Part shown: in pieces, positions 1-64,000 of the stretch | How the letters are laid out: every line of letters starts with the position of its first letter | Numbering within the stretch: position 1 is the first letter of the stretch | IMG/VR virus record: IMGVR_UViG_3300043411_000942 | Location: 1 to 64,000 of that record | Strand: one strand, 5' to 3' | DNA: 64,000 nucleotides | Position numbers and translations under genes: made by a program | Notes under the pieces: model-generated | The model's database searches: none | Told to the model about the DNA's origin: nothing | The model's input: only the letters and a program-made list of their open reading frames with translations

Positions 1-498
1 ATGGTCCACGTAGTACCGCCTGTAAGTTACCGCAGTGTAGTGGTGTTTACCTAGCACGGCATTTGAAAGCGCTAGGGACGACATCAGAGGAGCTTTGGTT
101 GCCTCGTGAAGGTCATGTCGAAGATTCTGGAATCCTTGCAAGGACGTAAAAAACCGTTCGCGTTCACTCCGATCCGAGAGAATGGTGTGAAAATTCAAGA
201 CTGGGAACCCGATGAATGATGGCCTTTTCCTACCCATGGTAGACCTCAACAATTGCCTGAACCGCCCCTGCTAACGTTGAGTAGTGAGTTTGGTCCAACG
301 CATAGCCTACCTTTGATGTAGTTGCAACCTCATACTCACTATTACCTACCTGCGTGATTGCGAAGCCATTCGTGTAGACACGAGGCTCACCTTCAGATGG
401 ATCTGAAAGTGAGGTGCCTCCGTGAATTCGAAGTGGCTCTAAGCTAACCAACCTTGAGACTAAGCCAGCAGCGACAAGCCGTTCTAACATGGAAGGTA

Positions 499-2157
499 TC
501 ACTCAGTGCTCATTTCTACGGTTGCCAAGTCCTCTGGGATCTTACCGCTGGTGGCAAGTCCAGTGATCAGCCGATTGATCTGACTCCTCTTAGCCGCATC
601 CAGTGGTCCAGCCCTACGAGGGCTTGGTAGCCGTAAAGTAAGGAACAATGACTCGGTAAGTGTGAGTCGCATGGGAGTTGTATCGAGCAGCTTCTTCGTT
701 GCGGGGCCTATTCCGTAGAGGTCTGGTCCGAACTCCACAACATTGAGGTACAGCTCTAGGATCTGAAACTTGGAGAGGTGGCTCTCTAAGTCAATCGTTA
801 GGAAGGCCTCTTGAACCTTTCGCCCAAGGGTCTTGGATCTCGCTAGCCATAGGTTTTTGGCGAGTTGCATGGTCAGGGTACTTCCTCCACGCAAGGGCTT
901 CTCAGCCTTCAGGTTAGCCGCAATAGACGACACCAAAGCCTCTCGAATAAACCCATGGTGTAGGAAGAAGGCCCCATCCTCCGTGGTCAGTAACGCTGTA
1001 ATTACGTTTGGGCTAATCTCTTGAAGAGGGACCCAGTCCTTTGTCTTGGACCCTGACACCCTACTCGTTTCACCGTTAGCTCCGACTTGGTACTGAAAGG
1101 AGTCTTTTAGGCTAGCTACCGCAGGGGATACGGTAGACTTACAACCCAGATTCCACCGTAGCTTAACCTCTGGCTTCAACTCTAGGTCAAAGTCAAAGCT
1201 CCCCGTATAGGTGGACCCAAGTAGTATAGGAGTTTTTAGTTCTGTTGGCAGTGCTGAGAACCAAGCACTGCAAGTCTCCGCCCCCCACACCCTCCTTTTT
1301 TCGAGGTTGAAGTGAAGCGTTGCCGAGTCAATTCGAACTCGCTGATCGGAACTAGTAAGTTTATCTAGGCCTACTGGTCCCACTTCGATTGACTTGAACG
1401 TCGTAGGTAAGCAGTTGCCTTGATGATCCGTGTGTAATTGCTTTGAGCACACCACGAGAGACTCCAACGTGCCGAGTATCCCCTCTGGTGTTTGCTCTAC
1501 CTTCATACCTGCGGCAGCTAACCCGGCCCCAAAGGCACTCGTAGTAATCGACCCTACTTTGAGGGTCTTATTCGCCAAGTGGGCCGTGACCTTTTGAAAT
1601 GAGACCTTACCTAGGGTATGCCCCATCACTTGCCCTCTAGGCGTAAACTCCCCGCTATCTAGAAGTACTTGAGAGCCTGTCCGGGTGAGAGTCACACCCT
1701 TCGCGTCAAAGTCTCCTCTGGGGTGGTAGCCACTAACCGTCTCAGCCACGACAGCTTGAGACCCAAAACGCACCCCACCTAGAGTCGCGAAAGACTCTTC
1801 GTACGTAGCGTAAACCTCCAGGTCTTCCCCAGTGACTAGGTACCCATCACTTTTCTCATCGCCTTTAGCTCCCTTTGGCTTCTGACTCAGAGCTATATTG
1901 ACGCTACCACCCTGCAAGTGAACTTGCTTTGTGTCTCGCCACACATAGACCTTCGGGAAGCTACCCTTCAGCCAGCCCCGATTAACCGTCACGCCTGTTA
2001 GGAGCACTCCGCCTCTTAGGGGAGCTACTATCTCCACTTTCGTTACGGTTACCCCTGACTTTTCATTGAGGTAAGCTCGAATAGCAATGGGAGCCCCAAA
2101 CCAAAATGCCACTAGGGTAATGGCGAGACCAATCAAGAAGGCGTACTTTTTATTCAT
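499..2157 (-). CDS. Membrane-anchored monofunctional peptidoglycan transglycosylase (GT51/MtgA-like C-terminal domain)
   Basis: GT51 motifs EDGAFFLHHG, GGSTLTMQLAKNL, RKVQE and ILELYLNVVEFG. N-terminal transmembrane helix follows the likely start MNKKY (2157), which overlaps the stop of the upstream gene. No transpeptidase domain. Confidence 0.9.
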   Translation of the reverse strand: MNKKYAFLIGLAITLVAFWFGAPIAIRAYLNEKSGVTVTKVEIVAPLRGGVLLTGVTVNRGWLKGSFPKVYVWRDTKQVHLQGGSVNIALSQKPKGAKGDEKSDGYLVTGEDLEVYATYEESFATLGGVRFGSQAVVAETVSGYHPRGDFDAKGVTLTRTGSQVLLDSGEFTPRGQVMGHTLGKVSFQKVTAHLANKTLKVGSITTSAFGAGLAAAGMKVEQTPEGILGTLESLVVCSKQLHTDHQGNCLPTTFKSIEVGPVGLDKLTSSDQRVRIDSATLHFNLEKRRVWGAETCSAWFSALPTELKTPILLGSTYTGSFDFDLELKPEVKLRWNLGCKSTVSPAVASLKDSFQYQVGANGETSRVSGSKTKDWVPLQEISPNVITALLTTEDGAFFLHHGFIREALVSSIAANLKAEKPLRGGSTLTMQLAKNLWLARSKTLGRKVQEAFLTIDLESHLSKFQILELYLNVVEFGPDLYGIGPATKKLLDTTPMRLTLTESLFLTLRLPSPRRAGPLDAAKRSQINRLITGLATSGKIPEDLATVEMSTE

Positions 2158-2752
2158 TATTCCTCGGGGCACGACGGCCGTTGTGGACCCGGAATCCCAT
2201 ATCTTCGCCGTCTTCGATGCATGGGTGCATCGGCACTGCACCGCAGTCAGGGCATGCAACCTCAATGTTGAGTAGCTGCAAGTCCTCATTGCGGAACCCT
2301 ACAACCGCAGCGAGTAAACGAGCAACAGCCGCCTGTTTTACAGCCTTACTTTGGGTACCTGTTGCCCACCCATGGTAGGATGTACCTCCAATATCCAAGA
2401 CTACCTCAGTAGTGAATGTCAAATTGTCTTCGGGTCCTGTGCGAGATGACTCATACCTTGGGGTGGAGTTGGCTTTGTTTTGGCAGTATAGGGCTAGGAC
2501 CTTTACTGCTACGTCGTGGCGAGACTGCAAGTACTTCGCTGTAGCTAATTGAACAGGCCTCCACCCAAGCTCATAGGCATCGAAGATTACCGTATGAAGG
2601 CATGACAAGGAGACTCTATTCTCCGCCAACCTATGTAAATAAGCCTGGTGTAGCTCGGGTGGGAGGACATTGGTAGAATTTGCCCAAGATTGAACAACCC
2701 GCTCAAAGTCCTTTGCATTGAAGCCCTCAAGTTGTCGAAGGTCTAAGCTCAT
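2150..2752 (-). CDS. dsRNA-binding-domain (dsRBD) protein with C-terminal Cys/His zinc-finger-like motif
   Basis: VKVLALYCQNK..TPRYE..RTGPEDNLTFTTEV...GWATG..SKAVKQAAV matches the dsRBD pattern. C-terminus CPDCGAVPMHPC..HNGR. Start taken as MSLDL. Confidence 0.65.
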   Translation of the reverse strand: MSLDLRQLEGFNAKDFERVVQSWANSTNVLPPELHQAYLHRLAENRVSLSCLHTVIFDAYELGWRPVQLATAKYLQSRHDVAVKVLALYCQNKANSTPRYESSRTGPEDNLTFTTEVVLDIGGTSYHGWATGTQSKAVKQAAVARLLAAVVGFRNEDLQLLNIEVACPDCGAVPMHPCIEDGEDMGFRVHNGRRAPRNNE

Positions 2753-2766
2753 AGGTACCGATCCAT

Positions 2767-2998
2767 CTAGAGTAACCCAGAGTAGTAATCTGCCCACATA
2801 TCATCCCAAAACTGATGATGGTCTATAGCACAACCTCTACATAATGGTATGGGGGCGTTAGGATCTAGGATGGGCTCCTCTAAGATCCGCTCTATTCGCG
2901 TTTGGGGTACTGACTCGTAGCAGGTCCTAGAGGGCTCTAATTTCACTTCGTCCCCCTCAGCCCCCTCAGTTTGACAGCGACAACAAAGCATGTACATC
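2767..2998 (-). CDS. Small Cys-containing hypothetical protein
   Basis: ORF with CxxC/CxxC motifs, abutting the next gene. Start approximate. Confidence 0.45.
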
Positions 2999-3124
2999 AT
3001 GCCCCACCAGGTAAACAATGCCAGGTCCTAGCAGGACCGCCGAGATGAACACGAATGAAATGACTTTCTGATGCATCTAGCCCATCTACACCAAAAAGAG
3101 CGGCAACCGCAAAGAAAAAAACCG

Positions 3125-3150
3125 TTAAGGTTCGCGTTAAGGTGTACGTA
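3125..3150 (+). promoter_or_regulatory. Phage promoter motif TTAA-N18-CGTA; ATG 9 nt downstream (3160)
   Basis: ttaa ggttcgcgttaaggtgta cgta agagagagt atg. Confidence 0.75.
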
Positions 3151-3159
3151 AGAGAGAGT

Positions 3160-3531
3160 ATGAACATCAATCCTACGACTTTGAAAGATGCTGGTTACCG
3201 AGGCCCCTACTCCCAGCCTATCCATGGGGATTTCTGCCGAGGTTTGTACCAGAAGACCGTTTACGGTCAAGCTCATGGCAAGGTGATGAAGAGCTACTTC
3301 CTCAACGTCCTCATCTGGGAGTTCCCAAACCGCCCCCTGAGCGCTAGCGTGGACGTGGTCTTCTCCCAAGAGGATGGCCTGACCTCGCGTGGAAGTGAGG
3401 GCCGTGATTGTTACACCTCGTTCAAGGTGGACCTTTACCTTGGCGGTGACACAACCATCGAGCAAATGGAGGAGTTTTACGCGAAGCTCTACCTGAAGCT
3501 TGAGTGTACTCCGGACGTCCACAACAACTGA
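3160..3531 (+). CDS. Hypothetical protein
   Basis: ORF; start placed 9 nt after the promoter motif. Confidence 0.7.
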   Translation: MNINPTTLKDAGYRGPYSQPIHGDFCRGLYQKTVYGQAHGKVMKSYFLNVLIWEFPNRPLSASVDVVFSQEDGLTSRGSEGRDCYTSFKVDLYLGGDTTIEQMEEFYAKLYLKLECTPDVHNN

Positions 3532-3539
3532 GATTGAAC

Positions 3540-4073
3540 ATGACGCAAGTTACAAGATTCAGAGATATTCCACCCTACACTAAGAGCCCACCCTACACTG
3601 TGAATGTAGGGTTGGGTTACTTGGTGGCACACTATACCATGTGTGTAACCGAGTGGGGTCTGGACGTGTCCCCAGACTTCCAGAGGGCTTACGTCTGGAC
3701 GGCTAATCAGAAAGTCAGTTTCGTGGAGTACTTCCTACGTGGAGGGTCCTCTGGAGTGGACATCTATACGAACTGTCCTACTTGGAATTCCATGGTACCC
3801 CCATTGGACCCCAAGTCATGGTTCGTTCTTGTCGATGGGAAGCAGCGACTTGACGCATTGCTCGGGTTTCTTAACAACGAGTTCCAAGTGTTCGGGGGAA
3901 GCTACTTTCGAGACTCACCAATGATGAGGCAAGTTGACCACACAACTGGTAAGATTATCTACCGTCGAGACTCGATTACTGAGAAACTAATAGCTAATCG
4001 TGTGAATCAAGCAGTTACAAATGCTTGGAAAGGGGTGGCTCCAATCAAAGAGAGCCCCCGAATCCTCCATTGA
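3540..4073 (+). CDS. DUF262 (ParB/Srx-like, GmrSD N-terminal) domain protein
   Basis: PDFQRAYVW and VDGKQRL signature motifs. Confidence 0.8.
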   Translation: MTQVTRFRDIPPYTKSPPYTVNVGLGYLVAHYTMCVTEWGLDVSPDFQRAYVWTANQKVSFVEYFLRGGSSGVDIYTNCPTWNSMVPPLDPKSWFVLVDGKQRLDALLGFLNNEFQVFGGSYFRDSPMMRQVDHTTGKIIYRRDSITEKLIANRVNQAVTNAWKGVAPIKESPRILH

Positions 4074-4148
4074 GGAGTTTGCCAATTCTGGTGGCTACTT
4101 TGATGCTTTTGGGGTATACGCTGGTCAACCCAAAACCAAGAGGCACAG

Positions 4149-5366
4149 ATGCTAAGTGAACTTGAGATTCAGCTAGTAACCAAGTATATCTTGAGCCTCG
4201 ATGAGCGATCAGACCGCTATGGGGATGAGTTGGTAGACCACGTACTCCATCGCGTATCCTATCTCAACTATGATGATGGGGTCGATTGGGACACCTATGG
4301 AGCTATCTGCTCGTTTAGGGATGCGTTTGAAGATGAAGCACGAGTGGCCTTTGTTGAGAGAGTCCTCCAAGGAGATAGCCCACAAGTAAGTGCCAAACAA
4401 CCCGATGCCCCATGTCACATTCTGGCTGCGAGTCAATTTGACATCAAGACTATCGACCTCGTATTCAAAAGGGCTCAGGAAATAGAGCATTCGACAACTG
4501 AGAGACTTCTACACAAGCTACAGGGTAAGACCTTGGCTTGCGTTTTCTATGAGCCGTCTACCCGAACATCCTCCAGCTTCATTGCTGCAATGGGTAAGCT
4601 TGGTGGGAACGTGATACCCATCACACAAGGGGTCCAGTACTCAAGTGTTTCCAAGGGTGAGTCGCTAGAAGATACGATCGTCACCTTGGGTCAATATGCA
4701 GATGCAATTGTTCTTCGTCATCCTACGGTAGGGGCTTCAGCTCTTGCGGCTAGCGTTAGTCCCGTGCCAATCATCAATGCAGGGGATGGTATTAGTGAGC
4801 ACCCCACGCAAGCTCTTCTAGACCTCTACACGATCCAAAGAGAATTTGGGCGTACCTCCAACCTTAAGGTAGCCTTTGTAGGGGACCTTGCGAATGGACG
4901 GACGATCCACAGCTTAGCTGCACTCTTAGCGCTCTACCCAGGAAATGAGTTCTCCCTGGTATCCCCATTCCTACTGAAGCTAAGTCATGATTCGGCTCCT
5001 TACCTGCGAATCAAAGACAAGGTAACCCATGAGATTCACGTAAAGGATAGCCTGGTAAAGGCTGAGGAGGTCTTGGCAGAGGCAGACGTGGTCTACATGA
5101 CGCGAATCCAGAGAGAGCGGTTCGGGTTCCTAGAGAACTACTCTGAGGTAAAGGACTCCTGCATCCTCACGGAGGAGCTAGTAAGGAAGCTCAAGCCCTC
5201 GGCACGTATTCTACACCCCCTCCCGCGAGTCAACGAGATTCCAAGGGAGATCGACTCTGACCCTAGAGCGGCCTACTTCCGAGAGGTCAAAATGGGGCTT
5301 TACGTGAGGATGGCCCTCCTAGACCTAACAATGGGGTCTACCTCCCCTTGGCTACCCAACCTATAA
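4149..5366 (+). CDS. pyrB: Aspartate carbamoyltransferase catalytic subunit with an N-terminal extension of about 85 aa
   Basis: FYEPSTRT, SKGESLEDT, LRHP, INAGDG..EHPTQALLD, GDLANGRT, YMTRIQRER and HPLPR motifs. Confidence 0.96.
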   Translation: MLSELEIQLVTKYILSLDERSDRYGDELVDHVLHRVSYLNYDDGVDWDTYGAICSFRDAFEDEARVAFVERVLQGDSPQVSAKQPDAPCHILAASQFDIKTIDLVFKRAQEIEHSTTERLLHKLQGKTLACVFYEPSTRTSSSFIAAMGKLGGNVIPITQGVQYSSVSKGESLEDTIVTLGQYADAIVLRHPTVGASALAASVSPVPIINAGDGISEHPTQALLDLYTIQREFGRTSNLKVAFVGDLANGRTIHSLAALLALYPGNEFSLVSPFLLKLSHDSAPYLRIKDKVTHEIHVKDSLVKAEEVLAEADVVYMTRIQRERFGFLENYSEVKDSCILTEELVRKLKPSARILHPLPRVNEIPREIDSDPRAAYFREVKMGLYVRMALLDLTMGSTSPWLPNL

Positions 5367-5388
5367 CATACTTATCCTGAGGTTAGGT

Positions 5389-6330
5389 ATGTCCTTCAAC
5401 GCCAGAGAAGCGGTTCGTCTACTCCTTGCTATGTCTATGGAGGAGGCCAAGCAAGCACTAGGATTTGCCCCAAATGCGAATCCTAGCTCGGGAGAGATCC
5501 AACGAGCCTACCGCGCAAAGGCTATTCAAAATCACCCTGACCGTGGAGGCGACCCAAAGAAGATGGTCGTCATCAACGTAGCTAAGGAGATATTGGAGGG
5601 GAAGCGAGTAAACGATAAGACCGAGTACACCCCGGACGTTGAGGATGCTGGAGTAAAGAAGCAGCGTCAACAAGAGGCGTTTGTTGCGGACGTGAAAGCG
5701 GAGAAGACGAAGGTAGAGAGTGCATTCGAGGCGGCAAAGGCGGCAGTACTATACCCATTCGGTAGACACACTATACCATTTCCTGAGTTCTTGGACACTG
5801 CCTTCGAGTCGATAGCCAAAATCCAGGATGAACTTCAGGATGGACTGGACAATTCCCCTCAGCAGGACCCGGATTGGTTAAAGACGCAGCAACTTTGCGA
5901 CACCATCGTCGGTAAGATGCGGCGAGTAGACCAGCAACGCATGGTAGTTTTACCACACATTCTCACCTTCAAGGATATCGAGTCTCGATTCAAGAAAATG
6001 GAGACTCTCCTTAAGTCTTATGAGGCCTTAATGGCGGAATCCTCTAAGCTCGTAGGCCTACTCAATACCAGTGAAGATGTACCATTGACCTGGGATAGCA
6101 TCTACTACCATACTCACGGTATGTTCTCGGCCTACCTGTCGAACCTTCGTGACACATTGAAGGGGTCAGAGCTAAAGCGACTCGAAAAGCAACTGAAAGA
6201 CAGTAGAGAGGCTATCAGTAAGAGCAAGACTGCCAATAAGATCGGCGGGTTTACTCCTATCAGACAATGGGACCAGCTGGAATTCCCTACAAGCTTCGAG
6301 GACCTCCTAGACTTCGTGGGGTCTAGGTGA
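5389..6330 (+). CDS. N-terminal J-domain protein
   Basis: LG....S.GEIQRAYRAKAIQNHPDRGGD..KMVVINVAKEIL. Confidence 0.85.
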   Translation: MSFNAREAVRLLLAMSMEEAKQALGFAPNANPSSGEIQRAYRAKAIQNHPDRGGDPKKMVVINVAKEILEGKRVNDKTEYTPDVEDAGVKKQRQQEAFVADVKAEKTKVESAFEAAKAAVLYPFGRHTIPFPEFLDTAFESIAKIQDELQDGLDNSPQQDPDWLKTQQLCDTIVGKMRRVDQQRMVVLPHILTFKDIESRFKKMETLLKSYEALMAESSKLVGLLNTSEDVPLTWDSIYYHTHGMFSAYLSNLRDTLKGSELKRLEKQLKDSREAISKSKTANKIGGFTPIRQWDQLEFPTSFEDLLDFVGSR

Positions 6331-7394
6331 GTATCCTTGCTAGGGTCGTCTACCGGTTTGCAGCGACCAAACAAGAGACCGCCTTTCTTGCTCTTCTGGA
6401 GAAGGTACGCAAAGGGGCAGACTCCTCTCTCAAAATACCACAGCTACTGCAAATTCTAGACTACCTTGGTGGTTGGACTTACAAGGTGGTTGATGGCCTG
6501 AAGGCTCCTTGGGTTACGAAGCCTAAGATAGTATCCACGGATACGCTAACCGAGGCAGAGGTTACGGAACGGTATCAAGATCGTTTACGCTTAGAGACCG
6601 GGCCGAAGCAGCTTGGGAAGTTCTACCCCTTTGATCTTACAGAGCCCAAGATACTGCCTGGTGGTAGTTTCGGGTTCACCTACAAGGAGTACATCCTAAC
6701 CAATGGCATCCTATTCCGATCCCCAGAGGGGAAGGAGTATGAAGCTTTCAATCGAAATGCTCAGGGTGAGCCACTACAAGGCGTGGTATGGGAGCCTAAG
6801 CTCAAAGAGTGGCTTAGGAAGGAGACCAAGTTCCTTGACCAGATCTCTCAGGTACTTGGCGTAGCTACGCCTTCTGATTCGGGAGTGACTCCAACGTCAA
6901 CCGGGCTGAGTCAATCGAAAGTTAGGGACTTGAGTGGTACGGGTACCTGCCCTGCCTGCTTCCGTAACATCAAGCTCAAGAAGAATGGAGACCAGTACAA
7001 AATGGTCCTCCATGGCTACGAGCGTCCAGGTTGGGGTTACACGGAAGGTCGTTGCATAGGCGTAGACCACCCACCCTTCGAGGAGAGCCCCAAAGGAACC
7101 AAAGAGGTCGTCAAGGTGCTTACAGACCGAGTAAGAGGTCTCCAGCGCTACCTGAAGGACCTAGAAGCCGGAAAGTTTGACGCTATCTCTACGAGAGGTA
7201 ATGCAATCGTTCGCAAGGGGGACCCATCTTGGACCAAAGAGTTCATTGCGAAAGTAGCTGAGGTCGAGTACGACATCAAACAGTTGGACGCAGACATTCA
7301 CTCGTTTGAGCAGCTGATTCAAAAGTGGACTAAGGCCGACCTTCCTAAGGTAGGGGATAAAGTAGCCCCTCCACCACGCTTCCTTACCTTGTAG
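6327..7394 (+). CDS. Hypothetical phage protein with CxxC..HGY..C zinc-binding motif
   Basis: 355-aa ORF coupled to the upstream gene; GTCPACFR..HGYERPG..C.G. Confidence 0.7.
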   Translation: MSILARVVYRFAATKQETAFLALLEKVRKGADSSLKIPQLLQILDYLGGWTYKVVDGLKAPWVTKPKIVSTDTLTEAEVTERYQDRLRLETGPKQLGKFYPFDLTEPKILPGGSFGFTYKEYILTNGILFRSPEGKEYEAFNRNAQGEPLQGVVWEPKLKEWLRKETKFLDQISQVLGVATPSDSGVTPTSTGLSQSKVRDLSGTGTCPACFRNIKLKKNGDQYKMVLHGYERPGWGYTEGRCIGVDHPPFEESPKGTKEVVKVLTDRVRGLQRYLKDLEAGKFDAISTRGNAIVRKGDPSWTKEFIAKVAEVEYDIKQLDADIHSFEQLIQKWTKADLPKVGDKVAPPPRFLTL

Positions 7395-7401
7395 GAGTAA
7401 A

Positions 7402-8079
7402 ATGCTCTCAATTATCTCAAATGTCGTAGCTAGGTGGAAGAAAAAGGCTAACAACGAGTCCGTCTGGGCCGTAGGATCTGAGCGTAAGGACTACGTTGAG
7501 GTTGTTTGGGACATGTACAAGTCCTCCTACCAAAAAATCGGCATGCACGTCTCAAGCCCTGCGGGTCTCTTGGACTACGACAAGTGGGAAATTATGCTTG
7601 ACGAAGACAAACCCGTAGCTTTCAACCTGTACAAGAGCACCTCGATGGGGTTAAAGGTTGGGTTGGCAGGTACGGATGGATCGTCTGTAGGCAAGGGTAT
7701 GATGAAAGACCACTTCAAGGCTCGACTTATGCGCCCTGGAGTGTACGCTGAAGTTAGCCATGCCGTAGAGCGTCTAAGTGCCGGAGCCCCTGTCGTTTGT
7801 GCTGTACACGTACCCAAGGTTCTCGGTAAAACTGTAGTACCCCAAGAAGATGGAGTACACTACCAAAGGTCACTGGAAGGGTTAGGTCCTGTGGTGAAAA
7901 AGTTGATTGGGAACCCCAAAGGGGTTCCGTCTGGTTCGGAAAATGCGTGTGAGATCTATGCTAACCCAGGGGAACCACTATCCCCCGAAGAGGCTGTAAG
8001 GCTCGCAGCTGAGCATAAGGTGAGTCAAGAGATTGACATGGCAGAGCATGCCTCTTGTCAACTTGACCTAGACGACTGA
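7402..8079 (+). CDS. Hypothetical protein
   Basis: 225-aa ORF with an AGGAG Shine-Dalgarno (SD) sequence. Confidence 0.75.
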   Translation: MLSIISNVVARWKKKANNESVWAVGSERKDYVEVVWDMYKSSYQKIGMHVSSPAGLLDYDKWEIMLDEDKPVAFNLYKSTSMGLKVGLAGTDGSSVGKGMMKDHFKARLMRPGVYAEVSHAVERLSAGAPVVCAVHVPKVLGKTVVPQEDGVHYQRSLEGLGPVVKKLIGNPKGVPSGSENACEIYANPGEPLSPEEAVRLAAEHKVSQEIDMAEHASCQLDLDD

Positions 8080-8097
8080 ATGCTCTATAAGAGGGGC

Positions 8098-9540
8098 ATG
8101 AAGAATCTACGAACTGTTCTAAGTCTCCTAGGTCTTGGGCTACTGTCCTGTCATGCCTCAGAGCGTTCTTTGGGCTTGACTCCTGTGTCGTTTACGAAGG
8201 GGTCAATCTTCACTACGAACTCTGGTACGACCAATTGGGCTTACGTCCCTCTAGCCTACGATAGCTCCCATGCTACGCCGATGCCGATGTTTGTTTGGCT
8301 CCATGGGTGTGGCGGTCGAGGACAGTACGATATCGACATGGTCTCTCCAGGAGGCTCATCTCAGACCTGGATCTCCCTAGCCGTGGGAGGGCGTGAAGGT
8401 TCGTGTTGGTCGAATCTAGGAGTGGATGGCCCCAAGGTCCTTGCAGCTATTGCGGACATGAAGTCTCACTTCAATGTGGACTCCCGACGAGTTGTGCTTG
8501 GAGGTTACTCCTCTGGTGGTGACATCGGTTATCCTCTCGTGTTCCAGAATGCAGACATGTTTGCAGGTGCGATCTTCGAGAACACCGCACCTAGTAGCGA
8601 AGCTCTTACTCTGGCACCCTCCGCAAAGTGGAAGCTCAACCTGGTTCAAATTTCCCACCTATCGGACACGACGTACCCTATCTCTGGAGTTCGGTCAAAA
8701 ATGGCTACCTTGGCCAGCCTAGGGTTTCCAGTAAGCACCATCGAGAAGACTGGAACTCACTGGGATAACGACACTGGAACCTCAGGTACCAAATACGACC
8801 TGGTGATGTTCGGGCTACCCTTTCTCAAGCGTGGGTGGGCTACACCAGCTCCTGCTTGTACTTACAGCTACTCGGCATGGGCAACATGCGCCTCCAGCGG
8901 ATCGCAAACTCGGACAATTCTGTCGAGTCTTCCTGCTGGATGTGAGGGGACCCCTCAGCCGCTGCAACAAGCTTGCGTTTACGTGCCTCCTACGTGCTCA
9001 GACTTCACCTACTCCGCTTGGTCGGAGTGTGCCCCAACGAGTAGCCAAACGCGTACAGTACTGACCTCTGCTCCCGCAAGCTGTGTTGGTGGAGCCCCCG
9101 TGCTGAGCCAAGCTTGCACATACACGGTACCCGACCAAGACAAGGACGGGATCGATGACAAGCTGGATGCTTGCCCTACGGTCGCAGGAGTGAGAACTTC
9201 GGACCCTACAACGAATGGCTGTCTAGCTCTCGTGGTATCGTCTAAGAAGACTGCGGATTGGGGGACAGGATACTGCCGTAAGTTCTACATGCGCAACCCA
9301 AACCCCAAGGCAATGAAGTGGGTTGACATGACAATCAAGTTGGGGGACGGTCGACTTCGCGGTCCAGGAGCCGTGTGGGGAGGAGTATTTCCGGACCCCG
9401 CAGCTACAGGCACCATCGTGGTAACTCCAGTAGCCTGGACGAGTACAGTCAACCCTGGAGTTACCATTGAGACGGTAGGCTTGTGCGCCAACTACGGCCC
9501 AAGCAAAGTCTCTGCTTCTGTAGGCAGCCTGAAACTGTAA
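8098..9540 (+). CDS. Secreted lipoprotein: alpha/beta-hydrolase (PHB-depolymerase/esterase-like), two TSP1-like repeats, a Ca-binding TSP3-like repeat and a CBM2-like C-terminus
   Basis: Lipobox LLSC; WLHGCGG; nucleophile elbow GYSSGG; two C..YSAW..C....QTRT repeats; DQDKDGIDDKLDACP; DWGTGYC. Confidence 0.75.
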   Translation: MKNLRTVLSLLGLGLLSCHASERSLGLTPVSFTKGSIFTTNSGTTNWAYVPLAYDSSHATPMPMFVWLHGCGGRGQYDIDMVSPGGSSQTWISLAVGGREGSCWSNLGVDGPKVLAAIADMKSHFNVDSRRVVLGGYSSGGDIGYPLVFQNADMFAGAIFENTAPSSEALTLAPSAKWKLNLVQISHLSDTTYPISGVRSKMATLASLGFPVSTIEKTGTHWDNDTGTSGTKYDLVMFGLPFLKRGWATPAPACTYSYSAWATCASSGSQTRTILSSLPAGCEGTPQPLQQACVYVPPTCSDFTYSAWSECAPTSSQTRTVLTSAPASCVGGAPVLSQACTYTVPDQDKDGIDDKLDACPTVAGVRTSDPTTNGCLALVVSSKKTADWGTGYCRKFYMRNPNPKAMKWVDMTIKLGDGRLRGPGAVWGGVFPDPAATGTIVVTPVAWTSTVNPGVTIETVGLCANYGPSKVSASVGSLKL

Positions 9541-9555
9541 AGCGTACCTCTCGAA

Positions 9556-9597
9556 AGAAAGAAGGGAGTCTCCCAATTGGAGGCTCCCTTCTTTTCT
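9556..9597. terminator. Bidirectional intrinsic terminator between convergent genes
   Basis: agaaagaagggagtctcc-caatt-ggaggctcccttcttttct. Confidence 0.85.
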
Positions 9598-9599
9598 GC

Positions 9600-10013
9600 T
9601 CATCCGTCTTCGTTGGGAACTATGGGTTCATTCCACCCGTAGTGGTCGTGCCAACATTCTAGTACCTCACTAAACGACTCAGGAGGTACAATATCATCAA
9701 GGGCATAGTAACTCATTACGTCGCTTGAAAGGGCGTTGTAATTGAGGCCAACGGATGGCTTACCCCAAGCATAAGCCATTCCCACCTCTGCCGTAAGGTC
9801 TTTGCCGTAGTCTAGTAGAACCGCAACGAAGAAAAGAGAGGATCGGATCAACTCGACATTACGTTGAAATATGCCTTGCTCAGTTAAGGTTTGATCCGTG
9901 TGAGTTATCGCGGATACAGCCTCAAACCCCGCCTCAGTAGCCTGCTTCAGTAGCGCTCTAGTGACGGTTGCATGCTTATTTGGAGAGCAGATATACACTC
10001 GTGGGAGTGTCAT
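9600..10013 (-). CDS. Nucleoside 2-deoxyribosyltransferase-like protein
   Basis: VYICSP...ELIRSS.FFVAVL...TAEVGMAYAWGKP pattern. Confidence 0.75.
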   Translation of the reverse strand: MTLPRVYICSPNKHATVTRALLKQATEAGFEAVSAITHTDQTLTEQGIFQRNVELIRSSLFFVAVLLDYGKDLTAEVGMAYAWGKPSVGLNYNALSSDVMSYYALDDIVPPESFSEVLECWHDHYGWNEPIVPNEDG

Positions 10014-12983
10014 GGTTTCGGCTCCTTCTTGCAGATCGAAAACCGAAGCGTGGTGATGTCATACCCGCGCTCCTCTAGTTCGGCGACGAACGACTTGTCA
10101 TAGGCAATGAATCGTTCACCGTTGTCACGGTAGTCCACATGTGGGCGCTCGGCGCAAAGCACGCTGTACAAGAGGTGCCCATTCGCCTTGTGGTCGGGAT
10201 GGTGAAATACAAGGTCCTTCTCCCGCTTGCTCCAGGATGCCTTGAGTGTGTTAGCGTTGGTTCGTTTCATGCTGGCCTCGCCGCCGTCAAGGTCAAACCC
10301 TCACGAAGCGCAGCATTGACTATCACGCCTATGGCGGACCAGATAGGATCGTTGTCGTCAGTGTTGATCGTTGCCACGTACATCGAATGCCACCCTTCAA
10401 CATCGTCGAATGTTGGAGCACAGTCCGTGGTAAGGGCGAGAAGTTCTTCCTCAACGCCATACTCAGTCAGGTTTCCAAATAGGCGACACCCACACGTTGC
10501 GCAATATGGTGGAGAGTCGTGGTCAGTGTCAAACCCCCCATCCACCGATATGTCAGCTAGTTTTGATTCGACCGGGAACGCCGCCAAAATCTCAGCAACC
10601 TTCGCCTCACAACACCCCAAACAGAAGTTGTCCGACCCAGAGCAATTGATGTTGCGCAATTCGCTGGCTCCATGAACCCAGTATGCGTCCCTCGATTCGA
10701 TCGCAAGAGATGCTCGCTCAGAGATGAAGCTGCGCACGCTATCTAAGTCTAGCTGTGTCATATCAGGTCCACTACAGTGCAAGTACCAGCCTCAGTGTCA
10801 ATCACGACAGTTAGGTACTCACCGTATTGAAACCACTTTGCAAGTAACTTCGAGGTTTTCTGTCGTTTTAGCTCAAGTAGAGCTGCGACCTCTTCTGGGT
10901 CAGAAACCCCACTGGACTCTACTTCACACTTGGAAACACTCTGGATAGCCTCATAGACAGCATCCGGGTCTTTCAGGGTCACGCTGAATCTCATTACCTA
11001 TAGTCCCTTCGCCTAAGTGGCTTACCTACACGAACCTTGTGCCCTACTGTCTTGTCCTCTTCCCTAGGAAGAACCGTAACGCAAACGGGTCGAGACTTAC
11101 CGCCATCCCGACGCATGACGAATATTACCCCAGAGGTACTTACCCACTGCTCATCCCCAGTGAGAGTTTTCTCTCGGATAGGGGTAGCGGTCTTAGCCTC
11201 TTCCGTCAGGTAAGCTATTGCCCTCTCCAAGGGTTCGCTGCGGAGGTGACGTTCGGCATACCGCTCAAAGGCATGATTCGTTACCACGAAGGGGAGACGG
11301 TAGTGGCAAAGGAGCTTTACAATAGCTAGCCCTCTTTCCTCTTTTTGCCGCCTGACTTCCTCTCGGGTCTTCGTGTAACGTGGGGATACCCTTAAGTCTT
11401 TAGCTAACTTAAGGTTGTTGCGACCAGCAGCTGTTTGCGCGGTAAGTATGCTAAGACACGCCTCTTGGGTCCTACCCTCTTTAGCTGCCAGAGCACATAG
11501 AAGGTCGACCTCGTCTTGAGTAAGGTCCCTAAGGCAAGCCTCTTTTACCAGTTCGTCGAGAGTCATGACTTGACTGAGTTTTCATTTTGAATAAGACGTT
11601 TGTAGGTTAGTGTAGGTGTGAAAAGAGTTGACACACATCAGAGCCCTGAACCTCACGTCGAATGTCTAGACCCCGCATGTTGTGCATGTGAGTGCGCAAC
11701 ATGCAAACGTGAGTGGTTTGCAGCGAATCGACCTAACCCGAGGGATTGCTTTACGCACAACCCCCCAAAGTCAAGGTTTGATCGAATCTAGTACATACAC
11801 TTTGGAGTCTGCCGACACAACGTTCGCATACCTCCAGGATTTTGCTCTCGCCAGGCCTCAGTTACAGCAGGGTCATATCCCCCACAGCAAGCACATGGAA
11901 GGGAGTCTGACTTTGTAGACAAAGTTCGGTATCGCAGCTTCTTGATAGCTGTAAACCATCGACTATTCAGGTTAGTCGTCTTAGGGTCAGACTTCACCTT
12001 ACGTGCATAGGCGGCTCTTAGTAGAGCTAAGCCATCTTCGGAATTCTCTTCAACCGCCAACCAGAGTGCCAACTGACAGGCATCGTTCGCTTGCTGGCGC
12101 TCCCAAAACACCTCTGTGAACTCAGAGCCCGATGGCTCACAACTCCTTATCCCGTTCTCATCTGGATGGTGCTCCATCCCGCACAAGTGGCAACCAAAGT
12201 CAATCCGCGTTAGTTCCTCAGGTGTGAGCATAGACCTCAAGTAGGATAAGGGGTATAGGGGGATTATCCCTCGACAGAGAGGCCTGCCGAGGCGAGGATG
12301 CGACGGGCTGCCTCGTAGGTGTCCCCACGAATACTACCGCTCACCTCCCACGTCGCAAGCATGTCCTTTAGCACCTTCACAGCTTCGGCATCACGCCTGT
12401 CTCGATTGACAAGAGTAGTAACCGCGTCTTTTGCCTCCTCAGGTCGAACTCCAAGTAGGTCCCCTATGCGATGCAGGTCTATTTGTGACCTGTCTCTTTG
12501 ACTTGCTGTTTCCTCAGCAGACTGGCGTAGAGTCTCATAGTACAACTTAAGGAGGGCTAGCTCATTCTCAGCTTTCTCCGCTCTTTTTAGAGCGTCATTA
12601 CCCTTTTCACGTAGCGCCTCATGGGTAAGACCCCGAGGGTTGAACGCTCCGATGCCAATTCTCTCAAAGACTAGACGTAGCTTACGAATCTCTCCGTCAG
12701 CAGGTCCAATACCTGGAGGAAGCCCAAGCTCAGCACTGATACGTGCAAGGTCTGCTTTAAGGTTTTCCAAGTCCACCTTTTCAGGAGAGATTCGATTTGC
12801 TAGATGCTCCGCGTAGCTAGCCAGCCACCCATTGGAGTACAGCGTTTCCTTGTCTGGAGTAGCCCCTTTTACTAGTTCTTCCACTACTCCACAAGGCAGA
12901 TGGTCCCGCATCAACGAGTACAGGAAGCTTACAAGCCTGCTTGTAGACCTCACTTCCCCACTCACTTCTCGAATGTCACTCAT
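10010..12983 (-). CDS. Run of hypothetical genes (10010-10270, 10267-10761, 10758-10994, 10994-11566, 11788-12231, 12264-12983)
   Basis: Co-oriented ORFs, many with overlapping stop/start codons. 10994-11566 has a T.HA.ER..ER motif (DUF4258/RelE-like, tentative). Confidence 0.6.
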
Positions 12984-13443
12984 CGAATTCCCCAAGGTTG
13001 TAGTCCGGGTCGAAGTCCACAACCTCCATGGCCCAGTAAGAAGGGCACTTTCGATTGCGAATTTGGACATCCATTTGATAGATGGTCGTGTCAGGCACCT
13101 TGTGGATGTTACGCTTGATTGCTGTCTTTGGGTTGCACAGAATCGTAACAGCCTTCGCCTCATATCCGAATGCAGCTGCGGCTTGCATGTAAGGAGCCAA
13201 CTCGGCCACATCAGTGTTGGTGTTGTCTACCACCACACACTCCACCCCAGCCTGGAGAGACTCAATGAAGTTTCTGAAACATGCGTTATGAGCTTGCCCG
13301 ATTTGAAGAGGATCAAATCGATACTCCCCTCCCACCATGAAAAAGTCGTCAGCTGAAACCACCTTAGCGGTTGGCCACATCGTTTTCGCCACCGTGGACT
13401 TACCCGAACCTGGAATCCCGCAAAGAACAAAAACCTGCTTCAT
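12976..13443 (-). CDS. P-loop kinase (AAA_33 / polynucleotide-kinase-like)
   Basis: GIPGSGKST, SADDFF, VVVDNTN and RNIHKVP. Confidence 0.85.
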   Translation of the reverse strand: MKQVFVLCGIPGSGKSTVAKTMWPTAKVVSADDFFMVGGEYRFDPLQIGQAHNACFRNFIESLQAGVECVVVDNTNTDVAELAPYMQAAAAFGYEAKAVTILCNPKTAIKRNIHKVPDTTIYQMDVQIRNRKCPSYWAMEVVDFDPDYNLGEFDE

Positions 13444-13450
13444 TTCAACC

Positions 13451-14466
13451 TTACTTACTTACTACTTGAGTGTTCGCTGCCAAGAATCGACGCCTGAGAT
13501 ACTTCATTGGAGCTGGGTACATACTTGGGTCCATGAGATACCACATTGGGTAGGTGCATATCTCCAATACGAGAACATCCCGCCATTGGCCCGTGTCCTC
13601 CATGGCATTCCAGATCTTACCACGCTTACTCCACTCTCGATTGGAGATTCTAGAGGGCCTGTCGGATTGGTTTTGATAGTGGAAGTCTACTAGTCGTGGG
13701 TCTCTCGACAGAAACGAGAGCACCCCCCTGGACCCCATACCTTGATAAGGTATGACGTAGATCCCACCCTCAAACTGGCGTACCCCGATACTGAGATCGA
13801 AGTCACACACATCGTTTAGCGAGGAGCTAGACGCAGCCTTGTACCCATTTCGGAGTATGGTACTAGCTTCACTGAGTCTAGCAAAGAATTCGCTGTGCTG
13901 GAGTCTATTTTGCTTGTAGGCCGCATAGTCAACGGATGTACTCTCAACGGCCCCGTCTCCAGATAGGATTCGTCGAAGGTACCAATCACGCAACCGTTTC
14001 TGTAGGTTACGAGTAGCCTTTAGCCTCGTATCGTGAATAAACGGCCACAGGTCCTTCGACGACTTAAGCTTGTAGGCTGTGTAAATCTTGGTGCTCATTT
14101 GTCTTCGAGTACCCTAGTGCCTTGAGCAAGTTGGTGGGGGGTATTATCTACCAGGTAGTCAACCAGTGCGTGCATAGCATCCGATACACCACCCGTTATG
14201 TGAGCACGGCCTAGAAATTGATCGTCGACCCGATCGTAGGTAGGTACTCTCCCACCACTTACAGTGGATACCGAGCGCTGCCATCTCTCCAGTGTTGCCC
14301 CTCTATCGGAGATGCGCAGGTGCACCCAACGTCCGCTTGTATGGTGCGCCTGCACATCTACTCGTCTAGCAACCGAGTCAACCTCTACCGAGCGCAGCTC
14401 CCATCCAAGCCTAGCGAGTTGGACAGTTGGAGGGGCAAGTTGCGCTGCTAGCTCAGTTGAGGTCAT
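13451..14466 (-). CDS. Two hypothetical proteins (13451-14098, 14095-14466)
   Basis: Coupled ORFs. Confidence 0.65.
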
Positions 14467-14477
14467 TCGTTAAGCGC

Positions 14478-14894
14478 TTACTCTACGCTCAGGACCGTGA
14501 CAGAAAACCCAGCCTTCTTAGCCTTGTAGGCCAGATCCCGGCTTCGGGTTGCGTTGTAAGTCTTTCCCCCAAAGGTAGCCGTAAATCCACCTCCAACACG
14601 GTTCCTGATGAACACGGTACCCTTGGTCGCCTGAGTAGACGCAGCAGGGGCCTTGGGTGCCGCCTTCGGCTTAAAGGTGGCCTTAGGTTTGCTTTCAGAC
14701 ACATACGCAGTGTACGTGGTTTGCTTGGGAGCCGCCTTGACCTTGGCCTTGCGAGCCTTGACCTTGGAAGCCTTGGCTGGGGCTGGGGTTGCCAGAGCAT
14801 ACAACTCCGTCAGAGGGACCTTTCGGATCTCAGAGAGGAGAGCAGTGGCAAACGACATGGCAATGGCTTTGATGGAGGCTTCGAGATTCGTCAT
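14478..14894 (-). CDS. Lys/Ala-rich basic, histone-H1-like putative DNA-binding protein
   Basis: KASKVKARKAKVKAAPK..KPKAAPKAPAA low-complexity basic core. Confidence 0.55.
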   Translation of the reverse strand: MTNLEASIKAIAMSFATALLSEIRKVPLTELYALATPAPAKASKVKARKAKVKAAPKQTTYTAYVSESKPKATFKPKAAPKAPAASTQATKGTVFIRNRVGGGFTATFGGKTYNATRSRDLAYKAKKAGFSVTVLSVE

Positions 14895-15645
14895 GATTTT
14901 CTCTTACTTGGGGGTAAATGGTAGGAGTTTCTCTTTGAGAGTCTACCGTAGGTGTTCAGTATCTTAGCTAGTTACCGCTTTTCCGTCAACAACTTTCTCA
15001 GACCAGTTAAGTTTGGGCTCGTCCTTACAGGTGAATGTGTGCATCTCGTACCCTTGGAAGTACTTGATGATGAACGTACACCCACCTACGGAGCACACGA
15101 ACGGCTTCATGGCCGTCCTTTCGGGAAGTAGTGGCGAAGAGCCATGACGTCTACCCCAAAGTGTCTGGCGGCATCATCATAAGCGGCACGCTCACAAGCT
15201 AGTGAGTCCTGAGACTTGGGAGGGTTTTTCTCCTCCACACATTCCGTCTGCTTATTTTTCTCTGTCATGCTCGACCCTACGTAGAGGACTACACCGAGCT
15301 TAAGGTAATTTTGTTGGGATGGGCGCACTGACGCAAGAAATAAGCTCTCGTTGAGCCTTGACCCAATCCTCCTTACTAGTACTCTCGCAAGAAAGCCTCT
15401 GGACGAGACTCTGCAACTTGTATCGCAAGTCTCCCTTGTGCCTGTAGAAGCAGTAGTCTTCTATAGTGCCCGTAGGCATCGTGGATACGACCAGTATCTA
15501 GCTTGTACTGGCTTCGTCCTACAGTAAAGTACTGCCTGCCTACCTTGGTGACGACTTCTTTCCGATCGTCTAGACGGTTAACATCCACGATAACAACGGT
15601 GGTCCCTACGCTTACCTTCAACATGCTCACCTTTACTTCACCGGT

Positions 15646-15708
15646 TACGTACGCTGGGGTGAGAAATTTAACGAAAAAGACGTTAAGGGTTGGGAGCCAC
15701 GCTACGTT
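15646..15708. promoter_or_regulatory. Back-to-back divergent pair of TTAA-N18-CGT(A/T) promoters
   Basis: Minus strand: TTAA 15671-15668, CGTA 15649-15646. Plus strand: TTAA 15683, CGTT 15705, ATG 15718 (9 nt). Confidence 0.75.
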
Positions 15709-15993
15709 ATAGAAGGCATGGCAGTCTTCCGAAAGAATATGCAGGGCGATTGGGTGGTCCTTGGGGCATCTGACGAGGTGGTCCCTGGGACCTTCTGTCA
15801 GGTCTTCAAGAGGGATGGGAGCGCCCGTCACATCTTTATCACTGGGGTGGGAGCACCTTTCGATGTGTCTGGCACCTCCATGGTGTATGGTTACATCGGA
15901 ACGGCTCCTCGCACGGAGCGAAAGACATCTCGGAGCGAGTCTCCGAGGGAAGAAAACTTCGAGATGACATGGTAGGACCCATGAAAAAAGAAT

Positions 15994-16305
15994 GTGACTC
16001 AAATGGGCTGGGCTGACTTCTACATTGCAAAGCTACAGTCGGGGGAGGTAGTTAGCTTCCGCCCCCGAGGTAACTCTATGCAAGGCAGAATCGAGTCAGG
16101 TCAACTTGTAACTCTAGAGCCACCAACGCACCCTGTAGAAGCAGGCTGTATTGTCTTGTGTAAGGTAGCTGGAGCCCAGTACTTACACTTGGTTTTGGCG
16201 GTAGGTGCGGATGGTCGTTACAAGATCGGTAACAATAAGGGTCGTGTGAATGGGTGGTGCACGCCATCCCAAGTGTACGGAATTCTTACTAAAGTTGAGG
16301 CTTGA
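15994..16305 (+). CDS. S24/S26 peptidase-like small protein
   Basis: FRPRGNSM..RIESGQLV...LHLV...GNNKGRVNGW. Confidence 0.65.
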   Translation: MTQMGWADFYIAKLQSGEVVSFRPRGNSMQGRIESGQLVTLEPPTHPVEAGCIVLCKVAGAQYLHLVLAVGADGRYKIGNNKGRVNGWCTPSQVYGILTKVEA

Positions 16306-18095
16306 GTGACAGGTAACATGAAGACAGATACCGTTTTGGACCTCCAGTCGTGGGCCAATGCCAATGAGCCGGGCAAGGAGATGTTCTACGCCCAAGGTTT
16401 TTGGAATCAAGTCATGTTCTTACGGGACGATGTTGCGGGAGTACTGAGTTCTGGCTCGAACATCTACCCGAAGATCGAGGGTAGGGTAATCTCCCAACAC
16501 AGGTCGAAGTCTGTAAACCTACCCGTCGTGGCTTTTGTCCGCCCCGACCTGGAGTTGCGGATTGTCCTGCGAAACAACTTCTACAACTGGAAGATGAGCG
16601 TCAGCTCGAAAGCCCCCATCGAAGCTGACTTCACTGGCTTGTTCATCGAGTCGCCCCCGTTGGAGCCTGATTACACTGGGGACAACCTTTCCAGCGTATA
16701 CTTCGAGGGGTTCCCACACGAGGAAATCTTCGGGTACCGAAAGTCCAACTCTCTCAAGTGGAGTGCGGAGATTCACGGCAACTTTGACCTGATGACAACT
16801 CTGTTCCTCATCATGCGAGGGCTGGGTCAGGTGAAGCCTCTCGTGTATAACACAAGAGCTACGCACAAGATTCAGCTAGAGGAGGATGGTAAACGTCTTG
16901 ACAAGTACTTGGCTGAGGCAAGAGCCAAACGAGAAGCCCAAACATGAGTCAACAGTACACCTACATTGGGCCATACCTAGAGTATACAGTCAAGGACCAC
17001 GAGAGGGGACCTGGTCATGATGTCTATGCACACCGCCTTAAACGGTTAGAGTTACTGGGATCGCACATTTACATCCCCAACGTCACCAAGGTAGAGCTTC
17101 CTGGTCAAACGTTTTCTTTCCGAGGAGAGGTCTGCTCTGGGTCTAGTCCAATTGCTGTTGACATGGCTTCAGCAAGCGTAGAGATTGTAAGCTTTTACGC
17201 TTGCTTTCAACGAGAAATTTTCTGCCTAAACGACTTCTACGATATACAAGAGGGTGATGCCCATTTCATACAGTGGGGAGCTGTTGTAAGTTGGCGGTAG
17301 GTGACATCTAAAGGAGAGGTGAACGATATGGCGAAGATTACGGACGAAGACCTAGGTAAGCTGGAGAACACGAAAAGCGACGTGGAGTGGGACGCGGTAT
17401 GCGACGCGATCAAGAAGAAGTATGGAGGCTACCCGGAGAACTGGTACCCCAAGGTGATCCTGAGCGGCTTCGCTGCGCGCGTAGCGGCAAAGTGGGGCGG
17501 TAGTGCAGAGATTCACGTCGTTCCGTTACTACAGGTGAAGCCGTGAGTGAAGGATATGCAGAAGAGAATGAGATCTTCGAGATCTGCAAGAAAGAGGCTC
17601 GTCTAAGGCAAGCCTTGGAGGCCAAGCAGCTTGAGCGTCAAGCAGAGCTGATTGGCCAACACCTAGAGAAATACCTTGATCGAAAGCTCGCCAGCTCTCA
17701 TTGCGAACCCACACACTTAATGGAAATCAGGCGTCTTCGAGCACTCTGCATTGAGGCAGCCGATCTGCTAACCACCTTCCGGGTGAACTCTGATCAACTA
17801 TGTAGACCCTGGGAGCATGGTGGTGTGGACCTTGTAACTCGGCTACGAGAGGCAGGTAAGCCACATGGCTAAGACGGATATTGAAATCGACCCTGGATAT
17901 GGGGATGGTACCCATATCCAGTGGCTTGTCGTTCACTCCTCTGAGACCCCTGAGACTCAGCTAGTGCATATCTCATGTGAGCACACGGATAGTCTTGGAA
18001 GGCGTGTGCGAGATGCGGATCAAGGGGTGACGTTTGAGACCAAGCACTTGGCCAAAGTCATTGAGGCCCTTACTCTCATGCAAGCTAGCACCTAG
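16306..18095 (+). CDS. Operon of hypothetical proteins (16306-16947, 16944-17300, 17328-17546, 17543-17872, 17865-18095)
   Basis: Translationally coupled ORFs. Confidence 0.65.
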
Positions 18096-18942
18096 TGAGG
18101 ACCTCGAAGAGGCGCTCACGGTTGACGTTGATCGAAATCTGGACGGAACTTCCAGGGCTCAACTTTGAGCCCCATTCGCCCTTACTTCGATAGACCTCAA
18201 CCTCCCTAAATTCACATACGGAGGGGTCGATAGCTACAGCTAGAGCTAAAGGGTCATGAATAAGCTTACCTTCAGGCTTATTCTTGAGATAGTGGGTCAT
18301 ACCCTCATAGGCTAGCCTGACCCCAGCGGTCACCTTTGGAAGGGAGGCTACTCTAGAGTGGAATGCTTCGTCCCAACATACTCCATGACACACATTTTTT
18401 GACACGAGTAGGGCTGGCATCCCAGAAGCAAGAAGCTGCTCAGCCTCCCGTGGGGACCCATTAAAGTTGAACGTGGGGCAGGTGGCCTTACCATCGAACT
18501 TTTTCAGCCTGAACTCTGGAGGTACAACAGGATCCCCAGCAAAGCCTCCTTGACCTACCCACCTACGAAATCGAAGCTCGTCCACGATGCCCTTGACATT
18601 CTTCAAAGGGCCTCCTGTAAGAAGCGTTACATTGGAGCCGATTTTGGAGTTAGCGAGCAGTAGGGCTTGTGCTGTTGTTCGCATCGAGGCAGAGTGCGCA
18701 CCTAGCCACTTATCGTGGAAGCCAGATACAGATGGCTTCTCTCTCGATGGATCGCCTCCAACAAGAACCTCTGACTTCCCTAGTCGAGCAAGTACATGCT
18801 CGACTAGACCCACTTGGTCCTTTCCTCCAGGAGTGACCGTCACACCTATCAGATTGACCTCTGGGTGGGTTGCTGCGATGGCTAGAGTGAGGATGTCATC
18901 GGGGTCTTGAGTCTCACAGTCGAAGTGTAGGTCCATGGTCAC
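18085..18942 (-). CDS. Nucleoside hydrolase (IU-NH family)
   Basis: N-terminal DCETQDPDD Asp cluster, TGGPLKN, FNF and HDPLA. Confidence 0.85.
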   Translation of the reverse strand: MTMDLHFDCETQDPDDILTLAIAATHPEVNLIGVTVTPGGKDQVGLVEHVLARLGKSEVLVGGDPSREKPSVSGFHDKWLGAHSASMRTTAQALLLANSKIGSNVTLLTGGPLKNVKGIVDELRFRRWVGQGGFAGDPVVPPEFRLKKFDGKATCPTFNFNGSPREAEQLLASGMPALLVSKNVCHGVCWDEAFHSRVASLPKVTAGVRLAYEGMTHYLKNKPEGKLIHDPLALAVAIDPSVCEFREVEVYRSKGEWGSKLSPGSSVQISINVNRERLFEVLTRC

Positions 18943-19327
18943 AATCCAAGTACTTTGGTGAACCCTTTGATGGGTTTGGTAGTGAGAGCAGTAAAGAGAC
19001 CAGGAACGGAGGTGCCTCTAGGTGAGACCTTTACTGCGAAAAGGTAGGCCTGGCTTGTACCTAAAGTGAAAGTGAATGGCCAAGCTCCATCTACTTTGGA
19101 GTAGCCAAGACTTTCGACCATTGAAGCCGCCTCACGGAGAATAAAGGCTTCAGGATTTGCAACCTCCATATCGACTAGAACCCCACACTCTCGCCAAAGT
19201 CTACCTAATTCAGATGCTATGTGGGCAAAGATTGCCTTTGGGTCTGTCTCTGTGGGGTTGGATTCCAACTTAGCGGTAGTCGGAATCATTATCACTAAGT
19301 AGTCCCCCATCATTACGTACCCATTCA

Positions 19328-20086
19328 TCACGTACCTCCTGTCATCTCAGACCAACGTGCGGATAGCATTCGAGCGTAATCCGCTGGCTTCAGCCCATAG
19401 TGCCCAAAAGAGTACCCTTCGTTACGCTCTACGAGCAGGGTAAGGCCATCGGAGGTTACCCCCCAATCACAACAGTAGGCAATGGGTGCCCCTGCTTCTT
19501 GATGAGCTGCTGTAGCTTGCTCGATAAGAAGTCTGTCAGGGGCTTTCGACCAATCCCCACGATACAGACGAACATCTAGAATATGTCCTTGCAAGATGAA
19601 TGCTCGGTATTCAGCTACAAACTGCACTGGAGTTGACGTCCAAAGCAGAGTGTCATCGGGCACGGTTACGGTCCTAGCTCTAGACTCCACATCTCCAACC
19701 CAAAGCAGGCCTGTAAAGAGCTTGTGCTCCTTCGGCTTGATGAAGATAGGCTCAATACTGGAACGAACTTCGAACATGGTTGCCGTACCAAGAGTACGCC
19801 CTAAGTAGGGTTGTAGTTCCTCTGGATAGTCCACGTTTTCCGGTGGGGTCTTACCCATGGCTTTGAGTCCTGCGTGGACGTCTCCAATGAACCCAGCGAC
19901 TCCTACTGTAGGGCTTAGGTCCAACTTTTCAGCAAGATCGTCGACCCAGTAGAAGGGTTTCGTTTCTACCCCATGCGTCCACATGCCCCTACGAGCATAG
20001 TCGCACAACTCGCCATCGGGAAACTCTTCTCGATACCGAACGTAGAAGGCAGTGGCTTCAATGTTACCTAAGGTAGGATACGACAT
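19328..20086 (-). CDS. ATP-grasp domain protein (R2K/DUF4343-like)
   Basis: IFIKP..HKLFTG, EYRAFI and DWGVT..G.TLLVERN. Confidence 0.75.
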   Translation of the reverse strand: MSYPTLGNIEATAFYVRYREEFPDGELCDYARRGMWTHGVETKPFYWVDDLAEKLDLSPTVGVAGFIGDVHAGLKAMGKTPPENVDYPEELQPYLGRTLGTATMFEVRSSIEPIFIKPKEHKLFTGLLWVGDVESRARTVTVPDDTLLWTSTPVQFVAEYRAFILQGHILDVRLYRGDWSKAPDRLLIEQATAAHQEAGAPIAYCCDWGVTSDGLTLLVERNEGYSFGHYGLKPADYARMLSARWSEMTGGT

Positions 20087-22798
20087 AGGCTAGCCCTCTA
20101 CGAACATACAGGTGCGGGACATTGTCCCTATCTACAACAAGCTCCCAATCCCCCTTGGGGTTGGACTTCACCGTTCGCTCCTTACGCACACCTTCATCCC
20201 AATCCATCTTAGGTTGTGGCAAAGCCAACGCGGAAACTGGGAACTTACGATGCAAGTCGATTGCATCCAAGTTGTAGCTACGAACTGCCTTTAGGCAGGC
20301 TTTGAGCTTACGATCCAAGCTCATCTTTTTGTAGGCCTTTGGCGCCCAGCAGTATGCTCGGCAAAGGTCGTCGTCGATAGTATACCCCTTTACGATGATG
20401 GCTTGCTGTAACAACCTAGCTAGCTCTATGTCTAGTGGCGGGCTCAAAAGTCCCTGAAGTGAGGGGGCTAGACAAGTCAACTCACAGAACAACCTACGAA
20501 GCTCTTGAGTAAGTTGTGGCCTCCACTGGTAGTCCCCCCAGTATCGACGTTCTAGCTTGGTTGGGTCGCAAATTCCACTAGGAGTTTCAGCTAGCTTCGT
20601 CAACTCAGCTAGAGTCTCAAAGCAGGCGTTAAGCTGTAAGCTAAGGAATTGGCCAGTAGTGAGCTGCATGCTGACAAGTTGGTCTGTAAGTGAGCGGGGC
20701 ATTATCTTTCTCCGTACTTCTCTTCAATGTAGTGGGACAGGTACACACCAATGACTACCCCTACAGCGACTAGTCGATCCAAGGAAACCAAACCGCTTGA
20801 GAGTAGATGGACTGACATCCCCAACACAAATATGGTCAACGTGGATAGGAACCCAGCAAGGAGTAACCCCCAGAAAGCATTAGTAGCTGGGGTTCCCCTC
20901 ATAGTGCATCCAAACTAGCTGCTATATCAAGTAGACGCTTACATCGTACGCAGGTAACGTTAGCTATTTTGCCACTGTGAGCCCCCCTGGCCTCAATCCG
21001 GTCCCTATCTCGACCATTTAGACAAGCAGACCGCCCCTTCTCATGCAGACCACACCTAATGACAGATAGCTCGCCAGAGTAGTGGACGACTAGCTTTGGT
21101 GGCTTTTCTCTTCTCTGCCACTCCGCGTCCCACTCGAACTCCAAGAGCTTATTGACCGCCTCAATATGGGCTATCAATGCTCTTTTCCTATCTCCAGATA
21201 GAAGAGCTTTTGACGCTGCTAAGACCTCAACGATAGCCTTTGCGTGAGCTTGAGCCCTGCGGGAATTCTTGACCCACTCCCCGTACACCTCAGGGCGATA
21301 GACCTGAACAGGGTCGTTCATGTCAAAGTTGGTATGATTTGCTTCGTATTTGTATGGGTCGGTCATGGTTTCCCCAGCTTGAAATCCAGTCCAGCCTTTG
21401 CCAGGCGATCCCGCCACGAATTATCTCTGCCTTGACATCGGATAATGGTTTTCGTACAGCGGTCCTTGACTGGAATGCTCCTTCCGTTGTGGTACATCTT
21501 GCACTCGCACCCCTCGAAGGACTCCCAGATCGCTTTGCGAAGGGCCTTCTCTTCTCTAGTCATGGGAAGTTCTTTCCGCTAAACGCCACCAAATTTTGGG
21601 TTACGCTATCAGAAGTTGGAGGGTCCCCCAGTGTGTTACGGCATCGTTCAATGAAGTCCCGTTCTTCTTGCGCTTCCTCTTTGTCAAGGTCGCCAGATTC
21701 CTCGCTCGCCTCTACCGCCATGTCTAGGTGTGTGCATGCCTCTCGCAGCGACGCTTTCAGCTTTTCCACCTCCGCCTCAGCAGCAAGCACCATGGGTCCG
21801 AGCCTCTGAATAAGCTCCTCATCCATGAGAGTGCGAGCCTCCGCAGCCTGAAGCCGCGCGGAGATCTTTACATTCTCGGCAAGAAGGTCCCTCACATCAT
21901 CTAGGACCTGGATCGTGAGACAGTCACGAGAGTCCATAATCCCGTTAGCCCACGCCATGTTTCGCAGTCGTTCCCTTGAATCTTCTGTTGTCTTCATGGT
22001 GCCGGATGTGCAATTGGAGTATTTGGCTTCTTTCGGATTCCGTAAGTGGTGCGCTTACGGTTCCCATGGTTGGCTACCCCCCAGCCATCGAGATCTCTAC
22101 GGACCCAAGCTTTCAGCTCAGCCACAATGAGCTTAGCTTCACGCTTGTAAGCTGCGAGGTCTAGGACCATCCCATTTACTTCGATAGGCTCAGCTTCACA
22201 GGTTTCCACTTGGGCCTTTGTTCCCCATCCCACGGATAGCTCCTTGAGTGCTTTCTCACACATAGCTACTCTCGCAGATAGAGTCCGATTACGAAACTTC
22301 ATGGCCATTGCTAGCACACCAGGGACCCCAGGAGGCCACTGCTCTCTGGTAAACCGAGAGGCGCTCATGGAGCCCATCAAACTTTCAGGGGTGACCACCT
22401 TGTTCTTCTTTCGCAAGGTAGTCGCCCGATACTTAAGTAGCTCAAGTAGAGTCATCTAGTCACTCGCCTTTCGTAAATTCGGTAATGATTCTCGTAGGCC
22501 AGTCCACACTCCAATCATACCGATTGACACAGAGTCTATGGATCTCAGTCACTAGCTCTAGTTCTTTTTCTCCCCAATTGCAGGTGCTCCCGTAAAGTAC
22601 GTAATCGTGAGCCACTGGCTCGACCTTATAGCCCACAGCTGGAGAGGTAATTTGCTCTCGTACTATACCATAGGAGAAGGGTAGTGTGCCTCCTTCCCCT
22701 TTGTTAACATCTACGAATCGAATCAGGTCCCCAGGCTTGAACTTGAACTTGATACCCCCTGCCCAAATGAGCAGACCCCTCATCTCATCTTCTGTCAT
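20064..22798 (-). CDS. Run of hypothetical genes
   Basis: Coupled ORFs 20064-20702, 20702-20902, 20899-21366, 21363-21563, 21560-21997, 21994-22455 and 22460-22798. Confidence 0.6.
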
Positions 22799-22801
22799 GC
22801 T

Positions 22802-24517
22802 TCACTTCACATGCTTTGCGAGGTAGCTAAGAGCTAGCTTCTTAATGTGTCCTGGGTCCACCTGAAGCCGTTCGAGCAGGTCTCCCTCCTCTGGCTTGAG
22901 GGCTCCGTCCAGTTGCTGGAGCTTCAAACCTAGAACCTCGGATACGATAGGGTCAGACCCTGTATTGGCAGTGAGGTAGTAAGCGACCACGGGGTTACCT
23001 TGACCATCTCGATAGACTCTAGCCAGACACTGATCCATTACACCAGGAGACCAATCCAACTCCGCAAATACGACAGTACTGCACTTGAATTGTAGCCCGT
23101 CCAACCCAGCCCCACTTCGTAGGGACATGAGAAGGATCTGACTATCTCCATCGCAGAATGCCTTCTTAGCTCTCTCTTTTTGACCTACCGTCTCAGACCC
23201 TGTATAGAGTAGGGGATTGAACTCCTTTAGGCGGTCTAGAAGGATGCTATACACCTCCCGATGCCAAGCGAAAACAAGGATCTTCTCCCCACTCTCAGCA
23301 AGCATCTTCACGAACTCCGCAACAAATGGCACTTTTGCCACTCCTGTTGCTTGTCGGAGCTTGTTGGATAGCTCCTCAGAGGCGAGCATCTTGGCCCCCT
23401 TCTTGACCTCTTTCTCTCCAAGGATGATTCGAGCAAGCTCCATGCAAGCATCGTTGACCTTGTTGAGGGCCTCAGGGTTTGCGTCTACCGTATGCTCAAT
23501 CTTCTGTAGAGCCGGTAGCTCTCTCGCAATGTCCTTGCGCGTTCTCCGTAGCATCATCCCAGAGCCTCGAAGATACTCTCCAAACGCCTTTGGCGAGGCT
23601 AGCCTAGGCTTATCTCCATAGGTGTGAGAACACCACTCCCGAGTAAACTCCTCGAATGACCCGAGTTGGCCAGGGAACAGGATGTTCAGAACAGCGTAGA
23701 ACTCACCTCCATAGTTGAAAATAGGAGTCGCACTCAAACCGCTACGATACTGAGCACTTTCCGAAAGCATTGCCGCTGCCTGGTACTTCGCTGGAGTCTT
23801 CGATCCAAACCCAGACCTTAGCTCTTGAATCTCATCGAAAATGACAGACTTCAATCCCGACTCGGATAGCGTGTGAGCCCAACGGGCCAGCTTCGCGTAA
23901 TTCAGGATGGTAACGTCAGGAAACTGAGGGGCAATCTTGTACTTCTTCGCTACGGCCTTTGTCAGGTCGTAGGGGTTACCTACCTTAACCACATGAGTCT
24001 TCAACTGAGGTAGAAAGCGATTGACTTGCTCTTCCCACTGAGGAGGAAGGCTGGTCATCGTAACTACCAAGGCTGGAAGGGTCTTGGCGTCACTGAGGGT
24101 ACAGAGCGCTGATACCGTCTTCCCCGTGCCAAGATCGTCAGCAAGAAGCAATGCTCCTGTAGACAGAATCAGGTCTCCTGCAATCTTCTGGTAGTCCCTG
24201 GGGGGTAGGGCCAGGTCAAAGCTACGAGTTGTTGACGGGTTCGCTAGGAACCTCTGAACGAGACTCTCTTTTTCCTTGTGGACGGAGGACCGACCCTGAA
24301 GACGCTCAAGATCTAGAGCGGACACCTCGTAGGGCTCATATCTAGAGATGAACCATTCCAGGTCTCTTGCGGTCTCAGGGGAGTCGCTGAGGTGGAGGGC
24401 CTTACTAGGACCTTGCTGGGCCTTCGAGAAGACCCGCTTTGCTCGCATCAAGATGTGAGGTGGGGCTTCTAAAACCCACTCTTTTTTCTTGACTCCATAG
24501 CTTAACCTCATAGCCAA
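22802..24517 (-). CDS. SNF2-family helicase/ATPase
   Basis: LLADDLGTGKT, DEIQ, LSATP, MLRR, GAGLDGLQ, ELDWSP and QCLARVYRDGQ. Confidence 0.92.
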   Translation of the reverse strand: MAMRLSYGVKKKEWVLEAPPHILMRAKRVFSKAQQGPSKALHLSDSPETARDLEWFISRYEPYEVSALDLERLQGRSSVHKEKESLVQRFLANPSTTRSFDLALPPRDYQKIAGDLILSTGALLLADDLGTGKTVSALCTLSDAKTLPALVVTMTSLPPQWEEQVNRFLPQLKTHVVKVGNPYDLTKAVAKKYKIAPQFPDVTILNYAKLARWAHTLSESGLKSVIFDEIQELRSGFGSKTPAKYQAAAMLSESAQYRSGLSATPIFNYGGEFYAVLNILFPGQLGSFEEFTREWCSHTYGDKPRLASPKAFGEYLRGSGMMLRRTRKDIARELPALQKIEHTVDANPEALNKVNDACMELARIILGEKEVKKGAKMLASEELSNKLRQATGVAKVPFVAEFVKMLAESGEKILVFAWHREVYSILLDRLKEFNPLLYTGSETVGQKERAKKAFCDGDSQILLMSLRSGAGLDGLQFKCSTVVFAELDWSPGVMDQCLARVYRDGQGNPVVAYYLTANTGSDPIVSEVLGLKLQQLDGALKPEEGDLLERLQVDPGHIKKLALSYLAKHVK

Positions 24518-24858
24518 CCTCCCACCTGAAGGACGCGTACAGGCTTTCCTTGTAACACGGAAACGAGCCCCTTGTGAGAGCTTTTCGTGGTCACAAGAAG
24601 TAGACCTTCAACCTCTGGAAAGGCTAGGTACCGATGAATCTGGCGTAACATGGGGGCTAACCCGCCACCCACCTTGACCTCTATTCCCAGAGCACCCACA
24701 AGGAAGTCTATCCGCGACTTCGCATCTAGCTTGACCTCCCTCTGGTAAGAGTACCCTAAGGTCTCCAGGGCAGCTTGGAGGGCACTTTGCAGGACAACTT
24801 CGCTGTCAAAACGGTACTTGTACCTGCTCAAGCCTTCATGTAATTCGTCTAGAGTCAC
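24508..24858 (-). CDS. PD-(D/E)XK restriction-endonuclease-like nuclease
   Basis: E..LQ..L..REV...RIDFLV..GIEVK..QIHRY; overlaps the helicase start. Confidence 0.75.
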   Translation of the reverse strand: MTLDELHEGLSRYKYRFDSEVVLQSALQAALETLGYSYQREVKLDAKSRIDFLVGALGIEVKVGGGLAPMLRQIHRYLAFPEVEGLLLVTTKSSHKGLVSVLQGKPVRVLQVGGWL

Positions 24859-24885
24859 GAAGAGCAGGTACCATAGAATGGACTA

Positions 24886-25428
24886 TCAGACCATCGAAAA
24901 GGTAATGGGCAAGTGCTGGTAAAATTGACCTAGGTGCTCTCGAATACACCCTTCGGTAAGACTGATCTCAACAAACGGCAGTACTTCCCGGTCAAGCTGA
25001 AATTGAAATCGGAGGATTCTAGCCAAACCCTGACCTGAGCCGTGAAGCAACTCCCCATGCTTGTACACGTAGGTAGCTAACGTACCACCTACAGCTAAGT
25101 AGGAAGCTGTAGAGGATAGGGCATTGGCTACAACGAGCCCATTACTACCACCTCCCACAAACAAGGTCGTCATATGCCGATCTACTTCAGCGGAGTCCAC
25201 TGGGTCAAGTAGATCCATTGTCAACTCAAACAGGCCGTTATTGTGAGTAACGACTCGTAAGCCCACAGGTATTCCAAAGAGAGTCTTGCCGCCATCCTTA
25301 GGGAAGGGGAAGAATAACGCCTCAATCAAGTCGAGGATAATTTGGTTAGGCGTGTGAAGCCCTAGCGGACCTACATACATGTGTGCTCTTGCACGTATAG
25401 CCCATGCAGAGTTAGTGTGTGTTGTCAT
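24886..25428 (-). CDS. Degenerate stand-alone GyrB/ParE-like GHKL domain
   Basis: AIRARAHMYVG (cf. AVRKRPGMYIG) and GLVVANALS (cf. GVSVVNALS). The catalytic ExxxN and DxGxG motifs are absent. Confidence 0.6.
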   Translation of the reverse strand: MTTHTNSAWAIRARAHMYVGPLGLHTPNQIILDLIEALFFPFPKDGGKTLFGIPVGLRVVTHNNGLFELTMDLLDPVDSAEVDRHMTTLFVGGGSNGLVVANALSSTASYLAVGGTLATYVYKHGELLHGSGQGLARILRFQFQLDREVLPFVEISLTEGCIREHLGQFYQHLPITFSMV

Positions 25429-26690
25429 TTGAGATATCCTAGTAACTCTAACGAACGAGATACAACCCAATTGGCTTGGGTACGCTCAAGTACATCCGCC
25501 CACCATGAGGGGGGTTCGAGATCTGGATCTATCATCCTATCCTCATGAGTTTAAGTTGAGCCTCCGCTTTTTCGGCACGAGCAAGAAGGTCGTCACACTC
25601 CCGCCTTGCTTCGTCGCGTTCGTACCCATTTCTCTCTGCCAGCTCAATTGCCTCTGACCAGATGAAGTCATCCCCATTGGTAAGGACTTTAGGAGTAAGG
25701 GCCTTAGATGGCACCTCTCCCGTGTTCTTCAACTTACCGTCCAACCCAGATACGATCAGTCTAGATGTAGCAAGTTGTAAGCGATTTCGTGCCTTTACAA
25801 GATTCACTTCCTCCTTGGCCTTGGGATTCACTTCCCCCTTAACCTTGGCGGGCCAAAGGGTCAGCATGGCCTTGGCTTCCACCTCAAACAAGTGTTGAGC
25901 CGCTCTCAGGACATTCGACATAGCCCTAGCGTAGTGCTCAGCTTTGGGGATCGACTTAAACTGGGCAGCGGTTACGACCATAGCTCCAGGGCTTCGGTTT
26001 GTATGTAGGATGAAGTCTGCTTGGTACTTCATTGGGCTCTTGCGTATCTTACTAATCAAAGCTTTTTCTCCTGGTGTGGGTAGTGCTCCTGAATCCACCC
26101 ATCAAGACGCAGGTCTAAGCCAGACCAGGTGAAGGCGGCTCCACACGGACAGTGAAGGGTAGAGTGGTCAGGATCAGGCTCTGATTGTCGAAACCCTGCA
26201 TAGGTAGCGTTGGGGTCTACGTGGTCGTCCCAGGTACTCATTCATATCTCCTAGTCACTTTGCAAGAAGAGCTTTAGCAGCCTTGATCGCGGACATTACC
26301 TGCAACCCATGTGCAAGGGTATGATCTCCTCGCAAGTAGGAGTCAAGCTCACGCTCTAAAACACCCACAAGATCCTGTAGGGCGGTTTTGAGCTTTACTT
26401 TCTCAGCTTCTGAGTCCGCTAGTGCGAACTCAGCTCCGTCCGCTCGGTTACAAGCAGCGGAAAATTCACCGTCTACGTATGTACGGTAACTACTTACGGC
26501 AGACAACCTAGCAACGTCGTTTGCAAGACGAGTGTTGTGACGTTTTAACGCCTCAACCTCACCTTTTAACGCCTCAACCTCACTAGTATCCTCGAAGTGC
26601 TTGATGATTCCCATGTCCTTTAACTCACCAACTCCGCTAACGCCAAGTACTGAGGAACCATGAAGTTTACGGCCTCCCAGGTACTCATCT

Positions 26691-27311
26691 TTACGACCTT
26701 TTACGAACTTCCCCCAAGGGGTCCATGATGAACAAGCCATCCCCCAAACGGGTGATCTTTGGGGTAATAACGCAAGGTCCGGTCAGCTTTGACTTGACCT
26801 GAATTGCACCTTCGTTCGGGACGGATACTACGGTATCCTCGCTCTGCTTCTCAAAGCAGATGCTAGGAGGAGGCGAAAAGTCTTCTTCAGTCACCTCGAA
26901 AGATACCGAGACCACTTGGTCATGAAGCTGGTAGAACTTCCTAGGGTCCATCCAAAATTCTTCTCGACCGTCGTTAGGTGAGAGCTGAAAGTTCGGGCCA
27001 AACTCGGTTTCAATCAAGTTGAAGGTCCCGATCCCCAGGTCGACAACCTCCCCTACTTTGGGACGAGAGGGGAAGATCTTAAGGAATAGGTCCCCAATGT
27101 GACCAGATTCGTAGTCACAGAGAACCGTTACGGTTACCTTAACCCTCTTACCCTCAAGCTCCTTAAGTGCTTCAAGGTTGAAGTACGGATTAACCTTTAC
27201 CGTTTGCTCGTAATTCGCTGGGTACACCCCAAACGATCCGTATCGACTGGAACGGCGCTCATGCCCGTCCCAAGAAAAGAACCCAGTTACCCCAAGCTTT
27301 ACTTCGCTCAT
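26691..27311 (-). CDS. Hypothetical protein, paralog of 33204-33710
   Basis: Shared GFFSW..ER.S.RYG.FG.YP, SGHIGD, PKVGEVVDLG.GTF and DPR.FY.LHDQVV. Confidence 0.8.
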   Translation of the reverse strand: MSEVKLGVTGFFSWDGHERRSSRYGSFGVYPANYEQTVKVNPYFNLEALKELEGKRVKVTVTVLCDYESGHIGDLFLKIFPSRPKVGEVVDLGIGTFNLIETEFGPNFQLSPNDGREEFWMDPRKFYQLHDQVVSVSFEVTEEDFSPPPSICFEKQSEDTVVSVPNEGAIQVKSKLTGPCVITPKITRLGDGLFIMDPLGEVRKRS

Positions 27312-27656
27312 TTTTCTCTCTCCTCAAAGAACCTACGGACACCAACCGAGAAATTTAACCACAGAAGCAGCTTGACCCGTACCTGACTGGAGTGTAGCCA
27401 CAGACCGTACACCGTTGGGTGGCAGGTAGCGGGTTCATCGCAATGATGGTCGCAAGAGTAAACCAGATTGTCGGGATCTCCCGATGGCACCACATGCCTG
27501 TACGCCAGTCTCTAGCGTAGCCCATATTTTGAGCGTACAGCTGCTTCGCATCAAAAGCACGATCCTGAAGACTGTTCTTTTCCAAAGGTTCGACGAGTCT
27601 AGCGTACTCCTCAAGACGCTCGCCTCGATTCCACTCCTCAGGCCAACGGTGTAGTT

Positions 27657-28064
27657 TCATGGATCCTGATTACTGCTGAGGTACTCAGTGTTCTTCAGAG
27701 TGTCGAACATTCTTTGGAAGAATGCTCCATACTGTTGGTTCGGGTTCTGGGAAGTGAGAGCCTGGATTGGGAGGTAGCTTGCATTATCCTTCAATCCTTG
27801 AGTGTTTACCATCGTCAAAAAGACATGAAGGTCATTCGCATCGTCATTCACCCATGGGTGGACATAGACGAGGCGAGACACGACAAGGTCTAGAGCGTAG
27901 TTATCTCTGAGTGCTTTTGCTAGAGTACTTTTTGAAAAGTCTGCATCCCCTTGAAGTCTCCTACCCCCTGGAAGAACCCAGCCCTTGTGACTGGCATCCC
28001 AAGTCACTAGAACTGTATTGTTAAGTCCTGGGATCAGAGCGGTAACGATGAGTCGGTAAGGCAT
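27657..28064 (-). CDS. Nudix-like protein (degenerate Nudix box)
   Basis: VLV....GWVLPGGR followed by a helix; the conserved Glu residues are missing. Confidence 0.45.
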   Translation of the reverse strand: MPYRLIVTALIPGLNNTVLVTWDASHKGWVLPGGRRLQGDADFSKSTLAKALRDNYALDLVVSRLVYVHPWVNDDANDLHVFLTMVNTQGLKDNASYLPIQALTSQNPNQQYGAFFQRMFDTLKNTEYLSSNQDP

Positions 28065-28488
28065 GGTCTATGGCACCTAGGTGCCCCTCTAACAGGTTTA
28101 CAGGTTGACCCCTTAGGTTGGGTCGTCCAAGGCTAGAAACCGATTCAGCGGGCCCCTGGGTAAGGCCAAAGAACTATCTCCACCTCGTGGAGAAGGCTCA
28201 AGTAGGTCTTTAGGTCGCTCGTATGGGGACCTAGCTCACTCTTCTTGTTCTCGATAAGCAGAGCTACCCCTTGCTTCAGCACGTCGATCTGCTTCAGGTT
28301 AAGGTCCGGGGTGAATCTCAGGCCATCTTGGATAAGGCCAAGGATGGCTCTAGCGTTTCCCTGGACCTTATCCTTCCCTCGTAGCGACCGTAGAGTGCTC
28401 TGCACTTCCGGAATGTAGCTTGCAGGGCTCCTACCCCCAGAGATCATAGCAGCTAGCGTGTCAAGGTCTTCCAGTAAATCCTTGTACT

Positions 28489-29313
28489 TCATTTGGGCTT
28501 CGGTGTGGGTGGCGGTTGAGGCTTTTCCTCTGACCAACCCTCCAGGAGTTTGAGGGCCTTTTCAGAGCCCTTCAAGTAATCCGAGCCAAGCTCGATGTAG
28601 TTGGCTTCTGGAATGCGAAGCGCGAACAAGGAGTGACTTGCCACAATGAATTGAGTCGTAGGGGCAAACGATCGAAGCAAGCGCCAAATAGCTGGCTGGT
28701 AGTTCAGATCTAGACTTCGCTCTGGCTCGTCAAGAAGAATCGTAGGTTGACCTACTTTTCCGGACCCTTTCAAGAAAGTGTTGGCAATCTTGAGTCGATC
28801 CTCCCAGAGACTGTTCACCTTACCAGATGTAATCTTGTACTCCACCTTAGGTGGAGTCGTTCGCCTGACAAGAGACTCTAGAACTTTATCGAACCGCTTT
28901 AGGGTTACCTGTCCAGCGGAGCCTCGAAACATGTAGTTCGCAACCCCCTCAACGCCGAAGTCCCAATCGAACGCGGCCCCCCCACCAACAACTCCAATCT
29001 GCATACTAGGGTCGAAGTACCTAACTCCTTGCCCATCGTGGCTAACCTTGATGCTTTTCGTGAAGTCTTCCTCAGACCTAGAGAATAGGTCTTGAATGGA
29101 GTTCTGAGTTACGACAGGAACTCCAGCCTGATGACAGTGGAAGAGATTCGCTAGGAGCTGAATGATCGTAGACTTTCCAGCTCCATTCCGCCCCCAGATG
29201 ACGTTCAACCCAGGCTTGAACTCAAACTTCCGTGGCGTGGAAAGAGCCTCCACGTTTCCAAGCCACTTGAGAAAGGTGTTCTTAGGGTCAAGAATTTCAA
29301 GAGACCGAATCAT
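28489..29313 (-). CDS. ABC/AAA-type ATPase
   Basis: Walker A GRNGAGKST, signature-like SAGQ, Walker B LLDEPE, H-loop ASHS. Confidence 0.88.
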   Translation of the reverse strand: MIRSLEILDPKNTFLKWLGNVEALSTPRKFEFKPGLNVIWGRNGAGKSTIIQLLANLFHCHQAGVPVVTQNSIQDLFSRSEEDFTKSIKVSHDGQGVRYFDPSMQIGVVGGGAAFDWDFGVEGVANYMFRGSAGQVTLKRFDKVLESLVRRTTPPKVEYKITSGKVNSLWEDRLKIANTFLKGSGKVGQPTILLDEPERSLDLNYQPAIWRLLRSFAPTTQFIVASHSLFALRIPEANYIELGSDYLKGSEKALKLLEGWSEEKPQPPPTPKPK

Positions 29314-29735
29314 TCGTCATCCTCTACGATAAGGTGGATCGTCACCGTATGGTGACGGGTAACTCCAGATGGGTCTTGGGTTGTACCCGAGAGGTGCACA
29401 ACGGTAGGGAAGATGAAGGTCTCTTTCCCATGGACAGTCTTAAGTCCCTTAGGAAACTCAAGTTGAAGGTTTTGAGCTTCATCAAGCTTAGCTACACTAA
29501 GCAGATAGGAAACCTTCAGCTCATCCCCCCTATCCCCATAGAGACGGTAGGTCCTGGTGAAGGAAGGTTGGACGTTTGACAGGACTCGGAGGAGGTTGCG
29601 TTGGTAGATGCAGGGCAGACAGCACCCTTGAGGGGTTCCGCAGTTGCAAGGAGGCTCCTCCTTGAAGAACTCCGTAACGAGGTGCATGATATCCGAATCC
29701 AGGTTCATGTAGCTGTAGTTCATCTTACTCACCCC

Positions 29736-30599
29736 TACGGTAGAAGCTCAGGAAGGCTTAAGCTCAAAAACGATCCTCAAGGGAACAGAAGCGTTAACTC
29801 GGTGAAAGTCTCAATAAGCTCTTCCACCCCTACAAGAATCTCAGACTCCAAGTACATAAGCTCAGGCTCGCACGGAGTAGCGCTGTAAACAAATGTGTTC
29901 TTTCCTTGCCCCATGGCGTACCCTAGCTCCCAGGAGGCTGAGCGACCAGAGGGGAGCACAAGGATGCAAGTATCGCAAGCACGAAGGGCTGCTATGTCGT
30001 GTGAGTATCCAAATTTAGCAATCGGATGCTTAAGGGCGTCTCGATACTGTGCAGGAGTCCAAGACTCCCAGGCGGGGTCAATTTCCGCCCATGAGAACCC
30101 ATGAACTCCAGGAGCAGGGCTACGGAAGTCGTAAACTTCGTGCCCCAAGCCTCGAAGCAAAGTTACAACATGAGGTTGAACGGTGTTGCGCCACGAGCTG
30201 GCAACGTAGATGTTTTTCAAGGTACCCCATCTCCCTACAAGATAAAACCGACCATGAAGGCTTCCGAGCAAGGGTGGACCAAGTCGGCCTTCACCTCAAA
30301 TTCAGAAGCCCAACCAGTCTGCCCCGCCTCAGCTTCGGCACAAAAAGCGTTACAGATGACCTCTACGGCTTCGTCTCTACAGTCCACAGTGTTCACGGTT
30401 TGCCCTGCGACCGTACGCAACTCTGCGATCTGAGGGTGGTCTGACGGTACAAGGAAAAATCGCACATTTTCGGGAAACTCTGCGTACACAACCAGGGTCT
30501 TATTTGAGGTAGTCATAGGTGTTCTTACGGTGGAAGCTCAGGAAGGCTTAACTTCTCTACACCAAAAAGATGGGTTAAATCTCGTCCTTGGTGTACGTA
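29736..30599. promoter_or_regulatory. Three promoter motifs: 29736-29761 (-), 30526-30551 (-) and 30575-30599 (+)
   Basis: The two minus-strand copies are near-identical (tacggt[a/g]gaagctcaggaaggcttaa). Confidence 0.75.
29777..30220 (-). CDS. Nucleoside 2-deoxyribosyltransferase/TIR-like fold protein
   Basis: IYVASSWRN, DI.AL..CD.CILVLP.GRSA.WELGYAMG.GK. Probable TTG start. Confidence 0.75.
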   Translation of the reverse strand: MKNIYVASSWRNTVQPHVVTLLRGLGHEVYDFRSPAPGVHGFSWAEIDPAWESWTPAQYRDALKHPIAKFGYSHDIAALRACDTCILVLPSGRSASWELGYAMGQGKNTFVYSATPCEPELMYLESEILVGVEELIETFTELTLLFP

Positions 30600-30607
30600 G
30601 TAGGGGC

Positions 30608-30904
30608 ATGAGCAAAATAACTGTAGTTGCGTGTAAGCCTGGAAAGAATCCTGAGGTGATCGAGATCGAGAACACCTTGGAGGCGATGCAGCACATTGTG
30701 GGAGGTCTCATCCAGCTGGTAGCTGTGGGAGAGTTCGACCTTTTCGTCAATGAGGAGGGGCTCATCCTGGACCTTGCCTACAATAGGGATGTCATGGGGC
30801 TGCCTATCGTAGGCCCGCTTTTCCTCTCTAAGGCAGATGACGAGGGTGAGACCATCGGCCTTAACCCCGATGAAGTCCAGGAAGCCCTGAAGCTTCTAGA
30901 ATGA
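30608..30904 (+). CDS. DUF3846-like protein
   Basis: IENTLEAMQHIVGGLIQ...FVNEEG...N....IVGP. Confidence 0.7.
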   Translation: MSKITVVACKPGKNPEVIEIENTLEAMQHIVGGLIQLVAVGEFDLFVNEEGLILDLAYNRDVMGLPIVGPLFLSKADDEGETIGLNPDEVQEALKLLE

Positions 30905-31522
30905 GCGACACCGTGAAAGTCTATGTCCGCCCTGAGGTGTCGGCTCAGCGTGAGTACGGCGAAGGGACAAATCGAGAGATCTGCTCCGTCTGTTACTACC
31001 CCGCCATAGTATCCGCGAAATGTCGTCAAACCGTTGCGCTTTGCCAGCGGTGTCTCAATGCAATCAATCAGATGGTTCGGGTGATTACACCCGAAAGAAG
31101 AGGCAGCAGGATGAAACCAGAACTCAAGGGTCTTGTGGATGGCCTCTCAGAACCTGAACGAGAGGAGCTACTGACCTACCTAGAAGGGCTAGAGACCTCA
31201 AGCGGATCATTCCAGTGCTCTTTCCCCCCTGTACCAGACATGGAGACGCGGCACAATGGGGACCTCACGAGGCGCGGGCACTTGCCGGCGGCGACCCGGG
31301 CTGCCGGGTGCCAGTGTGGGCCGCATCGCCGAGATGTGACCGCGCACCAGGACGACTCTGTATTCTGGCCGCGCCACGGGTGCGCCAACTGCAATCTGTG
31401 GGATGGCCCGCCGAGGACACGATGACCATCGGTAGCTCAAGACATACTCGATACCCGCGCTAGCGGATATGATGACGAGTGATTCTCGTTAAACCCTAAA
31501 CCCTCACCTACGTTAGGTCTCT

Positions 31523-31732
31523 ATGAACAAGCCCAAATGCAAACTGAACAAGCCCAAATGCAAACTGGTTGGTACGGATGGTAACGCTTTCGCGATCATC
31601 TTTAAAGTCGCTAGAGCCCTTCGCTTAGCAGAGCTTCCCAAGGAAGCGAAGGAGTTTACGGATAAGGCAATGGCTTCGGCTTCATACGAAGCTCTTCTGT
31701 GTCTCTGCATGGAATACGTCGAGGTAACATGA
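31523..31732 (+). CDS. Small hypothetical phage protein with a 21-nt N-terminal tandem duplication
   Basis: LVGTDGNAFAII motif; aacaagcccaaatgcaaactg occurs twice; promoter motif at 31489-31514. Confidence 0.7.
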   Translation: MNKPKCKLNKPKCKLVGTDGNAFAIIFKVARALRLAELPKEAKEFTDKAMASASYEALLCLCMEYVEVT

Positions 31733-32940
31733 GCGGCCATACAAGAAAATTTCAATCTGCCCTTGATGAGGTCAAAGACACTTTGGCTAGGCTTTGGCTA
31801 GGCTTCTATGAAGCTCGTGCTATCGAAGCTGAGATCCAAGTGAGCATGCAATCATGAAGCGAATTGGACCTAAGATGGCAAGAGCCGTTCGCTACGTCAA
31901 GCTGCATCCCAACTGCGTCATGCTTTGGGTCGCAAAGCATGTAGGACCTAAAGGGTCTCTCCAGTATGGATACCGTACGGTCCATCGTTGCCTCAAGGCA
32001 AAGTTGCTTGTGCGCACCCCTGGTAAGGGGAACAGCTTTACGTTATCACTGGGGCCCAATGGGTAGCATAGACTGGCGACGAGACTACCGCGAGGCTCCT
32101 ATATCGAGCGCACCAACTTCGGGTGGGGTGTATGGTGGGATGGTGCACGAGTGCCTGGTACATTCAAGACTCGTGAGGCAGCTCGTCGTGACATTCGTGC
32201 GCGAAAGAAAACAGGGTGAAGTTAATGGCTTTGAAGTTAGGCGCACACGTACTTACAGGTCCATCCAAGGATAGCCACCTTCCTCTGGACTGGGCTCCAG
32301 ACGCTCGTAGGTATGTTACATGGGGGGTAGTCGGGACCGTAATTAAGGTGAGCAATGGTCATGGATTATGCTACGAGGTGTACCATGATGATGGCTCAGC
32401 AACTACAGCTTGGTATAACCCTGACGAGCTGATAAGGCTTACCCCATGTGATGTGGTAGAGGAGGAAGAGCAGCAGGTTCTCTCCCGATTCGATAGGTTC
32501 TAACATGCCCTACGGTAGCAGATGGACAAGGCTTCCAAGGGATTCCAAAGTGGCGGAGAATCACCCCGTGGAGAAAATTGTCTCTCGGTTCGAGAGATTT
32601 TGAAGGTACATATGACAACACCGCAAGTTTACACCCCAGCGTTGTGGATCTACAATCGAGCCATTGTCCAAGAGAAGGTCAGCAGGGTTGAATTTATGAT
32701 TCGAGGTCTCCGGTTTGGGGAGTCCAGGGAAACGACTACGGCTGAGTTGGTGCTCGTCTCTGACTTGAATCCTGACCTACCCTACCAAGGGCTGAAGCTC
32801 AAACTTTCAATTGCGGAGTTGGAGGAGCAGTACGAGCCAACTGGTAAAAGGGTCAATAGGCTCCTCTAGTGGAACGGCCCATTTGTGTGGCGCATTGAAT
32901 TTGTGGTTAAGTAGTTGACACGCAACACGTAGGAGTAGAC

Positions 32941-33195
32941 ATGAAGATCAAGTTCTGTTTTTTCGCCACCCTTTTTACTCTGGCTCTCTCAGCATGCCTT
33001 ACCGACGAGGGCGCTACTCGACGTACCTTGACGAGTTCTGGGTACACTGAGATCGTCGTAACGGGATATGAGATGTTCGGCTGTGGGAAGGATGACATCT
33101 ACGCCACGGGCTTTCGGGCGAAGAACCCCAATGGGGTTCAGGTCACCGGAGTGGTTTGCTGTGGTGCCATGAAAAGCTGCACCGTTCGATTCTAG
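32941..33195 (+). CDS. Small putative lipoprotein
   Basis: Signal peptide with an LSAC lipobox; promoter motif at 32907-32931, 9 nt upstream. Confidence 0.7.
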   Translation: MKIKFCFFATLFTLALSACLTDEGATRRTLTSSGYTEIVVTGYEMFGCGKDDIYATGFRAKNPNGVQVTGVVCCGAMKSCTVRF

Positions 33196-33203
33196 GAGTG
33201 AAC

Positions 33204-33710
33204 GTGACAATCGATACCCTGGTGGCCACCACAGTAACGGGTTTCTTCTCATGGGAGGCCGACGAGCGAATCTCCTCTAGATACGGGGCATTTGGGATGT
33301 ACCCATCTACTCACAATGAGAAGGATATGATTAGCCCAAGCTTCAACTCCAAAGCACTTCAGGCGTTGAAGTATCAGAGGGTACGAATGACTGCAACAGT
33401 TATCCGTACCTTCCCATCTGGACACATTGGAGACTTCGGTCTTGGAATTTTCCCATCTACGCCAAAGGTAGGAGAGGTGGTTGACCTTGGGGTAGGTACC
33501 TTTGAAGGGTTTGAGGAGCGGTCCTTTCGATGTGGGATGGGGCTTAGTTCCATCATCTTACGGCCAAACGATGGTCGAAGTGTACTGTGGATCGACCCTA
33601 GGAATTTCTACCGGCTTCACGATCAAGTTGTGACAGTTCTGATTGAGCCTACGGATGCAGAGTTCTCTCTCGCTCCAAATCTTCTAGTTCGTGGAGTACT
33701 AGGGACCTAG
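33204..33710 (+). CDS. Hypothetical protein, paralog of 26691-27311
   Basis: Same shared motifs as its paralog; AGGAG SD before the GTG. Confidence 0.75.
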   Translation: MTIDTLVATTVTGFFSWEADERISSRYGAFGMYPSTHNEKDMISPSFNSKALQALKYQRVRMTATVIRTFPSGHIGDFGLGIFPSTPKVGEVVDLGVGTFEGFEERSFRCGMGLSSIILRPNDGRSVLWIDPRNFYRLHDQVVTVLIEPTDAEFSLAPNLLVRGVLGT

Positions 33711-36700
33711 ACTCGAATGAAGCCCGAATGAAGCCAACCTTTGACATACCCGTTTCCCCCATCAGAGAGTATGGAGACAGAGAATCCACCGGAGGGTGGT
33801 GGTTACCTTCAACGCTGGATGTTGTTCTATACTTCGGAAGCCTGAGCGAGCGAGTTCAACGAGACGTCGTACTCTTGGGTGGGGGTCTATGTGATGTCTA
33901 CAGTAGCGACGGATCCCGCAAAGAACGAGTAAAAACTATACCCCTCCGCCGAGTTCCTATAGAGAGCAAGATTCTAGTTCCACCTATGGGACCTACCTCC
34001 CTACAGTGGTGTGCCCAAATAGTGGGGCGAATTTCATTCAAGAGCGTCAGGCTGCGTGCAAACATGCTGCCTCACCGTGTGGACAGTACACTTCACGCAG
34101 AGTTCAGTAGTTTCCCTAAGTACTCGTATGACGAAAATGACGTTTATACCACTACGCATAGGTACCTAACAACACTGTGCGGTATCTCCTGTGAAGCGGT
34201 ACCTACCGAGTCTATCCAACTTGGTATTCCAACCTGCCCCAAGTGCCTAGAGTCCAAAACCTGGACGTCCGCGATCGTTTTGCCTTACACGCCACCTGAG
34301 GTACTCCGTAAGAGAGATCGAAAGACCCAGCAAGAGCGTCGCGCTAGAGCAAGGATACCCTCAAGGTACGACCGTGCCCTAGAAGGCCCACAACCAAAAA
34401 CCTCAATTCTCCCCATCTACCAAGAGCTTGACCCAGAGGACCTCTACGTGGGACGAGAGTTGAAGCTTCAGGCTCGGGAGCGTAACTAGATGGACTCCAG
34501 AGTATCGATCTACAGCAGAGAGTTTACAGCAGCTGTTGAACGCGCAGACACTGCCGAGTTTACACTAGCTGAGGTTAGGCGCTTAGCTCAGGTCGTTCCG
34601 CCATCTACAGCTATGCAAACAACGGAAGAGGAGCGCAAGTACTGGAGCTACGACCCAGAGGTCCGCCCTCTTACCAAAGACCTTCAAGCTCTTCTGGAAG
34701 AGAACAAGAAGCTATGTACAAAGCTTTCAACGAGCTACGTATTGCCTGTGGCAGTCAAGTAGCGTACCTACCCATACGAGATGGAGTACTCGTCTTTCGA
34801 GATCTAGGCAACGCCATCGCAGATCGACTCAAGGGCTACACGGACCTACGCTCTACCACGATTCTGAAGAAGTGGGAGAAGGTGAAAAAGGTGTCTACAT
34901 GGCTTTGACCCGTGCTTGGGCACTGAATATAATTGGGTTCCAGGATGGTCCGCCACATAACCCCTCCGTGCGTGTCCAATGCCGAATGTCGGTTTTTCGC
35001 GACAAGGGGCTGGCAAAGCTGCACACTCAAATTTTGGGGTCTGATACTTGTATTCAACGAGTGCAGGCGAAAGTCACTAGGCTTACCAAGAACGATGGAG
35101 CATGGCGAATACCCGATGACCCAGAGGACCCGCTTCCTCTGCCTGGCATATACCCTACCCGGCTCGCTAAGATTCTCGCACGTCGAGTTCGCTACGGTGG
35201 TCCCAAAGGACGTCGAGCTGAAAAACGCATTCAGTGGTTAAAGCGTAACCGCAGGATCCGTAGTACTTGATGAAGCCAAGAACCCTCAGGTACAGAGACT
35301 GAGGCACCTGAGGGTTCTCGCTTCACCTTTCACTGGAGACCGCCATGATCCTCAAATACTACAGCCTCAAGTGCAACAACCTGGTGGTGGATTCAAACTA
35401 CCAGACTTTGGATGGAGCCCAAAAAGCCCTGGTAGAGAAGGCCACCTACCTTGAGTGGCATCGGGGAGTCTGTATCGCAAATAAGACTCCAATGTCCTTC
35501 GAGGCATCTTGGTACGGTGGGTCTGCTTACTGGGAAGTCGTAGAAGTCTCTTTGGAGTTGCTGTAATGCTACTAGACCAAATCGACTGGGAAGACCTGGA
35601 GTACCACCTGGAAACTCGTGAAGAAGATGACCCTGAGGCCATCCTTCACGAGTTAGCCCATGTTGTTGATGCTCTTGGCGCCAAAAGAGCCTTCCTAGGT
35701 GGCTTCGGAAACCAAAATAAGGTCCATCAAATCATCACGTCTACCTTCTCTACGCCAAAGGAGCTGGAAGCTACAGAGATGAGAGCAACGGCTATTACAG
35801 TCCAGGTGCTTGACATCCTTGCCCCAGAGATGAGTCACTTCGAGTCTGGTTACAATGCCATGCTTTCGAATCTTCCTAAGGGCGCTACAGCAACAAAAAG
35901 ACATCAAGCCTTGACCCAGTGCTTGACCTCACCCGCTGTTCAGTCCTCTGTGAAGGCCATACTGCTCTTCCTAGAGGACTTCCTTCACGAGGATGAGGAT
36001 GAGTAATAAAGACGAATTCCCCACAACGAGTACGATCCTACTTGTCACCCAGACTACAGCTCTACCGAAACGCCCACCAGGTAAGAAGACATGAATCACT
36101 GCTACTCTGACATCCTTTCTCGAATCAAAGACCCACCTCTATGGTTCGATGAGAATGCCGTCCCCCGTTGGTGCAAGTTTGAACCAGGGTTTGCGAACAT
36201 CTATGCAAGAGAGGCTGTTCTTGGAGTCGTCCGATGCCAGGCTTGCCATCGTGAGTTCCACGTAGCCATGTCGTGTACGAGGTATGAGGAGCACCAACTG
36301 AGTTCCCTTGCAGCCGATCGTCAGCTACATTACGGAGATCCACCAAATGTCGAATGTTGCGATGTTGGGTTGAGCATGAACTCGGAATTCCTAAGAGTCC
36401 TAGAGTTCTGGTCTAAGACCCGGTCTGGATGGGACTTCAATTGGACCAGGGTCCCTGAGCTTGAGGGGGTGGAGTATGACCCATAAAGACCAGTGCAGCT
36501 GTAACCTGTGCAATACTTACAAATTGCTACGTCTAGATAAAAACCCGTACCGAACATCTGACACAACAGACCACATCCGACGTTTGGAGGATCTCTTGCT
36601 AGAAGCTAAAGCTAAGTCACCAAGTAAATCTGAGACTAAGTGGCTAGTATTCACCATAGTCTCCGTGATTCTAGCTGGAGTGGCCTTCGACCAAAAGCAT

Positions 36701-37110
36701 TTACCTATTGGAGGTGCTTTTGTGTGCGTAGCTGGGCTATGTGCAATCATAGCCATTGCAACACTCCAGGAGAGACTGGACAAGGAAAGGCCGTGAGAGA
36801 GCTAGGACTCGTAGTCATCACGATGTATGGAAGTGGCGTTTTCCTAAACTTCGTTGACCTAGAACGATGGACCCAGATCCTAAACGTGAGAGATACCGCA
36901 CGTATTGGAGAGATTAGTAACTTTATCGCATGGTTGACCTGCGACAATGACCCTGACACTACGCCTCCAAAAGGTGCCCCTGAGAGACAGGGACACCTTA
37001 TCTCCTCTATCTGTGCCTCGGATTTCCGCATGAAGTCAACGGAGATAGAAGGGCACATTATTGGAGTGCTGACCGTCCCCCTCTAGTTCTCTTGTAAGCT
37101 CTCCTAGTAG

Positions 37111-37881
37111 ATGAGCTACGACTACGATCGACGGGTGGCAAAAAAGGGCTTCGACCCAGCCCAGTATGACCTTGACGGGCTCCTGAAAGGAGAGTCTGTC
37201 ACGTTGTACCATGGAACAACGAGGTCCTTTAAGGTGTTCGACCTGAACAAGAGCCGAACCGACCTGGTCGATCGATACTACGGAAGTGGTGTCTTCTTGA
37301 CGCCTTGGAAGTGGGTTGCGGAGAAGTACGCGAACGCAAATCGTAACATAGGGTTCGACCCTGAGATCATTGATGACCTCAAGAGAGCCAACCCAAAGGC
37401 CGGAGCCTTCATGCAGAAGCTCTACGACCTAGGGGATGACGCCTGGGAGGAGTTTACTTCCGAAGCCCTTGGAGTGCCCCCAGAGGGCCTCTGGGGGGCT
37501 GTTCAGAGTCTTGCTGGGGGCGTAGACCCAAATACGATTGCAGACGCCACTCGGTTCATCCTAGGCTCAAAGCTGAAGTCTTCCCTGGGGGACGCTGACT
37601 CGCTTAGCCTCTTTAGTCAGAGCACTGGGCTGCCAGGGCACATCTACGACAGTTTGGATGAGCTAGGAATTGACTCGTCAAACTACAGGCCGAAAGTCTA
37701 CAAGGTGGGAGTGAAGGTCGACAAGACCCTGGTTACTCCAAGCAAGTCTCTAGCCAAGTCGGCCAAGTCGAAGGGGTATGACGCTGTTATCTACCACGGG
37801 ACAGACCTTGTTGGAGGTGTTCCAGAGGTGGCGGTCTTCAACCCAAAAAATGTTCGAGTCCTAGGGGTGGAGCTTGTCTAA
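37111..37881 (+). CDS. ADP-ribosyltransferase-like protein (ART-PolyVal-type)
   Basis: LYHGT..F..FD....YYG.GVFLT....AE.YA and C-terminal GYDAVI.....EVAVFNP.NV, separated by a large insertion. Confidence 0.7.
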   Translation: MSYDYDRRVAKKGFDPAQYDLDGLLKGESVTLYHGTTRSFKVFDLNKSRTDLVDRYYGSGVFLTPWKWVAEKYANANRNIGFDPEIIDDLKRANPKAGAFMQKLYDLGDDAWEEFTSEALGVPPEGLWGAVQSLAGGVDPNTIADATRFILGSKLKSSLGDADSLSLFSQSTGLPGHIYDSLDELGIDSSNYRPKVYKVGVKVDKTLVTPSKSLAKSAKSKGYDAVIYHGTDLVGGVPEVAVFNPKNVRVLGVELV

Positions 37882-40800
37882 GCCGGTGTATTATATGACA
37901 TGATAATTGGAGCCATCCACCGTGTCCTGTATACGGTTGAAGTAGAGCAAGAGCATGAGCCGAGTGTTGGGAACCAGTACCAAGACCAAATGGGATGTAT
38001 CTGGCGCATTCGAGAGGTTCACCCAACCTCCAGAGCACGTACGATGTTCCGGAACCCCCAACCGACCTTTCCTGTTTGGGATGTCCAGTTTGAGGGGGAG
38101 CCCGATAGGGCCTCACGCCTACAGTACTTAGATGAGCTTGATGCGCTCTACGAGAAACGGCCAATCGGCACTCTCCCCTCGTGTCCCACTTCAACGATTT
38201 CAAGGGTCCCGTAGCCTTCGAGAGAGAAGGTCAAGAGTTCCCTCGTGACCCAAAACAGAACCCTAAGGACCAAAGAGACTTTCTGCCCTACCTACCCTGG
38301 CTCCATGTGTGGTGTGGGAGATCTGTCCTTTCAATGGTAAGTTCTGTGCGTGGGGTGAGATTGTCGATGGGGAGCCCAATGAAGGAGAGTCTAAGTGAAT
38401 ACCTTCCCTTGCATTGACTGCAATAACACTACGGAGTTCTACATGCTGGAGGACGAGGTGTGGCTAGCCGCTGTACCCGACTACCATGCTCGTAGGTATC
38501 AGCAACATGTGTACTGCTGCCTATCGTGCGTGGAAACACGACTCGGGCGCAAGCTAACCACCAAGGACTTCACCAACGCTAAGATCAACTCAGCACTGTT
38601 CTGGGGGTATTCGCTGGCAAAACGTGAGCGCTTCGAGGAGGGTGGAAGCTATGGAATCTCTATCCTCGCACCTCATGCCCTAAGCGTCTTTGAGATTCTG
38701 CCCCCTATGAAAGCATGTGAGAAGACATGAGCACAAGACTTCACCTCGGAGCCCTATGGGTTGTCTCTTGGCGTGTCCTCGATAAGTATGCAGGGATTCA
38801 AGATGGACATTGGTCCTATGCTGTGTTCACATCGAAAAAAGCAGCTGCTAAGCACCGGAACTACGTGCTTGACAATCGCTTTGCAGACTCAACCGTGGGA
38901 CCTAGAAGGTTCATTCCTCGTGATGCCAAGAATGCGGAGGCTGCCAGGTCAAATGACCACACCTAGGTGCAAGCGTTGCTACCACTGCAAGCACATCGAT
39001 CCTCCTATATGGCCTCACTTGCTGGGGTTAGTAGGGTTGATCTGCGGAATGCTTATCTCCGCTGGTATATTTCTTAGGTGCTCTCCATGAAAGCTCTCCA
39101 TAGTGGATGAGGTGAAGGCCATCACGACTGTTGAATATCCTTGATAGCCTCGACAAGAGCATCCATGTCATGCTTATCGTAATGAGTCCCTTCCAAAGGA
39201 GTCCTCTCCAAAGCGACTGCTATACGGTCTAGCTGCCTCTTGTGGTGCAGGATCATCTCATCAAGATCTGCGAGGTGCTTCTCTTGAAGCTCGGCCGTAA
39301 GCATCTCACGTTGCCTAGCAAGGAGCGCCTTGAGTTGAAATACCGGAATAGTCATTTGCCGCCCTTTATCGTAGGAAGCAGCCCGTAACTACGAGCCACC
39401 TCTTCCGCTGTCTTAACGTCAGCTCTCACCTCTCGAAGAGCTTTCTTGCCCTCCAGACGAAACGCCCCCCTGGTGAGACCGTCAAGAGTCCCATAGGTGC
39501 ATCGGAGGATACCCTCCACAAGTGGAGCCTCCTCCTCCGTGCAACCCGTAAGCTCCACAATGACCTTCGTGTAGTAGCTCACGGGAGATCAAACTCGTGG
39601 ATAATCACGTTCTCACCCTTGATCTTCAGGAAGATCGTCCCAGCATTGCTGAATTGCCAGCAATAGACCCGTCGAAAACGACGCTCACCGGCAAGTCGCA
39701 CCATTCTACTCGTAGGGGCGCCACTGCGGATGGTGTATCCTTCTCGTGTGAGACCGTACCGTGGGGTGGGCGTGAGCTTCATCTCTACAATGTCCATATC
39801 CACCCCTACGTAGATACGTGGGGGAGATTTAACAAAGAAAGAAAGACCATGACTAAGGATCCCTACGCGCCCATCACCGAGGGTGACATCGTTAATGTCA
39901 CCGGCTTCCCTGAGGTTCCCATGTTGGTTTGCACGAAAGGACCACACTTTGCAGACCTTATATGGTTCACAGCCGACCGAACCCTGCAAAAAGCCAGCCT
40001 ACCCATTTACATACTCGTCAAGGTTAGGTCGGAGCAAAAGGTCGACACGGCTAAGCCCCATGTAAACCCCAACCTCAGTCGTCCACGACTGGCCACCCTA
40101 GAAGAACTGTCACTGGAAGAGCCAGAATTGTCACGGGAAGAACTAATACGCTGTGCCAAGGAGATTGACCGCCAAGATGACTGATCAGAGATACGTTCGG
40201 TCTTTCGACACTCAAGATGCGTAAGTCCCTCTTTCAAGCTCTCGCGATGACTGACTCCAACCTGATTGTTGCTAAGTGGGCCTCCTGGTGCGTGTGTGGA
40301 CGGCTCATCCTAGGAGGAGATAAGTGCCACCAGGTAGCCAAGGGCTCCCAGGCACGACATCCCGAGTGCATAAGCCTCCCACCAAGGCCAAGCCGTAGAA
40401 AGCCACTGGCGGTTGATGTAGCCCAAGAGGAGGCTCTTAGAGCCAAGTCAGAGCGAAAGGCCCCCTAGAATGTCAATGAGCCAGGTTGTGTATATGGGCC
40501 CCTACCTTCAATTCACGCTGCTTCATGAGGCGTCGGACTTGAGCGAGGAGATAACACGCTTGAGTCGAGGTAAGTTGGACATTGTCCTAGGAGGCGACCA
40601 CCATGGGAAGAGAGAAGACCTAATCACCTTGATAGTTGCCAACCTCAAAGACTACAAGAAGTTTGGAGTCCAGGTCCTTCGCCAGGATGACATGGGAGGT
40701 CCCGCCTACCCCCAAGGCAGTGGGTGGTTGACCCCGACACTGAGAGGTGAGTATGGGGATGAGGTGAGTGCAATAGAGGAGAGATACGGAGTCTCTCTGA

Positions 40801-41407
40801 TAGAGGAAAGAGGAGTGGTACTTCAATGGGTGTAGGTAAGTTCGCAGAGCTACTTTTGATGGGCAGTGACTCCATGCTAGATGCTTCTATGCACCCCTTG
40901 ATTCGGAAGTGGGATGAGGAGCCTACCGCTATCCAGATTCTAGAGGTGCTCGACCACTGCATCCATGGAGCCCTAGCATCCGGATTTGTAGTCAAAGCCC
41001 TTCAGGTCGCTTACGACCTGGCCTGTATACGAGAATCTACAACGCATGAGGAGGTCGTTAAGCTCGCAACATGGAGAGAGGAGCTATGACCTTCCCCTTC
41101 CCAATTCTACGTAGGAGTCACCCCCCGGACCTCTACGACAACGAACCTAGTGTGATTGAACCAGGTGTGTGCATGAGACCACGATGTGGAGACGCACGAT
41201 GGAACCATCCAGAGAAGGGTGAGTTGGTCCTCTGCCAGAGTCATGCAGAAGAAGTGTTCCGTGGTGAGACGAGAGCGCCTCCCCTACGAACCGTTCAAGA
41301 CTACCAGGGAAGGGCCAACCGCAGTCACATCGTTCCACTGCCCCGAGTGTAGTAAGCACTGGGATGTCAGTAGAGTCGGAACCTACCTAACTCAAAACGA
41401 GTCAATC

Positions 41408-41444
41408 AAAAACCCCCTACAGGAGAGATCCTGTAGGGGGTTTT
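41408..41444. terminator. Bidirectional intrinsic terminator between convergent gene blocks
   Basis: aaaaaccccctacagga-gaga-tcctgtagggggtttt. Confidence 0.88.
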
Positions 41445-41465
41445 CAGCTTGGAGAGGGTAGGAGC

Positions 41466-42209
41466 TTACTTCCCTTGAAGGAAGTGCGCTTTCTCCTCGG
41501 AACTCAGGGTAAGCCGCTCTGTGACAACGGCAATAAGTTCCGCAAGTTCCCGCTTACCATTATCCGATCTGAGGTCACTCGGTCGGATGTTCTCAGGCCC
41601 TAGCTCGCCACCAACTCGGATCCCATGTTCAATCAACAGAGCCGCCTTCTTTCGAGTGTAGCCCAGGTAATCCTCAGGGGATGCTGTCAAGCGAAACCCG
41701 TGAGTGGAATGCAAATCGTTATCCTTTTTTCTCTGGGTTCTCACCCCAAGGCCAGGGATTCCCAAAGCCTTGACGTACTTCCGGAAAGGTGTGGCGTTGT
41801 AACGCCAAAACTGGATATGACTCTTGTCGTCATCGTCCTTGGCCTCCTGGACAGGGATTCTTTGGGCCCAGAGAGATGCAAACCGAAATGGAATCATATC
41901 TCCTGGGTGATACAGAACCGCGTATACCCCTAGACGTGTGAGGCGCTCAAGTACGGTTTCAAGGATTTCCTTCCCGTTTTCGTCAAACAAAAACATGGGG
42001 ATCTCCCCTGTCCTCATCGCCTCCTGCACTGAGTTGCAGGTACCACCACGGGGAGTTGGATGGTAACGTAGGACGTATGCGAGTTTGAGATGACCACTGA
42101 CTCGGAGCTTGCAGTTTGCAAGGGCCGTCTCCTGCGAGATACCAGGGAGTGGAGCAGGGAGATTGGTAGCGGGAGGGTTACGTCTGCTGTTTCTTCGTCT
42201 ACTTGCCAT
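41466..42209 (-). CDS. Hypothetical protein
   Basis: 247-aa ORF with a basic N-terminus. Confidence 0.7.
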   Translation of the reverse strand: MASRRRNSRRNPPATNLPAPLPGISQETALANCKLRVSGHLKLAYVLRYHPTPRGGTCNSVQEAMRTGEIPMFLFDENGKEILETVLERLTRLGVYAVLYHPGDMIPFRFASLWAQRIPVQEAKDDDDKSHIQFWRYNATPFRKYVKALGIPGLGVRTQRKKDNDLHSTHGFRLTASPEDYLGYTRKKAALLIEHGIRVGGELGPENIRPSDLRSDNGKRELAELIAVVTERLTLSSEEKAHFLQGK

Positions 42210-42225
42210 TAGCTTTCTCTTTCGT

Positions 42226-43239
42226 TCAATTCGATTGATCGTAGTTTTGCGAGATCAACTGCATTGCAGCACCATACTTCAGGTACTCGGGAGTGTGGAC
42301 CCCACCAATCTTATCCGGGTGTTTCATTTTGACAATCTTCTTGAATGCCGACTTCGCCCGTTGCAGATCTTCCGTACTGATATACCGCCCCTCAGGCGGA
42401 TCCACACCCAACGTGGCAAACGCACTACTAACTTCAGGAAGTATGAAGGTTGGAGCGAGGTTAGGGGCCCTAGTTGAAGTGGTGAGCTTCTTGATCCGCT
42501 TCAGGGTGCCTATGAAAATGTGGTCTAGTTCAATCCCCATCAAAGTAACTTGATGGTCGACTCCATCTGCGTACCTAGGATCATACTCTCCTTCTGACCG
42601 GACATGAGCACGGATAATGTCCTTAACCTGCTCAGTAAAAGCGTTAATGGTCGCGGAAGGGGTTATGAGGGTCTCCTCTACCTGAGAGTAATGGGCAGTG
42701 ATAACCTTTATGTAGGCCTCTGAAAATGCTTCTGAAAGTTTGGCATCTAGGCTTTCAGCGGGAAGGGTACTAGGAGGAGGCTTAACCTCCTTCTTAACTC
42801 TAGCCTTGGTCTTGCGTTGCACCTTTGCCACCAGAGAGGCTAGGGTGGCCTCCGCCTTCTTAGCCTTAGGCTCCCTCTTGGGCTTTACCTGAGTTACCTG
42901 AGGTTCAACCTCAGCTTGAACCTCAGGCTTAACCTTCTTTGACCTCTTCCGGGGCCTACTACGAATCTCCTCCTGGACCTGATTGTAGGTCTTGTCCCCA
43001 CTGTCTAGAGCCGCCCATTGGTCCTTAGAGCAATGGCGAGACACGAAGAGCGACTGACGTTTCTCCCAGTCGGAATCTAGGTTGGGAATCTGTCGAAGCA
43101 GAAACCCCTCTTCAGTGAACTTAGAGTCCGGACCCCGCTGCTTGAGGAGTTGGGACTCGTACTTGGCCTTGCCGTGTACAGTTAGGTTTTCGTAATCGTC
43201 AAGTAGCATGTTCGGTTCTTGGTTTTCTTGAGTGTACAT
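42226..43239 (-). CDS. Protein with a Lys-rich central region and a C-terminal J domain
   Basis: AFATLGV.......LQRAKSAFKKIVKMKHPDKIGG. Confidence 0.75.
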   Translation of the reverse strand: MYTQENQEPNMLLDDYENLTVHGKAKYESQLLKQRGPDSKFTEEGFLLRQIPNLDSDWEKRQSLFVSRHCSKDQWAALDSGDKTYNQVQEEIRSRPRKRSKKVKPEVQAEVEPQVTQVKPKREPKAKKAEATLASLVAKVQRKTKARVKKEVKPPPSTLPAESLDAKLSEAFSEAYIKVITAHYSQVEETLITPSATINAFTEQVKDIIRAHVRSEGEYDPRYADGVDHQVTLMGIELDHIFIGTLKRIKKLTTSTRAPNLAPTFILPEVSSAFATLGVDPPEGRYISTEDLQRAKSAFKKIVKMKHPDKIGGVHTPEYLKYGAAMQLISQNYDQSN

Positions 43240-43849
43240 TTGAACTAGGGTGTCCGGTTTAGGTGGTGGGCTTAGGGCGTGGTTGTGTGTACCAAACGAG
43301 GATACGACAGTGTCGATTGAGTTTTGAGGTTACAAGCTCCTTTAGAGACGCTCGGTCGACTACCGTGAACTTCGCCCTCAAGATTGTCTTACAGCTGCCA
43401 GAGATAAGCCCGTCTGTAACAAGGTTCTTGAAGAGCGTCCTACAGTACAGGGGCACATGGTATAGCTCGTTGACGTCTATCCCCCCGCATAGAGCCTCTA
43501 GAGTCACCGGCTGCGGCTCTAGTAGGAGACGTTTGATAGCAGTCTTCGCCCCCAACATTACTCGCCTAGACCTCTTGGGTACAGGCTCAACGTCGTCATT
43601 ATCCATCCCAAGAAAGTTCGTCGGTAGTGGCATTCAGAAACTCCGGTAAGGTTGTATGTGAGGTATACACCAGTCGCGAGGTCGAAAGATCACTAAAGTG
43701 CGCCAGACGTAGACGATTTCTAACATCACCGTCACTTCTGAAAAGGGTGTAGTACCGACAAGTTAGCGAGGGGGTGAAGCGACTCATGTTACATCCACCC
43801 CTCCTGGCCCCCCTTTGAAGGTGTAGAGGAGAGTGAAGGTGAGGACCTA

Positions 43850-44160
43850 GGGAGAGACCTATGGGGGATGGTCAGACATGGAGAGAGGAGTCAGACAGAG
43901 ACCCTCCCCTGGTCGTCCTAGAAGAGACAGAGAGAGGAGCCACCACCCTCACACGGACCTTAGCCCCCTATGAGAGACCCCAAGACCCATCATGGGGGAG
44001 TGAGGACCTTGGAGAGTCTACCCTAGTCTTCGGTCCTGTTGCCCTGCCCCTTGTGAGTCTAGTCTTTGTGAGTCTTTCTGCTCTGAGTCTAGTCTTCGGT
44101 TTGAGTCCCCCAGACCCCATCTAGTCTTTCTGTTCTGAGTCCCCCAGACCCCCGTATACC
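43850..44160. repeat. Intergenic repeat cluster (CTAGTCTT x4, TGAGTC x5, TGAGTCCCCCAGACCCC x2); candidate origin or protein-binding array
   Basis: CTAGTCTT at 44023, 44059, 44089 and 44121; 17-mer at 44102 and 44137; AGAC-rich left half. Confidence 0.7.
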
Positions 44161-44688
44161 AAACCCAGAACAGCTCTCTCGCCATTAAAGTCCAGAGACC
44201 TTAATTACAACCTTGTTGGTACGGGTTTTGCCGACGACTACAAGATCCAGGTACCTGTAAGAGTATACGGGAAACTAGCTAGTTACAGCCGACCCACATA
44301 GAGGCCGTTTTACCGTGCAATCAAGGCCCTAACAACTTCGGAGTATACGCTACAGTAAAGCGTAACGTAGGTCTCGTAGTCGCCTGGAATCGTGTCCTTA
44401 GGGAAGGCCACTTGAAAGTCCTTCCAAAGTGACATAGCGACAGACTCCACTTTGAAGTCTTGAGTTCCATGGCGTCTTACATTCTCAGTTGCAGCTTCCG
44501 TAGCCCAACGGACGACGTTCATCATGCAACTTACATCGATAGGCTGGGTCACTTCTTGAACCCAGCCCGCCCTTGTTCCCGTTGCCGTCGAAGCTCTTCC
44601 CGCTTCTTCTCTCGGATACGGGGAGTGAGGAAGATGGTGTTCTTGTCGACTAGGACGGGTGTTTGGGAGTTGTAAGTCTTCGGCTCTT

Positions 44689-44829
44689 TCACTCGGCAGC
44701 CCCCTCACGGAGGGCGTTGAGGCGGTCCTTTCGGATGCAGTTGCGGTTGTGCTTGCGGTCAGCACGACGGCGGGTCTTGCAGCCATCGCTGCTGTGGTTG
44801 GCCTTGGCGATCTTCTTCCAGGTGTTCAT
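44689..44829 (-). CDS. 46-aa Arg/Lys-rich peptide (below the ORF-track cutoff)
   Basis: MNTWKKIAKANHSSDGCKTRRRADRKHNRNCIRKDRLNALREGAAE; ATG 9 nt after promoter motif 44839-44864. Confidence 0.65.
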   Translation of the reverse strand: MNTWKKIAKANHSSDGCKTRRRADRKHNRNCIRKDRLNALREGAAE

Positions 44830-46065
44830 GTTGATACCTACGTAGGGGATGAGGGAGGGCTTAACCGGAAACCAACTCTTTGAAAGAAGGTTGCAGGTGG
44901 AAGCACCCTAGGACGGTCCCGCTCTCAGAGACATAGCCATGCTTCTCTAGGAAGTGGGCATCCTTCATCTGGGGCCAGCCTACGTAGTGGGCTTCACCTG
45001 GACGTCGGAACTCCTGCTCAGCCAGGGAGCGGATAAGACCTGAGTCCTTGATGGCTTGCAGCCGGTCTTGCAGGGAGCCGCCCGTCTTAGGGGTAGCTCC
45101 TGCCTTACCTGGTCTATTTTTTCTTGCGGGCATTTGGCTTCTTGGTGGTTTGAAGAGGGATGACTGGGATGGGTACGTACTTCTTCCCGTTCCAGTAGTG
45201 CTGAGCCGCCCTGGTCTCCTCTTCGGAGGGGATACGGTAGATGACCTCTTCATGGGTGTGGCCGAGGTTGCAGACCTGAGAGTGGGTTTGAACCACGAAG
45301 GTCTCCAGGACCTCAGAAGGAATGACCCCTACCGCATCGCAGTTGGTCTCATCCACTCGGTTGATCCATGAGAAACTTGCCTGACACTTGGGGCAGGCAG
45401 GATACTTTCCGTAGGGCTCAGGAAAGCAGCTGTAGTGCCCATACGAGCAGATTGCCTGTACTTCACCTTCGTAGCTCATTTGCTTTTTCTTTCAGGAGCG
45501 CTGGGGAGGGAGTAGGGGTTGTAGCCCTTGGCTCGAAGCTCAAGAATGCGAGCAGGAAGCTCAGCTAGCTCGTAGGTAGTGGGCTGGGGATCAGAGACAA
45601 TAAACTCGTGTGGGTAGAGCCAGGACTCGGAGGCAGCACACCAGTAGGTGAAGCGACCCTCTGGATCGTCTTGCACCAAGTGGAAGGTGCGGTAGGGGTT
45701 GGTCTTCTTCATTGAGCCACCACCTCGCAGATCTGCCACCAAGCGTCGCGGTCGCATGTCTCACCGCGTGGTCTCCGGTCTCCGGTCCTCCTCATGACGC
45801 CGTCATCTGCGACGGGCATAATGGTTCGGTGCTTTGTACATGTCTTTTGCATGGGATTGCCTCGACCCTAGTTGGGAATGTAGACCTTAACAGCCTTGCC
45901 GTTAACAACACGAGCGAAGGCGAGGCTAGCGGGGCCTCCGTGGTTTGCGTCGTTGTTGTACAGGAGGGCCCCCTCGGGGGCTTGCTGCACGGCCTGCCTA
46001 CGCGAGCCAAAGCAGCGGAGCCAGGTGGGGGCGCTAACCCAGGTGAGCTTCTTCATGTAGAGTCC

Positions 46066-46370
46066 TACGAAAGGAGCTGGTAGCTCCTTAACTACTTTTT
46101 AGAAGGTCTCCATCTCGACCACTTGATCTGCGCGGACAACCAGGTCTGCCTGAGCCATCCCACGCTCTACCTGGTAGGCTTGGAAGGGGGACTTGCAGAG
46201 GTAGAGTGTACCGAGACCATCGTCTCCGCCCACGATCCAAGTCTCGTTGTACTTGTTGTTGCAGCCGAGACTCGCCTCATAGGTCCAGGTCTTCGCGCCA
46301 TCCTTGAGAAGCTTGACCAGGGTTCCGGTTTTCATACAGAGTCCTACGAAAGGGGCGGGTAGCTCCTTAA
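46066..46370 (-). promoter_or_regulatory. Two near-identical promoters (46066-46091, 46345-46370), each 9 nt before an ATG
   Basis: agagtcctacgaaagg[a/g]gc[t/g]ggtagctccttaact occurs twice. Confidence 0.8.
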
Positions 46371-47641
46371 CTAGAATTCTCAGCTAGCTTGATCAGATGA
46401 AGGCATCGAAGACAAGTGACCTTTCGAAAGTCCTCGCTCAGCTTCCGGTTGTCGTCTGCTTTTCTGACTAGGGTACAGGCTGGGGACCCTGCGAGTAGGC
46501 GTGTGAGTTTTGTGCCTGTAACCCAGCGTAGGCCTCCACTGTAGTGGATCTTTTCGGGGGCCTTCGGGACTACCTTAGGTGCTTCGAGTTTCAGAAGGGC
46601 CTCTACGGCATTGTAGTGGGCCTCCCTAGCCAGGATCAGGCGTTGATCGGCTTGTAGCCACGCACTTGAATCTGGGTGACAGCTAGCAAGCTCTTCCAGC
46701 TTGCTAGCCATGTGGAATTCCTTTGCGGCCTTTACGACCGCTAGGGTGGCAGACTTGAGTCGGTTCATTTAGCCTTCAGTCCACAATGTTCGACCACTCT
46801 TCTTGGGAGGGGAAAGCTTCATCGTTGTCCCCGAACATAAGGGCTCGATTGTACTCGCCAATTTCCGAGGAGTCCAACCCCTGGTAGGTGGGGCGGTCGT
46901 TCTTACGGTTCTCAGCAATCACGGCCTTGATGTGTTCGAGTTCCATATCTCTAACTACGGAGGGGATGGGTCAGGGCTTAACGAGTTTCTAGCCCTTTAC
47001 AAAATCGACAAGAAGTACGCAGCTCTCCCCGACACCCTTGCGAGCTTAATCCCCTTATGGTATACACCAAGTGGTACGAGAGATCAGATAAGAGTAACCA
47101 TTCGCAGTTCGGTTCTCGGGTCAGCTTCCCTTACCCTTCGGGGTTAAACAAGCAAAGAGACCAATAGTAACTTTCCGACTGGACGCTCCCACTCAAGTCT
47201 CAAACACCCTCTCCTCTGACAACTTCATACGCTCTTCAAGGTAGCATCGGGTAGCACTTCCGATGTTTTGTCGTGTCTGAGGTTTTCATCTCGGATGGAA
47301 CGGCACTCGGAGCAGCACTTACAACCGTATTGGAGGCATTGCCCACACTCATCACAGCGATGGGGCTGGTCTCCAGCGAGGTATGTTTTCTCTTCTTGGG
47401 TGGGCATCGCGTTCTCCTACAGGTGGAACTCTTCGTACGCCTGGTCAATGAGGGTGCACCATTCCTCGGGGCACTCTGGGCTCATTGACGCGGACGTGTG
47501 GTGGGTGGTAAGAACTCGCACCTCAGCTTCGGGGCACAGCTCTCGGATCCTGGCTACGAGAGCATCCACGTCCTCGGGGCCTGCATCCTCCCCAAGGTAG
47601 CTGGGGTCACTGGAGATCGTGATGGTCTTCATGTTGAACCC

Positions 47642-47694
47642 TACGAAGGGGTACACTCACGATTTAACTTAAATCCCTCACCCTTCCTGACGTA
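47642..47694. promoter_or_regulatory. Divergent promoter pair at the main strand switch
   Basis: TTAA c TTAA (47664-47672). CGTA lies 18 nt away on each side, and ATGs follow at 47632 (-) and 47704 (+), each 9 nt further. Confidence 0.8.
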
Positions 47695-47703
47695 AGGTAG
47701 GGC

Positions 47704-50700
47704 ATGACCCTCAGTCTTACCACCAGTATCCATGCCGATCAGCCCTTGTACCAGCAAATCATAAAGGCCGTTGAGGTCTTCACCAACGCCAAGTTTGAGG
47801 GGCCCCACACCGTGGAGTCCCCGTCCAAGGGGTCAATCCTGACCCTGACCTGGGACCCTAATGCAAGATGCTTTCTGGTCGAGGGACAGGTGAGCAAGTA
47901 CACCTCTGTGACGAGGGGAAATGTACTGAAGCTTTTATCTGGGGGAGCTGATCATTTTGGTATAATCCTTGCGGTAGCCAACATGATCCCCCACCTTTAC
48001 GGTGTCTGCAAGGAAGAGGAGCAGCGTCAAAAAGAGTACGCTGTTCAGGTTCAACAGGGGATGGCAAACTTCCTCAAGTCGTTCGAGTGATCCTCAGATC
48101 CTCCAAGTACATCCTGAGCAAGACCAAGGTTGCTATGAGCATTGACAAGACTGATATCTTCTTTGTCTGGACTGGAAAGGTCCCTACCCCTGAGCAGGTT
48201 GCAGCGGCTCAGGTTTACATCCAGAAGGAGTTCGGGATCAATTTCCAATTCCCCGAGCCATCAGATGCGGATGTGGAGTACTTCAAGCGGGTCTCTAATC
48301 TGACTGAATTGGAGGGGTTCCCACGCTGCTTTAACGGTGGGGTACACAAGGTCAAGAAGGTCATGGAATTCTTGGATGGGCTTGGCATTGGGTCCCGTGT
48401 CAACGTGTCAGAGTACACCTACGATGACTACCTCAAGCCTCCGTACAACATCTACTCCCGTCTAGGTGAGGAGCACACTGGGATTGCTGACGCCAAGGCC
48501 CAAATCCAAAAGGTGCTCGACCTCCTCCCCGCTAGAGATCGTAAGTACATCCTCTCGACCCTTGGGAAGTAACGATGCACTTCTACGTCTACAGCTTCAA
48601 GGATGGTCACTACACTTACGCTAGGACCGAGGGCAGTTGTCGGTCACACCATCCGAAAAGCTTTCTACTGAAATCCGGTTAAACCTCGGGGCTTCCTACA
48701 CGTAGTAGGGATCACAATGGCAAAGTTTCGAGTTAGTGCGACCATCTACAAGACAGATAAGAGCCCCAGGACGTCGGTCTTTGACGGCCCTTGGAAAGCT
48801 TCTCCAGAAGAGGCCCTTGACGCATTCAAGGCGAAGCTTGTAAAGCAAGGGCTGGACCGTAAAGGTCTTTTCAAACCCTTCGTTGCTGAGCAGCTGCCCC
48901 GAGGAATGGCACCCGAGGCGGATAGCCGATACGGCTATCAGCGACTCTCTGAGGATGCTGCCACCCAACTCAACCTTCGTGGGTTGAGGGCATTCAAGTA
49001 AGTTCTAGGTTAAACCCTCAACCCTCCCACACGTAAACAAGAAAGAAGGACTACCATGACGACCAAGAAGATCATCGTTTCGCAGGAAGACTACAAGGAA
49101 GCCGCTCAGGAGATGGTGACCTTTCTCCAGCGCCAGCAGGAGAAGCTAGGGGAGATCATCAAGAACTTGAGCATCTCGACCGACTTCTCCCCTATCACCA
49201 TCGAAGCCATGCGTGAGGCCACTCAGGAGATGAAGGCCACTCCGGTTCAGTTGGCAAAAATGGTCAGCGTTTCGGTGCAACGGGGTCTCAGCTCCTTCGA
49301 GGAAGATAAGCTTCGCTTCCAGGAAGGCCTGAACGAGCGTAAGCAGAAGCTCCTAAACGGCACCCTCCGGATCAACCGACGAGATGAGGCGGCTGAGTGA
49401 AGCTGCCGATCCTCATCGATGCTGACGAGGTTGCAGGTGTCTACGCTGCCCTCTGCTCCATGGTCTTGGACATTCACTGTCCTCAGGATCAACTTACAGC
49501 TGAGGAGTGGGAGAAGGCCAAAAGCACTTGGGCTCGGCTTGAACACGAGATGAATCGTCGAGCCTTGGAGGAAAAGAATGAGCACACGACCACTGCACAC
49601 GATCGCTAGAACCAACTCCTCGGTCCACATCACAACCCCACGTAACTCCGAGGTTCTTGGTCTTATTGGGGGTGGTCTCGTACACGAGGGGTTAGCCCTG
49701 ACCAATGACGAGGTTCGGGCCCTTCGGAAGCTCTACGGGTACGACGAACCTCGGAAGCGTCCGCGCTTGTCTGAGGAAGAGGAGCCTTCTTACGAGGTTC
49801 GCGAACAGATTCGAAAGGCGGACAAGAGCCAAAAGGTGGAGGACTTTCATCAGGCGGGGGCAGACCGTAACCTCATCCGACACGCCCAACTTGATGGGTT
49901 GCGGCTAGTTGCCTGGCTGGCCAAGTTCGTAGACAAGGATGAGGACCCTCTCGCCTTCCTTGTCAGTGTAATGGCAGACAGCGGGATGGACGTGGACATC
50001 GAAGACATCGAGTGGGTTCACGGTACAGCTGACGACCCCCCTGACTTTGACCCACGATAAAGGTGGAACTATGGGTAATCAATCAACATTAGTAAGCGTT
50101 CCAGTCCAGCGTAAGGAGCTTGTAGCTTTGCTTGACCTCGAAGCTAGGGTAGTTTGCCTGCATTACGCAATGGATCACAGCCCTGGGAACGACCTGGGAG
50201 CAACGGCCATTGCCCTTGCTCACGCTGACCTCCGAGCGGCCATCAAACGCCTTGCGAACCTACGAGGGCATGAGCTGAGCGGCTCCCTCTTTCTGTCTGA
50301 GATGCTCGTGCGGCATGCCACGAAACTTCCATGATCTAGTTAACTCCTTCAACCTCCCTCTCGTAGGTACAGGTATGAAGTTCAAGAAGGTAGCTCCTGC
50401 GATTCACCTCTCTTCTACCTCGGTCACCTACCGTGACATCTACGGGGGAGTTCATACCTCCCAGGTGACTCTGCGCATTGATGCGCGGACCAAGGGTCGG
50501 ATTCGGGTGGACCGGGCATCCTTCGGGATGTGGGAAGCCATTGACAACAACTGGCTTGGGTGTAAGACCCTCGTAGCTGCGCGTAAGATCGCAGAAGACT
50601 GGGCTACCCGAGCCAACGCCCAAGCTACCCTCAGCCCGCTTGAGTCCTAGATTCAGGTTAAACCTTCTAACCTCCAAGACGTAGTACTCTCCATGACCAC

Positions 50701-53700
50701 CTCCAAGTCCGCTAGCTACCCCTCAAAGACCACTGAACTCACGGTTCTGCGAAAGTTTCCGTCCGCATTTACCTGGGGACGGATCGTGGCCTTCCATGAT
50801 CTGGGTCCCTACACGATCGCAGGGTTCCACCCTATCTCCTACACTGGGGAAAGCAAAACCAAGCATCTGGACGTCACGGAGTATCATGTGTGGGTGGACG
50901 GTAAGGATACCTGTACGGGAGCTAAGAGCTTGGAGGAAGCCATCCTGCTTGGGATTGGCATCCGCAACCTGGGTGCAAACAGTGGCCCCCACATGGCACG
51001 AGCTGCCTTCAAGATCCTTCAGTGACCCCCTACCAAAGGGTTTGCGAGCTGCACTTCAAGTTTCTTGAAGACGTTCACACCCTTCTCGTAACTGAGGCGG
51101 GAGCAGACCCAGACTCCAAGCAAACCTTTATGAGGTACATGCTGGACCCTACAGGGAACCAGGTAAAGGAGTACCGCTTCAAAGGGGCGTTTAGAGGCGG
51201 TGGTAAGCTCTGGATGGACAACAGTAAGTTCTGGATGGGCAACTCCCCCTACTGGGTCTCCTGCTACCCCGAGCACTACGCAGAGCTTGGTGCTCGTGTG
51301 GTCTACCTCAACGAAAAGATTGAGGCCCTCTACCTAGCGTATGCAACCAAGAGCCGAGAGCTAGTCCCATGAACAAAGCACGTCGTAGACTCGCCCGAGC
51401 ACGTAGGTACCGAGACCGGGCTTACATTCCACAAGGCTGGACCATGGGTGGAATGAGCCCAGAGTTCCCAACGAAGACGGAAGAGCAGGTAGCTCGATTC
51501 GTGGCGGAAGTCACGAGGCGAGCACGGAAGAACAAGGTCCTTGTTATCACTTGGAACGACCGCATGGTGCAAGACCTTCGGCGTCTCCTCCCCACAGACC
51601 TGACCACGGCATGGGATGTGGCGCTCCATGTGAAAGTAGTTTCCCTGTGGGATGCCTTTCACCAGAGCAATCTGGCCCTCAACTTTCGCGGGCACATCAC
51701 TGCCTTTCCTGCCTCTAACTTCAAGCTGAGAGCTTAAGCAGCTCTCGTCTCTTTCCGTAGGGTTCAACATGTACGAAGATTCCAGGCGACCTCAAGAGGT
51801 CAAAGCCTACACGAAGGAGATTCTTGCTCCTCTGATGTATGAAGCCTACATTAGCACCGCCTACAGTAGCACCGAGGGCAATTGGCCCGACTGGTCGGGC
51901 CTTCCTGAGGGTGTAAGGAAGTTTTGGCTGCTCAAAGCAAACAAGTCGATAATGTTCCTTGCGCTGAGTGGCACGAGTATCACGGACTCGGAGAAGCACG
52001 TAGCACTTCTAGCCTACCTCCTGTGGGATGGTAGCCTGTGGGAGGGCAGTGGCATTGATGCTTGGATGGCAGTGGCCAGACTTGTTCTAGCTAAGTTGAA
52101 AGGAGCCTAATCATGGACCCCAAGAACAGAGAGCACCTGAGAGCCCGTCTACTTCAAAAGAATCTCCCTAGCCTGACGGGCACCTGGGTCATTCGTGGGG
52201 AGGACGACAACGCAGACCTGGCTGGTCCTCACTATACGCCGAAACTTGGCAAGGTGAGGGGGACCTATGCGCAAGCAGTGGACTACGCCCTGTCCATTCC
52301 TAGCTTCGTTTCATGGGGTAGAGGGGGTTCGATCGACCTTGACCAAGAGGAGGAAGTCATTGACCTCGACAACCTTCAGGAAGCCCTTCGAGAGAAGCTC
52401 TTTCTTGAGCGTGACGCCCTGAACAGGCGCATCGACGAGATTGAGAATACCCTTCGGGCTATGCCACGAAAGGGGTAACAAGTGATTGAACCACAAGAGA
52501 ACGAAGAGGAAGCACTCGCTCTTGCCCTTCGACTTGGGCTTGAAGAGTGTGAGCGTCTGAGGGCCAAGTGTCAGGTGCTTGAAGACCGACTAGATTATCA
52601 AGACCAGCTTCGGTGGTTGGGAAGGGAACCTGTATGAGCGGTGTAGTTTACTTCAAGGACCGTACGGGGTACATCCGTAAGCTTCCTGCGGACGCCCCTG
52701 CTCGCTACAAGGGTAGTGGGGATATGTTCCTGGTAGGCGCTGCTAGCACGACGGATGTTCTAATACAGGTCTATGACAATGGGTGGATCGAGGGGTCTGT
52801 TATTGGACCCCCAACCCGCTATGTCTTCGAGCTAGTGTGGGAGTCCTGGGAAGGCGAGCAAGACCTCCGCTCTGCTCTCCTTGCATCGATAAAGTCCTCG
52901 GAGGTAGCCACCAAGCCGATCTTGACCCGAGTCTACCCGGTCTGCGACTCGACGAAGGCTGTAGTGACCCGATCTTGTAAGCTTTGACCTAGGCTCCTGG
53001 AAGAGTAAAGCCATGAATACACTTCAAGAACAACTTGCCCACCTACGCTCATTGAAGGACGGGTGGGATGAGGACCCCAGGGAGCGAGAACCCGCTCCAG
53101 CACCTACCCCAAAGGTCATCGAGGATGCTGAGCGGGTAGCTCTAGCCCTTGAGGCCTCAGGCTTCACGGATGTCACGCTCAGTGCTGACGTCATGGGTGG
53201 CGTTTGGCTGGGTGTGAGCCGAGGGTGGATTATCTTCCGCAACAAAGGCACGAGAATTGCCTTGGGTAAGGGATTTTGAACCTCAAGATCCTACAAATTC
53301 AAGTCTTGGTTAGGCCCCACCATCCCGACCTCGTAAGCTTTGACCTAGACGACGAGGTATCTAGCCCATTTCCTGTCTTTGGGGACCGAGCTTCTGTCTC
53401 GACTCTCGTTCAGGCAGGTTATGGGTTGGGTTCAGGAAAACTTCCCTGGGGTTCCTGTCCTTGTTGAAGAACACTCCCAGCTTGGCTCGAAAGAATCTGG
53501 TTAAAGGTTGACCCCGAGGTTACGTAGGATAGAATGAGGGTGAGACGAAGAGAACCTCTTCAATCTGCCCAACCTCCTCAGCTGGACCTAATCAACCTAG
53601 CTGAAAGCACTCGACGAGATGAGGGAGAAGTGATTAACTCTCTTGGCAAGCTTGGCGTAACCTTCTGGCGTAACCCGGAAAAGCTAGGCAAAAAAGCCCC

Positions 53701-53719
53701 TACGTGTCGCCTAATATAG
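47704..53719 (+). CDS. Array of about 18 short hypothetical (probably early) genes with interspersed promoters at 48679, 49010, 50658, 51734 and 53501
   Basis: Coupled short ORFs; no recognisable families. Confidence 0.6.
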
Positions 53720-53858
53720 GCTCTCTAGGTTCTCTCGGGTGTGAGTTTGGGCAGACTTAAGAGGCTCTCGGAAGAGACCCAAAGAAAAAACGTAGAAGAC
53801 GCAAAATAAGTTAAGAGTGATGAAGCTCTTGGCGTAATGAGAATCAAGGAGACTGAAA

Positions 53859-54329
53859 ATGACGATGACAAAGGAAGAGTTGCTCGCGTGTATTGAGAAG
53901 AAGGTCACTGACCTTGCCACTATCGCTGCCGGGAAGGCACGGTTGGAGGGGCAGGAGAGGGCCTTCATTGCTGAGCTGCTTGCGGCTCATGGGAAGGGAC
54001 CCCACATGGTGCTGGGTAAGCCCAAGTTCATCTTCACCAGCAAGACAGGTAACGTCTACATCTCTGACCCTCGCGGTACCATGAAGGGTGTCAAGCGAGG
54101 CCCCCGTAAGCCCAAGGTGGCTCCTCCGGTGGAGACGGTGGCTGAGGTTCCGATGGCTGCGGCTGTTACCGCCTCGGCTGAGGAGGAGGCTCCTGAGGCT
54201 CCTGAGGATGAGGCTCCTGAGTCGGGTGGCTTCACGGCTGAGCAGCTGGCGGACAAGCCAGAGGATGCCTTTGAGGGCTCGGAGGATGAGGATGATGAGG
54301 ATCCTCTCGCTGGACTGGACCTCGACTGA
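53859..54329 (+). CDS. Protein with a basic KRGPRKPK segment and a very acidic C-terminal tail; possible nucleoid-associated protein
   Basis: Promoter at 53811-53836, AAGGAG SD, strongly biased codons (GAG/GCT/AAG). Confidence 0.7.
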   Translation: MTMTKEELLACIEKKVTDLATIAAGKARLEGQERAFIAELLAAHGKGPHMVLGKPKFIFTSKTGNVYISDPRGTMKGVKRGPRKPKVAPPVETVAEVPMAAAVTASAEEEAPEAPEDEAPESGGFTAEQLADKPEDAFEGSEDEDDEDPLAGLDLD

Positions 54330-54336
54330 GATGACT

Positions 54337-54372
54337 GGGGTGTAGGAGAGCTGGAACTCTCTCCTACACCCC
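54337..54372 (+). other. Strong hairpin without a U-tract (processing/stabilising site or weak terminator)
   Basis: ggggtgtaggagag...ctctcctacacccc. Confidence 0.65.
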
Positions 54373-54479
54373 CTTAGAGGGCAGAAGACTGAGCACACTG
54401 CATGGTGACCTAGGAGAGCTAGGTACGGCTTGTTGTGTGGCCTGTGAAACACAGTGCGCTCATTCTCCTGCCCTCTAAG
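54373..54479 (+). ncRNA. Unrecognised structured RNA motif, copy 1
   Basis: Closing stem of about 25 bp around the core ATGGTG-[acctag GAGAG ctaggt]-ACGGC-N10-GCC-TGTGAAACA. Strand inferred from flanking genes. Confidence 0.7.
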
Positions 54480-54493
54480 AAAGACCCGATTAT

Positions 54494-54577
54494 GCCGAAT
54501 CGCGAGGCCGCAAGGCCGTAAGGGCGACCCTCAGATGGCCAAGAGGGGATCAGGTTCAAGCCCTGGATTCGGCGCCT
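54494..54577 (+). ncRNA. Non-canonical tRNA-like element
   Basis: 7-bp acceptor stem GCCGAAT/ATTCGGC; T-arm TCAGG-TTCAAGC-CCTGG; stem CCCTC/GAGGG with a 10-nt loop; atypical D region (GGCC-GCAA-GGCC). Confidence 0.7.
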
Positions 54578-54587
54578 ATTACACTCA

Positions 54588-54685
54588 GGAGTAAAAGATT
54601 GAGCCTATTGAATGGTGTCCTGGGAGACCCAGGGACGGCGCATGTATGTCCGCTCATGAAACACAATAGGCTCGTTCTTTTGCCC
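54588..54685 (+). ncRNA. Unrecognised structured RNA motif, copy 2
   Basis: Closing stem of about 20 bp around the core ATGGTG-[tcctgg GAGAC ccaggg]-ACGGC-N12-GCT-CATGAAACA. Confidence 0.7.
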
Positions 54686-54852
54686 CTCAGGAGGCCCCAA
54701 TGCTCTGCGGTTACTGCCTAGGTCATTCAGTACGCTGAGGACACGGCCTACGCCCACGTCGCTCTAGCGGCCTCATGAAGTGTACACCGTACTCTTCCAA
54801 GAAGTATTCGCTAGGATCGTCAACGCCACCCAACTGTACTACTGAGTAACCC

Positions 54853-55026
54853 ATGTTCAAGCTAATTCTACGCCCACGATACGACTCCGACAACACCTAC
54901 CCGAGCGATATCACCATCCTCCAGACAGAGGACGGTCACTTGTCGATTGACTTGGGCGATCGAAGGATTGAGGTAGACAAGAACGACATTAGCAAGCTCA
55001 GTAAGTTGCTTGACTTGAGTCAATAG
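54853..55026 (+). CDS. 57-aa hypothetical protein (below the ORF-track cutoff)
   Basis: MFKLILRPRYDSDNTYPSDITILQTEDGHLSIDLGDRRIEVDKNDISKLSKLLDLSQ. Confidence 0.5.
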   Translation: MFKLILRPRYDSDNTYPSDITILQTEDGHLSIDLGDRRIEVDKNDISKLSKLLDLSQ

Positions 55027-55029
55027 CCC

Positions 55030-55240
55030 TTAAGGGTTAGCCCTGAGCGTACGTAGTAGAGTGTGGGTCACCTGAGACGTGACCCCTCTAAAACCGCGTG
55101 ATTATCTTTTCGATTACCGGTAAGAGCCCAAAACCGCGTATTCAGTTAGCGTATGGTCATGGTGCGGCGGTAAACCCCAAACTAAAGACTATCCAAGACA
55201 GACTATCCAAGACAGACTAGACTACCCAAGACTACCCCTC
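55030..55240 (+). repeat. Promoter motif followed by a non-coding hairpin and AAAACCGCGT / AGACTA(T/C)CCAAGAC repeats
   Basis: TTAA 55030, CGTA 55052, hairpin gggtcac-ctgagac-gtgaccc from 55065; repeats at about 55090, 55130 and 55185-55238. Confidence 0.65.
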
Positions 55241-56408
55241 TTCAACGACCCAAAATCCCTTTCCTACAGCAACGACCAGGGTCAGAAAATTTCTAGGGGA
55301 AATTTTTTGAGGGCCCAGAAAACTCAAAGAGCATGGCAACGAGTTTCCGATTCACTGCAACTGCAAATCGAAATGGCATGGGGGCCAAGAACCCTGGGGT
55401 ATACAACACCTGCACCTGCCACCCGATACAGTGGGGGGCTAAGAAGGCAGCCCGTCGAGCCCGGAGACGGATCTCCAAGCAAGTCATCCTAGAGGGGTGT
55501 GGAGAGTTGACATGAGGGGGCTGACTGCGATGGAGAGTGAAGTGCTTTCTGAAGACTCGCGAATCGAGGATGACGTCTACCTCAATCTTCTCGCAGAGCC
55601 GCTAGACCCGTCCGGTGGCGGCAACATGTCGAGCGAGATCGCAGCAACGCGTGAGAGGCTTACCGTGCGCGGTTGCCTGGAGCTATTTGTGTTTACCTAC
55701 TCAGACGGATCTGACGACTCGACTTGGCGCATCACCTCTCGTGGCCGTCTCGCTCTCCTTTGCCACCAGGCCCTGAAATGAACTACCTCGAAAAGTTGAA
55801 CGTACGGCTGGATGAGGCTCACTACGTGAGTTGCCCACAAGACTTCAAGGGTGACTTGCTACGAGCTTACGAAGTAGCTGACAACCCCAAGGCTGAGGCA
55901 GCGTTTTTCATCGCGTGCCATCATATGGCTTTGTTGGGAGGGCACAAGGACGTAGCCGTGCTCTTTGCGGATCTTGTGACCCTGATTAAGTAGATGAGGA
56001 AGCCCAAGCCACGTAAGAACAGAGCATACAGACGCAGAGGCAAGCGTGCGTGGTACGCCGCGATGAAAGCCACCGGGGAGTACCTGCACAGGAAGATGAG
56101 GGAGCCGAGCATCACACGCAGTATGTTCTCGATAACCCAGGTGACAGAAGTGGAGGCTACTCGATGACTACTTGGAAGACGACATGGTTGGCCAGGCTAC
56201 ACGTTCGGTTCCGTAAGTGGTTGCTGCCGAGGCTGCACCATCCCATCTGCCCCTTGTACCGGTACGAGTTCATCCGGATGCTAGAGCTATTCCACCATCG
56301 TAAGCCGCACACGCGATCCGCCCTGTGGGGTATGGAGGCTCAGTGTTTTTGTCCCAGAGCACTGAAGTAGTAGTTAAGTCTCCAGGCTCAAGCTACGTAG
56401 GACTCTAC

Positions 56409-56522
56409 ATGGGAAACTACGACGACTGGAAGTGCACGGACCCCCGCGACTCCGAGTACGATGGGGAGGATGAGGACCCCTCCTCCTTCGAGGTCGAGAA
56501 AGACTACTCCAATGAGGATTGA
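56409..56522 (+). CDS. 37-aa highly acidic peptide, paralog of 62313-62426
   Basis: MGNYDDWKCTDPRDSEYDGEDEDPSSFEVEKDYSNED; ATG 9 nt after promoter 56374-56399. Confidence 0.75.
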   Translation: MGNYDDWKCTDPRDSEYDGEDEDPSSFEVEKDYSNED

Positions 56523-58210
56523 ATGAAGCCCGTCTATATTTGTAAGAACCTGAATGGTGATCGGCACTTTTGGTGCATTGCCGTTCAAGACTGGGTTCGA
56601 GAGGGTCAGGGGCATACCCCTACTCCGTACACTCAAAAAGAGGCAGAAACCGTTATTGGTTACTGGGCTGATCACTGGACTGATCAACGAGGTGCTTACA
56701 TCCTCGTTGATGACTCTGCCCCTGTTGAGCAGACCGAGCAAGCTATCCTCGTTCATGCCATCAAAAAGAACATCGAAGACATGCGAGTACAGGTAGCCCG
56801 ACTGGAGGCTATTGCGGACCTTGCCCGAGAGCTTGCTCACGGAAGACCTGTACACACAGAGGATTGCAAAACGGTAACCCTCTCTGAGATGGGGCGAGTT
56901 GAGCACGCAGCCCGAGACTATCAGGGTACGGACACCTCGGGTTGGAAAGAATCCAACTGCGACTGTAAGGCTGGGGAAACTTACCGGACCTTGAAGACCC
57001 TATGCGGCTAAACTTCAAGGTAGGTTTGAGGCCCATGCAGAAGTACTCCGTGTGTCAAGGGTCCACTCTTAAGGTAGGGGAAGTCATTACTATTCATAGT
57101 AATGGTACGTCTTTCAAGGTCATTGTAACAGGCATCCAAACACATACCGGAGGGGGCCAAGTCTACTTTGTAGGCCTTCTCACGGATGTAGGTTAAGCCT
57201 CACCCCACCCACTCCGTAGGTCTCAGTATGAACCACTCTCTTGATAAGGTCGGCACCCCCTGTCCCGTTTGCAAGCGGACCATCTGCTTGTTTGAGTTCT
57301 CCGGAATGGCACCCTACACTTACTGCTCAGAGTTCTGCGACATAGCCTCAGAGGCTCAGGTCAAGGAGTTCCAGAACGCCTCCCCAGGGGATTTTTGCCT
57401 GTACCCCTGCTGTTCCTGTGGGGCAGCTCTTGAGGATGAGTGGGCCCCCACCTCCTGCTGTAGCTCCTGTGACAGGACCGCACGAGCTGAGAATGCAATG
57501 AACCTGCTCAAGCAAGCCAAGAGCTTGATTAAGAACAGGCTCACGAGCAAGAAGGCTTATGACCTTGTGAAGAAAATCGAACTGGCTCTGGAGAAGGGGA
57601 TATGAGCGGCCTTAAAACAACTGCGGAAGAGCGCGCCAGGTTTCGAGGCGCTTACGAGACCTGCGGATTCAGTGATATACGAGAGATGAAGATCCTTCGG
57701 GACCTGGAAACGTGTATTGCAGTACTACAGGAAATTCAGAACGCTTCTCACGATCGTAATGGCTACGACATGACACGAGCGATCGAAAAGGCTCAAGCTC
57801 TTCTAGCCTCCCGATGAAAGCCTCCCGATGAATCTTACCAAGCACCTAGTTAGAGACGAGTCTGAGTTTCTAGCTCTCTTCAAGGATTGGGAGCTAGACG
57901 ACATTGAAACCCTCCTTGGGGTAGAGTTCGCGTTCACGGATGGCACGTTCTACAGTGACCATTGCGAGGATGAGGACTACGAAGACTCCCGCACCATCGA
58001 CTACTCCAAGTACCGGAAGGATGAAGCGGCAAGATTCCCAGTGTCCTACCCTGCTATCGCTACCCTCCTGCAAGGTACGCAAGGCACGTCACTCAAGGCC
58101 ATGATGCTCGTCTACCCATCGGATTTTGGGGTTGTCCCAGCTGTCCGGAGTCTGACTCTTGCTGAATTGTGGGACGTGGTACCTTCAGCTCCTAGTACGG
58201 ACATGACCAA

Positions 58211-58819
58211 GTGACTTGGCTAAAGGCCTGGGACGAGATCATCCGCCGAAGGCAAAACGAAAATCGCATCCTAAAGTATGGTCTCAGCTTTGTATTGGAA
58301 AGCCCTAGAATGAGAGTCTTCAAACAACCTGTATTCCTCGGTTCCTCGAAAGAGGAAAGCCTTCGCATCAAGGCTAAGCTCCACTCGCGGCTCGATGACG
58401 CCATTACGGCTCTAGGGAGCCTCCAGCTCTCACGTAAAGGTCCTGACGAAACCAAGCTCGACGCTGAGGCTCAGGACGACCTGGACGACGCCCTACTTGA
58501 CATCCAGACAGCTCTTGAGTACTCCAATTTAAGCAAGCATGCAATGCTACCTGAACGACCGCCTCTCACCCACGTAGCCTGCATTGATATGGAGGGACGT
58601 GTCTGGAGCCTCCCACGCCCCTTTAGGCATCACCATGTTCTAAAGAACATGCATGACTACGGAGCTAAGGCTGAAGAATCTCCAAGTAGTCAAGGCTTCC
58701 TTGACGATAACGGGCGCTACCTTAGAAGGTCTCAGGCCCTTGTAAACGCTGATCTTAATGGTCAGATCAAGGGTGGGAAGATCATCGGGGGCATGCTCAC
58801 CTCAGAGGACCTCTGGTAG
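58211..58819 (+). CDS. Hypothetical protein whose C-terminal domain is paralogous to 60249-60536
   Basis: RPPLTHVACIDMEGRVWSLP.P.RH...GFLD.NG.YL.R.QALV...LTSEDLW in both. Confidence 0.7.
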   Translation: MTWLKAWDEIIRRRQNENRILKYGLSFVLESPRMRVFKQPVFLGSSKEESLRIKAKLHSRLDDAITALGSLQLSRKGPDETKLDAEAQDDLDDALLDIQTALEYSNLSKHAMLPERPPLTHVACIDMEGRVWSLPRPFRHHHVLKNMHDYGAKAEESPSSQGFLDDNGRYLRRSQALVNADLNGQIKGGKIIGGMLTSEDLW

Positions 58820-60248
58820 CAACATGCTCTTCAAAGTAACCTGCATTCGCGCGGCTAACGTCGAAGTGAAGCCCCAATACCGAAGCTCACTCAAGTGTTC
58901 AGCAGCCTCCCCTGAGGAAGCCGCTAAGGCCTCCTTCGCGTTGGAGATGGACTCCTCCGTGCGAGTGTATGAGGTTGTAGACATGGATATCCTTAGGGCG
59001 CACTACATTGAATGTGGGAAGCAAGTCTACGTAAAGGAGGTAGCTCCTAGAATCTGGTTAAGTCTCCACTGGCCCCCTACGTAGGGTTCAGTATGAAGAA
59101 GGTTAAAGACATGAAGCAGGCTCTCTCCAAGGATGAGGCCATGCTCGTCAAGTACCGAGACTATCAGATCACTTTGGCCTCTGGTGGTTCCGTGGAGAAC
59201 CTTAAGGCCTCCGAGGTAGGTGGGATTATCCACCAACTTGAGCAGTGCATCGAGAACAAGAAGAAGCTCCTGGCTGCTTCCCTGTAAGCCCAAACTAAAG
59301 GGAGGTTAAGCCATGGCGGAGAATGAAACACAGGAGGAGCTGGGAGTTCGACTGGCCAACGAGGTCATTGACGAGCTTATCCAGGAAGAGCTAGCGGAGG
59401 CGCTAGCTGCCCTCAACGAGTTGCCCAGCCTGTGGCAGGCCATCGGCACAACGGCCGCCCATCTGCGGAGGTGTAAGCACGGCACTCCCGGCTTCAAGAA
59501 GTGGGACGCCGTTCTGACCAAGTTCCAGAACGATGCGCACGAAAAGACCTCGCTGGTTCGCATGGCCCTCAGGACTGCCAAACGCGGAAAGAGAAACAAG
59601 TAATGACTACACGAGTTGAAACGGTCATGTACTTTGGGAACCAACACAATATGATTCCCGTGTCTACCTACACTAGCCCCAATGGAGCTACACACACCTT
59701 TCGTGGTGGTAACTCAGAGAAGGTCTTGAAGGGCGTCCAGGCGATTGAGGACCTTCGTCTGTCCAAGTTCGAGCTTCAGATTCTTCGTACCCTCCTTGAC
59801 AACCTCTAACATGTGTCAAGCTAAGCGAGACCTTGAGGTAATCACCCTCAAGGGGATGGTTCAATACCATATCGTTATGGGGAACACCCGAATTGCATCC
59901 ACAAGTGTATGGCTCTCCCAGTGGGGCCCCTTGTTGCCCACTGGGAAGCTTGCGTGGGGTTGCACTCCTGAGTGCTCATCCTTGACAACCTTTAGCTGAC
60001 AGATAAACCCATGGAACTTTACGGCTGGTACTCAGTAAAACAGAATGCGGTTAGTGGGTATTGCGTGTACCTCCTCGATGGGACAGACACTCAAGTCCAT
60101 GTAACCGTAGTTTGCCGCAACGAGGGGCACCCTAACACTCAAGGGTGCAACTGGGATGACTACCGGTTTGTAGGTAGGGTGGGTGAGATTGTCACTTCAT
60201 TTGTAAAGCAAGGATATGGAAGCTACACCTACAACGCCTTCAACTTCT

Positions 60249-60536
60249 ATGCGAAACGATAGACCGCCTCTCACCCACGTAGCCTGCATTGATATGGAGG
60301 GGCGTGTCTGGAGTCTCCCAGCTCCCTGTAGACATCGGGATGTTCTCCGAGTCATGCGAGGGTTTGGAGCCGAGCCTAAGGAGGACGAGGAGGTTGAGGG
60401 TCGGTTTGAGGGGTTCCTTGACCAGAACGGTCAATACCTCACCCGAGTTCAAGCCCTTGTGAGTGCTGAGCTGAATAGTCAAATCAAGAGAGGTAAGATC
60501 TCCGGGCGAGTTCTCACCTCAGAAGACCTCTGGTAA
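60249..60536 (+). CDS. Hypothetical protein, paralog of the 58544-58819 domain
   Basis: Same motifs; 52-nt near-identical DNA at 58557-58608 and 60262-60313. Confidence 0.7.
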   Translation: MRNDRPPLTHVACIDMEGRVWSLPAPCRHRDVLRVMRGFGAEPKEDEEVEGRFEGFLDQNGQYLTRVQALVSAELNSQIKRGKISGRVLTSEDLW

Positions 60537-61038
60537 CCCCATGCTAATTGATCTAGACGTAGACTACAGTGGGCTTCTGAGCCGTGTGGATACCGGACGA
60601 TACCTCCTACTCGACTACATGGCGAAACACTACCTGTTGGATACCAATGGGTGGGAGGATGTGGACCTGTTGTGGCCGGAGTACAACCTCCCTACGGGGG
60701 AGGAGCGGCTAAAGGCCATGATGGCTAGCATGCAAAACAACACTTGGTTCGAGACCTACGGCTCCTGCGACTCACCCGACCAGTTTCTAACCACGGAGAC
60801 TGCTCGGAGGATTCAGGACTCACCCTGGCCACTTCTGGTTGTGTTTCAACACATGACTCGGGAATCCTGTGGTGGTTACCGCTGGCACAAGAACGGACCT
60901 TATATCGGAGTGAAGAAGCCTCATTACGAGCACCTTGCGGACGAGCCTGAGATCACGGAGATCTACCAATTTCACATTTACCGGAAGCTGGAGCAAAAAG
61001 CTAGTTAAAGCTCCAGGACTGCTTCTCGTAAGATAGAA

Positions 61039-61258
61039 TGAGAGGCCCGACCTACGTAGGTCAACATCTAGTGAGGGTGGCCACCTCACTGAATCTCAAG
61101 TATGGACTCGGTCCTACTTGAGATTAAACCCTCAACGAACGGAAAGAAGAAGTATGTGTATAATCGTGCGGAGGGAGTCCGCTGTAGAGAGTAAGTAGCC
61201 CCCCCCACCACAGGGGTACAATCTCGGGGTAGAGTTCCAAAAGGGACTCTACCTTTTT
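61039..61258 (+). ncRNA. Candidate structured RNA of about 220 nt with its own promoter and terminator
   Basis: Promoter 61005-61030; consecutive hairpins at 61049-61062, 61070-61090 and 61092-61125; only a 27-codon ORF; terminator 61228-61258. Confidence 0.6.
61228..61258 (+). terminator. Intrinsic terminator
   Basis: ggtagagttcc-aaaa-gggactctacc-ttttt. Confidence 0.85.
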
Positions 61259-61306
61259 GGTTCATTTTGTGGTTAAGCTGACCCCTGCATTCTCGTAAGT
61301 ATAGGT

Positions 61307-61486
61307 ATGAGCATCCACAAAGAATCCAAGCTAGTTGATGGGTGTATCCCGAGTGGGCAGCCTTGCCCATTCTCGGATGAGTGTAAGTTCAAGGTCGAGC
61401 GATGCCCAACCCCAGAAAACCTTAAGCCCAATGATTACTCATGTGCGGCTGCAAGGCTGTTTGACCTCATAAGGAAAAAGACCTGA
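61307..61486 (+). CDS. 59-aa Cys-rich hypothetical protein (below the ORF-track cutoff)
   Basis: ATG 9 nt after promoter 61273-61297; the stop overlaps the next ATG. Confidence 0.65.
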   Translation: MSIHKESKLVDGCIPSGQPCPFSDECKFKVERCPTPENLKPNDYSCAAARLFDLIRKKT

Positions 61487-62312
61487 TGCGTATTGTTGAC
61501 TCAGATCCGTTGGACCGAGAATTGATGGGCGTTATCATTCTGAACAAGAGTGAGGCGATTCAGATGGTTCACGACCTGGTGAACATGCTAGCTGACGCTC
61601 CAGGTGCTGGGAGCACAAGTTACGCCATATATCGAGCAAAATCGATGCCGATGGCCATGAGTCGTGTCGCATTTGCAATCAAAGATTCTAGTTAAGTCTC
61701 TCCCCACACAACCCGTAGGAGTTAGCATGCAAATGAACATGAACATGAAGGGCACCTTGGTCTTCATGCGAGACCTGGAGGAGGACGGGTACTTCCTCTG
61801 CTTCTGGGAGGGCAATAAGGTCTTCCGAGAGTTTCGCGTCACCCGAGCAGACGAGAGTCGATTCTTCTTTGAGGAGTGGGACACCTGGGAGACAGTTGAG
61901 GCTGCCCCCACCACCATTCAGGAGGCTGAGCGGGTGGCGAAAGAGGTCTACGCGACAGGTGAGAGATAAGACCAGAGGTCTTGATACTAAGCCTTGCATT
62001 GGTAAGGGTTGAACCAGTGATCTTCGAGCCAGGCTACTACTGGATCAAAGGTCATGGTGTCTGTAAGTACTCCCATGCCACTGGAGGGCTAGCTTACAAC
62101 ACTGGGGAGCCTACTCACGTTGTGAACCCCTACCAGTTCGATTCAAACAAATTTGAAGGGAACCTCTACATCGAAACTTCGGACATCACCAGACCAGCGT
62201 CTGAAAAAGAAGCCAAGTCGTACAAGGCAGCAGTTCGGAGAAAGCTCACGTCTTCAGGCGTGAAAAGAAAAAACTAGTTAAGGCCGTTACCCCAAAGGAC
62301 GTAGGTCTCTAC

Positions 62313-62426
62313 ATGAACTACGATGACTGGAAAGCGACGGACCCCCGAGACACTGACCGCGACTATGACCTCGAAGGAGAGGAAGACCACTTCGAGATCG
62401 AAAAAGACTACTCTGGTGAAGACTGA
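62313..62426 (+). CDS. 37-aa highly acidic peptide, paralog of 56409-56522 (not in the ORF track)
   Basis: MNYDDWKATDPRDTDRDYDLEGEEDHFEIEKDYSGED; ATG 9 nt after promoter 62278-62303. Confidence 0.75.
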   Translation: MNYDDWKATDPRDTDRDYDLEGEEDHFEIEKDYSGED

Positions 62427-62534
62427 TTCCGTGTGACCGTGTACTCCTGGGATACCCAACAGGTGACGGCTCTGCCTTAGGGAGCGTTAACAACGTCTAT
62501 TCAACCAACCCGGCACGGGTGTAGAGTATTGGGT

Positions 62535-62990
62535 AAGTGCTGACACCTCGGAAAGACGGGGAAATTTCTTAACTCCTACTGGCGAGACACGTTAAGTGTC
62601 GGGACACATGTGAACTAGAGTCACAGAACCAACGTAGGAGCTGTAGTCAACCTAGCAAGTCAAAACGTAGACTCCGGAAGGTAGCCAACCCTCTTCGGAC
62701 GAGTCAGACCCAAGTAGGATGGCGAAGGGTAAAGCCGAGAGGCGAGCAAAACCCATGCCCCGAATTTGCTGCGGGGCGCTTTTCTTACTTTGAGAGTTGA
62801 AATGCACATCCGTGACTGGGTTGCCGTAACCTGAGGGTCTCATCCTTCCTCTAGCCTCGGCAATTCGGAGCACACCCACAGGCCTGATGAACCTGGACGG
62901 TTCGGTTCAAACCCGTGTGTAATGGGACACTAGCTCCCACGTCATGTGCTAGGGTTACGGGTGTGCTTTTCAACTTTCCAAGTAACTACA
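62535..62990 (+). ncRNA. Large multi-domain structured RNA candidate (may be two or three separate RNAs)
   Basis: No credible plus-strand ORF. Junction 62573-62640; stem of about 30 bp pairing 62785-62816 with 62954-62985 and enclosing a multibranch core with a T-loop-like GGTTCAAACCC. Confidence 0.65.
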
Positions 62991-63005
62991 AGCACTTTTC
63001 TTCTT

Positions 63006-63112
63006 CATAGGTCTGGAAGCCAAGCGGTCTAGTTTGAGGAGACTGATCCTCTCTGTGAACTAGGACGTGGGGTCAACGCACGGGAAAACCTAGCCCTGCT
63101 TCCAGACCTATG
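63006..63112 (+). ncRNA. Structured RNA candidate closed by a perfect 15-bp stem
   Basis: cataggtctggaagc pairs with gcttccagacctatg; internal helices ctagtt/aactag, gagga/tcctc and cgtg/cacg. Confidence 0.6.
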
Positions 63113-63145
63113 GGGTAGGGGACTTCTTAACTACCGAGGATAAAA

Positions 63146-63337
63146 ATGAGAGATATAGTTGATTGGACCGAAATGACACCAGAAGAGGAGGCGGAGTTGG
63201 CGGACAGAAGAATGAGGACGTGCCAGGCATGCATGGGCTTTGGTGGCCACGGAATCTCCGGCACAGCTCAGTGGTCCGAATGCTCCGCATGTGGCGGTAC
63301 TGGGGCACGACGCTCATCTAAGCACGGGAAAACCTAG
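63146..63337 (+). CDS. Small protein with two DnaJ-type CxxCxGxG zinc motifs
   Basis: CQACMGFG and CSACGGTG; GAGG SD. Confidence 0.6.
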   Translation: MRDIVDWTEMTPEEEAELADRRMRTCQACMGFGGHGISGTAQWSECSACGGTGARRSSKHGKT

Positions 63338-63408
63338 CCCTGCTTTCAGACTTGGTTCTTTTGTCTATTGTAGTTAAAGACACCTCCAAGCCGTACGTAG
63401 GTCTCTAT

Positions 63409-63651
63409 ATGAACGACTCAAGCTACCTCGCTCTCTGGCAAGCTGGAAACAACGAGGGGGACGGCTACATCCCCGACTTCGGAGGCGATGACGTGCATGC
63501 AGCTGCCGCAGCCTATGAGGGTGAGGGGGCCACCGTGATCCACTGGTCTACCACGGACGATGACGTGACGGTTCTGGACTACTACGGTGTAATGATCGCC
63601 ATTGGGGACGCTCACGGTCCTTGGGCTGTCACGATCGACCGGGGTATCTAA
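63409..63651 (+). CDS. Acidic hypothetical protein
   Basis: ATG 9 nt after promoter 63374-63399. Confidence 0.65.
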   Translation: MNDSSYLALWQAGNNEGDGYIPDFGGDDVHAAAAAYEGEGATVIHWSTTDDDVTVLDYYGVMIAIGDAHGPWAVTIDRGI

Positions 63652-63737
63652 CCATGCGCTACATTGGAAAACGACGAAAGCTTCGTCAGTGGGTGGTTTG
63701 AGTTAAACTTCCTAGACAACTCTTCGTAGGTACAGAC

Positions 63738-64000
63738 ATGAACACCTCCTCTAAGATTACGGTTGGCTCCTCGGTGAAGATCCTGAAGGGCTGTAAGGCT
63801 AGGAACGTTTCCGTGGGGTCTGCTACGATCAAGGACGTGACCGAGCTGGGGAAGGATTACGGTTACTCCGTACGGGTCCTCCTCGCCTACAATGGACGGC
63901 TTATCGCTTTCTACGCGAGGCACCCTAACCGGCTGGCTGACCCTCAGGTTAGCCTCAACGATGGGAACCCCCTCCACAACATCAAGATTTGCCTTTCTTA
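63738..64000 (+). CDS. Hypothetical protein, runs off the window end
   Basis: ATG 9 nt after promoter 63703-63728; open to the end of the window. Confidence 0.6.
   Translation, partial: MNTSSKITVGSSVKILKGCKARNVSVGSATIKDVTELGKDYGYSVRVLLAYNGRLIAFYARHPNRLADPQVSLNDGNPLHNIKICLS

What the first reader, a model, noticed from the sequence alone, without database searches (positions are those of the whole stretch)
3125..63740. Window-wide TTAA-N18-CGTA promoter with a fixed 9-nt distance to the ATG: a probable leaderless regulon
Seen: 31 sites found by eye, given as TTAA position. Plus strand: 3125, 15683, 30575, 31489, 32907, 35238, 47669, 48679, 49010, 50658, 51734, 53501, 53811, 55030, 56374, 57193, 59058, 61005, 61273, 61692, 62278, 63374, 63703. 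Minus strand: 15671, 29761, 30551, 39832, 44864, 46091, 46370, 47667. The spacer is 18 nt (17 in four sites) and free in sequence. In 20 sites the ATG lies exactly 9 nt after CGT(A/T), several without any SD. Sites with long leaders (49010, 53811, 15671) carry an SD-like sequence. Established: a -10 CGT(A) element is typical of ECF-type sigma factors. Inference: an alternative host or phage sigma factor drives mostly leaderless early mRNAs, which could escape a shut-off of SD-dependent translation. The motif also corrects many start codons and reveals genes under 60 aa.
Basis: partly seen in the sequence, partly recalled or inferred. Interest (0 to 1): 0.8.

Follow-up and report, generated by a model that had tools for sequence, protein, structure and literature searches.

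The report
Private leaderless promoter of a huge phage
A roughly 380-kb uncultured bacteriophage repeats one two-box signal (GTTAAR, 17 free bases, CGTAGG) about 80 times in front of its genes and tRNA clusters, placed so that transcription should start on the A of the ATG, which suggests that more than 50 of its messages have no ribosome-binding leader.

Summary
TTAA-N18-CGTA occurs 29 times in the window against about 1 expected. All 31 listed sites exist, and 20 of them have the ATG exactly 9 nt after CGT(A/T).

The window is bases 1-64000 of a 233-kb IMG/VR contig of a jumbo phage; a 99% identical relative is 380 kb. The motif is not limited to the window. There are 79 extended-consensus sites between 3.1 and 152.8 kb. 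None occur in the adjacent replication module or in any other IMG/VR lineage.

It behaves as a promoter:
- It points the same way as the genes downstream.
- It forms back-to-back pairs where the gene strand switches.
- It also precedes tRNA clusters.
- Its two boxes show 0 of 396 substitutions between variants, while the spacer shows 5.6%.

Its geometry matches alternative sigma promoters: SigW is TGAAAC-N16/17-CGTA, and sigma-28 has TAAA with the same spacing.

The leaderless reading is supported indirectly. The -10 box lies 13 nt before the ATG. The -1 base is a pyrimidine in 47 of 48 sites. All these starts are ATG, and no SD precedes them. A second class has leaders of about 22 nt with an AAGGAG-type SD.

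No complete sigma gene was found in about 195 kb of genome searched. "Early" timing and escape from translational shut-off remain speculation.

The parts
3125..3150 (+). promoter site, N18; ATG 9 nt downstream (3160)
   Evidence: JGI called the start 42 codons further in.
15646..15671 (-). promoter site, N18, with a leader (GTG at 15 or ATG at 21 nt). Back to back with 15683(+).
15683..15708 (+). promoter site, N18, CGTT variant; ATG at +9
27334..27358 (-). promoter site, N17; 22-nt leader with GAGGAG; heads a long minus-strand operon
29736..29761 (-). promoter site, N18; ATG at +12
30526..30551 (-). promoter site, N18; ATG at +9. Back to back with 30575(+).
30575..30599 (+). promoter site, N17; ATG at +8
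31489..31514 (+). promoter site, N18, CGTT variant; ATG at +8
32907..32931 (+). promoter site, N17; ATG at +9
35238..35262 (+). promoter site, N17; ATG at +7 opens only a short ORF; the next long ORF is 82 nt away
39807..39832 (-). promoter site, N18; ATG at +9
44839..44864 (-). promoter site, N18; ATG at +9
46066..46091 (-). promoter site, N18; ATG at +9; the spacer holds a GGAGCT/AGCTCC inverted repeat
46345..46370 (-). promoter site, N18; ATG at +9
47642..47667 (-). promoter site, N18; ATG at +9. Back to back with 47669(+) at the strand switch.
47669..47694 (+). promoter site, N18; ATG at +9
48679..48704 (+). promoter site, N18; ATG at +12
49010..49035 (+). promoter site, N18; 20-nt leader with GAAGGA
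50658..50683 (+). promoter site, N18; ATG at +9, same as the JGI start
51734..51759 (+). promoter site, N18; ATG at +9; a hairpin overlaps the -35 box
53501..53526 (+). promoter site, N18; ATG at +7; 61-aa ORF not called by JGI
53811..53836 (+). promoter site, N18; 22-nt leader with AAGGAG
55030..55055 (+). promoter site, N18; no ORF nearby. Followed by a hairpin and about 300 nt with short direct repeats.
56374..56399 (+). promoter site, N18; ATG at +9; 37-aa ORF not called by JGI
57193..57218 (+). promoter site, N18; ATG at +9
59058..59083 (+). promoter site, N18; ATG at +9; the best PWM score in the window (30.6)
61005..61030 (+). promoter site, N18; ATG at +7 opens a 27-aa ORF
61273..61297 (+). 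promoter site, N17; ATG at +9; 59-aa ORF not called by JGI
61692..61717 (+). promoter site, N18; ATG at +9; the JGI start is 2 codons further in
62278..62303 (+). promoter site, N18; ATG at +9; 37-aa ORF
63374..63399 (+). promoter site, N18; ATG at +9; the JGI start is 19 codons upstream, inside the promoter
63703..63728 (+). promoter site, N18; ATG at +9

Best explanation
The motif is the main promoter class of one arm (about 150 kb) of a jumbo phage of at least 380 kb.

It is most likely read by bacterial multi-subunit RNA polymerase carrying an alternative sigma of the ECF or sigma-28 kind, not the housekeeping sigma. GTTAAR would be the -35 box and (TA)CGTAGG the -10 box. Transcription would start at the tenth base after CGTA.

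- In about two thirds of the sites that base is the A of an ATG, so the mRNA has no leader and would be translated from its 5'-terminal AUG.
- In a second class (about 8 sites) the start codon is 20-27 nt after CGTA and the short leader carries an AAGGAG-type SD.
- In a third class the promoter precedes tRNA clusters.

The specificity factor is not identified. I consider a phage-encoded factor, either in the unsearched part of the genome or too divergent for Pfam, more likely than a host ECF sigma.

Shown: the motif, its placement, its conservation, and its restriction to one lineage and one genome arm.

Inferred: that it is a promoter, that a sigma reads it, where transcription starts, and that the mRNAs are leaderless.
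For: Abundance:
- 29 sites against 0.98 expected in the window.
- A PWM scan of the first 118 kb gives 68 sites against 0.6 in shuffles.
- There are 79 extended-consensus sites between 3,125 and 152,790 of the contig.

Placement:
- 42 sites have an ATG that opens an ORF of 30 aa or more exactly 9 nt after CGTA, and 53 have one within 7-12 nt. A random position has a 0.5% chance of this.
- Sites follow the strand of the local genes and form back-to-back pairs at strand switches: 15671/15683, 30551/30575 and 47667/47669.

Transcription rather than translation signal:
- The same motif lies 14-34 nt before the first tRNA of clusters that hold 45 tRNAs and a tmRNA.

Selection:
- In 36 orthologous site pairs between variants there are 0 of 396 substitutions in TTAAR and CGTAGG. 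The spacer shows 5.6% and the flanks 2-4%.

Start-site signature:
- The base before the ATG is a pyrimidine in 47 of 48 +9 sites, against 47 of 98 other genes.
- Over all N18 sites, including those without an ATG, the predicted +1 is a purine in 63 of 67 and the -1 a pyrimidine in 55 of 67.

Leaderless features:
- All starts within 12 nt of the motif are ATG. Other genes use ATG 94, GTG 10 and TTG 5 times.
- The first base of the -10 box is 13 nt before the start codon, as for known leaderless genes (PMC3160421).

Geometry of known alternative sigma promoters:
- SigW is TGAAAC-N16,17-CGTA (PMC2375139, PMC5758882).
- Sigma-28 is TAAAGTTT-n11-GCCGATAA, which reads TAAA-N17-CGAT. Here the site reads TAAR-N17-CGTA (PMC2859248).

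Housekeeping promoters:
- Sigma-70-type promoters are not enriched: 8 against 9.1 expected.
Against: - There are no transcription start data.
- No protein with sigma region 2 was found in the contig from 1 to 166.8 kb or in the relative from 155 to 194 kb.
- The only sigma-like protein is a 204-aa protein with region 4 only. It is nearly invariant in relatives that lack the motif.
- The ECF hallmark AAC in the -35 box is not conserved, and the -10 box is not the sigma-28 GCCGATAA.
- If the arm is truly early and the factor is phage-encoded, it is unclear how the factor is made first.
- Some sites (55030, 35238, 61005) have no convincing gene downstream.
Confidence: 0.6

Rival explanations
1. 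The motif is a promoter, but the sigma is a host ECF-type or sigma-28-type factor that is active or induced at infection. The phage encodes no specificity factor of its own.
For: - No complete sigma gene was found in about 195 kb searched.
- The motif has the -10 box and spacing of a cellular ECF sigma (PMC2375139).
- The motif drives the small-ORF arm, which looks like an early region and must be read before phage proteins exist.
Against: - The host is unknown, so no host sigma can be compared (one search gave no host lead).
- Cellular ECF sigmas are normally held by anti-sigmas and are scarce. It would be unusual for about 80 promoters, including tRNA clusters, to depend on one.
- Roughly 185 kb of the 380-kb genome were not searched.
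Confidence: 0.22
2. The motif is the promoter of a phage-encoded polymerase that does not use sigma, either single-subunit or a divergent multi-subunit enzyme. Transcription would start elsewhere, for example at the GG right after CGTA, giving a fixed 9-nt leader without SD.
For: - No sigma was found.
- The GG after CGTA is highly conserved and would suit an initiating GG.
- Large unannotated proteins exist in the genome.
Against: - Promoters of known single-subunit phage polymerases are conserved over a continuous stretch (my own knowledge; not checked here). Here two short boxes are separated by 17-18 bases that evolve faster than the flanks.
- No polymerase domain appeared in any Pfam or PHROG table for about 195 kb.
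- The pyrimidine/purine signature sits at the ATG, not at the GG.
Confidence: 0.08
3. The two boxes are the binding site of a double-stranded-DNA regulator with two helix-turn-helix domains, such as the tandem sigma-region-4 protein. It would activate or repress transcription, and the real promoter elements would be something else.
For: - The two boxes are about two helical turns apart and both have palindromic cores (TTAA, ACGT).
- The genome encodes a 204-aa protein with two region-4-like stretches.
Against: - No other promoter elements are visible at the sites, and sigma-70-type matches are at chance level.
- The strict distance to the ATG or to a purine start fits a start-site-determining element.
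- Both recognition helices of that protein are invariant in relatives that lack the motif.
Confidence: 0.06
4. The repeats are the ends of mobile or recombining gene cassettes. They would be conserved because they are recombination substrates, not because they are read as promoters.
For: - Variants carry different small genes between conserved sites.
- Breakpoints of homology lie within 40 nt of a site 12 of 59 times, against 4.8 expected.
Against: - Only 11 bases are conserved, and the spacer and flanks are free. That is too little for homologous recombination and does not look like a site-specific recombination site.
- This reading does not explain the fixed distance to the ATG or the position before tRNA clusters.
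- The breakpoint enrichment is confounded, because both features sit between genes.
- Promoter and shuffling roles can coexist.
Confidence: 0.04

Closest known systems
ECF (group 4) sigma promoters, e.g. Bacillus subtilis SigW: TGAAAC-N16,17-CGTA (PMC2375139, PMC5758882)
   Same: Both have two short boxes, the same -10 core CGTA, and the same spacing when the -35 box is read as the hexamer TTAARN followed by 16 free bases. The spacer sequence is not conserved.
   Different: The -35 box is GTTAAR, not xGAAAC, and the AAC core is present in only a minority of sites. No ECF sigma or anti-sigma gene was found. There are about 80 sites in one phage genome rather than a small stress regulon.
Sigma-28 (FliA/SigD/WhiG) promoters: TAAAGTTT-n11-GCCGATAA (PMC2859248)
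   Same: The -35 core TAAA compares with TAAR here. The distance from that core to the CG of the -10 box is identical (17 nt). The region-4-only protein of the phage scores best against SigF and FliA region 4 in the PDB.
   Different: The -10 box here is (TA)CGTAGG, not GCCGATAA. No FliA-like gene was found.
Leaderless genes of bacteria, recognised by a -10 box about 12 nt before the start codon (PMC3160421, PMC12340547)
   Same: The -10 box is at a fixed distance before the start codon (first base 13 nt upstream). Starts are ATG only and there is no SD.
   Different: In those organisms the box is the housekeeping TANNNT. Here it is an alternative-sigma type box with a strong -35 partner, and the genes belong to a phage.
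Phage-specific promoter classes read through phage sigma factors (SPO1 gp28, T4 gp55; from my own knowledge, not checked here)
   Same: One private consensus is repeated many times over one part of the genome and is absent from another part, as expected for a temporal class.
   Different: The consensus is different, the factor is unknown, and leaderless starts at this scale are not a feature of those phages.
Huge phages of Al-Shayeb et al. 2020 (PMC7162821)
   Same: The genome is over 200 kb and carries many tRNAs, a tmRNA, rpL7/L12-like genes and a peptide deformylase. That paper notes that some huge phages rarely have identifiable SD sequences.
   Different: That paper links missing SD to rpS1 and describes no promoter. 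Here the missing SD is tied to a defined promoter placed for leaderless starts.

Membership tests
ECF-type sigma promoter | Two boxes with a -10 core CGT(A/C) and 16-17 nt between a -35 hexamer and CGT | tested here: met
   67 sites have TTAA-N18-CGTA and 12 have N17, which reads as a hexamer plus 16 or 15 free bases. Reference spacing from PMC2375139.
ECF-type sigma promoter | -35 box with the conserved AAC core | tested here: not met
   The consensus is GTTAAR followed by C, G or T in similar numbers (23, 19, 20 of 67). AAC occurs only where the site reads TTAAAC.
ECF-type sigma promoter | A cognate sigma with regions 2 and 4 encoded by the same genome or by the host | tested here: inconclusive
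   No region 2 was found in about 195 kb. There is one region-4-only protein. About 185 kb of the genome and the host were not searched.
Sigma-28 type promoter | -35 TAAA and -10 GCCGATAA separated by 15 nt | tested here: not met
   The TAAR box and the spacing fit, but the -10 box is (T)(A)CGTAGG. Only the CG, and an A after it, are shared (PMC2859248).
Housekeeping sigma-70 promoter | -35 TTGACA and -10 TATAAT/TANNNT | tested here: not met
   The -10 box has no TANNNT. Consensus sigma-70 matches are at chance level: 8 against 9.1, and 14 against 12.9.
Leaderless mRNA | Primary 5' end at, or within a few nt of, the A of the start codon | not testable with these tools
Leaderless mRNA | -10 box about 12 nt before the start codon, AUG start, no SD | tested here: met
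   CGTA begins 13 nt before the ATG in 42 sites. Every start within 12 nt of the motif is ATG. SD-like 4-mers occur in 4 of 16 such genes, close to chance.
Single-subunit (T7-like) polymerase promoter | Continuous conserved stretch of about 17-23 bp up to the start site, and a polymerase gene | tested here: not met
   The spacer is free and evolves faster than the flanks. No polymerase domain was found in about 195 kb.
Archaeal BRE/TATA promoter | TATA box centred about 26-27 nt before the start, and an archaeal host | tested here: not met
   TTAA lies 32-35 nt before the ATG. The genome carries a tmRNA, a peptidoglycan transglycosylase, RecA and GroEL, which point to a bacterial host.

The most novel reading that the evidence does not exclude
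A huge phage runs more than 50 genes as leaderless mRNAs from a private promoter read by a specificity factor that current profile libraries cannot recognise: a new or split sigma, or a virion-delivered factor. It would pair this with its own translation parts to favour 5'-AUG initiation over SD-dependent host messages. Those parts are four L7/L12-like proteins, a peptide deformylase, a tmRNA and 45 tRNAs. This would give a concrete mechanism for the weak SD usage reported for some huge phages.
Probability: 0.15. Interest if true: 0.8.

Novelty: new variant of a known kind. Interest (0 to 1): 0.55.

Why it matters
How huge uncultured phages are transcribed is almost unknown outside the phiKZ and AR9 group. 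This analysis gives a complete, testable promoter map for one arm of such a genome:
- about 80 sites with predicted start points;
- corrected starts for a quarter of the genes next to the sites;
- several unannotated genes of 37-61 aa.

If the leaderless reading holds, this would be one of the largest leaderless gene sets in any phage I know of. It would also be tied to an alternative-sigma type promoter rather than to the housekeeping -10 box.

The motif also marks the boundary between two transcription regimes in the genome. It offers a handle for finding the unknown specificity factor.

Tried and rejected
- **Search for the sigma or polymerase.**
  - I scanned window ORFs with Pfam and PHROGs.
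  - I walked along the contig and its relatives with all 12 look-ups. One search was wasted on a wrong start codon.
  - I ran extra Pfam and NCBIfam scans.
  - Only a region-4-only protein turned up. I rejected it as the likely factor because its helices are invariant in relatives without the motif.
- **Host identification.** The carbamoyltransferase query against species genomes gave one 34% match to a Thermodesulfobacteriota MAG. The tmRNA is the standard one-piece type. Sample accessions are not in the paper library.
- **Relatives with the same or an analogous motif.**
  - Nothing was found in LR745208.1, Tunturi_5, the helicase relatives or 14 GroEL-neighbourhood loci.
  - Those loci are too short to exclude a different private motif.
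- **Other readings.** An archaeal promoter, a T7-like promoter and a sigma-70 promoter were each considered and rejected (see the membership test).
- **Non-coding RNA.** Rfam found none in the window. The region after site 55030 is not unusually structured, with z = 0.07.
- **Close phage relatives.** Megablast of 44-64 kb against GenBank phages found nothing.


Full report
**1. What the window is**

The window is bases 1-64000 of IMG/VR contig IMGVR_UViG_3300043411_000942 (232,937 bp; JGI Ga0451708_0000005). A 99% identical relative, IMGVR_UViG_3300020049_006032, is 379,936 bp.

No GenBank phage is close at the DNA level. The SNF2 helicase is about 50% identical to those of a 485-kb uncultured phage and of the 308-kb Tunturiibacter phage Tunturi_5.

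The window encodes mostly small proteins of unknown function. The recognisable ones include a peptidoglycan transglycosylase, a carbamoyltransferase, a DnaJ-like protein, nucleoside deoxyribosyltransferases, a GmrSD-like domain, an ADP-ribosyltransferase and RNA-repair enzymes.

This is one arm of a jumbo phage of a bacterium. The bacterial host is indicated by a tmRNA, RecA, GroEL and peptidoglycan enzymes.

**2. The observation**

TTAA-N18-CGTA occurs 29 times in the window, against 0.98 expected and a maximum of 4 in 100 dinucleotide-preserving shuffles.

That includes the four with a 17-nt spacer and the two with CGTT.
- Exactly 20 of the 31 have ATG 9 nt after CGT(A/T).
- Four good sites were missed: 15303-, 27358-, 46981- and 50340+.

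The consensus is longer than stated: an A/T-rich patch, G, TTAA, R, a C-rich and G-poor spacer, T, A, CGTA, R, G, six free bases, pyrimidine, purine.

**3. Extent of the motif**

I joined loci fetched by pattern scans and by look-ups and rebuilt the contig from 1 to 166,763 without gaps.

- It holds 88 TTAA-N17/18-CGTA sites. Of these, 79 carry the extended consensus (67 with N18, 12 with N17).
- The first is at 3,125 and the last at 152,790.
- A PWM scan of the first 118 kb gives 68 sites against 0.6 in shuffles.

After 152.8 kb the genome changes. The module that holds GroEL, the clamp loader, ribonucleotide reductase, RecD2, RecA, primase and the PolA-type exonuclease has no site. This covers the contig to 166.8 kb and the relative from 155 to 194 kb.

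Two complete scans of all IMG/VR contigs with strict versions of the motif gave several hits only on these two contigs:

- The hits lie at or below 153 kb on contig 942 and at or below 131 kb on the relative.
- All other contigs gave single hits, as chance would.

Variants from other assemblies carry the motif in front of partly different genes. These are NCBI GCA_020047435.1, several Logan runs and an ENA scaffold of 120 kb.

More distant relatives with 53-74% identical GroEL, on contigs of 286-452 kb, lack it in the 21 kb examined. The motif is therefore private to one lineage and limited to one arm, about 40% of the genome.

**4. Why it is a promoter**

- **Placement.** 42 sites have an ATG that opens an ORF of at least 30 aa exactly 9 nt after CGTA, and 53 have one within 7-12 nt. 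A random position has a 0.5% chance of this.
- **Orientation.** Sites point the way the genes run. They form back-to-back pairs exactly where the coding strand switches: 15671/15683, 30551/30575 and 47667/47669.
- **tRNA clusters.**
  - The same motif precedes tRNA clusters in the region from 127 to 153 kb, which holds 45 tRNAs and a tmRNA.
  - The CGTA box ends 14, 21, 25 and 34 nt before the mature 5' end of the first tRNA.
  - A signal that serves both proteins and tRNAs acts on transcription, not translation.
- **Conservation.** In 36 orthologous site pairs between variants there is no substitution in TTAAR or CGTAGG (0 of 396 cells). The spacer has 5.6% and the flanks 2-4%. The sites were chosen for having the motif in one partner, so the test asks only whether the other partner kept it. 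It always did.
- **No housekeeping promoters.** Sigma-70-type consensus matches are at chance level in the densest region, 8 against 9.1.

**5. Where transcription should start**

In sigma-dependent promoters the start lies a few bases after the -10 box. Two signals point to the tenth base after CGTA.

- Over all 67 N18 sites, including those without an ATG there, this base is a purine in 63 and the base before it a pyrimidine in 55.
- In the 48 sites with ATG at +9 the preceding base is C or T in 47. In 98 other ATG genes of the same genome it is C or T in 47.

A pyrimidine at -1 and a purine at +1 is the known preference of bacterial polymerase. This is from my own knowledge and was not checked here.

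Further points fit a leaderless start:

- The first base of the -10 box is 13 nt before the start codon. That is the arrangement used to recognise leaderless genes in bacteria (PMC3160421).
- All starts within 12 nt of the motif are ATG. Other genes use GTG or TTG in 15 of 109 cases.
- Substitutions after the ATG fall mostly on third codon positions, 12 against 4 and 5 on the first and second. The frame set by that ATG is therefore the one under selection.

A second class has the start codon 20-27 nt after CGTA, four times exactly 22 nt. These carry GAGGAG, AAGGAG or similar about 8 nt before it. The phage thus uses both initiation modes, and its host reads canonical SD sequences.

None of this replaces a mapped 5' end.

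**6. What reads the motif**

The two-box form, the strict spacing (18 nt, sometimes 17) and the free spacer are typical of sigma factors.

- The -10 core and the spacing equal those of B. subtilis SigW, TGAAAC-N16,17-CGTA (PMC2375139, PMC5758882).
- The -35 core and the spacing also equal those of sigma-28, TAAAGTTT-n11-GCCGATAA (PMC2859248). That reads TAAA-N17-CGAT, against TAAR-N17-CGTA here.
- Neither family fits fully. The ECF core AAC is not conserved, and the sigma-28 -10 box is different.

I searched for the factor in the contig from 1 to 166.8 kb and in the relative from 155 to 194 kb. I used Pfam, PHROGs, NCBIfam and the precomputed Pfam tables. No protein with sigma region 2 and no polymerase subunit appeared.

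The only sigma-like protein is L250:18128-18742 (204 aa), at 183,260-183,874 of the 380-kb contig.

- It matches sigma region 4 at residues 44-96 with E = 4e-12, and has a second region-4-like stretch. It has no region 2.
- It has 667 homologues. The 120 best are 63-98% identical to it, and some lie on contigs of 286-570 kb. In an alignment of 12 of them (67-76% identical to it) both recognition helices are invariant.
- Because relatives that carry it lack the motif, it is a poor candidate. It more likely serves a promoter class shared by the whole clade.

The factor is therefore unknown. It could be a phage protein in the unsearched 185 kb, a phage protein too divergent for profiles, or a host alternative sigma. 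I favour a phage factor because the motif is private to one lineage and drives about 80 units, including the tRNAs. This is an inference.

**7.

- The promoter reading and the ECF-like -10 box hold.
- The leaderless reading is well supported indirectly.
- The gene-call corrections are real. Of 36 sites in JGI-annotated stretches, 18 match the called start, 9 imply another start, 7 have no called gene and 2 have no ORF of 30 aa or more.
- 'Early' is not shown.
- The idea that leaderless messages escape a shut-off of SD-dependent translation has no evidence here. The genome does carry translation-related genes of the kind described for huge phages, some of which rarely show SD sequences (PMC7162821).

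**8. Novelty**

Private phage promoter classes and leaderless phage messages are both known. The new element is their combination at this scale in an uncultured jumbo phage:

- an alternative-sigma type promoter, not a housekeeping -10 box;
- placed at single-base precision before more than 50 start codons;
- also used for tRNA clusters;
- with no recognisable cognate factor.

I rate it a new variant of a known kind, with interest of about 0.55.

**9. Limits**

- There are no RNA data.
- The host is unknown.
- About 185 kb of the genome were not seen.
- Relatives were sampled only around one gene, so a different private motif in them cannot be excluded.

Noticed in passing
L185 (contig 942: 122964-136979), L270, L222 (140686-155323): A tRNA region of about 26 kb holds 45 tRNA genes and a one-piece tmRNA with tag ANDNAYATPALAAA. 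It is interspersed with at least six HNH endonuclease genes.
   Followed up: partly
L250:18128-18742:+ (380-kb contig 183260-183874): A 204-aa protein made of two sigma-region-4-like helix-turn-helix domains, with no region 2. It has 667 homologues, and the 120 best are 63-98% identical. In 12 aligned members from contigs of 83-570 kb both recognition helices are invariant. It may be a core transcription factor of this clade of huge phages.
   Followed up: partly
L126:16863-17144, L131:18813-19097, L270:2300-2866, and a further copy in variants: Several small proteins carry the ribosomal L7/L12 C-terminal domain. The genome also encodes a peptide deformylase, a CCA-adding/polyA-polymerase-like enzyme, RNA ligases and a polynucleotide kinase.
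   Followed up: no
window 1: Contig 942 and an independent Logan contig (SRR35185575_1603348) begin at exactly the same base, while other assemblies read through it. This could be a physical genome end, a repeat boundary or a variable junction.
   Followed up: no
contig 942, 44-90 kb versus L127, L128, L129, L141 and loci of contig 6032: Variants carry different small genes between conserved promoter sites. Homology breakpoints lie within 40 nt of a site 12 of 59 times, against 4.8 expected. This may be cassette shuffling at promoters, but it is confounded by both features lying between genes.
   Followed up: partly
window 55030-55530: The strong promoter site at 55030 has no ORF behind it. 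It is followed by a 7-bp-stem hairpin and about 300 nt with short direct repeats (GACTATCCAAGACA-like). There is no Rfam match and the folding z-score is 0.07.
   Followed up: partly
window 46066-46091, 51727-51759, 61226-61260: Inverted repeats (terminator-like hairpins) overlap the -35 box or the spacer of some promoter sites. The end of one transcription unit and the start of the next may share the same 40 nt.
   Followed up: no
L257:~15086(-), L258:~15254(-), L269:~15096(-): Relatives that lack the TTAA/CGTA motif share a conserved CATC-N16/17-GCAT site at one syntenic position after GroEL. Its meaning is unknown.
   Followed up: no
L051:2400 (contig 942: 64021, just past the window end): A full-consensus site has ACG where its paralogues have the ATG (GGTCTCTACGGA against GGTCTCTACATG). 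The next long ORF starts 55 nt away. A leaderless start may have been lost here.
   Followed up: no
L270:2863-3330 and 4088-4708; L132:13030-14600: A JAB-domain protein and a ThiF (E1-like) protein lie next to each other in the tRNA region. Elsewhere there are an AdoMet-decarboxylase/Acb5-like gene and a papain-like peptidase gene.
   Followed up: no

Follow-up and report, generated by a model that had tools for sequence, protein, structure and literature searches.

The closest described systems to the RNA reported here are the hammerhead ribozymes of prophages (types I-III), which are small three-stem junctions with invariant junction bases and a probable stem-loop docking contact. They lie between the genes of phage operons with no constant gene partner and are sometimes multiple or tandem (PMC3088659). 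Theta (minimal HDV-like) ribozymes are phage RNA modules that are placed directly beside tRNA genes, where cutting would mature the tRNA (PMC10879173). The putL and putR antiterminator RNAs of HK022 are phage-encoded, protein-independent structured RNAs made of two hairpins with conserved unpaired bases, present as two similar copies per genome. RNase III processing stems, such as the T7 R sites and the stems of rRNA operons, are long duplexes that can bracket stable RNAs. Bacterial 5S rRNA loop E is a symmetric 7x7 non-canonical internal loop, and the Mycobacterium sRNA Ms_IGR-2 (Rfam RF02467) is the only Rfam model that aligns to a typical member of the family described below.

Here, a 64,000-nt stretch of the IMG/VR virus record IMGVR_UViG_3300043411_000942 (positions 1-64,000; referred to as the window) was analysed. 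In a 520-nt non-coding spacer of this jumbo-phage contig, two copies of a Y-shaped RNA with a three-way junction bracket a degenerate tRNA-like element. Like the hammerheads, the motif has three stems, invariant junction bases and a probable docking contact, and type II hammerheads occur in the same operons, but its core is AUGGUG/AC/UGAAACA rather than CUGANGA/GAAA/UH, its junction strands are arranged differently, with only 2 nt linking P2 to P3, and no hammerhead model matches. Like the theta ribozymes, it can abut tRNAs, but it has no nested double pseudoknot, gives no HDV-family model hit and is near a tRNA in only 5 of 122 copies. Like the put RNAs it occurs here as two similar copies, but there is no sequence or structure match in HK022 and the motif trails genes and does not appear to follow early promoters. 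In the window each unit closes with an imperfect duplex of RNase III length, whereas in the family it is the junction core, not the duplex, that is conserved. The inferred junction helix resembles loop E in being a symmetric run of non-Watson-Crick pairs with central purine-purine pairs, and one strand (AUGGU) resembles the loop E strand GAUGGUA; the opposite strand differs and there is no 5S model hit, and we regard this resemblance as a lead only. Ms_IGR-2 shares a hairpin followed by ACGGGUU and ending in UGAAA, but its second hairpin is mismatched and it has no GAGA loop.

Identification and anatomy of the two units

The coordinates of the features are given in Table 1. An earlier note, made from the sequence alone, had described twin copies of an unrecognised structured RNA motif with covarying stems and invariant junctions flanking a tRNA-like element, and this observation was confirmed. 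Both units lie where the note had placed them, and only the outer limits of unit 2 move slightly from the 54588-54685 given there.

Table 1. Features in and around the non-coding spacer of the window. Two ranges separated by 'with' are the paired strands of a stem.
Feature	Position	Strand	Description
Upstream ORF	53859-54329		Stop codon directly before the hairpin
Hairpin	54337-54372	+	Strong 14-bp hairpin, -27.9 kcal/mol, directly before unit 1; no U-run; not part of the conserved family
Unit 1 (type A)	54373-54479	+	R2 covariance model 81.9 bits, E 1.9e-17; fold z = -7.2
Unit 1 P1	54373-54400 with 54452-54479		25 pairs, two mismatches
Unit 1 J1/2	54401-54407	+	C-AUGGUG; inferred to pair non-canonically with 54445-54451
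Unit 1 P2	54408-54413 with 54419-54424		6 bp, loop GAGAG
Unit 1 AC	54425-54426		Links P2 to P3
Unit 1 P3	54427-54429 with 54440-54442		3 bp, 10-nt loop; followed by UG
Unit 1 J3/1	54445-54451	+	UGAAACA
tRNA-like element	54494-54576	+	83 nt; 7-bp acceptor stem, T-arm of 5 bp with loop UUCAAGC, discriminator G followed by CC, long extra arm, aberrant anticodon loop; fold z = -1.3
Unit 2 (type A)	54584-54690	+	R2 covariance model 78.5 bits, E 1.3e-16; fold z = -4.9
Unit 2 P1	54584-54610 with 54664-54690		24 pairs
Unit 2 junction strand	54611-54617		A-AUGGUG
Unit 2 P2	54618-54623 with 54629-54634		6 bp, loop GAGAC
Unit 2 AC	54635-54636		Links P2 to P3
Unit 2 P3	54637-54640 with 54651-54654		4 bp, 10-nt loop; followed by CA
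Unit 2 junction strand	54657-54663		UGAAACA
Remaining spacer	54691-54852	+	Starts with GGAGG; no Rfam hit; not conserved elsewhere
12-codon ORF	54700-54738		Within the remaining spacer
Next ORF	54853-55026	+	

The gapped pattern ATGGTG..ACGG..TGAAACA occurs twice in the window, against 0.00 expected in shuffled sequences. The 371-nt block as a whole folds with z = -7.6. The two copies are about 80% identical and show compensatory changes at three positions in P1 and two positions in P2. A scan of the spacer found no promoter or terminator, including at the hairpin that precedes unit 1.

The element between the copies is tRNA-like only below threshold. ARAGORN at default settings found no tRNA or tmRNA gene, and the Rfam tRNA model (RF00005) gave no hit at E<=10. 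At 80% stringency (-ps80) ARAGORN drew a cloverleaf in which the acceptor stem and T-arm are canonical, with a 7-bp acceptor stem stacked on a 5-bp T-arm with a UUCRANY loop and followed by the discriminator and CC, as can be read directly from the sequence, but in which the anticodon loop is aberrant and is read as '?(Leu|Pro)(ag)'. It is therefore not a true tRNA at normal thresholds.

Distribution and covariation of the family

An initial loose pattern scan returned mostly chance hits and was filtered. A strict pattern matched more than 120 IMG/VR contigs, a lower bound, and 53 bacterial contigs from many phyla. The family is mostly phage or prophage borne and is abundant in uncultured phages and prophages of soil and freshwater phyla, including Acidobacteriota, Verrucomicrobiota, Actinomycetota, Bacteroidota and Planctomycetota, as well as in cyanophages and a jumbo phage. 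The twin noticed in the window is one instance of a widespread single-copy or tandem module. Searches of GenBank phages found no close relatives of the 371-nt block or of 10 kb around it. Short-query blastn found the motif only in two Microcystis phage records (Mae-JY24 and Mwe-Yong1318-1, with a type B copy upstream of terS), and further queries found nothing useful.

Across 104 covariance-model hits, 93.8% of pair cells are standard pairs, against 56% in shuffles and about 40% when the partners are slid; all 27 pairs show double changes, and P2 is 99.8% paired. In hits to a pattern that does not demand pairing, 139 of 151 distinct instances have 6/6 P2 pairs, using 75 different P2 sequences. 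G.U outnumbers A.C by 47 to 5, so the gene-sense strand folds. P2 is always 17 nt, even in a scan that allowed 12-25 nt, and consists of 6 bp with a GNRA-like GAGAN loop. P1 is a closing stem of any sequence and of 4-25 bp, with a median of about 9 bp, and those of the window are the longest of 106 instances. P3 is a short stem with a free loop and is unconstrained across the family. About 20 bases are near-invariant.

The two junction strands occur in two forms that never mix in the loci found: AUGGUG with UGAAACA (type A) in more than 120 loci, UAGAG with UUGAACA (type B) in 48 loci and either cross-combination in 0 loci. From this strict covariation the strands are inferred to contact each other and to extend P1 as a non-canonical helix of 6-7 'pairs' (G.U, U.G or A-U, two purine-purine pairs, U-A, and A.C) that exists in two co-varying versions, rather than being single-stranded. 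The fifth base of the P2 loop is U in 56% of type A and 3% of type B. Together with the fixed length of P2, this suggests that the P2 loop probably docks on the junction helix. No pseudoknot or ring was detected, although a pseudoknot between GUUU of the P3 loop and AAAC was considered only without a systematic search.

Genomic context

The motif usually follows a same-strand gene. The nearest large ORF upstream is on the same strand in 132 cases and on the opposite strand in 25, whereas downstream the split is 77 against 73. P1 begins a median 16 nt after the upstream stop codon, and within 10 nt in 38 of 106 instances. Called genes confirm a convergent downstream gene in L212/L325 (L numbers denote individual loci) and a co-oriented downstream gene in L326 and L327. 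All-against-all clustering of neighbouring ORFs in about 220 loci found no universal neighbour, and no single gene family is associated. Downstream genes include DUF3310, helicases and many unknowns, and upstream genes include endolysins, replication initiators and others. PHROG annotation of the window shows mostly unknown genes.

The motif abuts tRNAs in L199, L085, L158 and L161, with real tRNAs within 2-5 nt of P1 in L199 and L085. Of the 11 loci that have any tRNA, five have one within 300 nt of the motif, always on the same strand; the tRNA association holds for only a minority of copies (5 of 122). Adjacent tandem copies occur in L182, L225 and L271. In some loci type II hammerheads lie 0.7-1 kb downstream in the same operon, so that motif and hammerhead flank a small gene block; this is the layout described for prophage hammerheads, where gene identities are not constant (PMC3088659). 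Terminators follow 12 of 106 copies, against 10 of 106 in the upstream control, and are therefore not enriched. In at least 11 loci the complete motif, including P1, sits in frame inside a conserved 320-338 aa ORF, at the same linker position in type A and type B phages.

Comparison with known RNA classes

Searches with Rfam 15 at the gathering score on the whole window, and at E<=10 with relaxed filters on short stretches of the window and of typical members, identified no matching family. The hits were spurious miRNA-precursor matches to the long hairpins and a match of Ms_IGR-2 to a typical member at 17.4 bits (E 0.047), below its gathering score of 45; this model does not hit the window units. 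No Hammerhead_1/II/3/HH9/HH10 hit was obtained on the units at E<=10, although the same search does find true type II hammerheads elsewhere in related loci. A permuted hammerhead was rejected because no CUGANGA is present (PMC10085705). Models of twister, twister-sister, pistol, hatchet, HDV-like and glmS ribozymes likewise gave no hits, nor did those of the common riboswitches to which the earlier note had referred. The R2 covariance model, run with filters off on the whole HK022 genome, gave a best hit of 12.2 bits (E about 1), which does not support similarity to putL or putR.

The units do not fulfil the usual criteria for riboswitches: no expression platform is evident, as terminators are not enriched and the distance to the next start codon ranges from 11 to 401 nt, the downstream gene is often convergent and no single pathway is associated. 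The units also do not fulfil the criteria for a MITE or REP-type repeated DNA element (conserved terminal inverted repeats, many dispersed copies and no strand preference): the outer stems are the least conserved part, only two copies occur in 64 kb and the G.U to A.C asymmetry shows that one strand folds. A short coding ORF starting at AUG-GUG was rejected because the length from AUG to UGA is not a multiple of three across members. With about two turns of duplex (20 bp or more), P1 of the window units fulfils the length requirement of an RNase III substrate, but this is not a property of the family. Full-text literature searches found no description of this motif.

Possible function

The analysis itself establishes that each unit belongs to a previously uncatalogued family of compact, autonomously folding phage and prophage RNAs with a three-way junction, whereas the docking of the P2 loop, the contacts within the junction helix and everything concerning function, including any cleavage, are inferred. 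The interpretation in the earlier note was partly supported: the motif is a genuine structured RNA outside the Rfam 15 families and the classes considered there, but none of the functions proposed (a processing ribozyme or site that releases the tRNA-like RNA, a protein sponge, or a scaffold presenting a variable guide-like loop) is established. Release of the tRNA-like RNA is plausible given the long P1 stems in the window and the real tRNAs beside the motif elsewhere. The guide-like loop receives no support, as the P3 loops have no antisense match in the window beyond chance.

Our preferred, although tentative, explanation is that the motif acts in cis as a transcript-punctuation module tied to the 3' end of the gene in front of it. 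In this view the fold would form just behind the stop codon after transcription and create a defined RNA end. The most likely route would be site-specific cleavage by the RNA itself, making it a candidate new self-cleaving class; alternatively, it may direct or stop a host ribonuclease. The covarying fold with its two exclusive junction types, the position just behind the upstream stop codon, the lack of a constant gene partner, the tRNAs and tandem copies beside the motif, the hammerheads in the same operons and, in the window, the long P1 stems and the lack of a promoter or terminator in the spacer are in its favour. Several observations are at odds with this. The core matches no known ribozyme, and constitutive cleavage of the copies embedded in ORFs would sever that mRNA. 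Many candidate motifs found next to hammerheads and twisters did not cleave when tested, namely ten HRIMA motifs (PMC10085705). Most family members have a P1 of only about 9 bp, so RNase III cannot be the general mechanism, and because a plain hairpin would be enough to block exonucleases, a passive barrier role does not explain the elaborate conserved fold. In the window, cutting at or in the two units would separate the upstream mRNA, the tRNA-like RNA and the downstream mRNA. A bolder form of this idea, in which the motif is a new class of small self-cleaving ribozyme with two natural core variants, used by phages alongside hammerheads to cut polycistronic transcripts just behind a cistron and to release adjacent tRNA or tRNA-like RNAs, is not excluded but is rather unlikely on present evidence.

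The next best alternative, which we consider unlikely, is a stable trans-acting small RNA that is trimmed out of the transcript, as a tRNA is, and acts as a decoy, sponge or cofactor for a highly conserved host component such as a ribosomal protein, RNA polymerase, an RNase or a defence protein, with the conserved junction and GAGA loop as the recognition surface. The compact, self-contained fold is conserved across phyla with no conserved neighbouring protein. It sits inside or beside tRNA clusters, where RNase P or Z cuts would release it, tandem copies exist, and in the window it shares a non-coding 'stable RNA' spacer with a tRNA-like element. However, most copies have no promoter or terminator of their own, their position is tied to the upstream stop codon, some lie inside an ORF and no partner has been identified.

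Less likely still is an exonuclease-resistant 3' cap, in which the tertiary fold would block 3'-5' (or RNase J 5'-3') decay and stabilize the adjacent cistron, analogous in logic to the tandem xrRNAs of flaviviruses or the RNase III-processed hairpins of T7. The location immediately 3' of stop codons, at operon ends and between genes, the tandem duplication and the compact junction with its inferred docked loop are consistent with this. However, several copies are followed by a normal terminator hairpin that would already protect the 3' end, no pseudoknot or ring was found and no bacterial precedent for a complex-fold barrier is known to us.

A co-transcriptional regulator that binds RNA polymerase or the ribosome, either a put-like processive antiterminator or a terminator-proximal element using the SD-like GGAG at the tip of P2, appears improbable. 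A universal partner would explain the conservation across phyla, the twin copies recall putL and putR, some copies precede terminators and function inside an ORF would be tolerated. Against this stand the lack of a match in HK022, the apparent lack of a consistent position downstream of a promoter and the many copies at the very end of a transcription unit before a convergent gene.

A riboswitch-like aptamer for a ubiquitous small molecule or ion is more doubtful again. The highly conserved junction pocket, the two discrete variants, which would then be two ligand specificities, and the tandem arrangements would suit it, but it conflicts with the missing expression platform, the inconsistent downstream genes and the frequent convergent gene noted above. 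Least likely is a single-stranded DNA structure of the sense strand, such as a priming or initiation signal: neighbouring genes are often replication genes (DnaB-type helicases, replication initiators, SSB, RecT and exonuclease), embedding in an ORF linker recalls lambda ori inside gene O and G.T pairs are also tolerated in DNA hairpins, but the co-orientation with the upstream gene, the same-strand tRNA genes, and the GNRA-type loop and purine-purine junction, which are typical RNA tertiary modules, argue against it.

Implications

Few widespread, strongly covarying RNA folds remain without a family assignment. The present family shows a rare kind of evidence, two mutually exclusive junction versions that point to a defined tertiary core, and provides a small, well defined object of 55-60 nt for biochemical and structural work as well as a marker for annotating phage operon boundaries. 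If it cleaves itself, it would be a new natural ribozyme class. If it blocks or recruits a nuclease, or binds a universal host machine, it would be a new way for phages to punctuate their transcripts.

Architecture of the two units

The two units lie in a 520-nt non-coding spacer between two ORFs of the + strand, together with a strong hairpin, a tRNA-like element located between them and about 160 nt of sequence at the 3′ end of the spacer to which no feature was assigned. The coordinates of these and of the other features discussed here are given in the first table, in which loci carrying the motif are designated by L followed by a number. The units align at about 80% identity and share one architecture, consisting of a long closing stem (P1), a junction strand (C/A)AUGGUG, a 6-bp hairpin (P2) with the loop GAGAG or GAGAC, the dinucleotide AC, a short stem (P3) with a 10-nt loop of unrelated sequence, two free bases, UGAAACA and finally the return strand of P1. 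Three fully compensatory changes in P1 and two double changes in P2 distinguish the copies. The gapped core pattern occurs twice in the window, against 0.00 expected, and the units fold with z values of −7.2 and −4.9. The description in the earlier note, namely twin structured units with covarying stems and identical junction segments flanking a tRNA-like element, is accurate.

Coordinates of the features in the window and in related loci
Sequence	Feature	Coordinates	Strand
Window	Upstream ORF (156 aa)	53859-54329	+
Window	Non-coding spacer	54330-54852	
Window	14-bp hairpin	54337-54372	
Window	Unit 1	54373-54479	
Window	tRNA-like element	54494-54576	
Window	Unit 2	54584-54690	
Window	GGAGG	54690-54694	
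Window	12-codon ORF	54700-54738	
Window	Downstream ORF	54853-55026	+
L081	Type A motif	1378-1439	
L081	ORF containing the motif	681-1697	
L294	Type B motif	2222-2278	
L294	ORF containing the motif	1542-2504	
L131	Type II hammerhead	4348-4406	same as motif
L164	Type II hammerhead	803-859	same as motif
L127	Type II hammerhead	1805-1863	same as motif
L155	Type II hammerhead	1871-1932	same as motif
L204	Type II hammerhead	2725-2787	same as motif
L136	Type II hammerheads	4465-4523 and 4756-4814	same as motif
L131	Repeated hairpin	3686-3702 and 4104-4122	
L267	Identical 89-nt motif copies	797-885	−
L267	Identical 89-nt motif copies	2184-2272	+
L212	Match to Ms_IGR-2	473-546	

Distribution and covariation

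A loose pattern scan of IMG/VR returned mostly noise, but also a set of hits with perfect P2 hairpins and complementary flanks. A stricter pattern of 21 fixed bases, in which no pairing was required, matched at least 120 loci in IMG/VR and 53 contigs among one genome per bacterial species, including Acidobacteriota, Verrucomicrobiota, Actinomycetota, Bacteroidota, Planctomycetota, Alphaproteobacteria, Myxococcota and Nitrospira. The IMG/VR hits include the source record itself (IMGVR_UViG_3300043411_000942; 232,937 bp), a jumbo phage, which carries both units with identical flanks. A covariance model built from the two units (R1) recovered 104 hits, across which 93.8% of pair cells are standard pairs, compared with 56.2% in column shuffles and 39-46% when the partners are slid. 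All 27 pairs show changes on both sides, and P2 is 99.8% paired. An alignment-independent check agrees with this result: among 151 distinct pattern hits, 139 have 6/6 P2 pairs, made from 75 different P2 sequences, and G.U pairs outnumber A.C mismatches 47 to 5, which identifies the folding strand as the one presented here. In a scan that allowed 12-25 nt for P2, every hit with a real hairpin had exactly 17 nt. A rebuilt model (R2) finds exactly two copies in the 64-kb window, at an E value of about 1e-17. The twin units are thus members of a family and not merely a local twin.

Two versions of the junction

Copies that were found by the model but not by the pattern showed a second version of the junction, (A)AUAGAG with UUGAACA (type B; the version in the window is type A). 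Three further scans of IMG/VR were performed, and the loci found for each combination of junction strands are listed in the second table.

IMG/VR loci found for each combination of junction strands
J1/2 strand	J3/1 strand	Loci
AUGGUG	UGAAACA	at least 120
UAGAG	UUGAACA	48
AUGGUG	UUGAACA	0
UAGAG	UGAAACA	0

The two junction strands therefore covary as a unit. Written antiparallel, they form a continuation of P1 in which the pairs, from the junction outward, are G.U, U.G (A-U in type B), G.A (which becomes G.G), G.A (which becomes A.A), U-A and A.C. This register is inferred from the sequences; the switch from U.G to A-U is a classical compensatory change. The fifth base of the P2 loop also tracks the junction type, being U in 84 of 151 type A copies and in 1 of 32 type B copies. 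Combined with the fixed length of P2, this suggests that the GNRA-like GAGA loop docks on the non-canonical helix, although this is an inference and shared ancestry could contribute to the correlation. Both types can occur in one phage, for example in locus L193 and in loci L170 and L316, which lie on one contig.

Comparison with known RNA families

No family in Rfam 15 matches the motif, either at the gathering scores or at E ≤ 10 with relaxed filters, and this holds for the window units as well as for typical short-stem members. The only alignments obtained were spurious miRNA-hairpin matches to the long P1 and, for a typical member (L212), a weak sub-threshold match to the Mycobacterium sRNA Ms_IGR-2 (17.4 bits against a gathering score of 45; E = 0.047). 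Both have a hairpin followed by ACGGGUU and a 3′ UGAAA, and a distant relationship is not excluded. The hammerhead, twister, twister-sister, pistol, hatchet, HDV-like and tRNA models do not match the units, whereas the same searches do find genuine tRNAs and type II hammerheads in neighbouring sequence. The genome of HK022, the home of the put antiterminator RNAs, contains no match. The hammerhead block-permutation scheme of Eckert et al. (PMC10085705) does not apply because no CUGANGA is present. Full-text literature searches found no description of the motif, although unpublished or unindexed descriptions cannot be excluded. Among cultured phages it was found only in Microcystis phages Mae-JY24 and Mwe-Yong1318-1, where a type B copy lies in the spacer upstream of a hypothetical gene, terS, terL and portal.

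Genomic context

No neighbouring gene is universal. In one subfamily of 32 loci the motif follows an endolysin-like gene and precedes DUF3310 and an exonuclease; elsewhere, the upstream genes are replication initiators, SSB or genes without an assigned function, and the downstream genes are helicases or likewise unassigned. The constant feature is the upstream side. The nearest large ORF upstream is on the strand of the motif in 132 cases and on the opposite strand in 25, whereas downstream the split is 77 against 73. P1 starts a median of 16 nt after the upstream stop codon, and within 10 nt of it in 38 of 106 instances. Called genes confirm both layouts: in L325 (the contig of L212) the order is gene, motif, terminator and convergent genes, whereas in L326 and L327 the order is gene, motif and co-oriented gene. 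In the group of loci represented by L037, a strong sigma-70-like promoter follows the motif. Intrinsic terminators are not enriched downstream (12 of 106, against 10 of 106 upstream) and the distance to the next start codon ranges from 11 to 401 nt, which rules out a riboswitch-type platform.

Of the 11 loci that contain any tRNA, five have one within 300 nt of the motif, always on the same strand, and in L199 and L085 only 2-5 nt separate P1 from the tRNA. Directly adjacent tandem copies occur in L182, L225 (Terriglobus albidus) and L271. In L267, an Acidobacteriaceae MAG contig, the two identical copies lie in inverted orientation about 1.3 kb apart and may be part of a larger inverted repeat. 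In the DUF3310 subfamily, one or two type II hammerheads (Rfam RF02276) lie 0.7-1 kb downstream on the same strand, such that motif and hammerhead flank a small gene block containing DUF3310; of the hammerheads listed in the first table, all but that of L164 reach the gathering score. Perreault et al. (PMC3088659) described this arrangement for prophage hammerheads, noting that the identities of the flanked genes are not constant. A repeated hairpin, GCCAAGCGGG(C/G)TTGG(C), sits shortly before the start codons of successive small genes in the DUF3310-type phages (e.g. L131), and similar sequences appear in many related loci.

Copies embedded in coding sequence

In at least 11 loci the whole motif, P1 included, lies in frame inside a conserved ORF of 320-338 aa without an assigned function. 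L081, L183 and L147 carry type A, whereas L294 and its relatives carry type B. The L081 and L294 proteins are 53% identical, the motif sits at the same linker position in both, and amino-acid conservation resumes after the motif. The fold is therefore selected at the nucleic-acid level even inside coding sequence. A constitutively self-cleaving element at this position would cut its own mRNA.

Features of the window

The two units have the longest P1 stems of 106 distinct type A instances (24 and 25 pairs, against a median of about 9), which are long enough for RNase III. No promoter or terminator is predicted in the region 53700-55300, so that the block is probably co-transcribed with the flanking + strand genes. 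The very stable hairpin that immediately follows the stop codon of the upstream ORF touches unit 1 and has no U-run, and is thus not a classical terminator. The protein encoded by the upstream ORF ends in a strongly acidic, low-complexity tail (EEEAPEAPEDEAPE...EDEDDEDPLAGLDLD) and has no PHROG hit. The element between the units has a canonical acceptor stem, T-arm, discriminator and CC, but fails tRNA detection because of its D region and anticodon loop, and its fold is not unusually stable (z = −1.3). The sequence GGAGG begins at the last paired base of P1 of unit 2 and is followed after 5 nt by the short ORF MLCGYCLGHSVR, which may be fortuitous. The P3 loops, for which a guide-like role had been proposed in the earlier note, have no complementary sites in the window beyond chance. 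The window as a whole has no detectable tRNA gene and very few annotatable proteins (a DNA helicase, a nucleoside deoxyribosyltransferase and an SbcC-like protein among 54 ORFs of 130 aa or more), which fits a poorly known jumbo phage.

Interpretation

The analysis itself establishes a new, widespread and strongly covarying RNA fold with a defined tertiary core, folding in the gene sense and attached to the 3′ side of genes; that it punctuates transcripts, and any cleavage in or at the motif, is inferred from sequence and context. The interpretation put forward in the earlier note, that of a new phage RNA class acting as a processing element, a protein sponge or a guide-like scaffold, is thus only partly supported. 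As far as Rfam 15 and the searchable literature show, the family is undescribed, and it failed every test of membership in a known class that could be run; we therefore regard it as a new class of structured RNA.

Among the possible functions we rank site-specific cleavage first, either self-cleavage or nuclease-directed, on the basis of the hammerhead-like genomic behaviour, the abutment of tRNAs, the tandem copies, a size and conservation typical of small ribozymes and the absence of any partner gene. This assignment remains tentative in view of the ORF-embedded copies and of the record of candidates found next to known ribozymes that did not cleave. Less likely, in decreasing order, are a released trans-acting RNA or decoy, an exonuclease barrier, an element binding RNA polymerase or the ribosome, and a ligand sensor. 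A single-stranded DNA signal near replication genes is the least likely. For this window, the most economical reading is that cuts at the two long-stem units would separate the upstream mRNA, the tRNA-like RNA and the downstream mRNA.

What the first reader, a model, noticed from the sequence alone, without database searches (positions are those of the whole stretch)
54494..54577. tRNA mimic with a canonical acceptor stem and T-arm but a rebuilt D-arm and a 10-nt 'anticodon' loop
Seen: a perfect 7-bp acceptor stem and a 5-bp T-stem with a TTCAAGC loop, then a G discriminator and CCT instead of CCA. The D region is about 27 nt with a GNRA hairpin, the anticodon-position loop is AGATGGCCAA, and the variable region is only 2 nt. 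Established: the acceptor/T half is the part recognised by RNase P, the CCA-adding enzyme and EF-Tu, and host anticodon nucleases (PrrC, RloC, PARIS AriB) attack tRNAs during infection. Inference: a non-decoding decoy or processing tag rather than a decayed tRNA, because all stems are intact.
Basis: partly seen in the sequence, partly recalled or inferred. Interest (0 to 1): 0.72.

Follow-up and report, generated by a model that had tools for sequence, protein, structure and literature searches.

The report
Anticodon-less tRNA-like RNA between two junction RNAs
A huge phage carries a strongly conserved RNA with the top half of a tRNA but no usable anticodon, wedged between two copies of a widespread, undescribed three-way-junction RNA; it most likely acts as a cutting handle for tRNA-processing enzymes rather than as a decoder.

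Summary
Positions 54494-54577 (+) hold a perfect 7-bp acceptor stem, a 5-bp T stem with a TTCAAGC loop, discriminator G and CCT. The rest is non-canonical: a 27-nt D region with a GGCC-GCAA-GGCC hairpin, a 10-nt "anticodon" loop and a 2-nt variable region.

The acceptor plus T-arm signature is expected 0.025 times per shuffled 233-kb genome. ARAGORN and Rfam 15 call nothing there.

It is not a decayed tRNA. In eight related phage contigs the neighbouring gene is only 82-84% identical in DNA. The 84 nt differ at one site, which toggles U·G and C-G in the first T-stem pair.

The context is new. The element lies between two paralogous ~107-nt hairpins whose tops are a three-way-junction (3WJ) RNA motif. 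That motif is absent from Rfam, found in about 55 distinct phage or metagenome sequences, and has strong covariation. It sits next to tRNAs or other anticodon-less tRNA-likes far more often than chance predicts.

In most relatives the tRNA-like sits directly in front of the ribosome-binding site of a 72-aa ORF that this genome has lost.

Best reading: a non-decoding tRNA-like processing handle (RNase P, RNase Z, CCA addition) inside a processed non-coding cassette. The invariant lower half suggests an additional, unknown role. The decoy idea is untested.

The parts
54337..54372 (+). Perfect 14-bp GC-rich hairpin directly after the stop codon of the 156-aa gene (53859-54329). No U tract follows, so it is more likely an mRNA 3'-end protecting or processing hairpin than an intrinsic terminator.
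   Evidence: Inverted repeat I4. It forms in the 371-nt fold. It is kept in G001 as a shorter (about 10-bp) stem of partly different outer sequence. It is not reported by the terminator scan.
54373..54479 (+). hpA: a 107-nt hairpin. A 28-nt-arm lower stem with conserved single mismatches carries a three-way-junction (3WJ) RNA core at 54393-54459.
   Evidence: I1 arms are 89% complementary. Fold -57.4 kcal/mol, z -7.18. Covariance model R1 scores 74.8 bits. It is 96-99% identical in relatives. The variants 54457 C>T and 54467 C>T turn A·C mismatches into A-U pairs.
54480..54493 (+). Spacer between hpA and the tRNA-like. It is not conserved and occurs as two unrelated haplotypes, of 14 nt and 19 nt.
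   Evidence: The 5-nt length difference also rules out the mechanical ORF 54454-54594 as coding.
54494..54574 (+). The tRNA-like RNA: acceptor stem (54494-54500 / 54567-54573), D region with a GNRA hairpin (54501-54527), stem with a 10-nt loop (54528-54547), a 2-nt variable region, T arm (54550-54566) and discriminator G (54574).
   Evidence: Sequence. Signature statistics. No ARAGORN or Rfam call. Invariant in eight relatives except 54550 T/C.
54575..54577 (+). CCT 3' tail. It is conserved in all relatives, and sequence homology between relatives stops exactly after it.
   Evidence: Loose ends appear after 54577 in read contigs.
54584..54690 (+). hpB: the second 107-nt hairpin, a paralogue of hpA, with its 3WJ core at 54603-54671. 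In most relatives a 72-aa ORF separates it from the tRNA-like.
   Evidence: I2. 82% identical to hpA, with compensatory stem changes. Fold z -4.85. R1 scores 82.9 bits. 93% identical in relatives, with all changes in the P3 loop.

Best explanation
The element is a tRNA-derived, non-decoding RNA.

It keeps the part of a tRNA that processing enzymes recognise: the 12-bp acceptor/T-arm stack, the T loop, the discriminator and an encoded CC. Its D and anticodon regions have been rebuilt into shapes that cannot present an anticodon.

It sits inside one transcribed non-coding cassette: stop codon, hairpin, 3WJ RNA (hpA), spacer, tRNA-like, then [RBS + 72-aa ORF in most relatives, deleted here], then 3WJ RNA (hpB).

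Proposed mechanism (inferred, not shown):
1. RNase P cuts at 54493/54494.
2. A tRNA 3'-end pathway (RNase Z or RNase E plus exonucleases, then the phage's own CCA-adding-type enzyme) trims after 54574.
3. The upstream 3WJ RNA is thereby separated from what follows. The downstream mRNA or second 3WJ RNA gains a defined 5' end, and a stable ~81-nt tRNA-like species is released.
4. The long lower stems of hpA and hpB, with their conserved mismatches, are candidate double-strand RNase (RNase III-type) sites that would complete the excision.

The lower half, including the 10-nt loop with its UGGCCA palindrome and the GCAA hairpin, is as invariant as the top half. The released RNA therefore probably has a further role of its own, such as binding a protein or another RNA, which cannot be named from sequence.
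For: Shown:
- tRNA-type acceptor and T arm are present far beyond chance.
- The element cannot be a standard tRNA.
- It varies at one site in eight relatives, and that site switches U·G and C-G in the first T-stem pair. Meanwhile the flanking gene is 82-84% identical and the spacer exists as two unrelated haplotypes.
- It is single-copy and flanked by the only two copies of the 3WJ motif, both in G000 (232,937 b) and in the 380-kb relative G001.
- The 3WJ motif is a genuine structured RNA: 16 of 20 pairs change on both sides and 94% of cells pair, against 30-44% when the partners are slid.
- 8 of 55 distinct 3WJ sequences have a strict tRNA signature within 150 nt on the same strand, against 1.1% expected (binomial P about 2e-7). 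These neighbours include tRNA-Met 5 nt upstream, a tRNA with an odd anticodon loop (8 nt as ARAGORN reads it) 8 nt upstream, and ARAGORN-negative tRNA-likes with 4- or 5-nt loops 13-14 nt upstream whose stems covary.
- In most relatives the tRNA-like is followed after 10 nt by GGAG and then ATG of a 72-aa ORF.
- Short contigs from RNA-type libraries cover 54340-54717 at depth 6-38, while the neighbouring 54124-54339 and 54718-54825 read 0.
- The phage encodes a PolyA_pol/CCA-adding-type enzyme, and almost none of its tRNAs carry an encoded CCA.

Inferred: every enzymatic step.
Against: - No read ends or processing sites could be seen. The only data were assembled contigs, and the contig breaks are explained by strain variation. 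The libraries are only guessed to be RNA.
- A pure processing tag should tolerate change in its lower half, yet that half is invariant.
- Thermodynamic folding prefers an alternative to the T stem by 3.1 kcal/mol.
- There is no covariation for the tRNA-like itself, because no relative diverges by more than one nucleotide. Pattern scans of IMG/VR found no distant homologue.
- The genomes are mosaics, and another nearby gene is also 98-99% identical. Part of the conservation could therefore reflect recent exchange.
- About 85% of 3WJ copies have no tRNA next to them.
Confidence: 0.42

Rival explanations
1. Decoy or sponge. The released tRNA-like RNA titrates a host factor that recognises the tRNA top half or overall tRNA shape. 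Candidates include a tRNA-targeting defence nuclease or toxin, a tRNA-modifying enzyme, or RNase P itself. This would protect the phage's 46 tRNAs or the host pool. It is the first reader's main idea.
For: - The whole 84 nt, including both non-tRNA loops, is invariant across relatives, which fits a specific binding partner.
- The genome invests heavily in tRNAs and a tmRNA.
- A second anticodon-less tRNA-like, with a D-loop hairpin and a 5-nt loop, is kept in the tRNA array and shows a compensatory G-C to A-U change in G001.
Against: - The 10-nt loop does not mimic a 7-nt anticodon loop, so known anticodon nucleases (PrrC, RloC and PARIS AriB, from background knowledge) have no obvious target in it.
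- Analogous elements in other phages have unrelated 4-, 5- and 8-nt loops.
- No defence or anti-defence family was found among the neighbours.
- Nothing addresses abundance, which a sponge would need.
Confidence: 0.2
2. A cis-acting 5'-leader element of the downstream small ORF. The tRNA-like fold, placed 10 nt before the ribosome-binding site, would stabilise the mRNA 5' end or tune translation initiation without being cut out.
For: In G001 and six of the seven further related contigs (L090, L091, L093, L095-L097; L094 ends at the tRNA-like) the element directly precedes GGAG-N6-ATG of a 72-aa ORF. In several other loci the 3WJ motif lies 25-50 nt upstream of start codons.
Against: - This genome and L091 lost the ORF by two independent deletions yet kept the tRNA-like unchanged.
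- A canonical T loop and acceptor stem are not needed merely to stabilise an mRNA end.
Confidence: 0.15
3. A real decoding or aminoacylated tRNA of unusual architecture, for example an expanded-loop frameshift or recoding tRNA.
For: The same genome has other odd tRNAs, such as a 9-nt anticodon loop at 133304 and the ARAGORN '???' call at 133602. The acceptor stem, discriminator and T arm are intact.
Against: - There is at best a 3-bp D stem, with no residues 8-9 linker.
- The variable region is 2 nt and the loop 10 nt, with no U33-like context.
- Neither ARAGORN (even at -ps95) nor Rfam RF00005 (even at E<=10) scores it.
- It lies 70 kb away from the tRNA array.
Confidence: 0.05
4. A dead tRNA relic, or a recombination scar such as an old attachment-site copy, with no present function.
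For: Homology between relatives breaks exactly at its 3' end, and different sequences are joined there. tRNA 3' ends are classical recombination points (background knowledge).
Against: - There are 0-1 changes in 84 nt, where a rate like the neighbouring gene's would give about 14.
- The spacer just upstream has been replaced entirely while the element stayed intact.
- All stems are intact.
- It is seen in RNA-type libraries.
Confidence: 0.05

Closest known systems
tRNA-like processing elements that free a neighbouring RNA. Examples: mascRNA at the MALAT1 3' end (PMC8457004), the tRNA-like in Arabidopsis GUT15 (PMC6152437), and the vtRNA-pre-miRNA units of murine gammaherpesvirus 68 (PMC4337559). 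All three were listed; mechanistic details are from background knowledge.
   Same: All have a tRNA-shaped module with no decoding role. It is embedded in a longer transcript next to other structured RNAs and recognised by RNase P and/or RNase Z, so the flanking RNA gets a defined end.
   Different: Those are eukaryotic or eukaryotic-virus systems that keep cloverleaf-like D and anticodon arms. This element is in a phage, has a hairpin inserted in the D region and a 10-nt loop, and no processing has been demonstrated.
Stable non-tRNA RNAs co-encoded and co-processed with phage tRNAs (T4 'species 1' and 'species 2' RNAs). This comparison rests on background knowledge and was not checked here.
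   Same: Both are phage-encoded small stable RNAs of unknown function that share tRNA-type ends and are thought to be matured by the tRNA machinery.
   Different: The T4 RNAs lie inside the tRNA cluster. This element lies 70 kb from the array, between two 3WJ RNAs. There is no sequence relation.
Bacterial and phage Y-RNA-like YrlA, which has a tRNA-like domain and binds the Ro orthologue Rsr (background knowledge; a family of this kind is believed to be in Rfam).
   Same: Both are non-decoding RNAs with a tRNA-like T arm and acceptor mimic, and YrlA also occurs in phages.
   Different: There is no Rfam match at E<=10. No TROVE/Ro gene is present in G000 or G001. YrlA replaces the anticodon arm with a long Ro-binding stem formed by the RNA's ends; here the ends form the acceptor stem.
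Theta (HDV-like) ribozymes adjacent to phage tRNAs (PMC10879173). This comparison is for the flanking 3WJ motif.
   Same: Both are small structured RNAs with conserved cores, found in phages and enriched right next to tRNA genes on the same strand.
   Different: - Theta ribozymes abut the tRNA 3' end within ±1 nt in 77% of tRNA-associated cases, and 58% of all copies are tRNA-associated.
- The 3WJ lies 5-14 nt away, and only about 15% of copies are tRNA-associated.
- The 3WJ fold (three helices, no nested double pseudoknot) does not fit HDV-like ribozymes.
- No Rfam ribozyme model matches.
- Self-cleavage is untested.
HK022 put RNAs, putL and putR (PMC9378689). This is also a comparison for the 3WJ motif.
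   Same: Both are about 70 nt with two stem-loops, occur as two similar copies per phage, lie in leaders of phage transcription units, and are not tied to any one downstream gene family.
   Different: put RNAs are not described there as closed by an outer helix joining the two stem-loops and share no recognisable sequence with the 3WJ. Promoter proximity of the 3WJ is only weakly supported. Antitermination is untested.

Membership tests
Canonical tRNA (Rfam RF00005 / ARAGORN) | 7-bp acceptor stem with a discriminator base | tested here: met
   GCCGAAT/ATTCGGC gives 7 Watson-Crick pairs, followed by G at 54574. The strict signature scan finds the element.
Canonical tRNA (Rfam RF00005 / ARAGORN) | T arm: 5-bp stem abutting the acceptor stem and a 7-nt T-Psi-C-type loop closed by G53-C61 | tested here: met
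   TCAGG-TTCAAGC-CCTGG. The first pair is U·G here and C-G in six of the seven related sequences. However, the stem has only 0-8% pairing probability in the thermodynamic ensemble.
Canonical tRNA (Rfam RF00005 / ARAGORN) | D arm: 3-4-bp stem after two linker residues, with a 7-11-nt loop | tested here: not met
   The 27-nt region allows at most a 3-bp stem (CGC/GCG) with no 8-9 linker. It contains an inserted GGCC-GCAA-GGCC hairpin.
Canonical tRNA (Rfam RF00005 / ARAGORN) | Anticodon arm: 5-bp stem with a 7-nt loop | tested here: not met
   The 5-bp stem is present, but the loop is 10 nt, AGATGGCCAA.
Canonical tRNA (Rfam RF00005 / ARAGORN) | Scores as a tRNA with standard detectors | tested here: not met
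   ARAGORN gives no call, not even at -ps95. Rfam gives no hit at E<=10 on 101 nt.
tmRNA tRNA-like domain | Acceptor and T arm joined to a tag-encoding reading frame and pseudoknots (about 300-400 nt, or two pieces) | tested here: not met
   The element closes on itself in 81 nt. ARAGORN with -m finds the phage's real tmRNA at 152390-152745 and nothing here. There is no Rfam tmRNA hit.
Y-RNA-like YrlA | Match to a Y-RNA-like (YrlA) Rfam model, and a Ro/Rsr (TROVE) protein partner | tested here: not met
   No Rfam hit at E<=10. PF05731 is absent from G000 and from the 380-kb relative, while the positive controls were detected.
tRNA-like processing handle (mascRNA / vtRNA type) | Intact acceptor/T-arm stack without a decoding anticodon arm, embedded beside other functional RNAs in one transcript | tested here: met
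   Structure. Flanked by hpA and hpB, and by an ORF in relatives. RNA-type contigs join hpA and the tRNA-like (records 4 and 9).
tRNA-like processing handle (mascRNA / vtRNA type) | Cleavage by RNase P at the 5' end and by RNase Z (or equivalent) at the 3' end, followed by CCA addition | not testable with these tools
   Only assembled contigs were available, so there are no read ends. The attempt to model the phage CCA-adding-type enzyme with the RNA was not folded by the tool.
3WJ motif as a self-cleaving ribozyme class (hammerhead, twister, twister-sister, pistol, hatchet, HDV-like, hairpin) | Match to any Rfam ribozyme model, or to its core sequence | tested here: not met
   No hits at E<=5 to 10 on four representative loci. 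By eye, CUGANGA is absent and the helix order does not fit HDV-like ribozymes.
3WJ motif as a riboswitch | Association with a recurring downstream gene family | tested here: not met
   The first downstream ORFs of about 50 loci form no cluster beyond near-identical contigs.

The most novel reading that the evidence does not exclude
The tRNA-like and the 3WJ RNA may be two halves of a previously unrecognised phage RNA module. In this reading the 3WJ is a new functional RNA class with an invariant AUGGUG / GGAGA loop / AC / GAAACA core. It could be a self-cleaving or processing ribozyme, or an RNA that binds RNA polymerase, the ribosome or tRNA 3' ends. Phages would repeatedly couple it to tRNAs or to anticodon-less tRNA mimics so that the host tRNA-maturation machinery delivers it in active form. 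The invariant lower half of this tRNA-like, with its palindromic UGGCCA loop and GNRA hairpin, would then be a specific docking surface, for example for dimerisation or for the 3WJ, rather than leftover tRNA.
Probability: 0.15. Interest if true: 0.85.

Novelty: new variant of a known kind. Interest (0 to 1): 0.62.

Why it matters
Huge phages are known for large tRNA sets, but the non-decoding tRNA-shaped RNAs they carry are missed by every standard annotator. This case shows such an element under very strong constraint and points to a use of tRNA shape in phage RNA processing, a device so far documented mainly in eukaryotes and their viruses.

It also uncovered a 3WJ RNA motif that is widespread in soil, freshwater and wastewater phage sequences. 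The motif has strong covariation, matches no Rfam family, and is statistically linked to tRNAs. That makes it a concrete, testable candidate for a new regulatory or catalytic RNA class.

Tried and rejected
1. Known RNA families. Rfam gave nothing at gathering or permissive thresholds on the window, on the 101-nt element or on representative 3WJ loci. The only hits were long-hairpin look-alikes of miRNA precursors and terminator-driven sRNA hits.
2. Distant homologues of the tRNA-like, sought for covariation. Three pattern scans of IMG/VR found only the close relative G001 and one chance match inside a coding region. Protein-guided retrieval gave eight contigs, all with an essentially identical element.
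3. The GTDB genome scan for the 3WJ returned 12 matches. None shows the GGAGA loop or an evident closing helix, so they look like chance.
4. BLAST of a 3WJ copy against isolated phages gave only chance matches. The best candidate, Arthrobacter phage Bumble, scored 18 bits with the model.
5. A literature search for the core sequences found only primers. General searches found no description of the motif.
6. Riboswitch reading of the 3WJ: no conserved downstream gene.
7. Promoter proximity of the 3WJ: the excess of -10-like hexamers is small (0.14 against 0.04 per locus at 20-29 nt) and confounded by composition, so it is not claimed.
8. HDV-like, hammerhead and hairpin-ribozyme folds were considered by eye for the 3WJ. 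They were rejected because the helix order and core do not fit.
10. Contig ends at 54445 and 54474 in RNA-type libraries looked like RNA ends. They overlap by exactly 30 nt, so they are assembly-graph branch points caused by strain variants.
11. The mechanical ORFs over the element (54454-54594 + and 54419-54559 -) were rejected. The spacer has a 5-nt length polymorphism and neither ORF is conserved.

Full report
**What the window is.** The window is the first 64 kb of a 232,937-b IMG/VR virus record (G000) that CheckV rates about half complete. A close relative, G001, is 379,936 b long and has direct terminal repeats. Outside the window, between 72 and 153 kb, the genome carries 46 ARAGORN tRNAs and a tmRNA. 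It is therefore a huge phage. DNA runs from freshwater, groundwater, wastewater and estuary metagenomes contain the stretch. Around the finding, all plausible genes are short ORFs on the + strand with no Pfam or PHROG function.

**The observation.**
- a perfect 7-bp acceptor stem (54494-54500 with 54567-54573);
- a 5-bp T stem with the loop TTCAAGC (54550-54566);
- discriminator G at 54574, then CCT;
- a 27-nt D region containing GGCC-GCAA-GGCC;
- a 5-bp stem with the 10-nt loop AGATGGCCAA;
- a 2-nt variable region.

I scanned the whole genome for the strict acceptor plus T-arm signature. There are 41 instances, all on the + strand. Forty first-order Markov random sequences built from the genome give a mean of 0.025. 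The tRNA-type top half is therefore not chance.

ARAGORN does not call the element, even at a relaxed threshold. Rfam 15 reports nothing at E<=10 on the isolated 101 nt: no tRNA, tmRNA or Y-RNA-like family.

One caveat applies. Free-energy folding prefers pairing of AGGGC (positions 28-32 of the element) with GCCCU (67-71) over the T stem by 3.1 kcal/mol, and the element's z-score is unremarkable.

**It is maintained, not decaying.** Homologues of the upstream 156-aa protein (65-98% identical) led to eight further contigs. In G001 and seven of them (L090, L091, L093-L097) the 84 nt are identical to the window except at position 54550. That site is T or C, giving U·G or C-G in the first T-stem pair. 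DNA identity to the window by segment:

| Segment | Identity to G000 |
|---|---|
| Adjacent 156-aa gene | 82-84% |
| Hairpin after the gene | about 92% (one contig 84%) |
| hpA | 96-99% |
| tRNA-like | 98.8-100% |
| hpB | about 93% |

The 14-nt spacer between hpA and the tRNA-like has been replaced in some relatives by an unrelated 19-nt sequence, while both flanking elements stayed intact. That argues for selection rather than recent sharing. These genomes are mosaics, however, and another nearby gene is also 98-99% identical. Because no relative diverges further, there is no covariation evidence for the lower half of the element. IMG/VR pattern scans found no distant homologue.

The element lies between two paralogous 107-nt hairpins, hpA (54373-54479) and hpB (54584-54690). 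They are 82% identical, with compensatory changes in their stems. Their fold z-scores are -7.2 and -4.9, and the 371-nt region scores -7.6.

The top of each hairpin is a three-way junction with this layout:
- closing helix P1;
- C, then AUG-GUG;
- hairpin P2 with a GGAGA-type loop;
- AC;
- hairpin P3, of variable length;
- (C)AU-GAAACA, then back to P1.

A pattern built from this core found three unrelated high-GC phage contigs in IMG/VR and 60 metagenome contigs, many of them apparently from soil or rhizosphere samples.

A covariance model, R1, built from seven sequences recovers them at 33-84 bits. On 60 distinct rows, 16 of 20 pairs show changes on both sides. Cells are paired 94% of the time, against 30-44% when the partners are slid. 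Invariance of the core letters is partly forced by the search pattern; the helices are not.

The motif matches nothing in Rfam and nothing in the searchable literature. A GTDB genome scan gave only chance-like matches. G000 and G001 each contain exactly two copies, the two that flank the tRNA-like.

**Link between the 3WJ and tRNAs.** Of 55 distinct 3WJ sequences, 8 have a strict tRNA signature within 150 nt on the same strand. The density of such signatures elsewhere in the same contigs predicts 1.1%, giving a binomial P of about 2e-7. Two of the eight are near-duplicates. Cases:
- tRNA-Met ends 5 nt before the motif in L045.
- A tRNA with an odd anticodon loop (8 nt as ARAGORN reads it, 6 nt with a seventh stem pair) ends 8 nt before it in L052.
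- The motif sits inside a tRNA array in L043.

Most telling are L051 and L071/L086. These are homologous loci in which an ARAGORN-negative tRNA-like lies 13-14 nt upstream of the 3WJ. The hairpin in the anticodon position has a 5-nt loop in L051 and a 4-nt loop in L071/L086. The stems differ between the two with compensation.

G000 itself keeps a second such element at 143690. It has an intact cloverleaf with a 31-nt hairpin inserted in the D loop and a 5-nt loop. G001 preserves it with a G-C to A-U compensatory change. Anticodon-less tRNA shapes are therefore a recurring device, and their "anticodon" loops share no sequence.

**Ancestral layout.** In G001 and five of the other contigs (L090, L093, L095-L097) the order is as follows:
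1. the 156-aa gene;
2. hairpin;
3. hpA;
4. spacer;
5. tRNA-like;
6. 10 nt containing GGAG, then ATG of a 72-aa ORF of unknown function (weak PHROG hits only);
7. hpB (no hpB match was found in L097).

G000 has lost the ORF by a deletion that starts exactly after the CCT tail. L091 has a different deletion that fuses the early ORF into the middle of hpB. In L094 two genes are inserted upstream, and hpA plus the tRNA-like stay together. The unit hpA + tRNA-like is thus constant, while the ORF and hpB are dispensable or movable.

**Expression.** Libraries guessed to be RNA, from two coded organisms across many studies, hold 30-38% of the sampled words of 54330-54700. When laid on the region, their short contigs cover 54369-54474, 54445-54577, 54371-54563 and 54584-54688 at depth 2-38. 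The neighbouring bins 54124-54339 and 54718-54825 read 0.

The variants seen there fit the structures:
- Two C>T changes repair A·C mismatches in the hpA stem.
- All hpB changes fall in the P3 loop.
- None is listed within the tRNA-like.

This fits an abundant, stable RNA. It is not proof: the data are contigs, the library type is guessed, and no molecule ends are visible. Apparent ends at 54445 and 54474 are a 30-nt assembly-graph overlap.

**Mechanism.** The evidence supports a functional, non-decoding, tRNA-derived RNA with high confidence. For how it works, the best-supported reading is a processing handle.

The preserved part is what RNase P, RNase Z and CCA-adding enzymes recognise (established knowledge). 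The phage encodes a CCA-adding-type nucleotidyltransferase, and nearly all of its tRNAs need CCA added. The element sits at boundaries between structured RNAs and an mRNA. Other phages place tRNAs or tRNA mimics a few nucleotides from the same 3WJ.

The long lower stems of hpA and hpB share a conserved segment with single mismatches and look like double-strand RNase sites. Neither phage encodes an RNase III, so a host enzyme would be required. All cleavage steps are inferred.

The complete invariance of the lower half is not explained by a mere tag. This includes a loop with the palindrome UGGCCA and a GNRA hairpin. It leaves room for a decoy or binding role, which I rank second.

I found no evidence for the anticodon-nuclease decoy specifically. 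I also found no Ro/Y-RNA system.

**What the 3WJ is** remains open.
- It is not tied to any downstream gene family, which argues against a riboswitch.
- It resembles HK022 put RNAs in size, copy number and leader position, but not in fold or sequence.
- It resembles theta ribozymes in being enriched next to phage tRNAs, but not in fold, spacing or frequency of association.
- The excess of promoter-like hexamers upstream is weak. About a quarter of copies have a T run within 130 nt downstream.

**Verdict.** The element is a new variant of the known idea of tRNA-like processing or mimic RNAs. Its value is raised by the co-discovery of an undescribed, well-supported RNA motif family linked to tRNAs.

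Noticed in passing
window 54393-54459 and 54603-54671; also L006-L008 and L028-L087: A three-way-junction RNA motif (core AUGGUG / GGAGA-loop hairpin / AC / variable hairpin / GAAACA) is present in about 55 distinct phage and metagenome sequences. It has strong covariation, matches no Rfam family, and is significantly enriched next to tRNAs. L087 carries two tandem copies.
   Followed up: yes
G000:C1:143690-143796 (outside the window; locus L099), with the G001 counterpart in L100: A second ARAGORN-negative tRNA-like lies inside the tRNA array. It is a normal cloverleaf except for a 31-nt hairpin inserted in the D loop and a 5-nt loop (CGAAA) where the anticodon loop should be. It is 93% identical in G001, with a compensatory G-C to A-U change at the loop-closing pair.
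   Followed up: partly
G000:C1:133304-133373, 133619-133690 and 151688-151769 (outside the window): Further elements carry a strict acceptor/T-arm signature but are missed by default ARAGORN. One has a 9-nt anticodon loop, and one looks like a tRNA-Leu (UAA) with an odd D arm.
   Followed up: no
L004:962-1180; L090:3217-3435: A 72-aa ORF with its own GGAG ribosome-binding site directly follows the tRNA-like in most relatives. It has been deleted in this window (joint at 54577/54578) and, independently, in L091. Only weak matches to PHROGs of unknown function were found.
   Followed up: partly
window 55186-55232: Three direct copies of AGACTA(T/C)CCAAGAC lie in a non-coding stretch. A related strain's contig has several short deletions exactly here. 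This could be a protein-binding array or simply a slippage-prone repeat.
   Followed up: no
window 54337-54372: A perfect 14-bp hairpin follows the stop codon of the 156-aa gene and has no U tract after it. It is kept in relatives with partly different sequence.
   Followed up: partly
L051:1313-1461 and L071:830-969 (with L086): Homologous loci show a CATAAAT box, then an anticodon-less tRNA-like (5-nt or 4-nt loop), then a 3WJ with a long closing stem. This is an independent lineage with the same pairing of elements as in the window.
   Followed up: partly
window 35378-35466 (- strand): ARAGORN reports a 'tRNA-Pyl (cta)' here at the relaxed -ps95 setting only. It is probably a false positive.
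   Followed up: no
window 4149-5366, 499-2289 and 22802-24517: The phage encodes an aspartate/ornithine carbamoyltransferase-like protein, a protein with a transglycosylase domain, and an SNF2-type helicase.
   Followed up: no
window 54330-54700, in public runs X25-X40: Libraries of two coded, named organisms from many separate studies contain near-identical copies of just the non-coding cassette. Whether these organisms are hosts, carriers or share a contaminant was not resolved.
   Followed up: partly

What the first reader, a model, noticed from the sequence alone, without database searches (positions are those of the whole stretch)
55030..55300. Promoter firing into a non-coding repeat tract (primer/R-loop origin or sponge RNA)
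Seen: at the position where other copies of the promoter have an ATG (55065), a 7-bp hairpin starts instead. It is followed by AAAACCGCGT twice, an A/C-rich tract with five AGACTA units (AGACTATCCAAGAC twice in tandem) and an AT-rich patch at about 55285-55308. This independently fits the predicted +1 position. Established: T4 origins use promoter-derived R-loops. Inference: a replication origin primed by this transcript, or an RNA with repeated protein-binding sites.
Basis: partly seen in the sequence, partly recalled or inferred. Interest (0 to 1): 0.6.

Follow-up and report, generated by a model that had tools for sequence, protein, structure and literature searches.

The report
Untranslated repeat leader before small phage gene
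A weak copy of this giant phage's own promoter points into about 270 bases of non-coding sequence that lead to a real small gene, so it looks like a regulatory RNA leader, not a replication origin.

Summary
The window is the start of a 233-kb fragment of an uncultivated huge phage. This phage has at least 51 copies of a two-part promoter (GTTAAG-N16-TACGTAGG) with an ATG 8 nt after it, which implies leaderless mRNAs. The copy at 55030-55057 is a true but bottom-tier match. Where the ATG would sit, a 7-bp hairpin starts. A second hairpin follows, then a 95-nt A/C-rich repeat stretch, then an AT-rich hairpin. The repeat stretch is the least foldable 95-nt window of the whole record on either strand (C/G 29:7). 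At 55333 starts a 60-aa gene that is conserved in three related phages and is predicted, at low confidence, to form one arginine-rich helix.

The tract is therefore an untranslated leader or intercistronic RNA. My pick is a Rho-loading (rut-like) attenuator or another single-strand RNA platform. The R-loop origin reading gets no support. There is no skew inflection, the AT patch is ordinary, and the transcript is C-rich and G-poor. The tract is also absent from more distant relatives. No RNA data exist.

A second AGACTA tract lies at 44.0-44.1 kb on the minus strand, also on the sense strand. Interest is moderate to low.

The parts
55030..55057 (+). Weak copy of the phage's own two-part promoter (CTTAAG, 16 nt, TACGTAGT)
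   Evidence: It scores 15.3 bits on a matrix built from 42 ATG-linked copies and ranks 65 of 79 sites. No site in 3 shuffled genomes reaches this score. It is conserved in G001.
55065..55085 (+). 5' terminal hairpin (7 bp, 7-nt loop) starting at the predicted +1
   Evidence: -10.6 kcal/mol, z -3.0. G55065 occupies the position of the A of the ATG in consensus promoter copies.
55093..55121 (+). Second hairpin. Together with the first, the 61 nt 55065-55125 fold far better than shuffles.
   Evidence: z -3.9; 0 of 200 shuffles fold as well.
55090..55139 (+). Two copies of AAAACCGCGT, 40 nt apart (55090-55099 and 55130-55139)
   Evidence: 0.03 expected in the window; no shuffle has 2.
55186..55234 (+). 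AGACTA repeat array (five units; 14-nt unit x2.4). Copy number varies between close relatives.
   Evidence: One unit fewer in G001. Deletions of 13, 6, 4 and 1 nt in contigs of other runs.
55186..55280 (+). A/C-rich, G-poor, unstructured stretch (rut-like). The best 78-nt window is 55188-55265.
   Evidence: MFE -0.6 kcal/mol, z +2.2; least structured of 23,286 95-nt windows on both strands. C/G 29:7 with regularly spaced C; one of 17 such regions in the record.
55279..55316 (+). AT-rich hairpin or inverted repeat (arms 55282-55293 and 55299-55310) closed by GGG/CCC. A pause-type consensus lies at 55298.
   Evidence: Not a canonical intrinsic terminator, because no U tail follows the stem.
55333..55515 (+). 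Real 60-aa gene, predicted (low confidence) to form one arginine-rich helix. The tract is its leader.
   Evidence: Homologues in G001 (92% identity), G002 (57%) and as the C-terminal domain of a 152-aa ORF in G003. AlphaFold predicts helix 32-57 with the rest disordered, mean pLDDT 59.7. No Pfam or PHROG family.
54853..55026 (+). Upstream 57-aa gene. It forms one mosaic cassette (54853-55497) with the tract and the 60-aa gene.
   Evidence: Contigs from three studies hold 54853-55497 as one block. In them the 57-aa gene carries its own promoter (tables 7 and 8).
44014..44127 (-). Second tract of AGACT[AC] units (8), on the sense strand of a 520-nt non-coding stretch at the 3' end of a minus-strand operon
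   Evidence: The 10-mer AGACTAGACT occurs only in the two tracts. A variable orthologue exists in G001.
43812..43901 (-). C-rich, G-poor window (C/G at least 4.1) downstream of the second tract, on the sense strand
   Evidence: Only three sense-strand, non-coding windows in the record are this extreme: this one, 55188-55268 and 122545-122668.

Best explanation
The tract is untranslated RNA, not an origin. It is a 268-nt leader for transcripts from the weak promoter at 55030-55057. For read-through from upstream it is an intercistronic spacer. It sits in front of a conserved 60-aa gene whose product is predicted (low confidence) to form an arginine-rich helix.

The RNA has three modules:
1. A 5' terminal pair of stem-loops (55065-55121). 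These are inferred to protect the 5' end.
2. A 95-nt A/C-rich, G-poor stretch made partly of AGACUA units, with essentially no secondary structure.
3. An AU-rich hairpin about 17 nt before the AUG.

I think the unstructured stretch is a landing platform for a factor that binds single-stranded RNA. My pick is a Rho-utilisation (rut-type) attenuator that makes expression of the downstream gene or genes conditional. A ribosome standby or translation-enhancer site is the closest alternative of the same class.

Shown: the motif match, the hairpins, the composition, the lack of structure, the reality of the downstream gene, and presence only in close relatives. Inferred: transcription from this promoter, the start at G55065, and any role of Rho or the ribosome.
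For: Promoter family and the position of +1. Other copies without an ATG drive tRNA arrays or leadered genes, and several of those also start with hairpins, for example the 71-nt leader at 152817.

The 5' 61 nt fold with z -3.9, while the repeat part has z +2.2. That part is the least structured of 23,286 windows on both strands. G001 keeps this property despite having one unit fewer: -0.2 kcal/mol over 82 nt.

Rut-type criteria of RhoTermPredict (PMC6407284) are met. The 78-nt window has C/G 4.14, the C residues are regularly spaced, and a hairpin and a G-11 G-10 Y-1 G+1 pause consensus lie within 150 nt.

No conserved ORF lies in the tract. The 40-aa GTG ORF 55098-55220 is frameshifted by the 13-nt indel in G001 and in the other relatives. 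There is no tblastx match to anything.

The downstream ORF is a real gene.

Canonical intrinsic terminators are not enriched in 47-64 kb: 12 found against 15.4 expected.

Two of the three sense-strand, non-coding, extreme C>G windows of the record are the two AGACTA loci.
Against: - There are no transcript data. No run is on record as RNA, and contigs cannot show RNA ends.
- The promoter copy scores at the bottom of the family and lacks the A/T-rich stretch upstream of the -35-like element.
- The host is unknown, so the presence of Rho is unknown.
- The pause hairpin has an AT-rich stem, not a GC-rich one.
- Repeat number varies among relatives that are more than 93% identical.
- In G002 the same gene has only a 50-nt spacer with a Shine-Dalgarno sequence. 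The leader is therefore dispensable for the gene family.
- In the 44-kb tract the AGACTA units themselves sit in purine-rich context, not C-rich context.
- A 159-nt perfectly conserved run is not exceptional between these two genomes: there are 158 runs of at least 150 nt.

Confidence 0.4 is for the class (a transcribed untranslated leader acting at the RNA level). For Rho specifically it is about 0.2.
Confidence: 0.4

Rival explanations
1. A stand-alone or leader-embedded decoy or regulatory RNA. The repeated AAGACU(A/C) units are binding sites for a protein: the co-encoded arginine-rich small proteins, a host RNA chaperone, or Rho itself, which the RNA would titrate.
For: The same units, including the 10-mer AGACTAGACT, occur only at two loci and are on the sense strand at both. 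The stretch is extremely single-stranded. Each locus shares a transcription unit with a small arginine-rich protein: the 60-aa gene at 55333, and the 46-aa and 47-aa genes at 44549-44829. Only 19 of 408 predicted genes have such a window. A helix spanning residues 32-57 is predicted, at low confidence.
Against: No binding data exist. The 60-aa and 46-aa proteins are not detectably homologous. Unit number is unstable among close relatives. No terminator defines a discrete RNA. The tract is absent from G002 although the protein is present there. The link to arginine-rich genes was noticed after the fact.
Confidence: 0.2
2. No function. A fast-evolving spacer produced by replication slippage of an A/C-rich unit, lying behind a decaying relic promoter whose leaderless gene was lost.
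For: Weakest-tier promoter score. Copy-number variation is confined to the repeats. The tract is absent from G002, G003 and G005. The whole tract does not fold better than shuffles (z +0.12). Another copy of the family, at 64021, also seems to have lost its ATG.
Against: The G-poor composition continues about 45 nt beyond the repeats. The 5' hairpins are significant and start exactly at the predicted +1. A second locus shares the 10-mer. The head 55065-55185 is identical in G001 while the gene just upstream is 87% identical.
Confidence: 0.2
3. A DNA-level element: iteron-like binding sites for a phage protein (an origin of the lambda or SPP1 type, or a partition site), possibly activated by transcription. 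The reader's specific version is a promoter-primed R-loop origin as in T4 oriF and oriG.
For: Direct repeats lie about 50 nt from an AT-rich inverted repeat. A second locus with the same units lies 11 kb away, which recalls paired origins. The phage has T4-like replication and recombination genes, namely UvsX and a clamp loader. T4 origins use promoter transcripts (PMC3016281).
Against: The skew minimum is at about 126 kb, with no inflection at 55 kb. The AT patch is ordinary and far from the start. The RNA is C-rich and G-poor with few G clusters. Unit spacings of 14, 14, 5 and 10 nt are not phased with the helix. Repeat number is unstable. No initiator-like gene lies nearby. Both tracts are sense-oriented, which DNA sites do not need to be. 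The tract is absent from more distant relatives.
Confidence: 0.1
4. The tract encodes a small protein: the 40-aa ORF with a GTG start at 55098-55220.
For: Positive codon-usage score in my crude gene finder.
Against: The 13-nt indel in G001, and in the contigs of three runs, shifts its frame and changes its length from 40 to about 66 aa. It has no Shine-Dalgarno sequence, no family match and no tblastx match.
Confidence: 0.03

Closest known systems
Rho-dependent attenuators in long untranslated leaders and intercistronic regions (for example lambda tR1 between cro and cII; the E. coli rho, mgtA and corA leaders)
   Same: A ribosome-free, unstructured, C-rich and G-poor stretch of about 80 nt with regularly spaced C. 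A hairpin or pause site follows it. It lies between a promoter or upstream gene and the regulated gene.
   Different: Rho dependence is untested and the host is unknown. The stretch is partly built from tandem AGACUA units. The pause hairpin is AU-rich.
Lambda pL-nutL-N leader (an arginine-rich-motif protein encoded behind a leader of about 220 nt that carries its own RNA target)
   Same: Promoter, then a long structured leader with a hairpin, then a gene for a small protein predicted to carry an arginine-rich helix.
   Different: No boxA on the sense strand. The hairpin has a 7-bp stem and a 7-nt loop, not a boxB pentaloop. There is no sequence or family similarity to N. Binding is untested.
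T4 oriF and oriG (middle promoter plus a downstream unwinding element that forms an R-loop)
   Same: A phage-specific promoter firing into non-coding DNA, in a phage with T4-like recombination and replication genes.
   Different: No A+T-rich unwinding element next to the promoter. The transcript is C-rich. There is no skew signal. A gene follows the tract.
Type III toxin-antitoxin loci (ToxIN: promoter, tandem RNA repeats, terminator, protein gene)
   Same: The order of parts: promoter, tandem non-coding repeats, hairpin, gene for a nucleic-acid-binding type of protein.
   Different: The units are 14 nt, not about 36 nt. The protein has 60 aa and matches no ToxN, AbiQ or CptN family. No canonical terminator is present.
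Ribosome standby sites and CA-rich translation enhancers (for example the tisB leader)
   Same: A single-stranded stretch upstream of a start codon that has a poor Shine-Dalgarno sequence and lies behind a hairpin.
   Different: The distance and mechanism are untested. The homologous gene in G002 uses an ordinary Shine-Dalgarno sequence instead.

Membership tests
This phage's own leaderless promoter family (GTTAAG-N16-TACGTAGG-N7-ATG) | TTAA element 17 nt before the nCGTAG core, scoring above chance on the family matrix | tested here: met
   15.3 bits. No site in 3 shuffled genomes reaches it. It is, however, just below the weakest training site (15.6), and the training median is 30.6.
This phage's own leaderless promoter family (GTTAAG-N16-TACGTAGG-N7-ATG) | ATG of an ORF 5-7 nt after the -10-like element | tested here: not met
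   a hairpin starts there instead. The same is true of the copies that drive tRNA arrays or leadered genes.
T4 oriF/oriG-type R-loop origin | [quoted passage not shown] | tested here: not met
   The first 216 nt are 49.5% G+C. The only AT patch is 30 nt long, lies about 220 nt downstream, and is one of 116 equally AT-rich regions.
T4 oriF/oriG-type R-loop origin | Location at a shift of compositional skew or at a transcriptional divergence | tested here: not met
   the cumulative skew minimum is at about 126 kb in both G000 and G001. Genes on both sides of 55 kb are on the + strand.
T4 oriF/oriG-type R-loop origin | Persistent R-loop; autonomous replication of a plasmid carrying the segment | not testable with these tools
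   Needs infected cells.
Iteron-type origin or centromere | Three or more direct repeats, phased with the helix and stable in number, next to an initiator or partition gene | tested here: inconclusive
   Repeats are present. Spacings are 14, 14, 5 and 10 nt. The number varies among close relatives. Neighbouring proteins match no family.
Rho-utilisation site / Rho-dependent attenuator (RhoTermPredict criteria, PMC6407284) | 78-nt window with C/G above 1 and C every 11-13 nt | tested here: met
   in 55188-55265, C 29 and G 7 (ratio 4.14), and the spacing pattern is matched.
Rho-utilisation site / Rho-dependent attenuator (RhoTermPredict criteria, PMC6407284) | Unstructured and ribosome-free RNA | tested here: met
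   (MFE -0.6 kcal/mol, rank 1 of 23,286). No conserved ORF. The absence of ribosomes is inferred.
Rho-utilisation site / Rho-dependent attenuator (RhoTermPredict criteria, PMC6407284) | Pause site (GC-rich hairpin or G-11 G-10 Y-1 G+1) within 150 nt downstream | tested here: inconclusive
   The consensus is found at 55298 and a hairpin spans 55279-55316, but the stem is AT-rich.
Rho-utilisation site / Rho-dependent attenuator (RhoTermPredict criteria, PMC6407284) | Termination depends on Rho (sensitive to bicyclomycin) | not testable with these tools
   The host is unknown.
Lambda N / nut antitermination | boxA plus a boxB hairpin in the leader; N-family protein | tested here: not met
   No boxA on the + strand in the tract. 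The hairpin geometry differs. No Pfam match for the 60-aa protein.
Type III toxin-antitoxin (ToxIN-like) | Tandem repeats of about 34-36 nt, and a ToxN, AbiQ, CptN or TenpN toxin | tested here: not met
   The units are 14 nt. The 60-aa protein has no family match.
Any described RNA family (Rfam 15), tRNA or tmRNA | Covariance-model or ARAGORN match | tested here: not met
   only sub-threshold chance hits, and they lie outside the tract; none.

The most novel reading that the evidence does not exclude
The two AGACUA-repeat tracts (55.2 kb on the plus strand, 44.1 kb on the minus strand) would be a new kind of phage RNA module. In it, deliberately unstructured repeat RNA made early in infection binds and titrates an RNA-binding factor. 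That factor would be either host Rho (a Rho decoy that protects phage transcripts) or the arginine-rich small proteins encoded in the same operons (an N/nut-like or type-III-TA-like RNA-protein switch).
Probability: 0.12. Interest if true: 0.7.

Novelty: new member of a known kind. Interest (0 to 1): 0.33.

Why it matters
If the leader reading is right, the locus is an ordinary regulatory device: a long untranslated, rut-like leader. It sits, however, in an unusual setting, a huge uncultivated phage whose early genes are almost all leaderless. That setting gives a clean natural contrast between leaderless and leadered transcripts from one promoter family. The stretch is the least foldable 95 nt of a 233-kb record, and its repeat unit recurs at only one other, sense-oriented locus. 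This makes it a concrete test case for how huge phages end or gate early transcription. It does not give a replication origin for this phage.

Tried and rejected
- Rfam (E-value mode, 43-57 kb) and ARAGORN found nothing in the tract.
- blastn against GenBank phages found no match.
- tblastx and blastn-short of the tract against G000, G001, G002 and G003 found only G000 itself and its orthologue in G001.
- Local and global alignment of the 55-kb and 44-kb tracts was no better than shuffles apart from the short unit. The shared words TGTGGGTC and CAAAACC(G)CGTA lie at similar spacing (67 and 68 nt). I treat this as possibly chance.
- The whole-tract fold is not better than shuffles: z +0.12. The 44-kb region gives z +0.84.
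- The protein-pattern scan of metagenome contigs for the 60-aa family found nothing. The DNA-pattern scan for the AAAACCGCGT pair gave 120 unrelated loci.
- Scanning IMG/VR for the promoter consensus gave only single chance hits. Two hits lay in real relatives (G004, G005), but these do not use the promoter and lack the tract.
- G002 and G003 also lack the promoter family.
- Sequencing runs: none is on record as RNA. Only contigs could be laid, so neither expression nor RNA ends could be read.
- The structure of the 60-aa protein came out at low confidence. The Atlas look-alikes are unnamed.
- Host inference from the carbamoyltransferase and the terminase failed.
- Sigma-factor search: one protein with region 4 only and one weak region 2 hit. 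This is not enough to assign the promoter to a phage sigma factor.

Full report
**Context.** The window is bases 1-64000 of a 232,937-bp IMG/VR virus record, G000 (CheckV completeness 49%, G+C 51.7%). A relative that is 95% identical over 77% of G000 is G001 (379,936 bp, direct terminal repeats). More distant relatives are G002, G003 and G004/G005. The UvsX-like protein is 74% identical in G002 and 63% in G003. G004/G005 show about 67-71% nucleotide identity in the structural genes. The phage carries GroEL, exonuclease V, UvsX-like, clamp-loader and terminase genes and large tRNA arrays at 127-152 kb. The nearest GenBank record is an uncultured 485-kb phage at 45% terminase identity. The host is unknown.

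These features are in the sequence:
- a hairpin at 55065-55085;
- two AAAACCGCGT copies, at 55090 and 55130;
- five AGACTA units at 55186-55234, with the 14-nt unit twice in tandem;
- an AT-rich inverted repeat at 55282-55310.

Each exceeds chance. The hairpin has z -3.0. The 10-mer pair has 0.03 expected copies in the window. The tandem array has a TRF score of 68.

**The promoter.** The strict pattern TTA[AG], 16-18 nt, ACGTAG[GTA] occurs 34 times, and 25 of these have an ATG 5-7 nt later (19 at exactly 7) that opens an ORF of at least 37 aa. With a looser core there are 51 ATG-linked copies with consensus GTTAAG-N16-TACGTAGG. The base before the ATG is nearly always a pyrimidine. This fits transcripts that start at the A of the ATG, which means leaderless mRNAs (inference).

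The copy at 55030-55057 reads CTTAAG, 16 nt, TACGTAGT. On a matrix built from 42 ATG-linked copies it scores 15.3 bits. That is below the weakest training site (15.6; median 30.6) and ranks 65 of 79 genome sites, but no site in three shuffled genomes reaches it. It is therefore a real member of the family and probably a weak one. G55065, the first base of the hairpin, sits exactly where the A of the ATG sits in the consensus copies.

Copies without an ATG are not unique to this locus. Those at 127651, 129247, 131129 and 151065 drive tRNA arrays. The copy at 152790 has a 71-nt leader that also begins with hairpins.

**What lies downstream.** The ORF 55333-55515 (60 aa) is a real gene.
- G001 keeps it at 92% identity.
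- G002 has a 61-aa homologue (57% identity) behind a 50-nt spacer with a Shine-Dalgarno sequence.
- G003 carries the same motif (CHPxQWGAKK..RR.RRR.SK..I.EG) as the C-terminal domain of a 152-aa ORF.

AlphaFold, at low confidence (mean pLDDT 59.7), predicts a disordered N-terminal half and one arginine-rich helix at residues 32-57. Pfam, PHROGs and the Atlas give no function.

The tract itself has no conserved ORF. The 40-aa GTG ORF at 55098-55220 is frameshifted by a 13-nt indel in G001 and in contigs from three other studies. Nothing matches the tract by tblastx. The tract is thus a 268-nt untranslated leader. For read-through from the 57-aa gene that ends at 55026 it is an intercistronic spacer. 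Relatives in public runs hold 54853-55497 as one mosaic block, and in them the 57-aa gene has its own promoter.

**Anatomy as RNA.**
- The first 61 nt form two hairpins (z -3.9; 0 of 200 shuffles fold as well).
- The repeat stretch 55186-55280 has an MFE of only -0.6 kcal/mol (z +2.2).
- Among 23,286 windows of 95 nt on both strands of the record (mean -24.2, sd 5.7 kcal/mol), this stretch is the single least structured one.
- Its composition is A 34, C 34, G 12, T 15. The best 78-nt window has C/G 29:7 with regularly spaced C, and is one of 17 such regions in the record.
- G001 keeps the property with one unit fewer.
- A hairpin at 55279-55316 follows, with a pause-type consensus at 55298.

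These are the published sequence criteria for a Rho-utilisation site followed by a pause site (PMC6407284). Canonical intrinsic terminators are not enriched in 47-64 kb: 12 were found against 15.4 expected.

**A second tract.** AGACT[AC] units cluster at only one other place: 44127-44014 on the minus strand, in a 520-nt non-coding stretch at the 3' end of a minus-strand operon. The 10-mer AGACTAGACT occurs only in these two tracts, in both G000 and G001. Both tracts are on the sense strand of local transcription.

The 44-kb stretch also contains an extreme C>G window on the sense strand (43901-43812). Only three such windows in the record are both sense-oriented and non-coding, and the two AGACTA loci are two of them. 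Each tract shares an operon with small arginine-rich proteins, but these proteins are not detectably homologous. Outside the short unit the two tracts do not align.

**The origin reading.** Cumulative GC skew has its minimum near 126 kb in both G000 and G001, where gene orientation switches. It shows nothing at 55 kb. The AT patch is short, lies 220 nt from the predicted start, and is one of 116 equally AT-rich spots. T4 oriF and oriG need an unwinding element within the minimal origin of about 100 bp (PMC3016281).

The predicted RNA has negative GC skew (-0.48 over the repeats) and few G clusters. This is the opposite of R-loop-prone sequence (established knowledge). The unit spacings (14, 14, 5 and 10 nt) are not phased with the helix, and the unit number changes among relatives that are more than 93% identical. 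I therefore rate the R-loop origin at about 0.05 and any DNA-level iteron role at about 0.1 in total.

**Conservation.** The tract is present in every close relative seen: G001 and contigs from three studies. The head 55065-55185 is identical in G001, and all indels fall inside the repeats. A perfect run of 159 nt is not exceptional between these mosaic genomes, which share 158 runs of at least 150 nt. The tract is absent from G002, G003 and G005, which also lack the promoter family. No RNA run is on record and only contigs could be laid, so transcription remains untested.

**Verdict.** The most likely reading (0.4) is a transcribed untranslated leader that acts as RNA. It has 5' protective stem-loops and an unstructured C-rich platform ahead of a conserved gene whose product is predicted to form an arginine-rich helix. 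A rut-type attenuator is my specific pick (about 0.2), with a ribosome standby site as the nearest alternative. The rivals are a repeat-RNA decoy or switch (0.2), a functionless slippage spacer behind a relic promoter (0.2), a DNA-level origin or iteron element (0.1) and a small ORF (0.03).

Noticed in passing
window 54368-54484 and 54578-54698 (+): Two paralogous structured RNA elements of about 110-120 nt lie just upstream of the finding (MFE -58.9 kcal/mol with z -6.6, and z -3.2). They are 71% identical to each other. With their G001 orthologues, 11 of 37 predicted pairs show compensatory double changes. There is no Rfam family, and no further copies in G000, G001, G002, G003 or G005. They are candidates for a new structured RNA or RNase III-type processing hairpins.
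   Followed up: yes
whole record; in the window for example 48679, 50658, 53501, 56374, 59058, 62278, 63374 (+) and 15303, 39832, 44864 (-): At least 51 copies of a two-part promoter GTTAAG-N16-TACGTAGG have an ATG 8 nt after it, which suggests that most early genes are leaderless. Relatives G002, G003 and G005 lack the motif.
   Followed up: yes
window 43786-44312 (-): A 520-nt non-coding stretch at the end of a minus-strand operon. It has a conserved head, eight AGACT[AC] units, two tandem 34-nt repeats, and then a CT-rich tail with several GGTCTC words. It is highly variable in G001 (85% identity with large indels).
   Followed up: partly
window 54340-54369 (+): A perfect 11-bp hairpin lies about 10 nt after the stop codon of the 156-aa gene (53859-54329). 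No U tail follows it.
   Followed up: no
G000 127651-152817 (loci L029, L030): The same promoter family, without an ATG, sits in front of tRNA arrays (127651, 129247, 131129, 151065) and of a gene with a 71-nt hairpin-rich leader (152790).
   Followed up: partly
L026:21-48 (G000 64021-64048): A promoter copy whose ATG seems to have been lost, when compared with the paralogous cassette at 63374.
   Followed up: no
window 54853 and 55497: Mosaic breakpoints. Contigs from three studies share 54853-55497 as a block but have other sequence on both sides. In them a promoter directly precedes the 57-aa gene. In run X1 a contig ends at 55142 in an Illumina adapter and contig depth drops across the tract. 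Contigs do not allow this to be interpreted.
   Followed up: partly
window 499-2289 (-), 4149-5366 (+); G000 155129-156766, 182433-183050: Host-like genes in the phage: a glycosyltransferase-51 (PBP-type) domain protein, an aspartate/ornithine carbamoyltransferase, GroEL, and a 205-aa protein with only sigma-70 region 4.
   Followed up: partly
G000 122545-122668 (-): The third sense-strand, non-coding window with extreme C>G. It is also the second least structured 95-nt window. It lies in a 568-nt gap upstream of a minus-strand gene.
   Followed up: no
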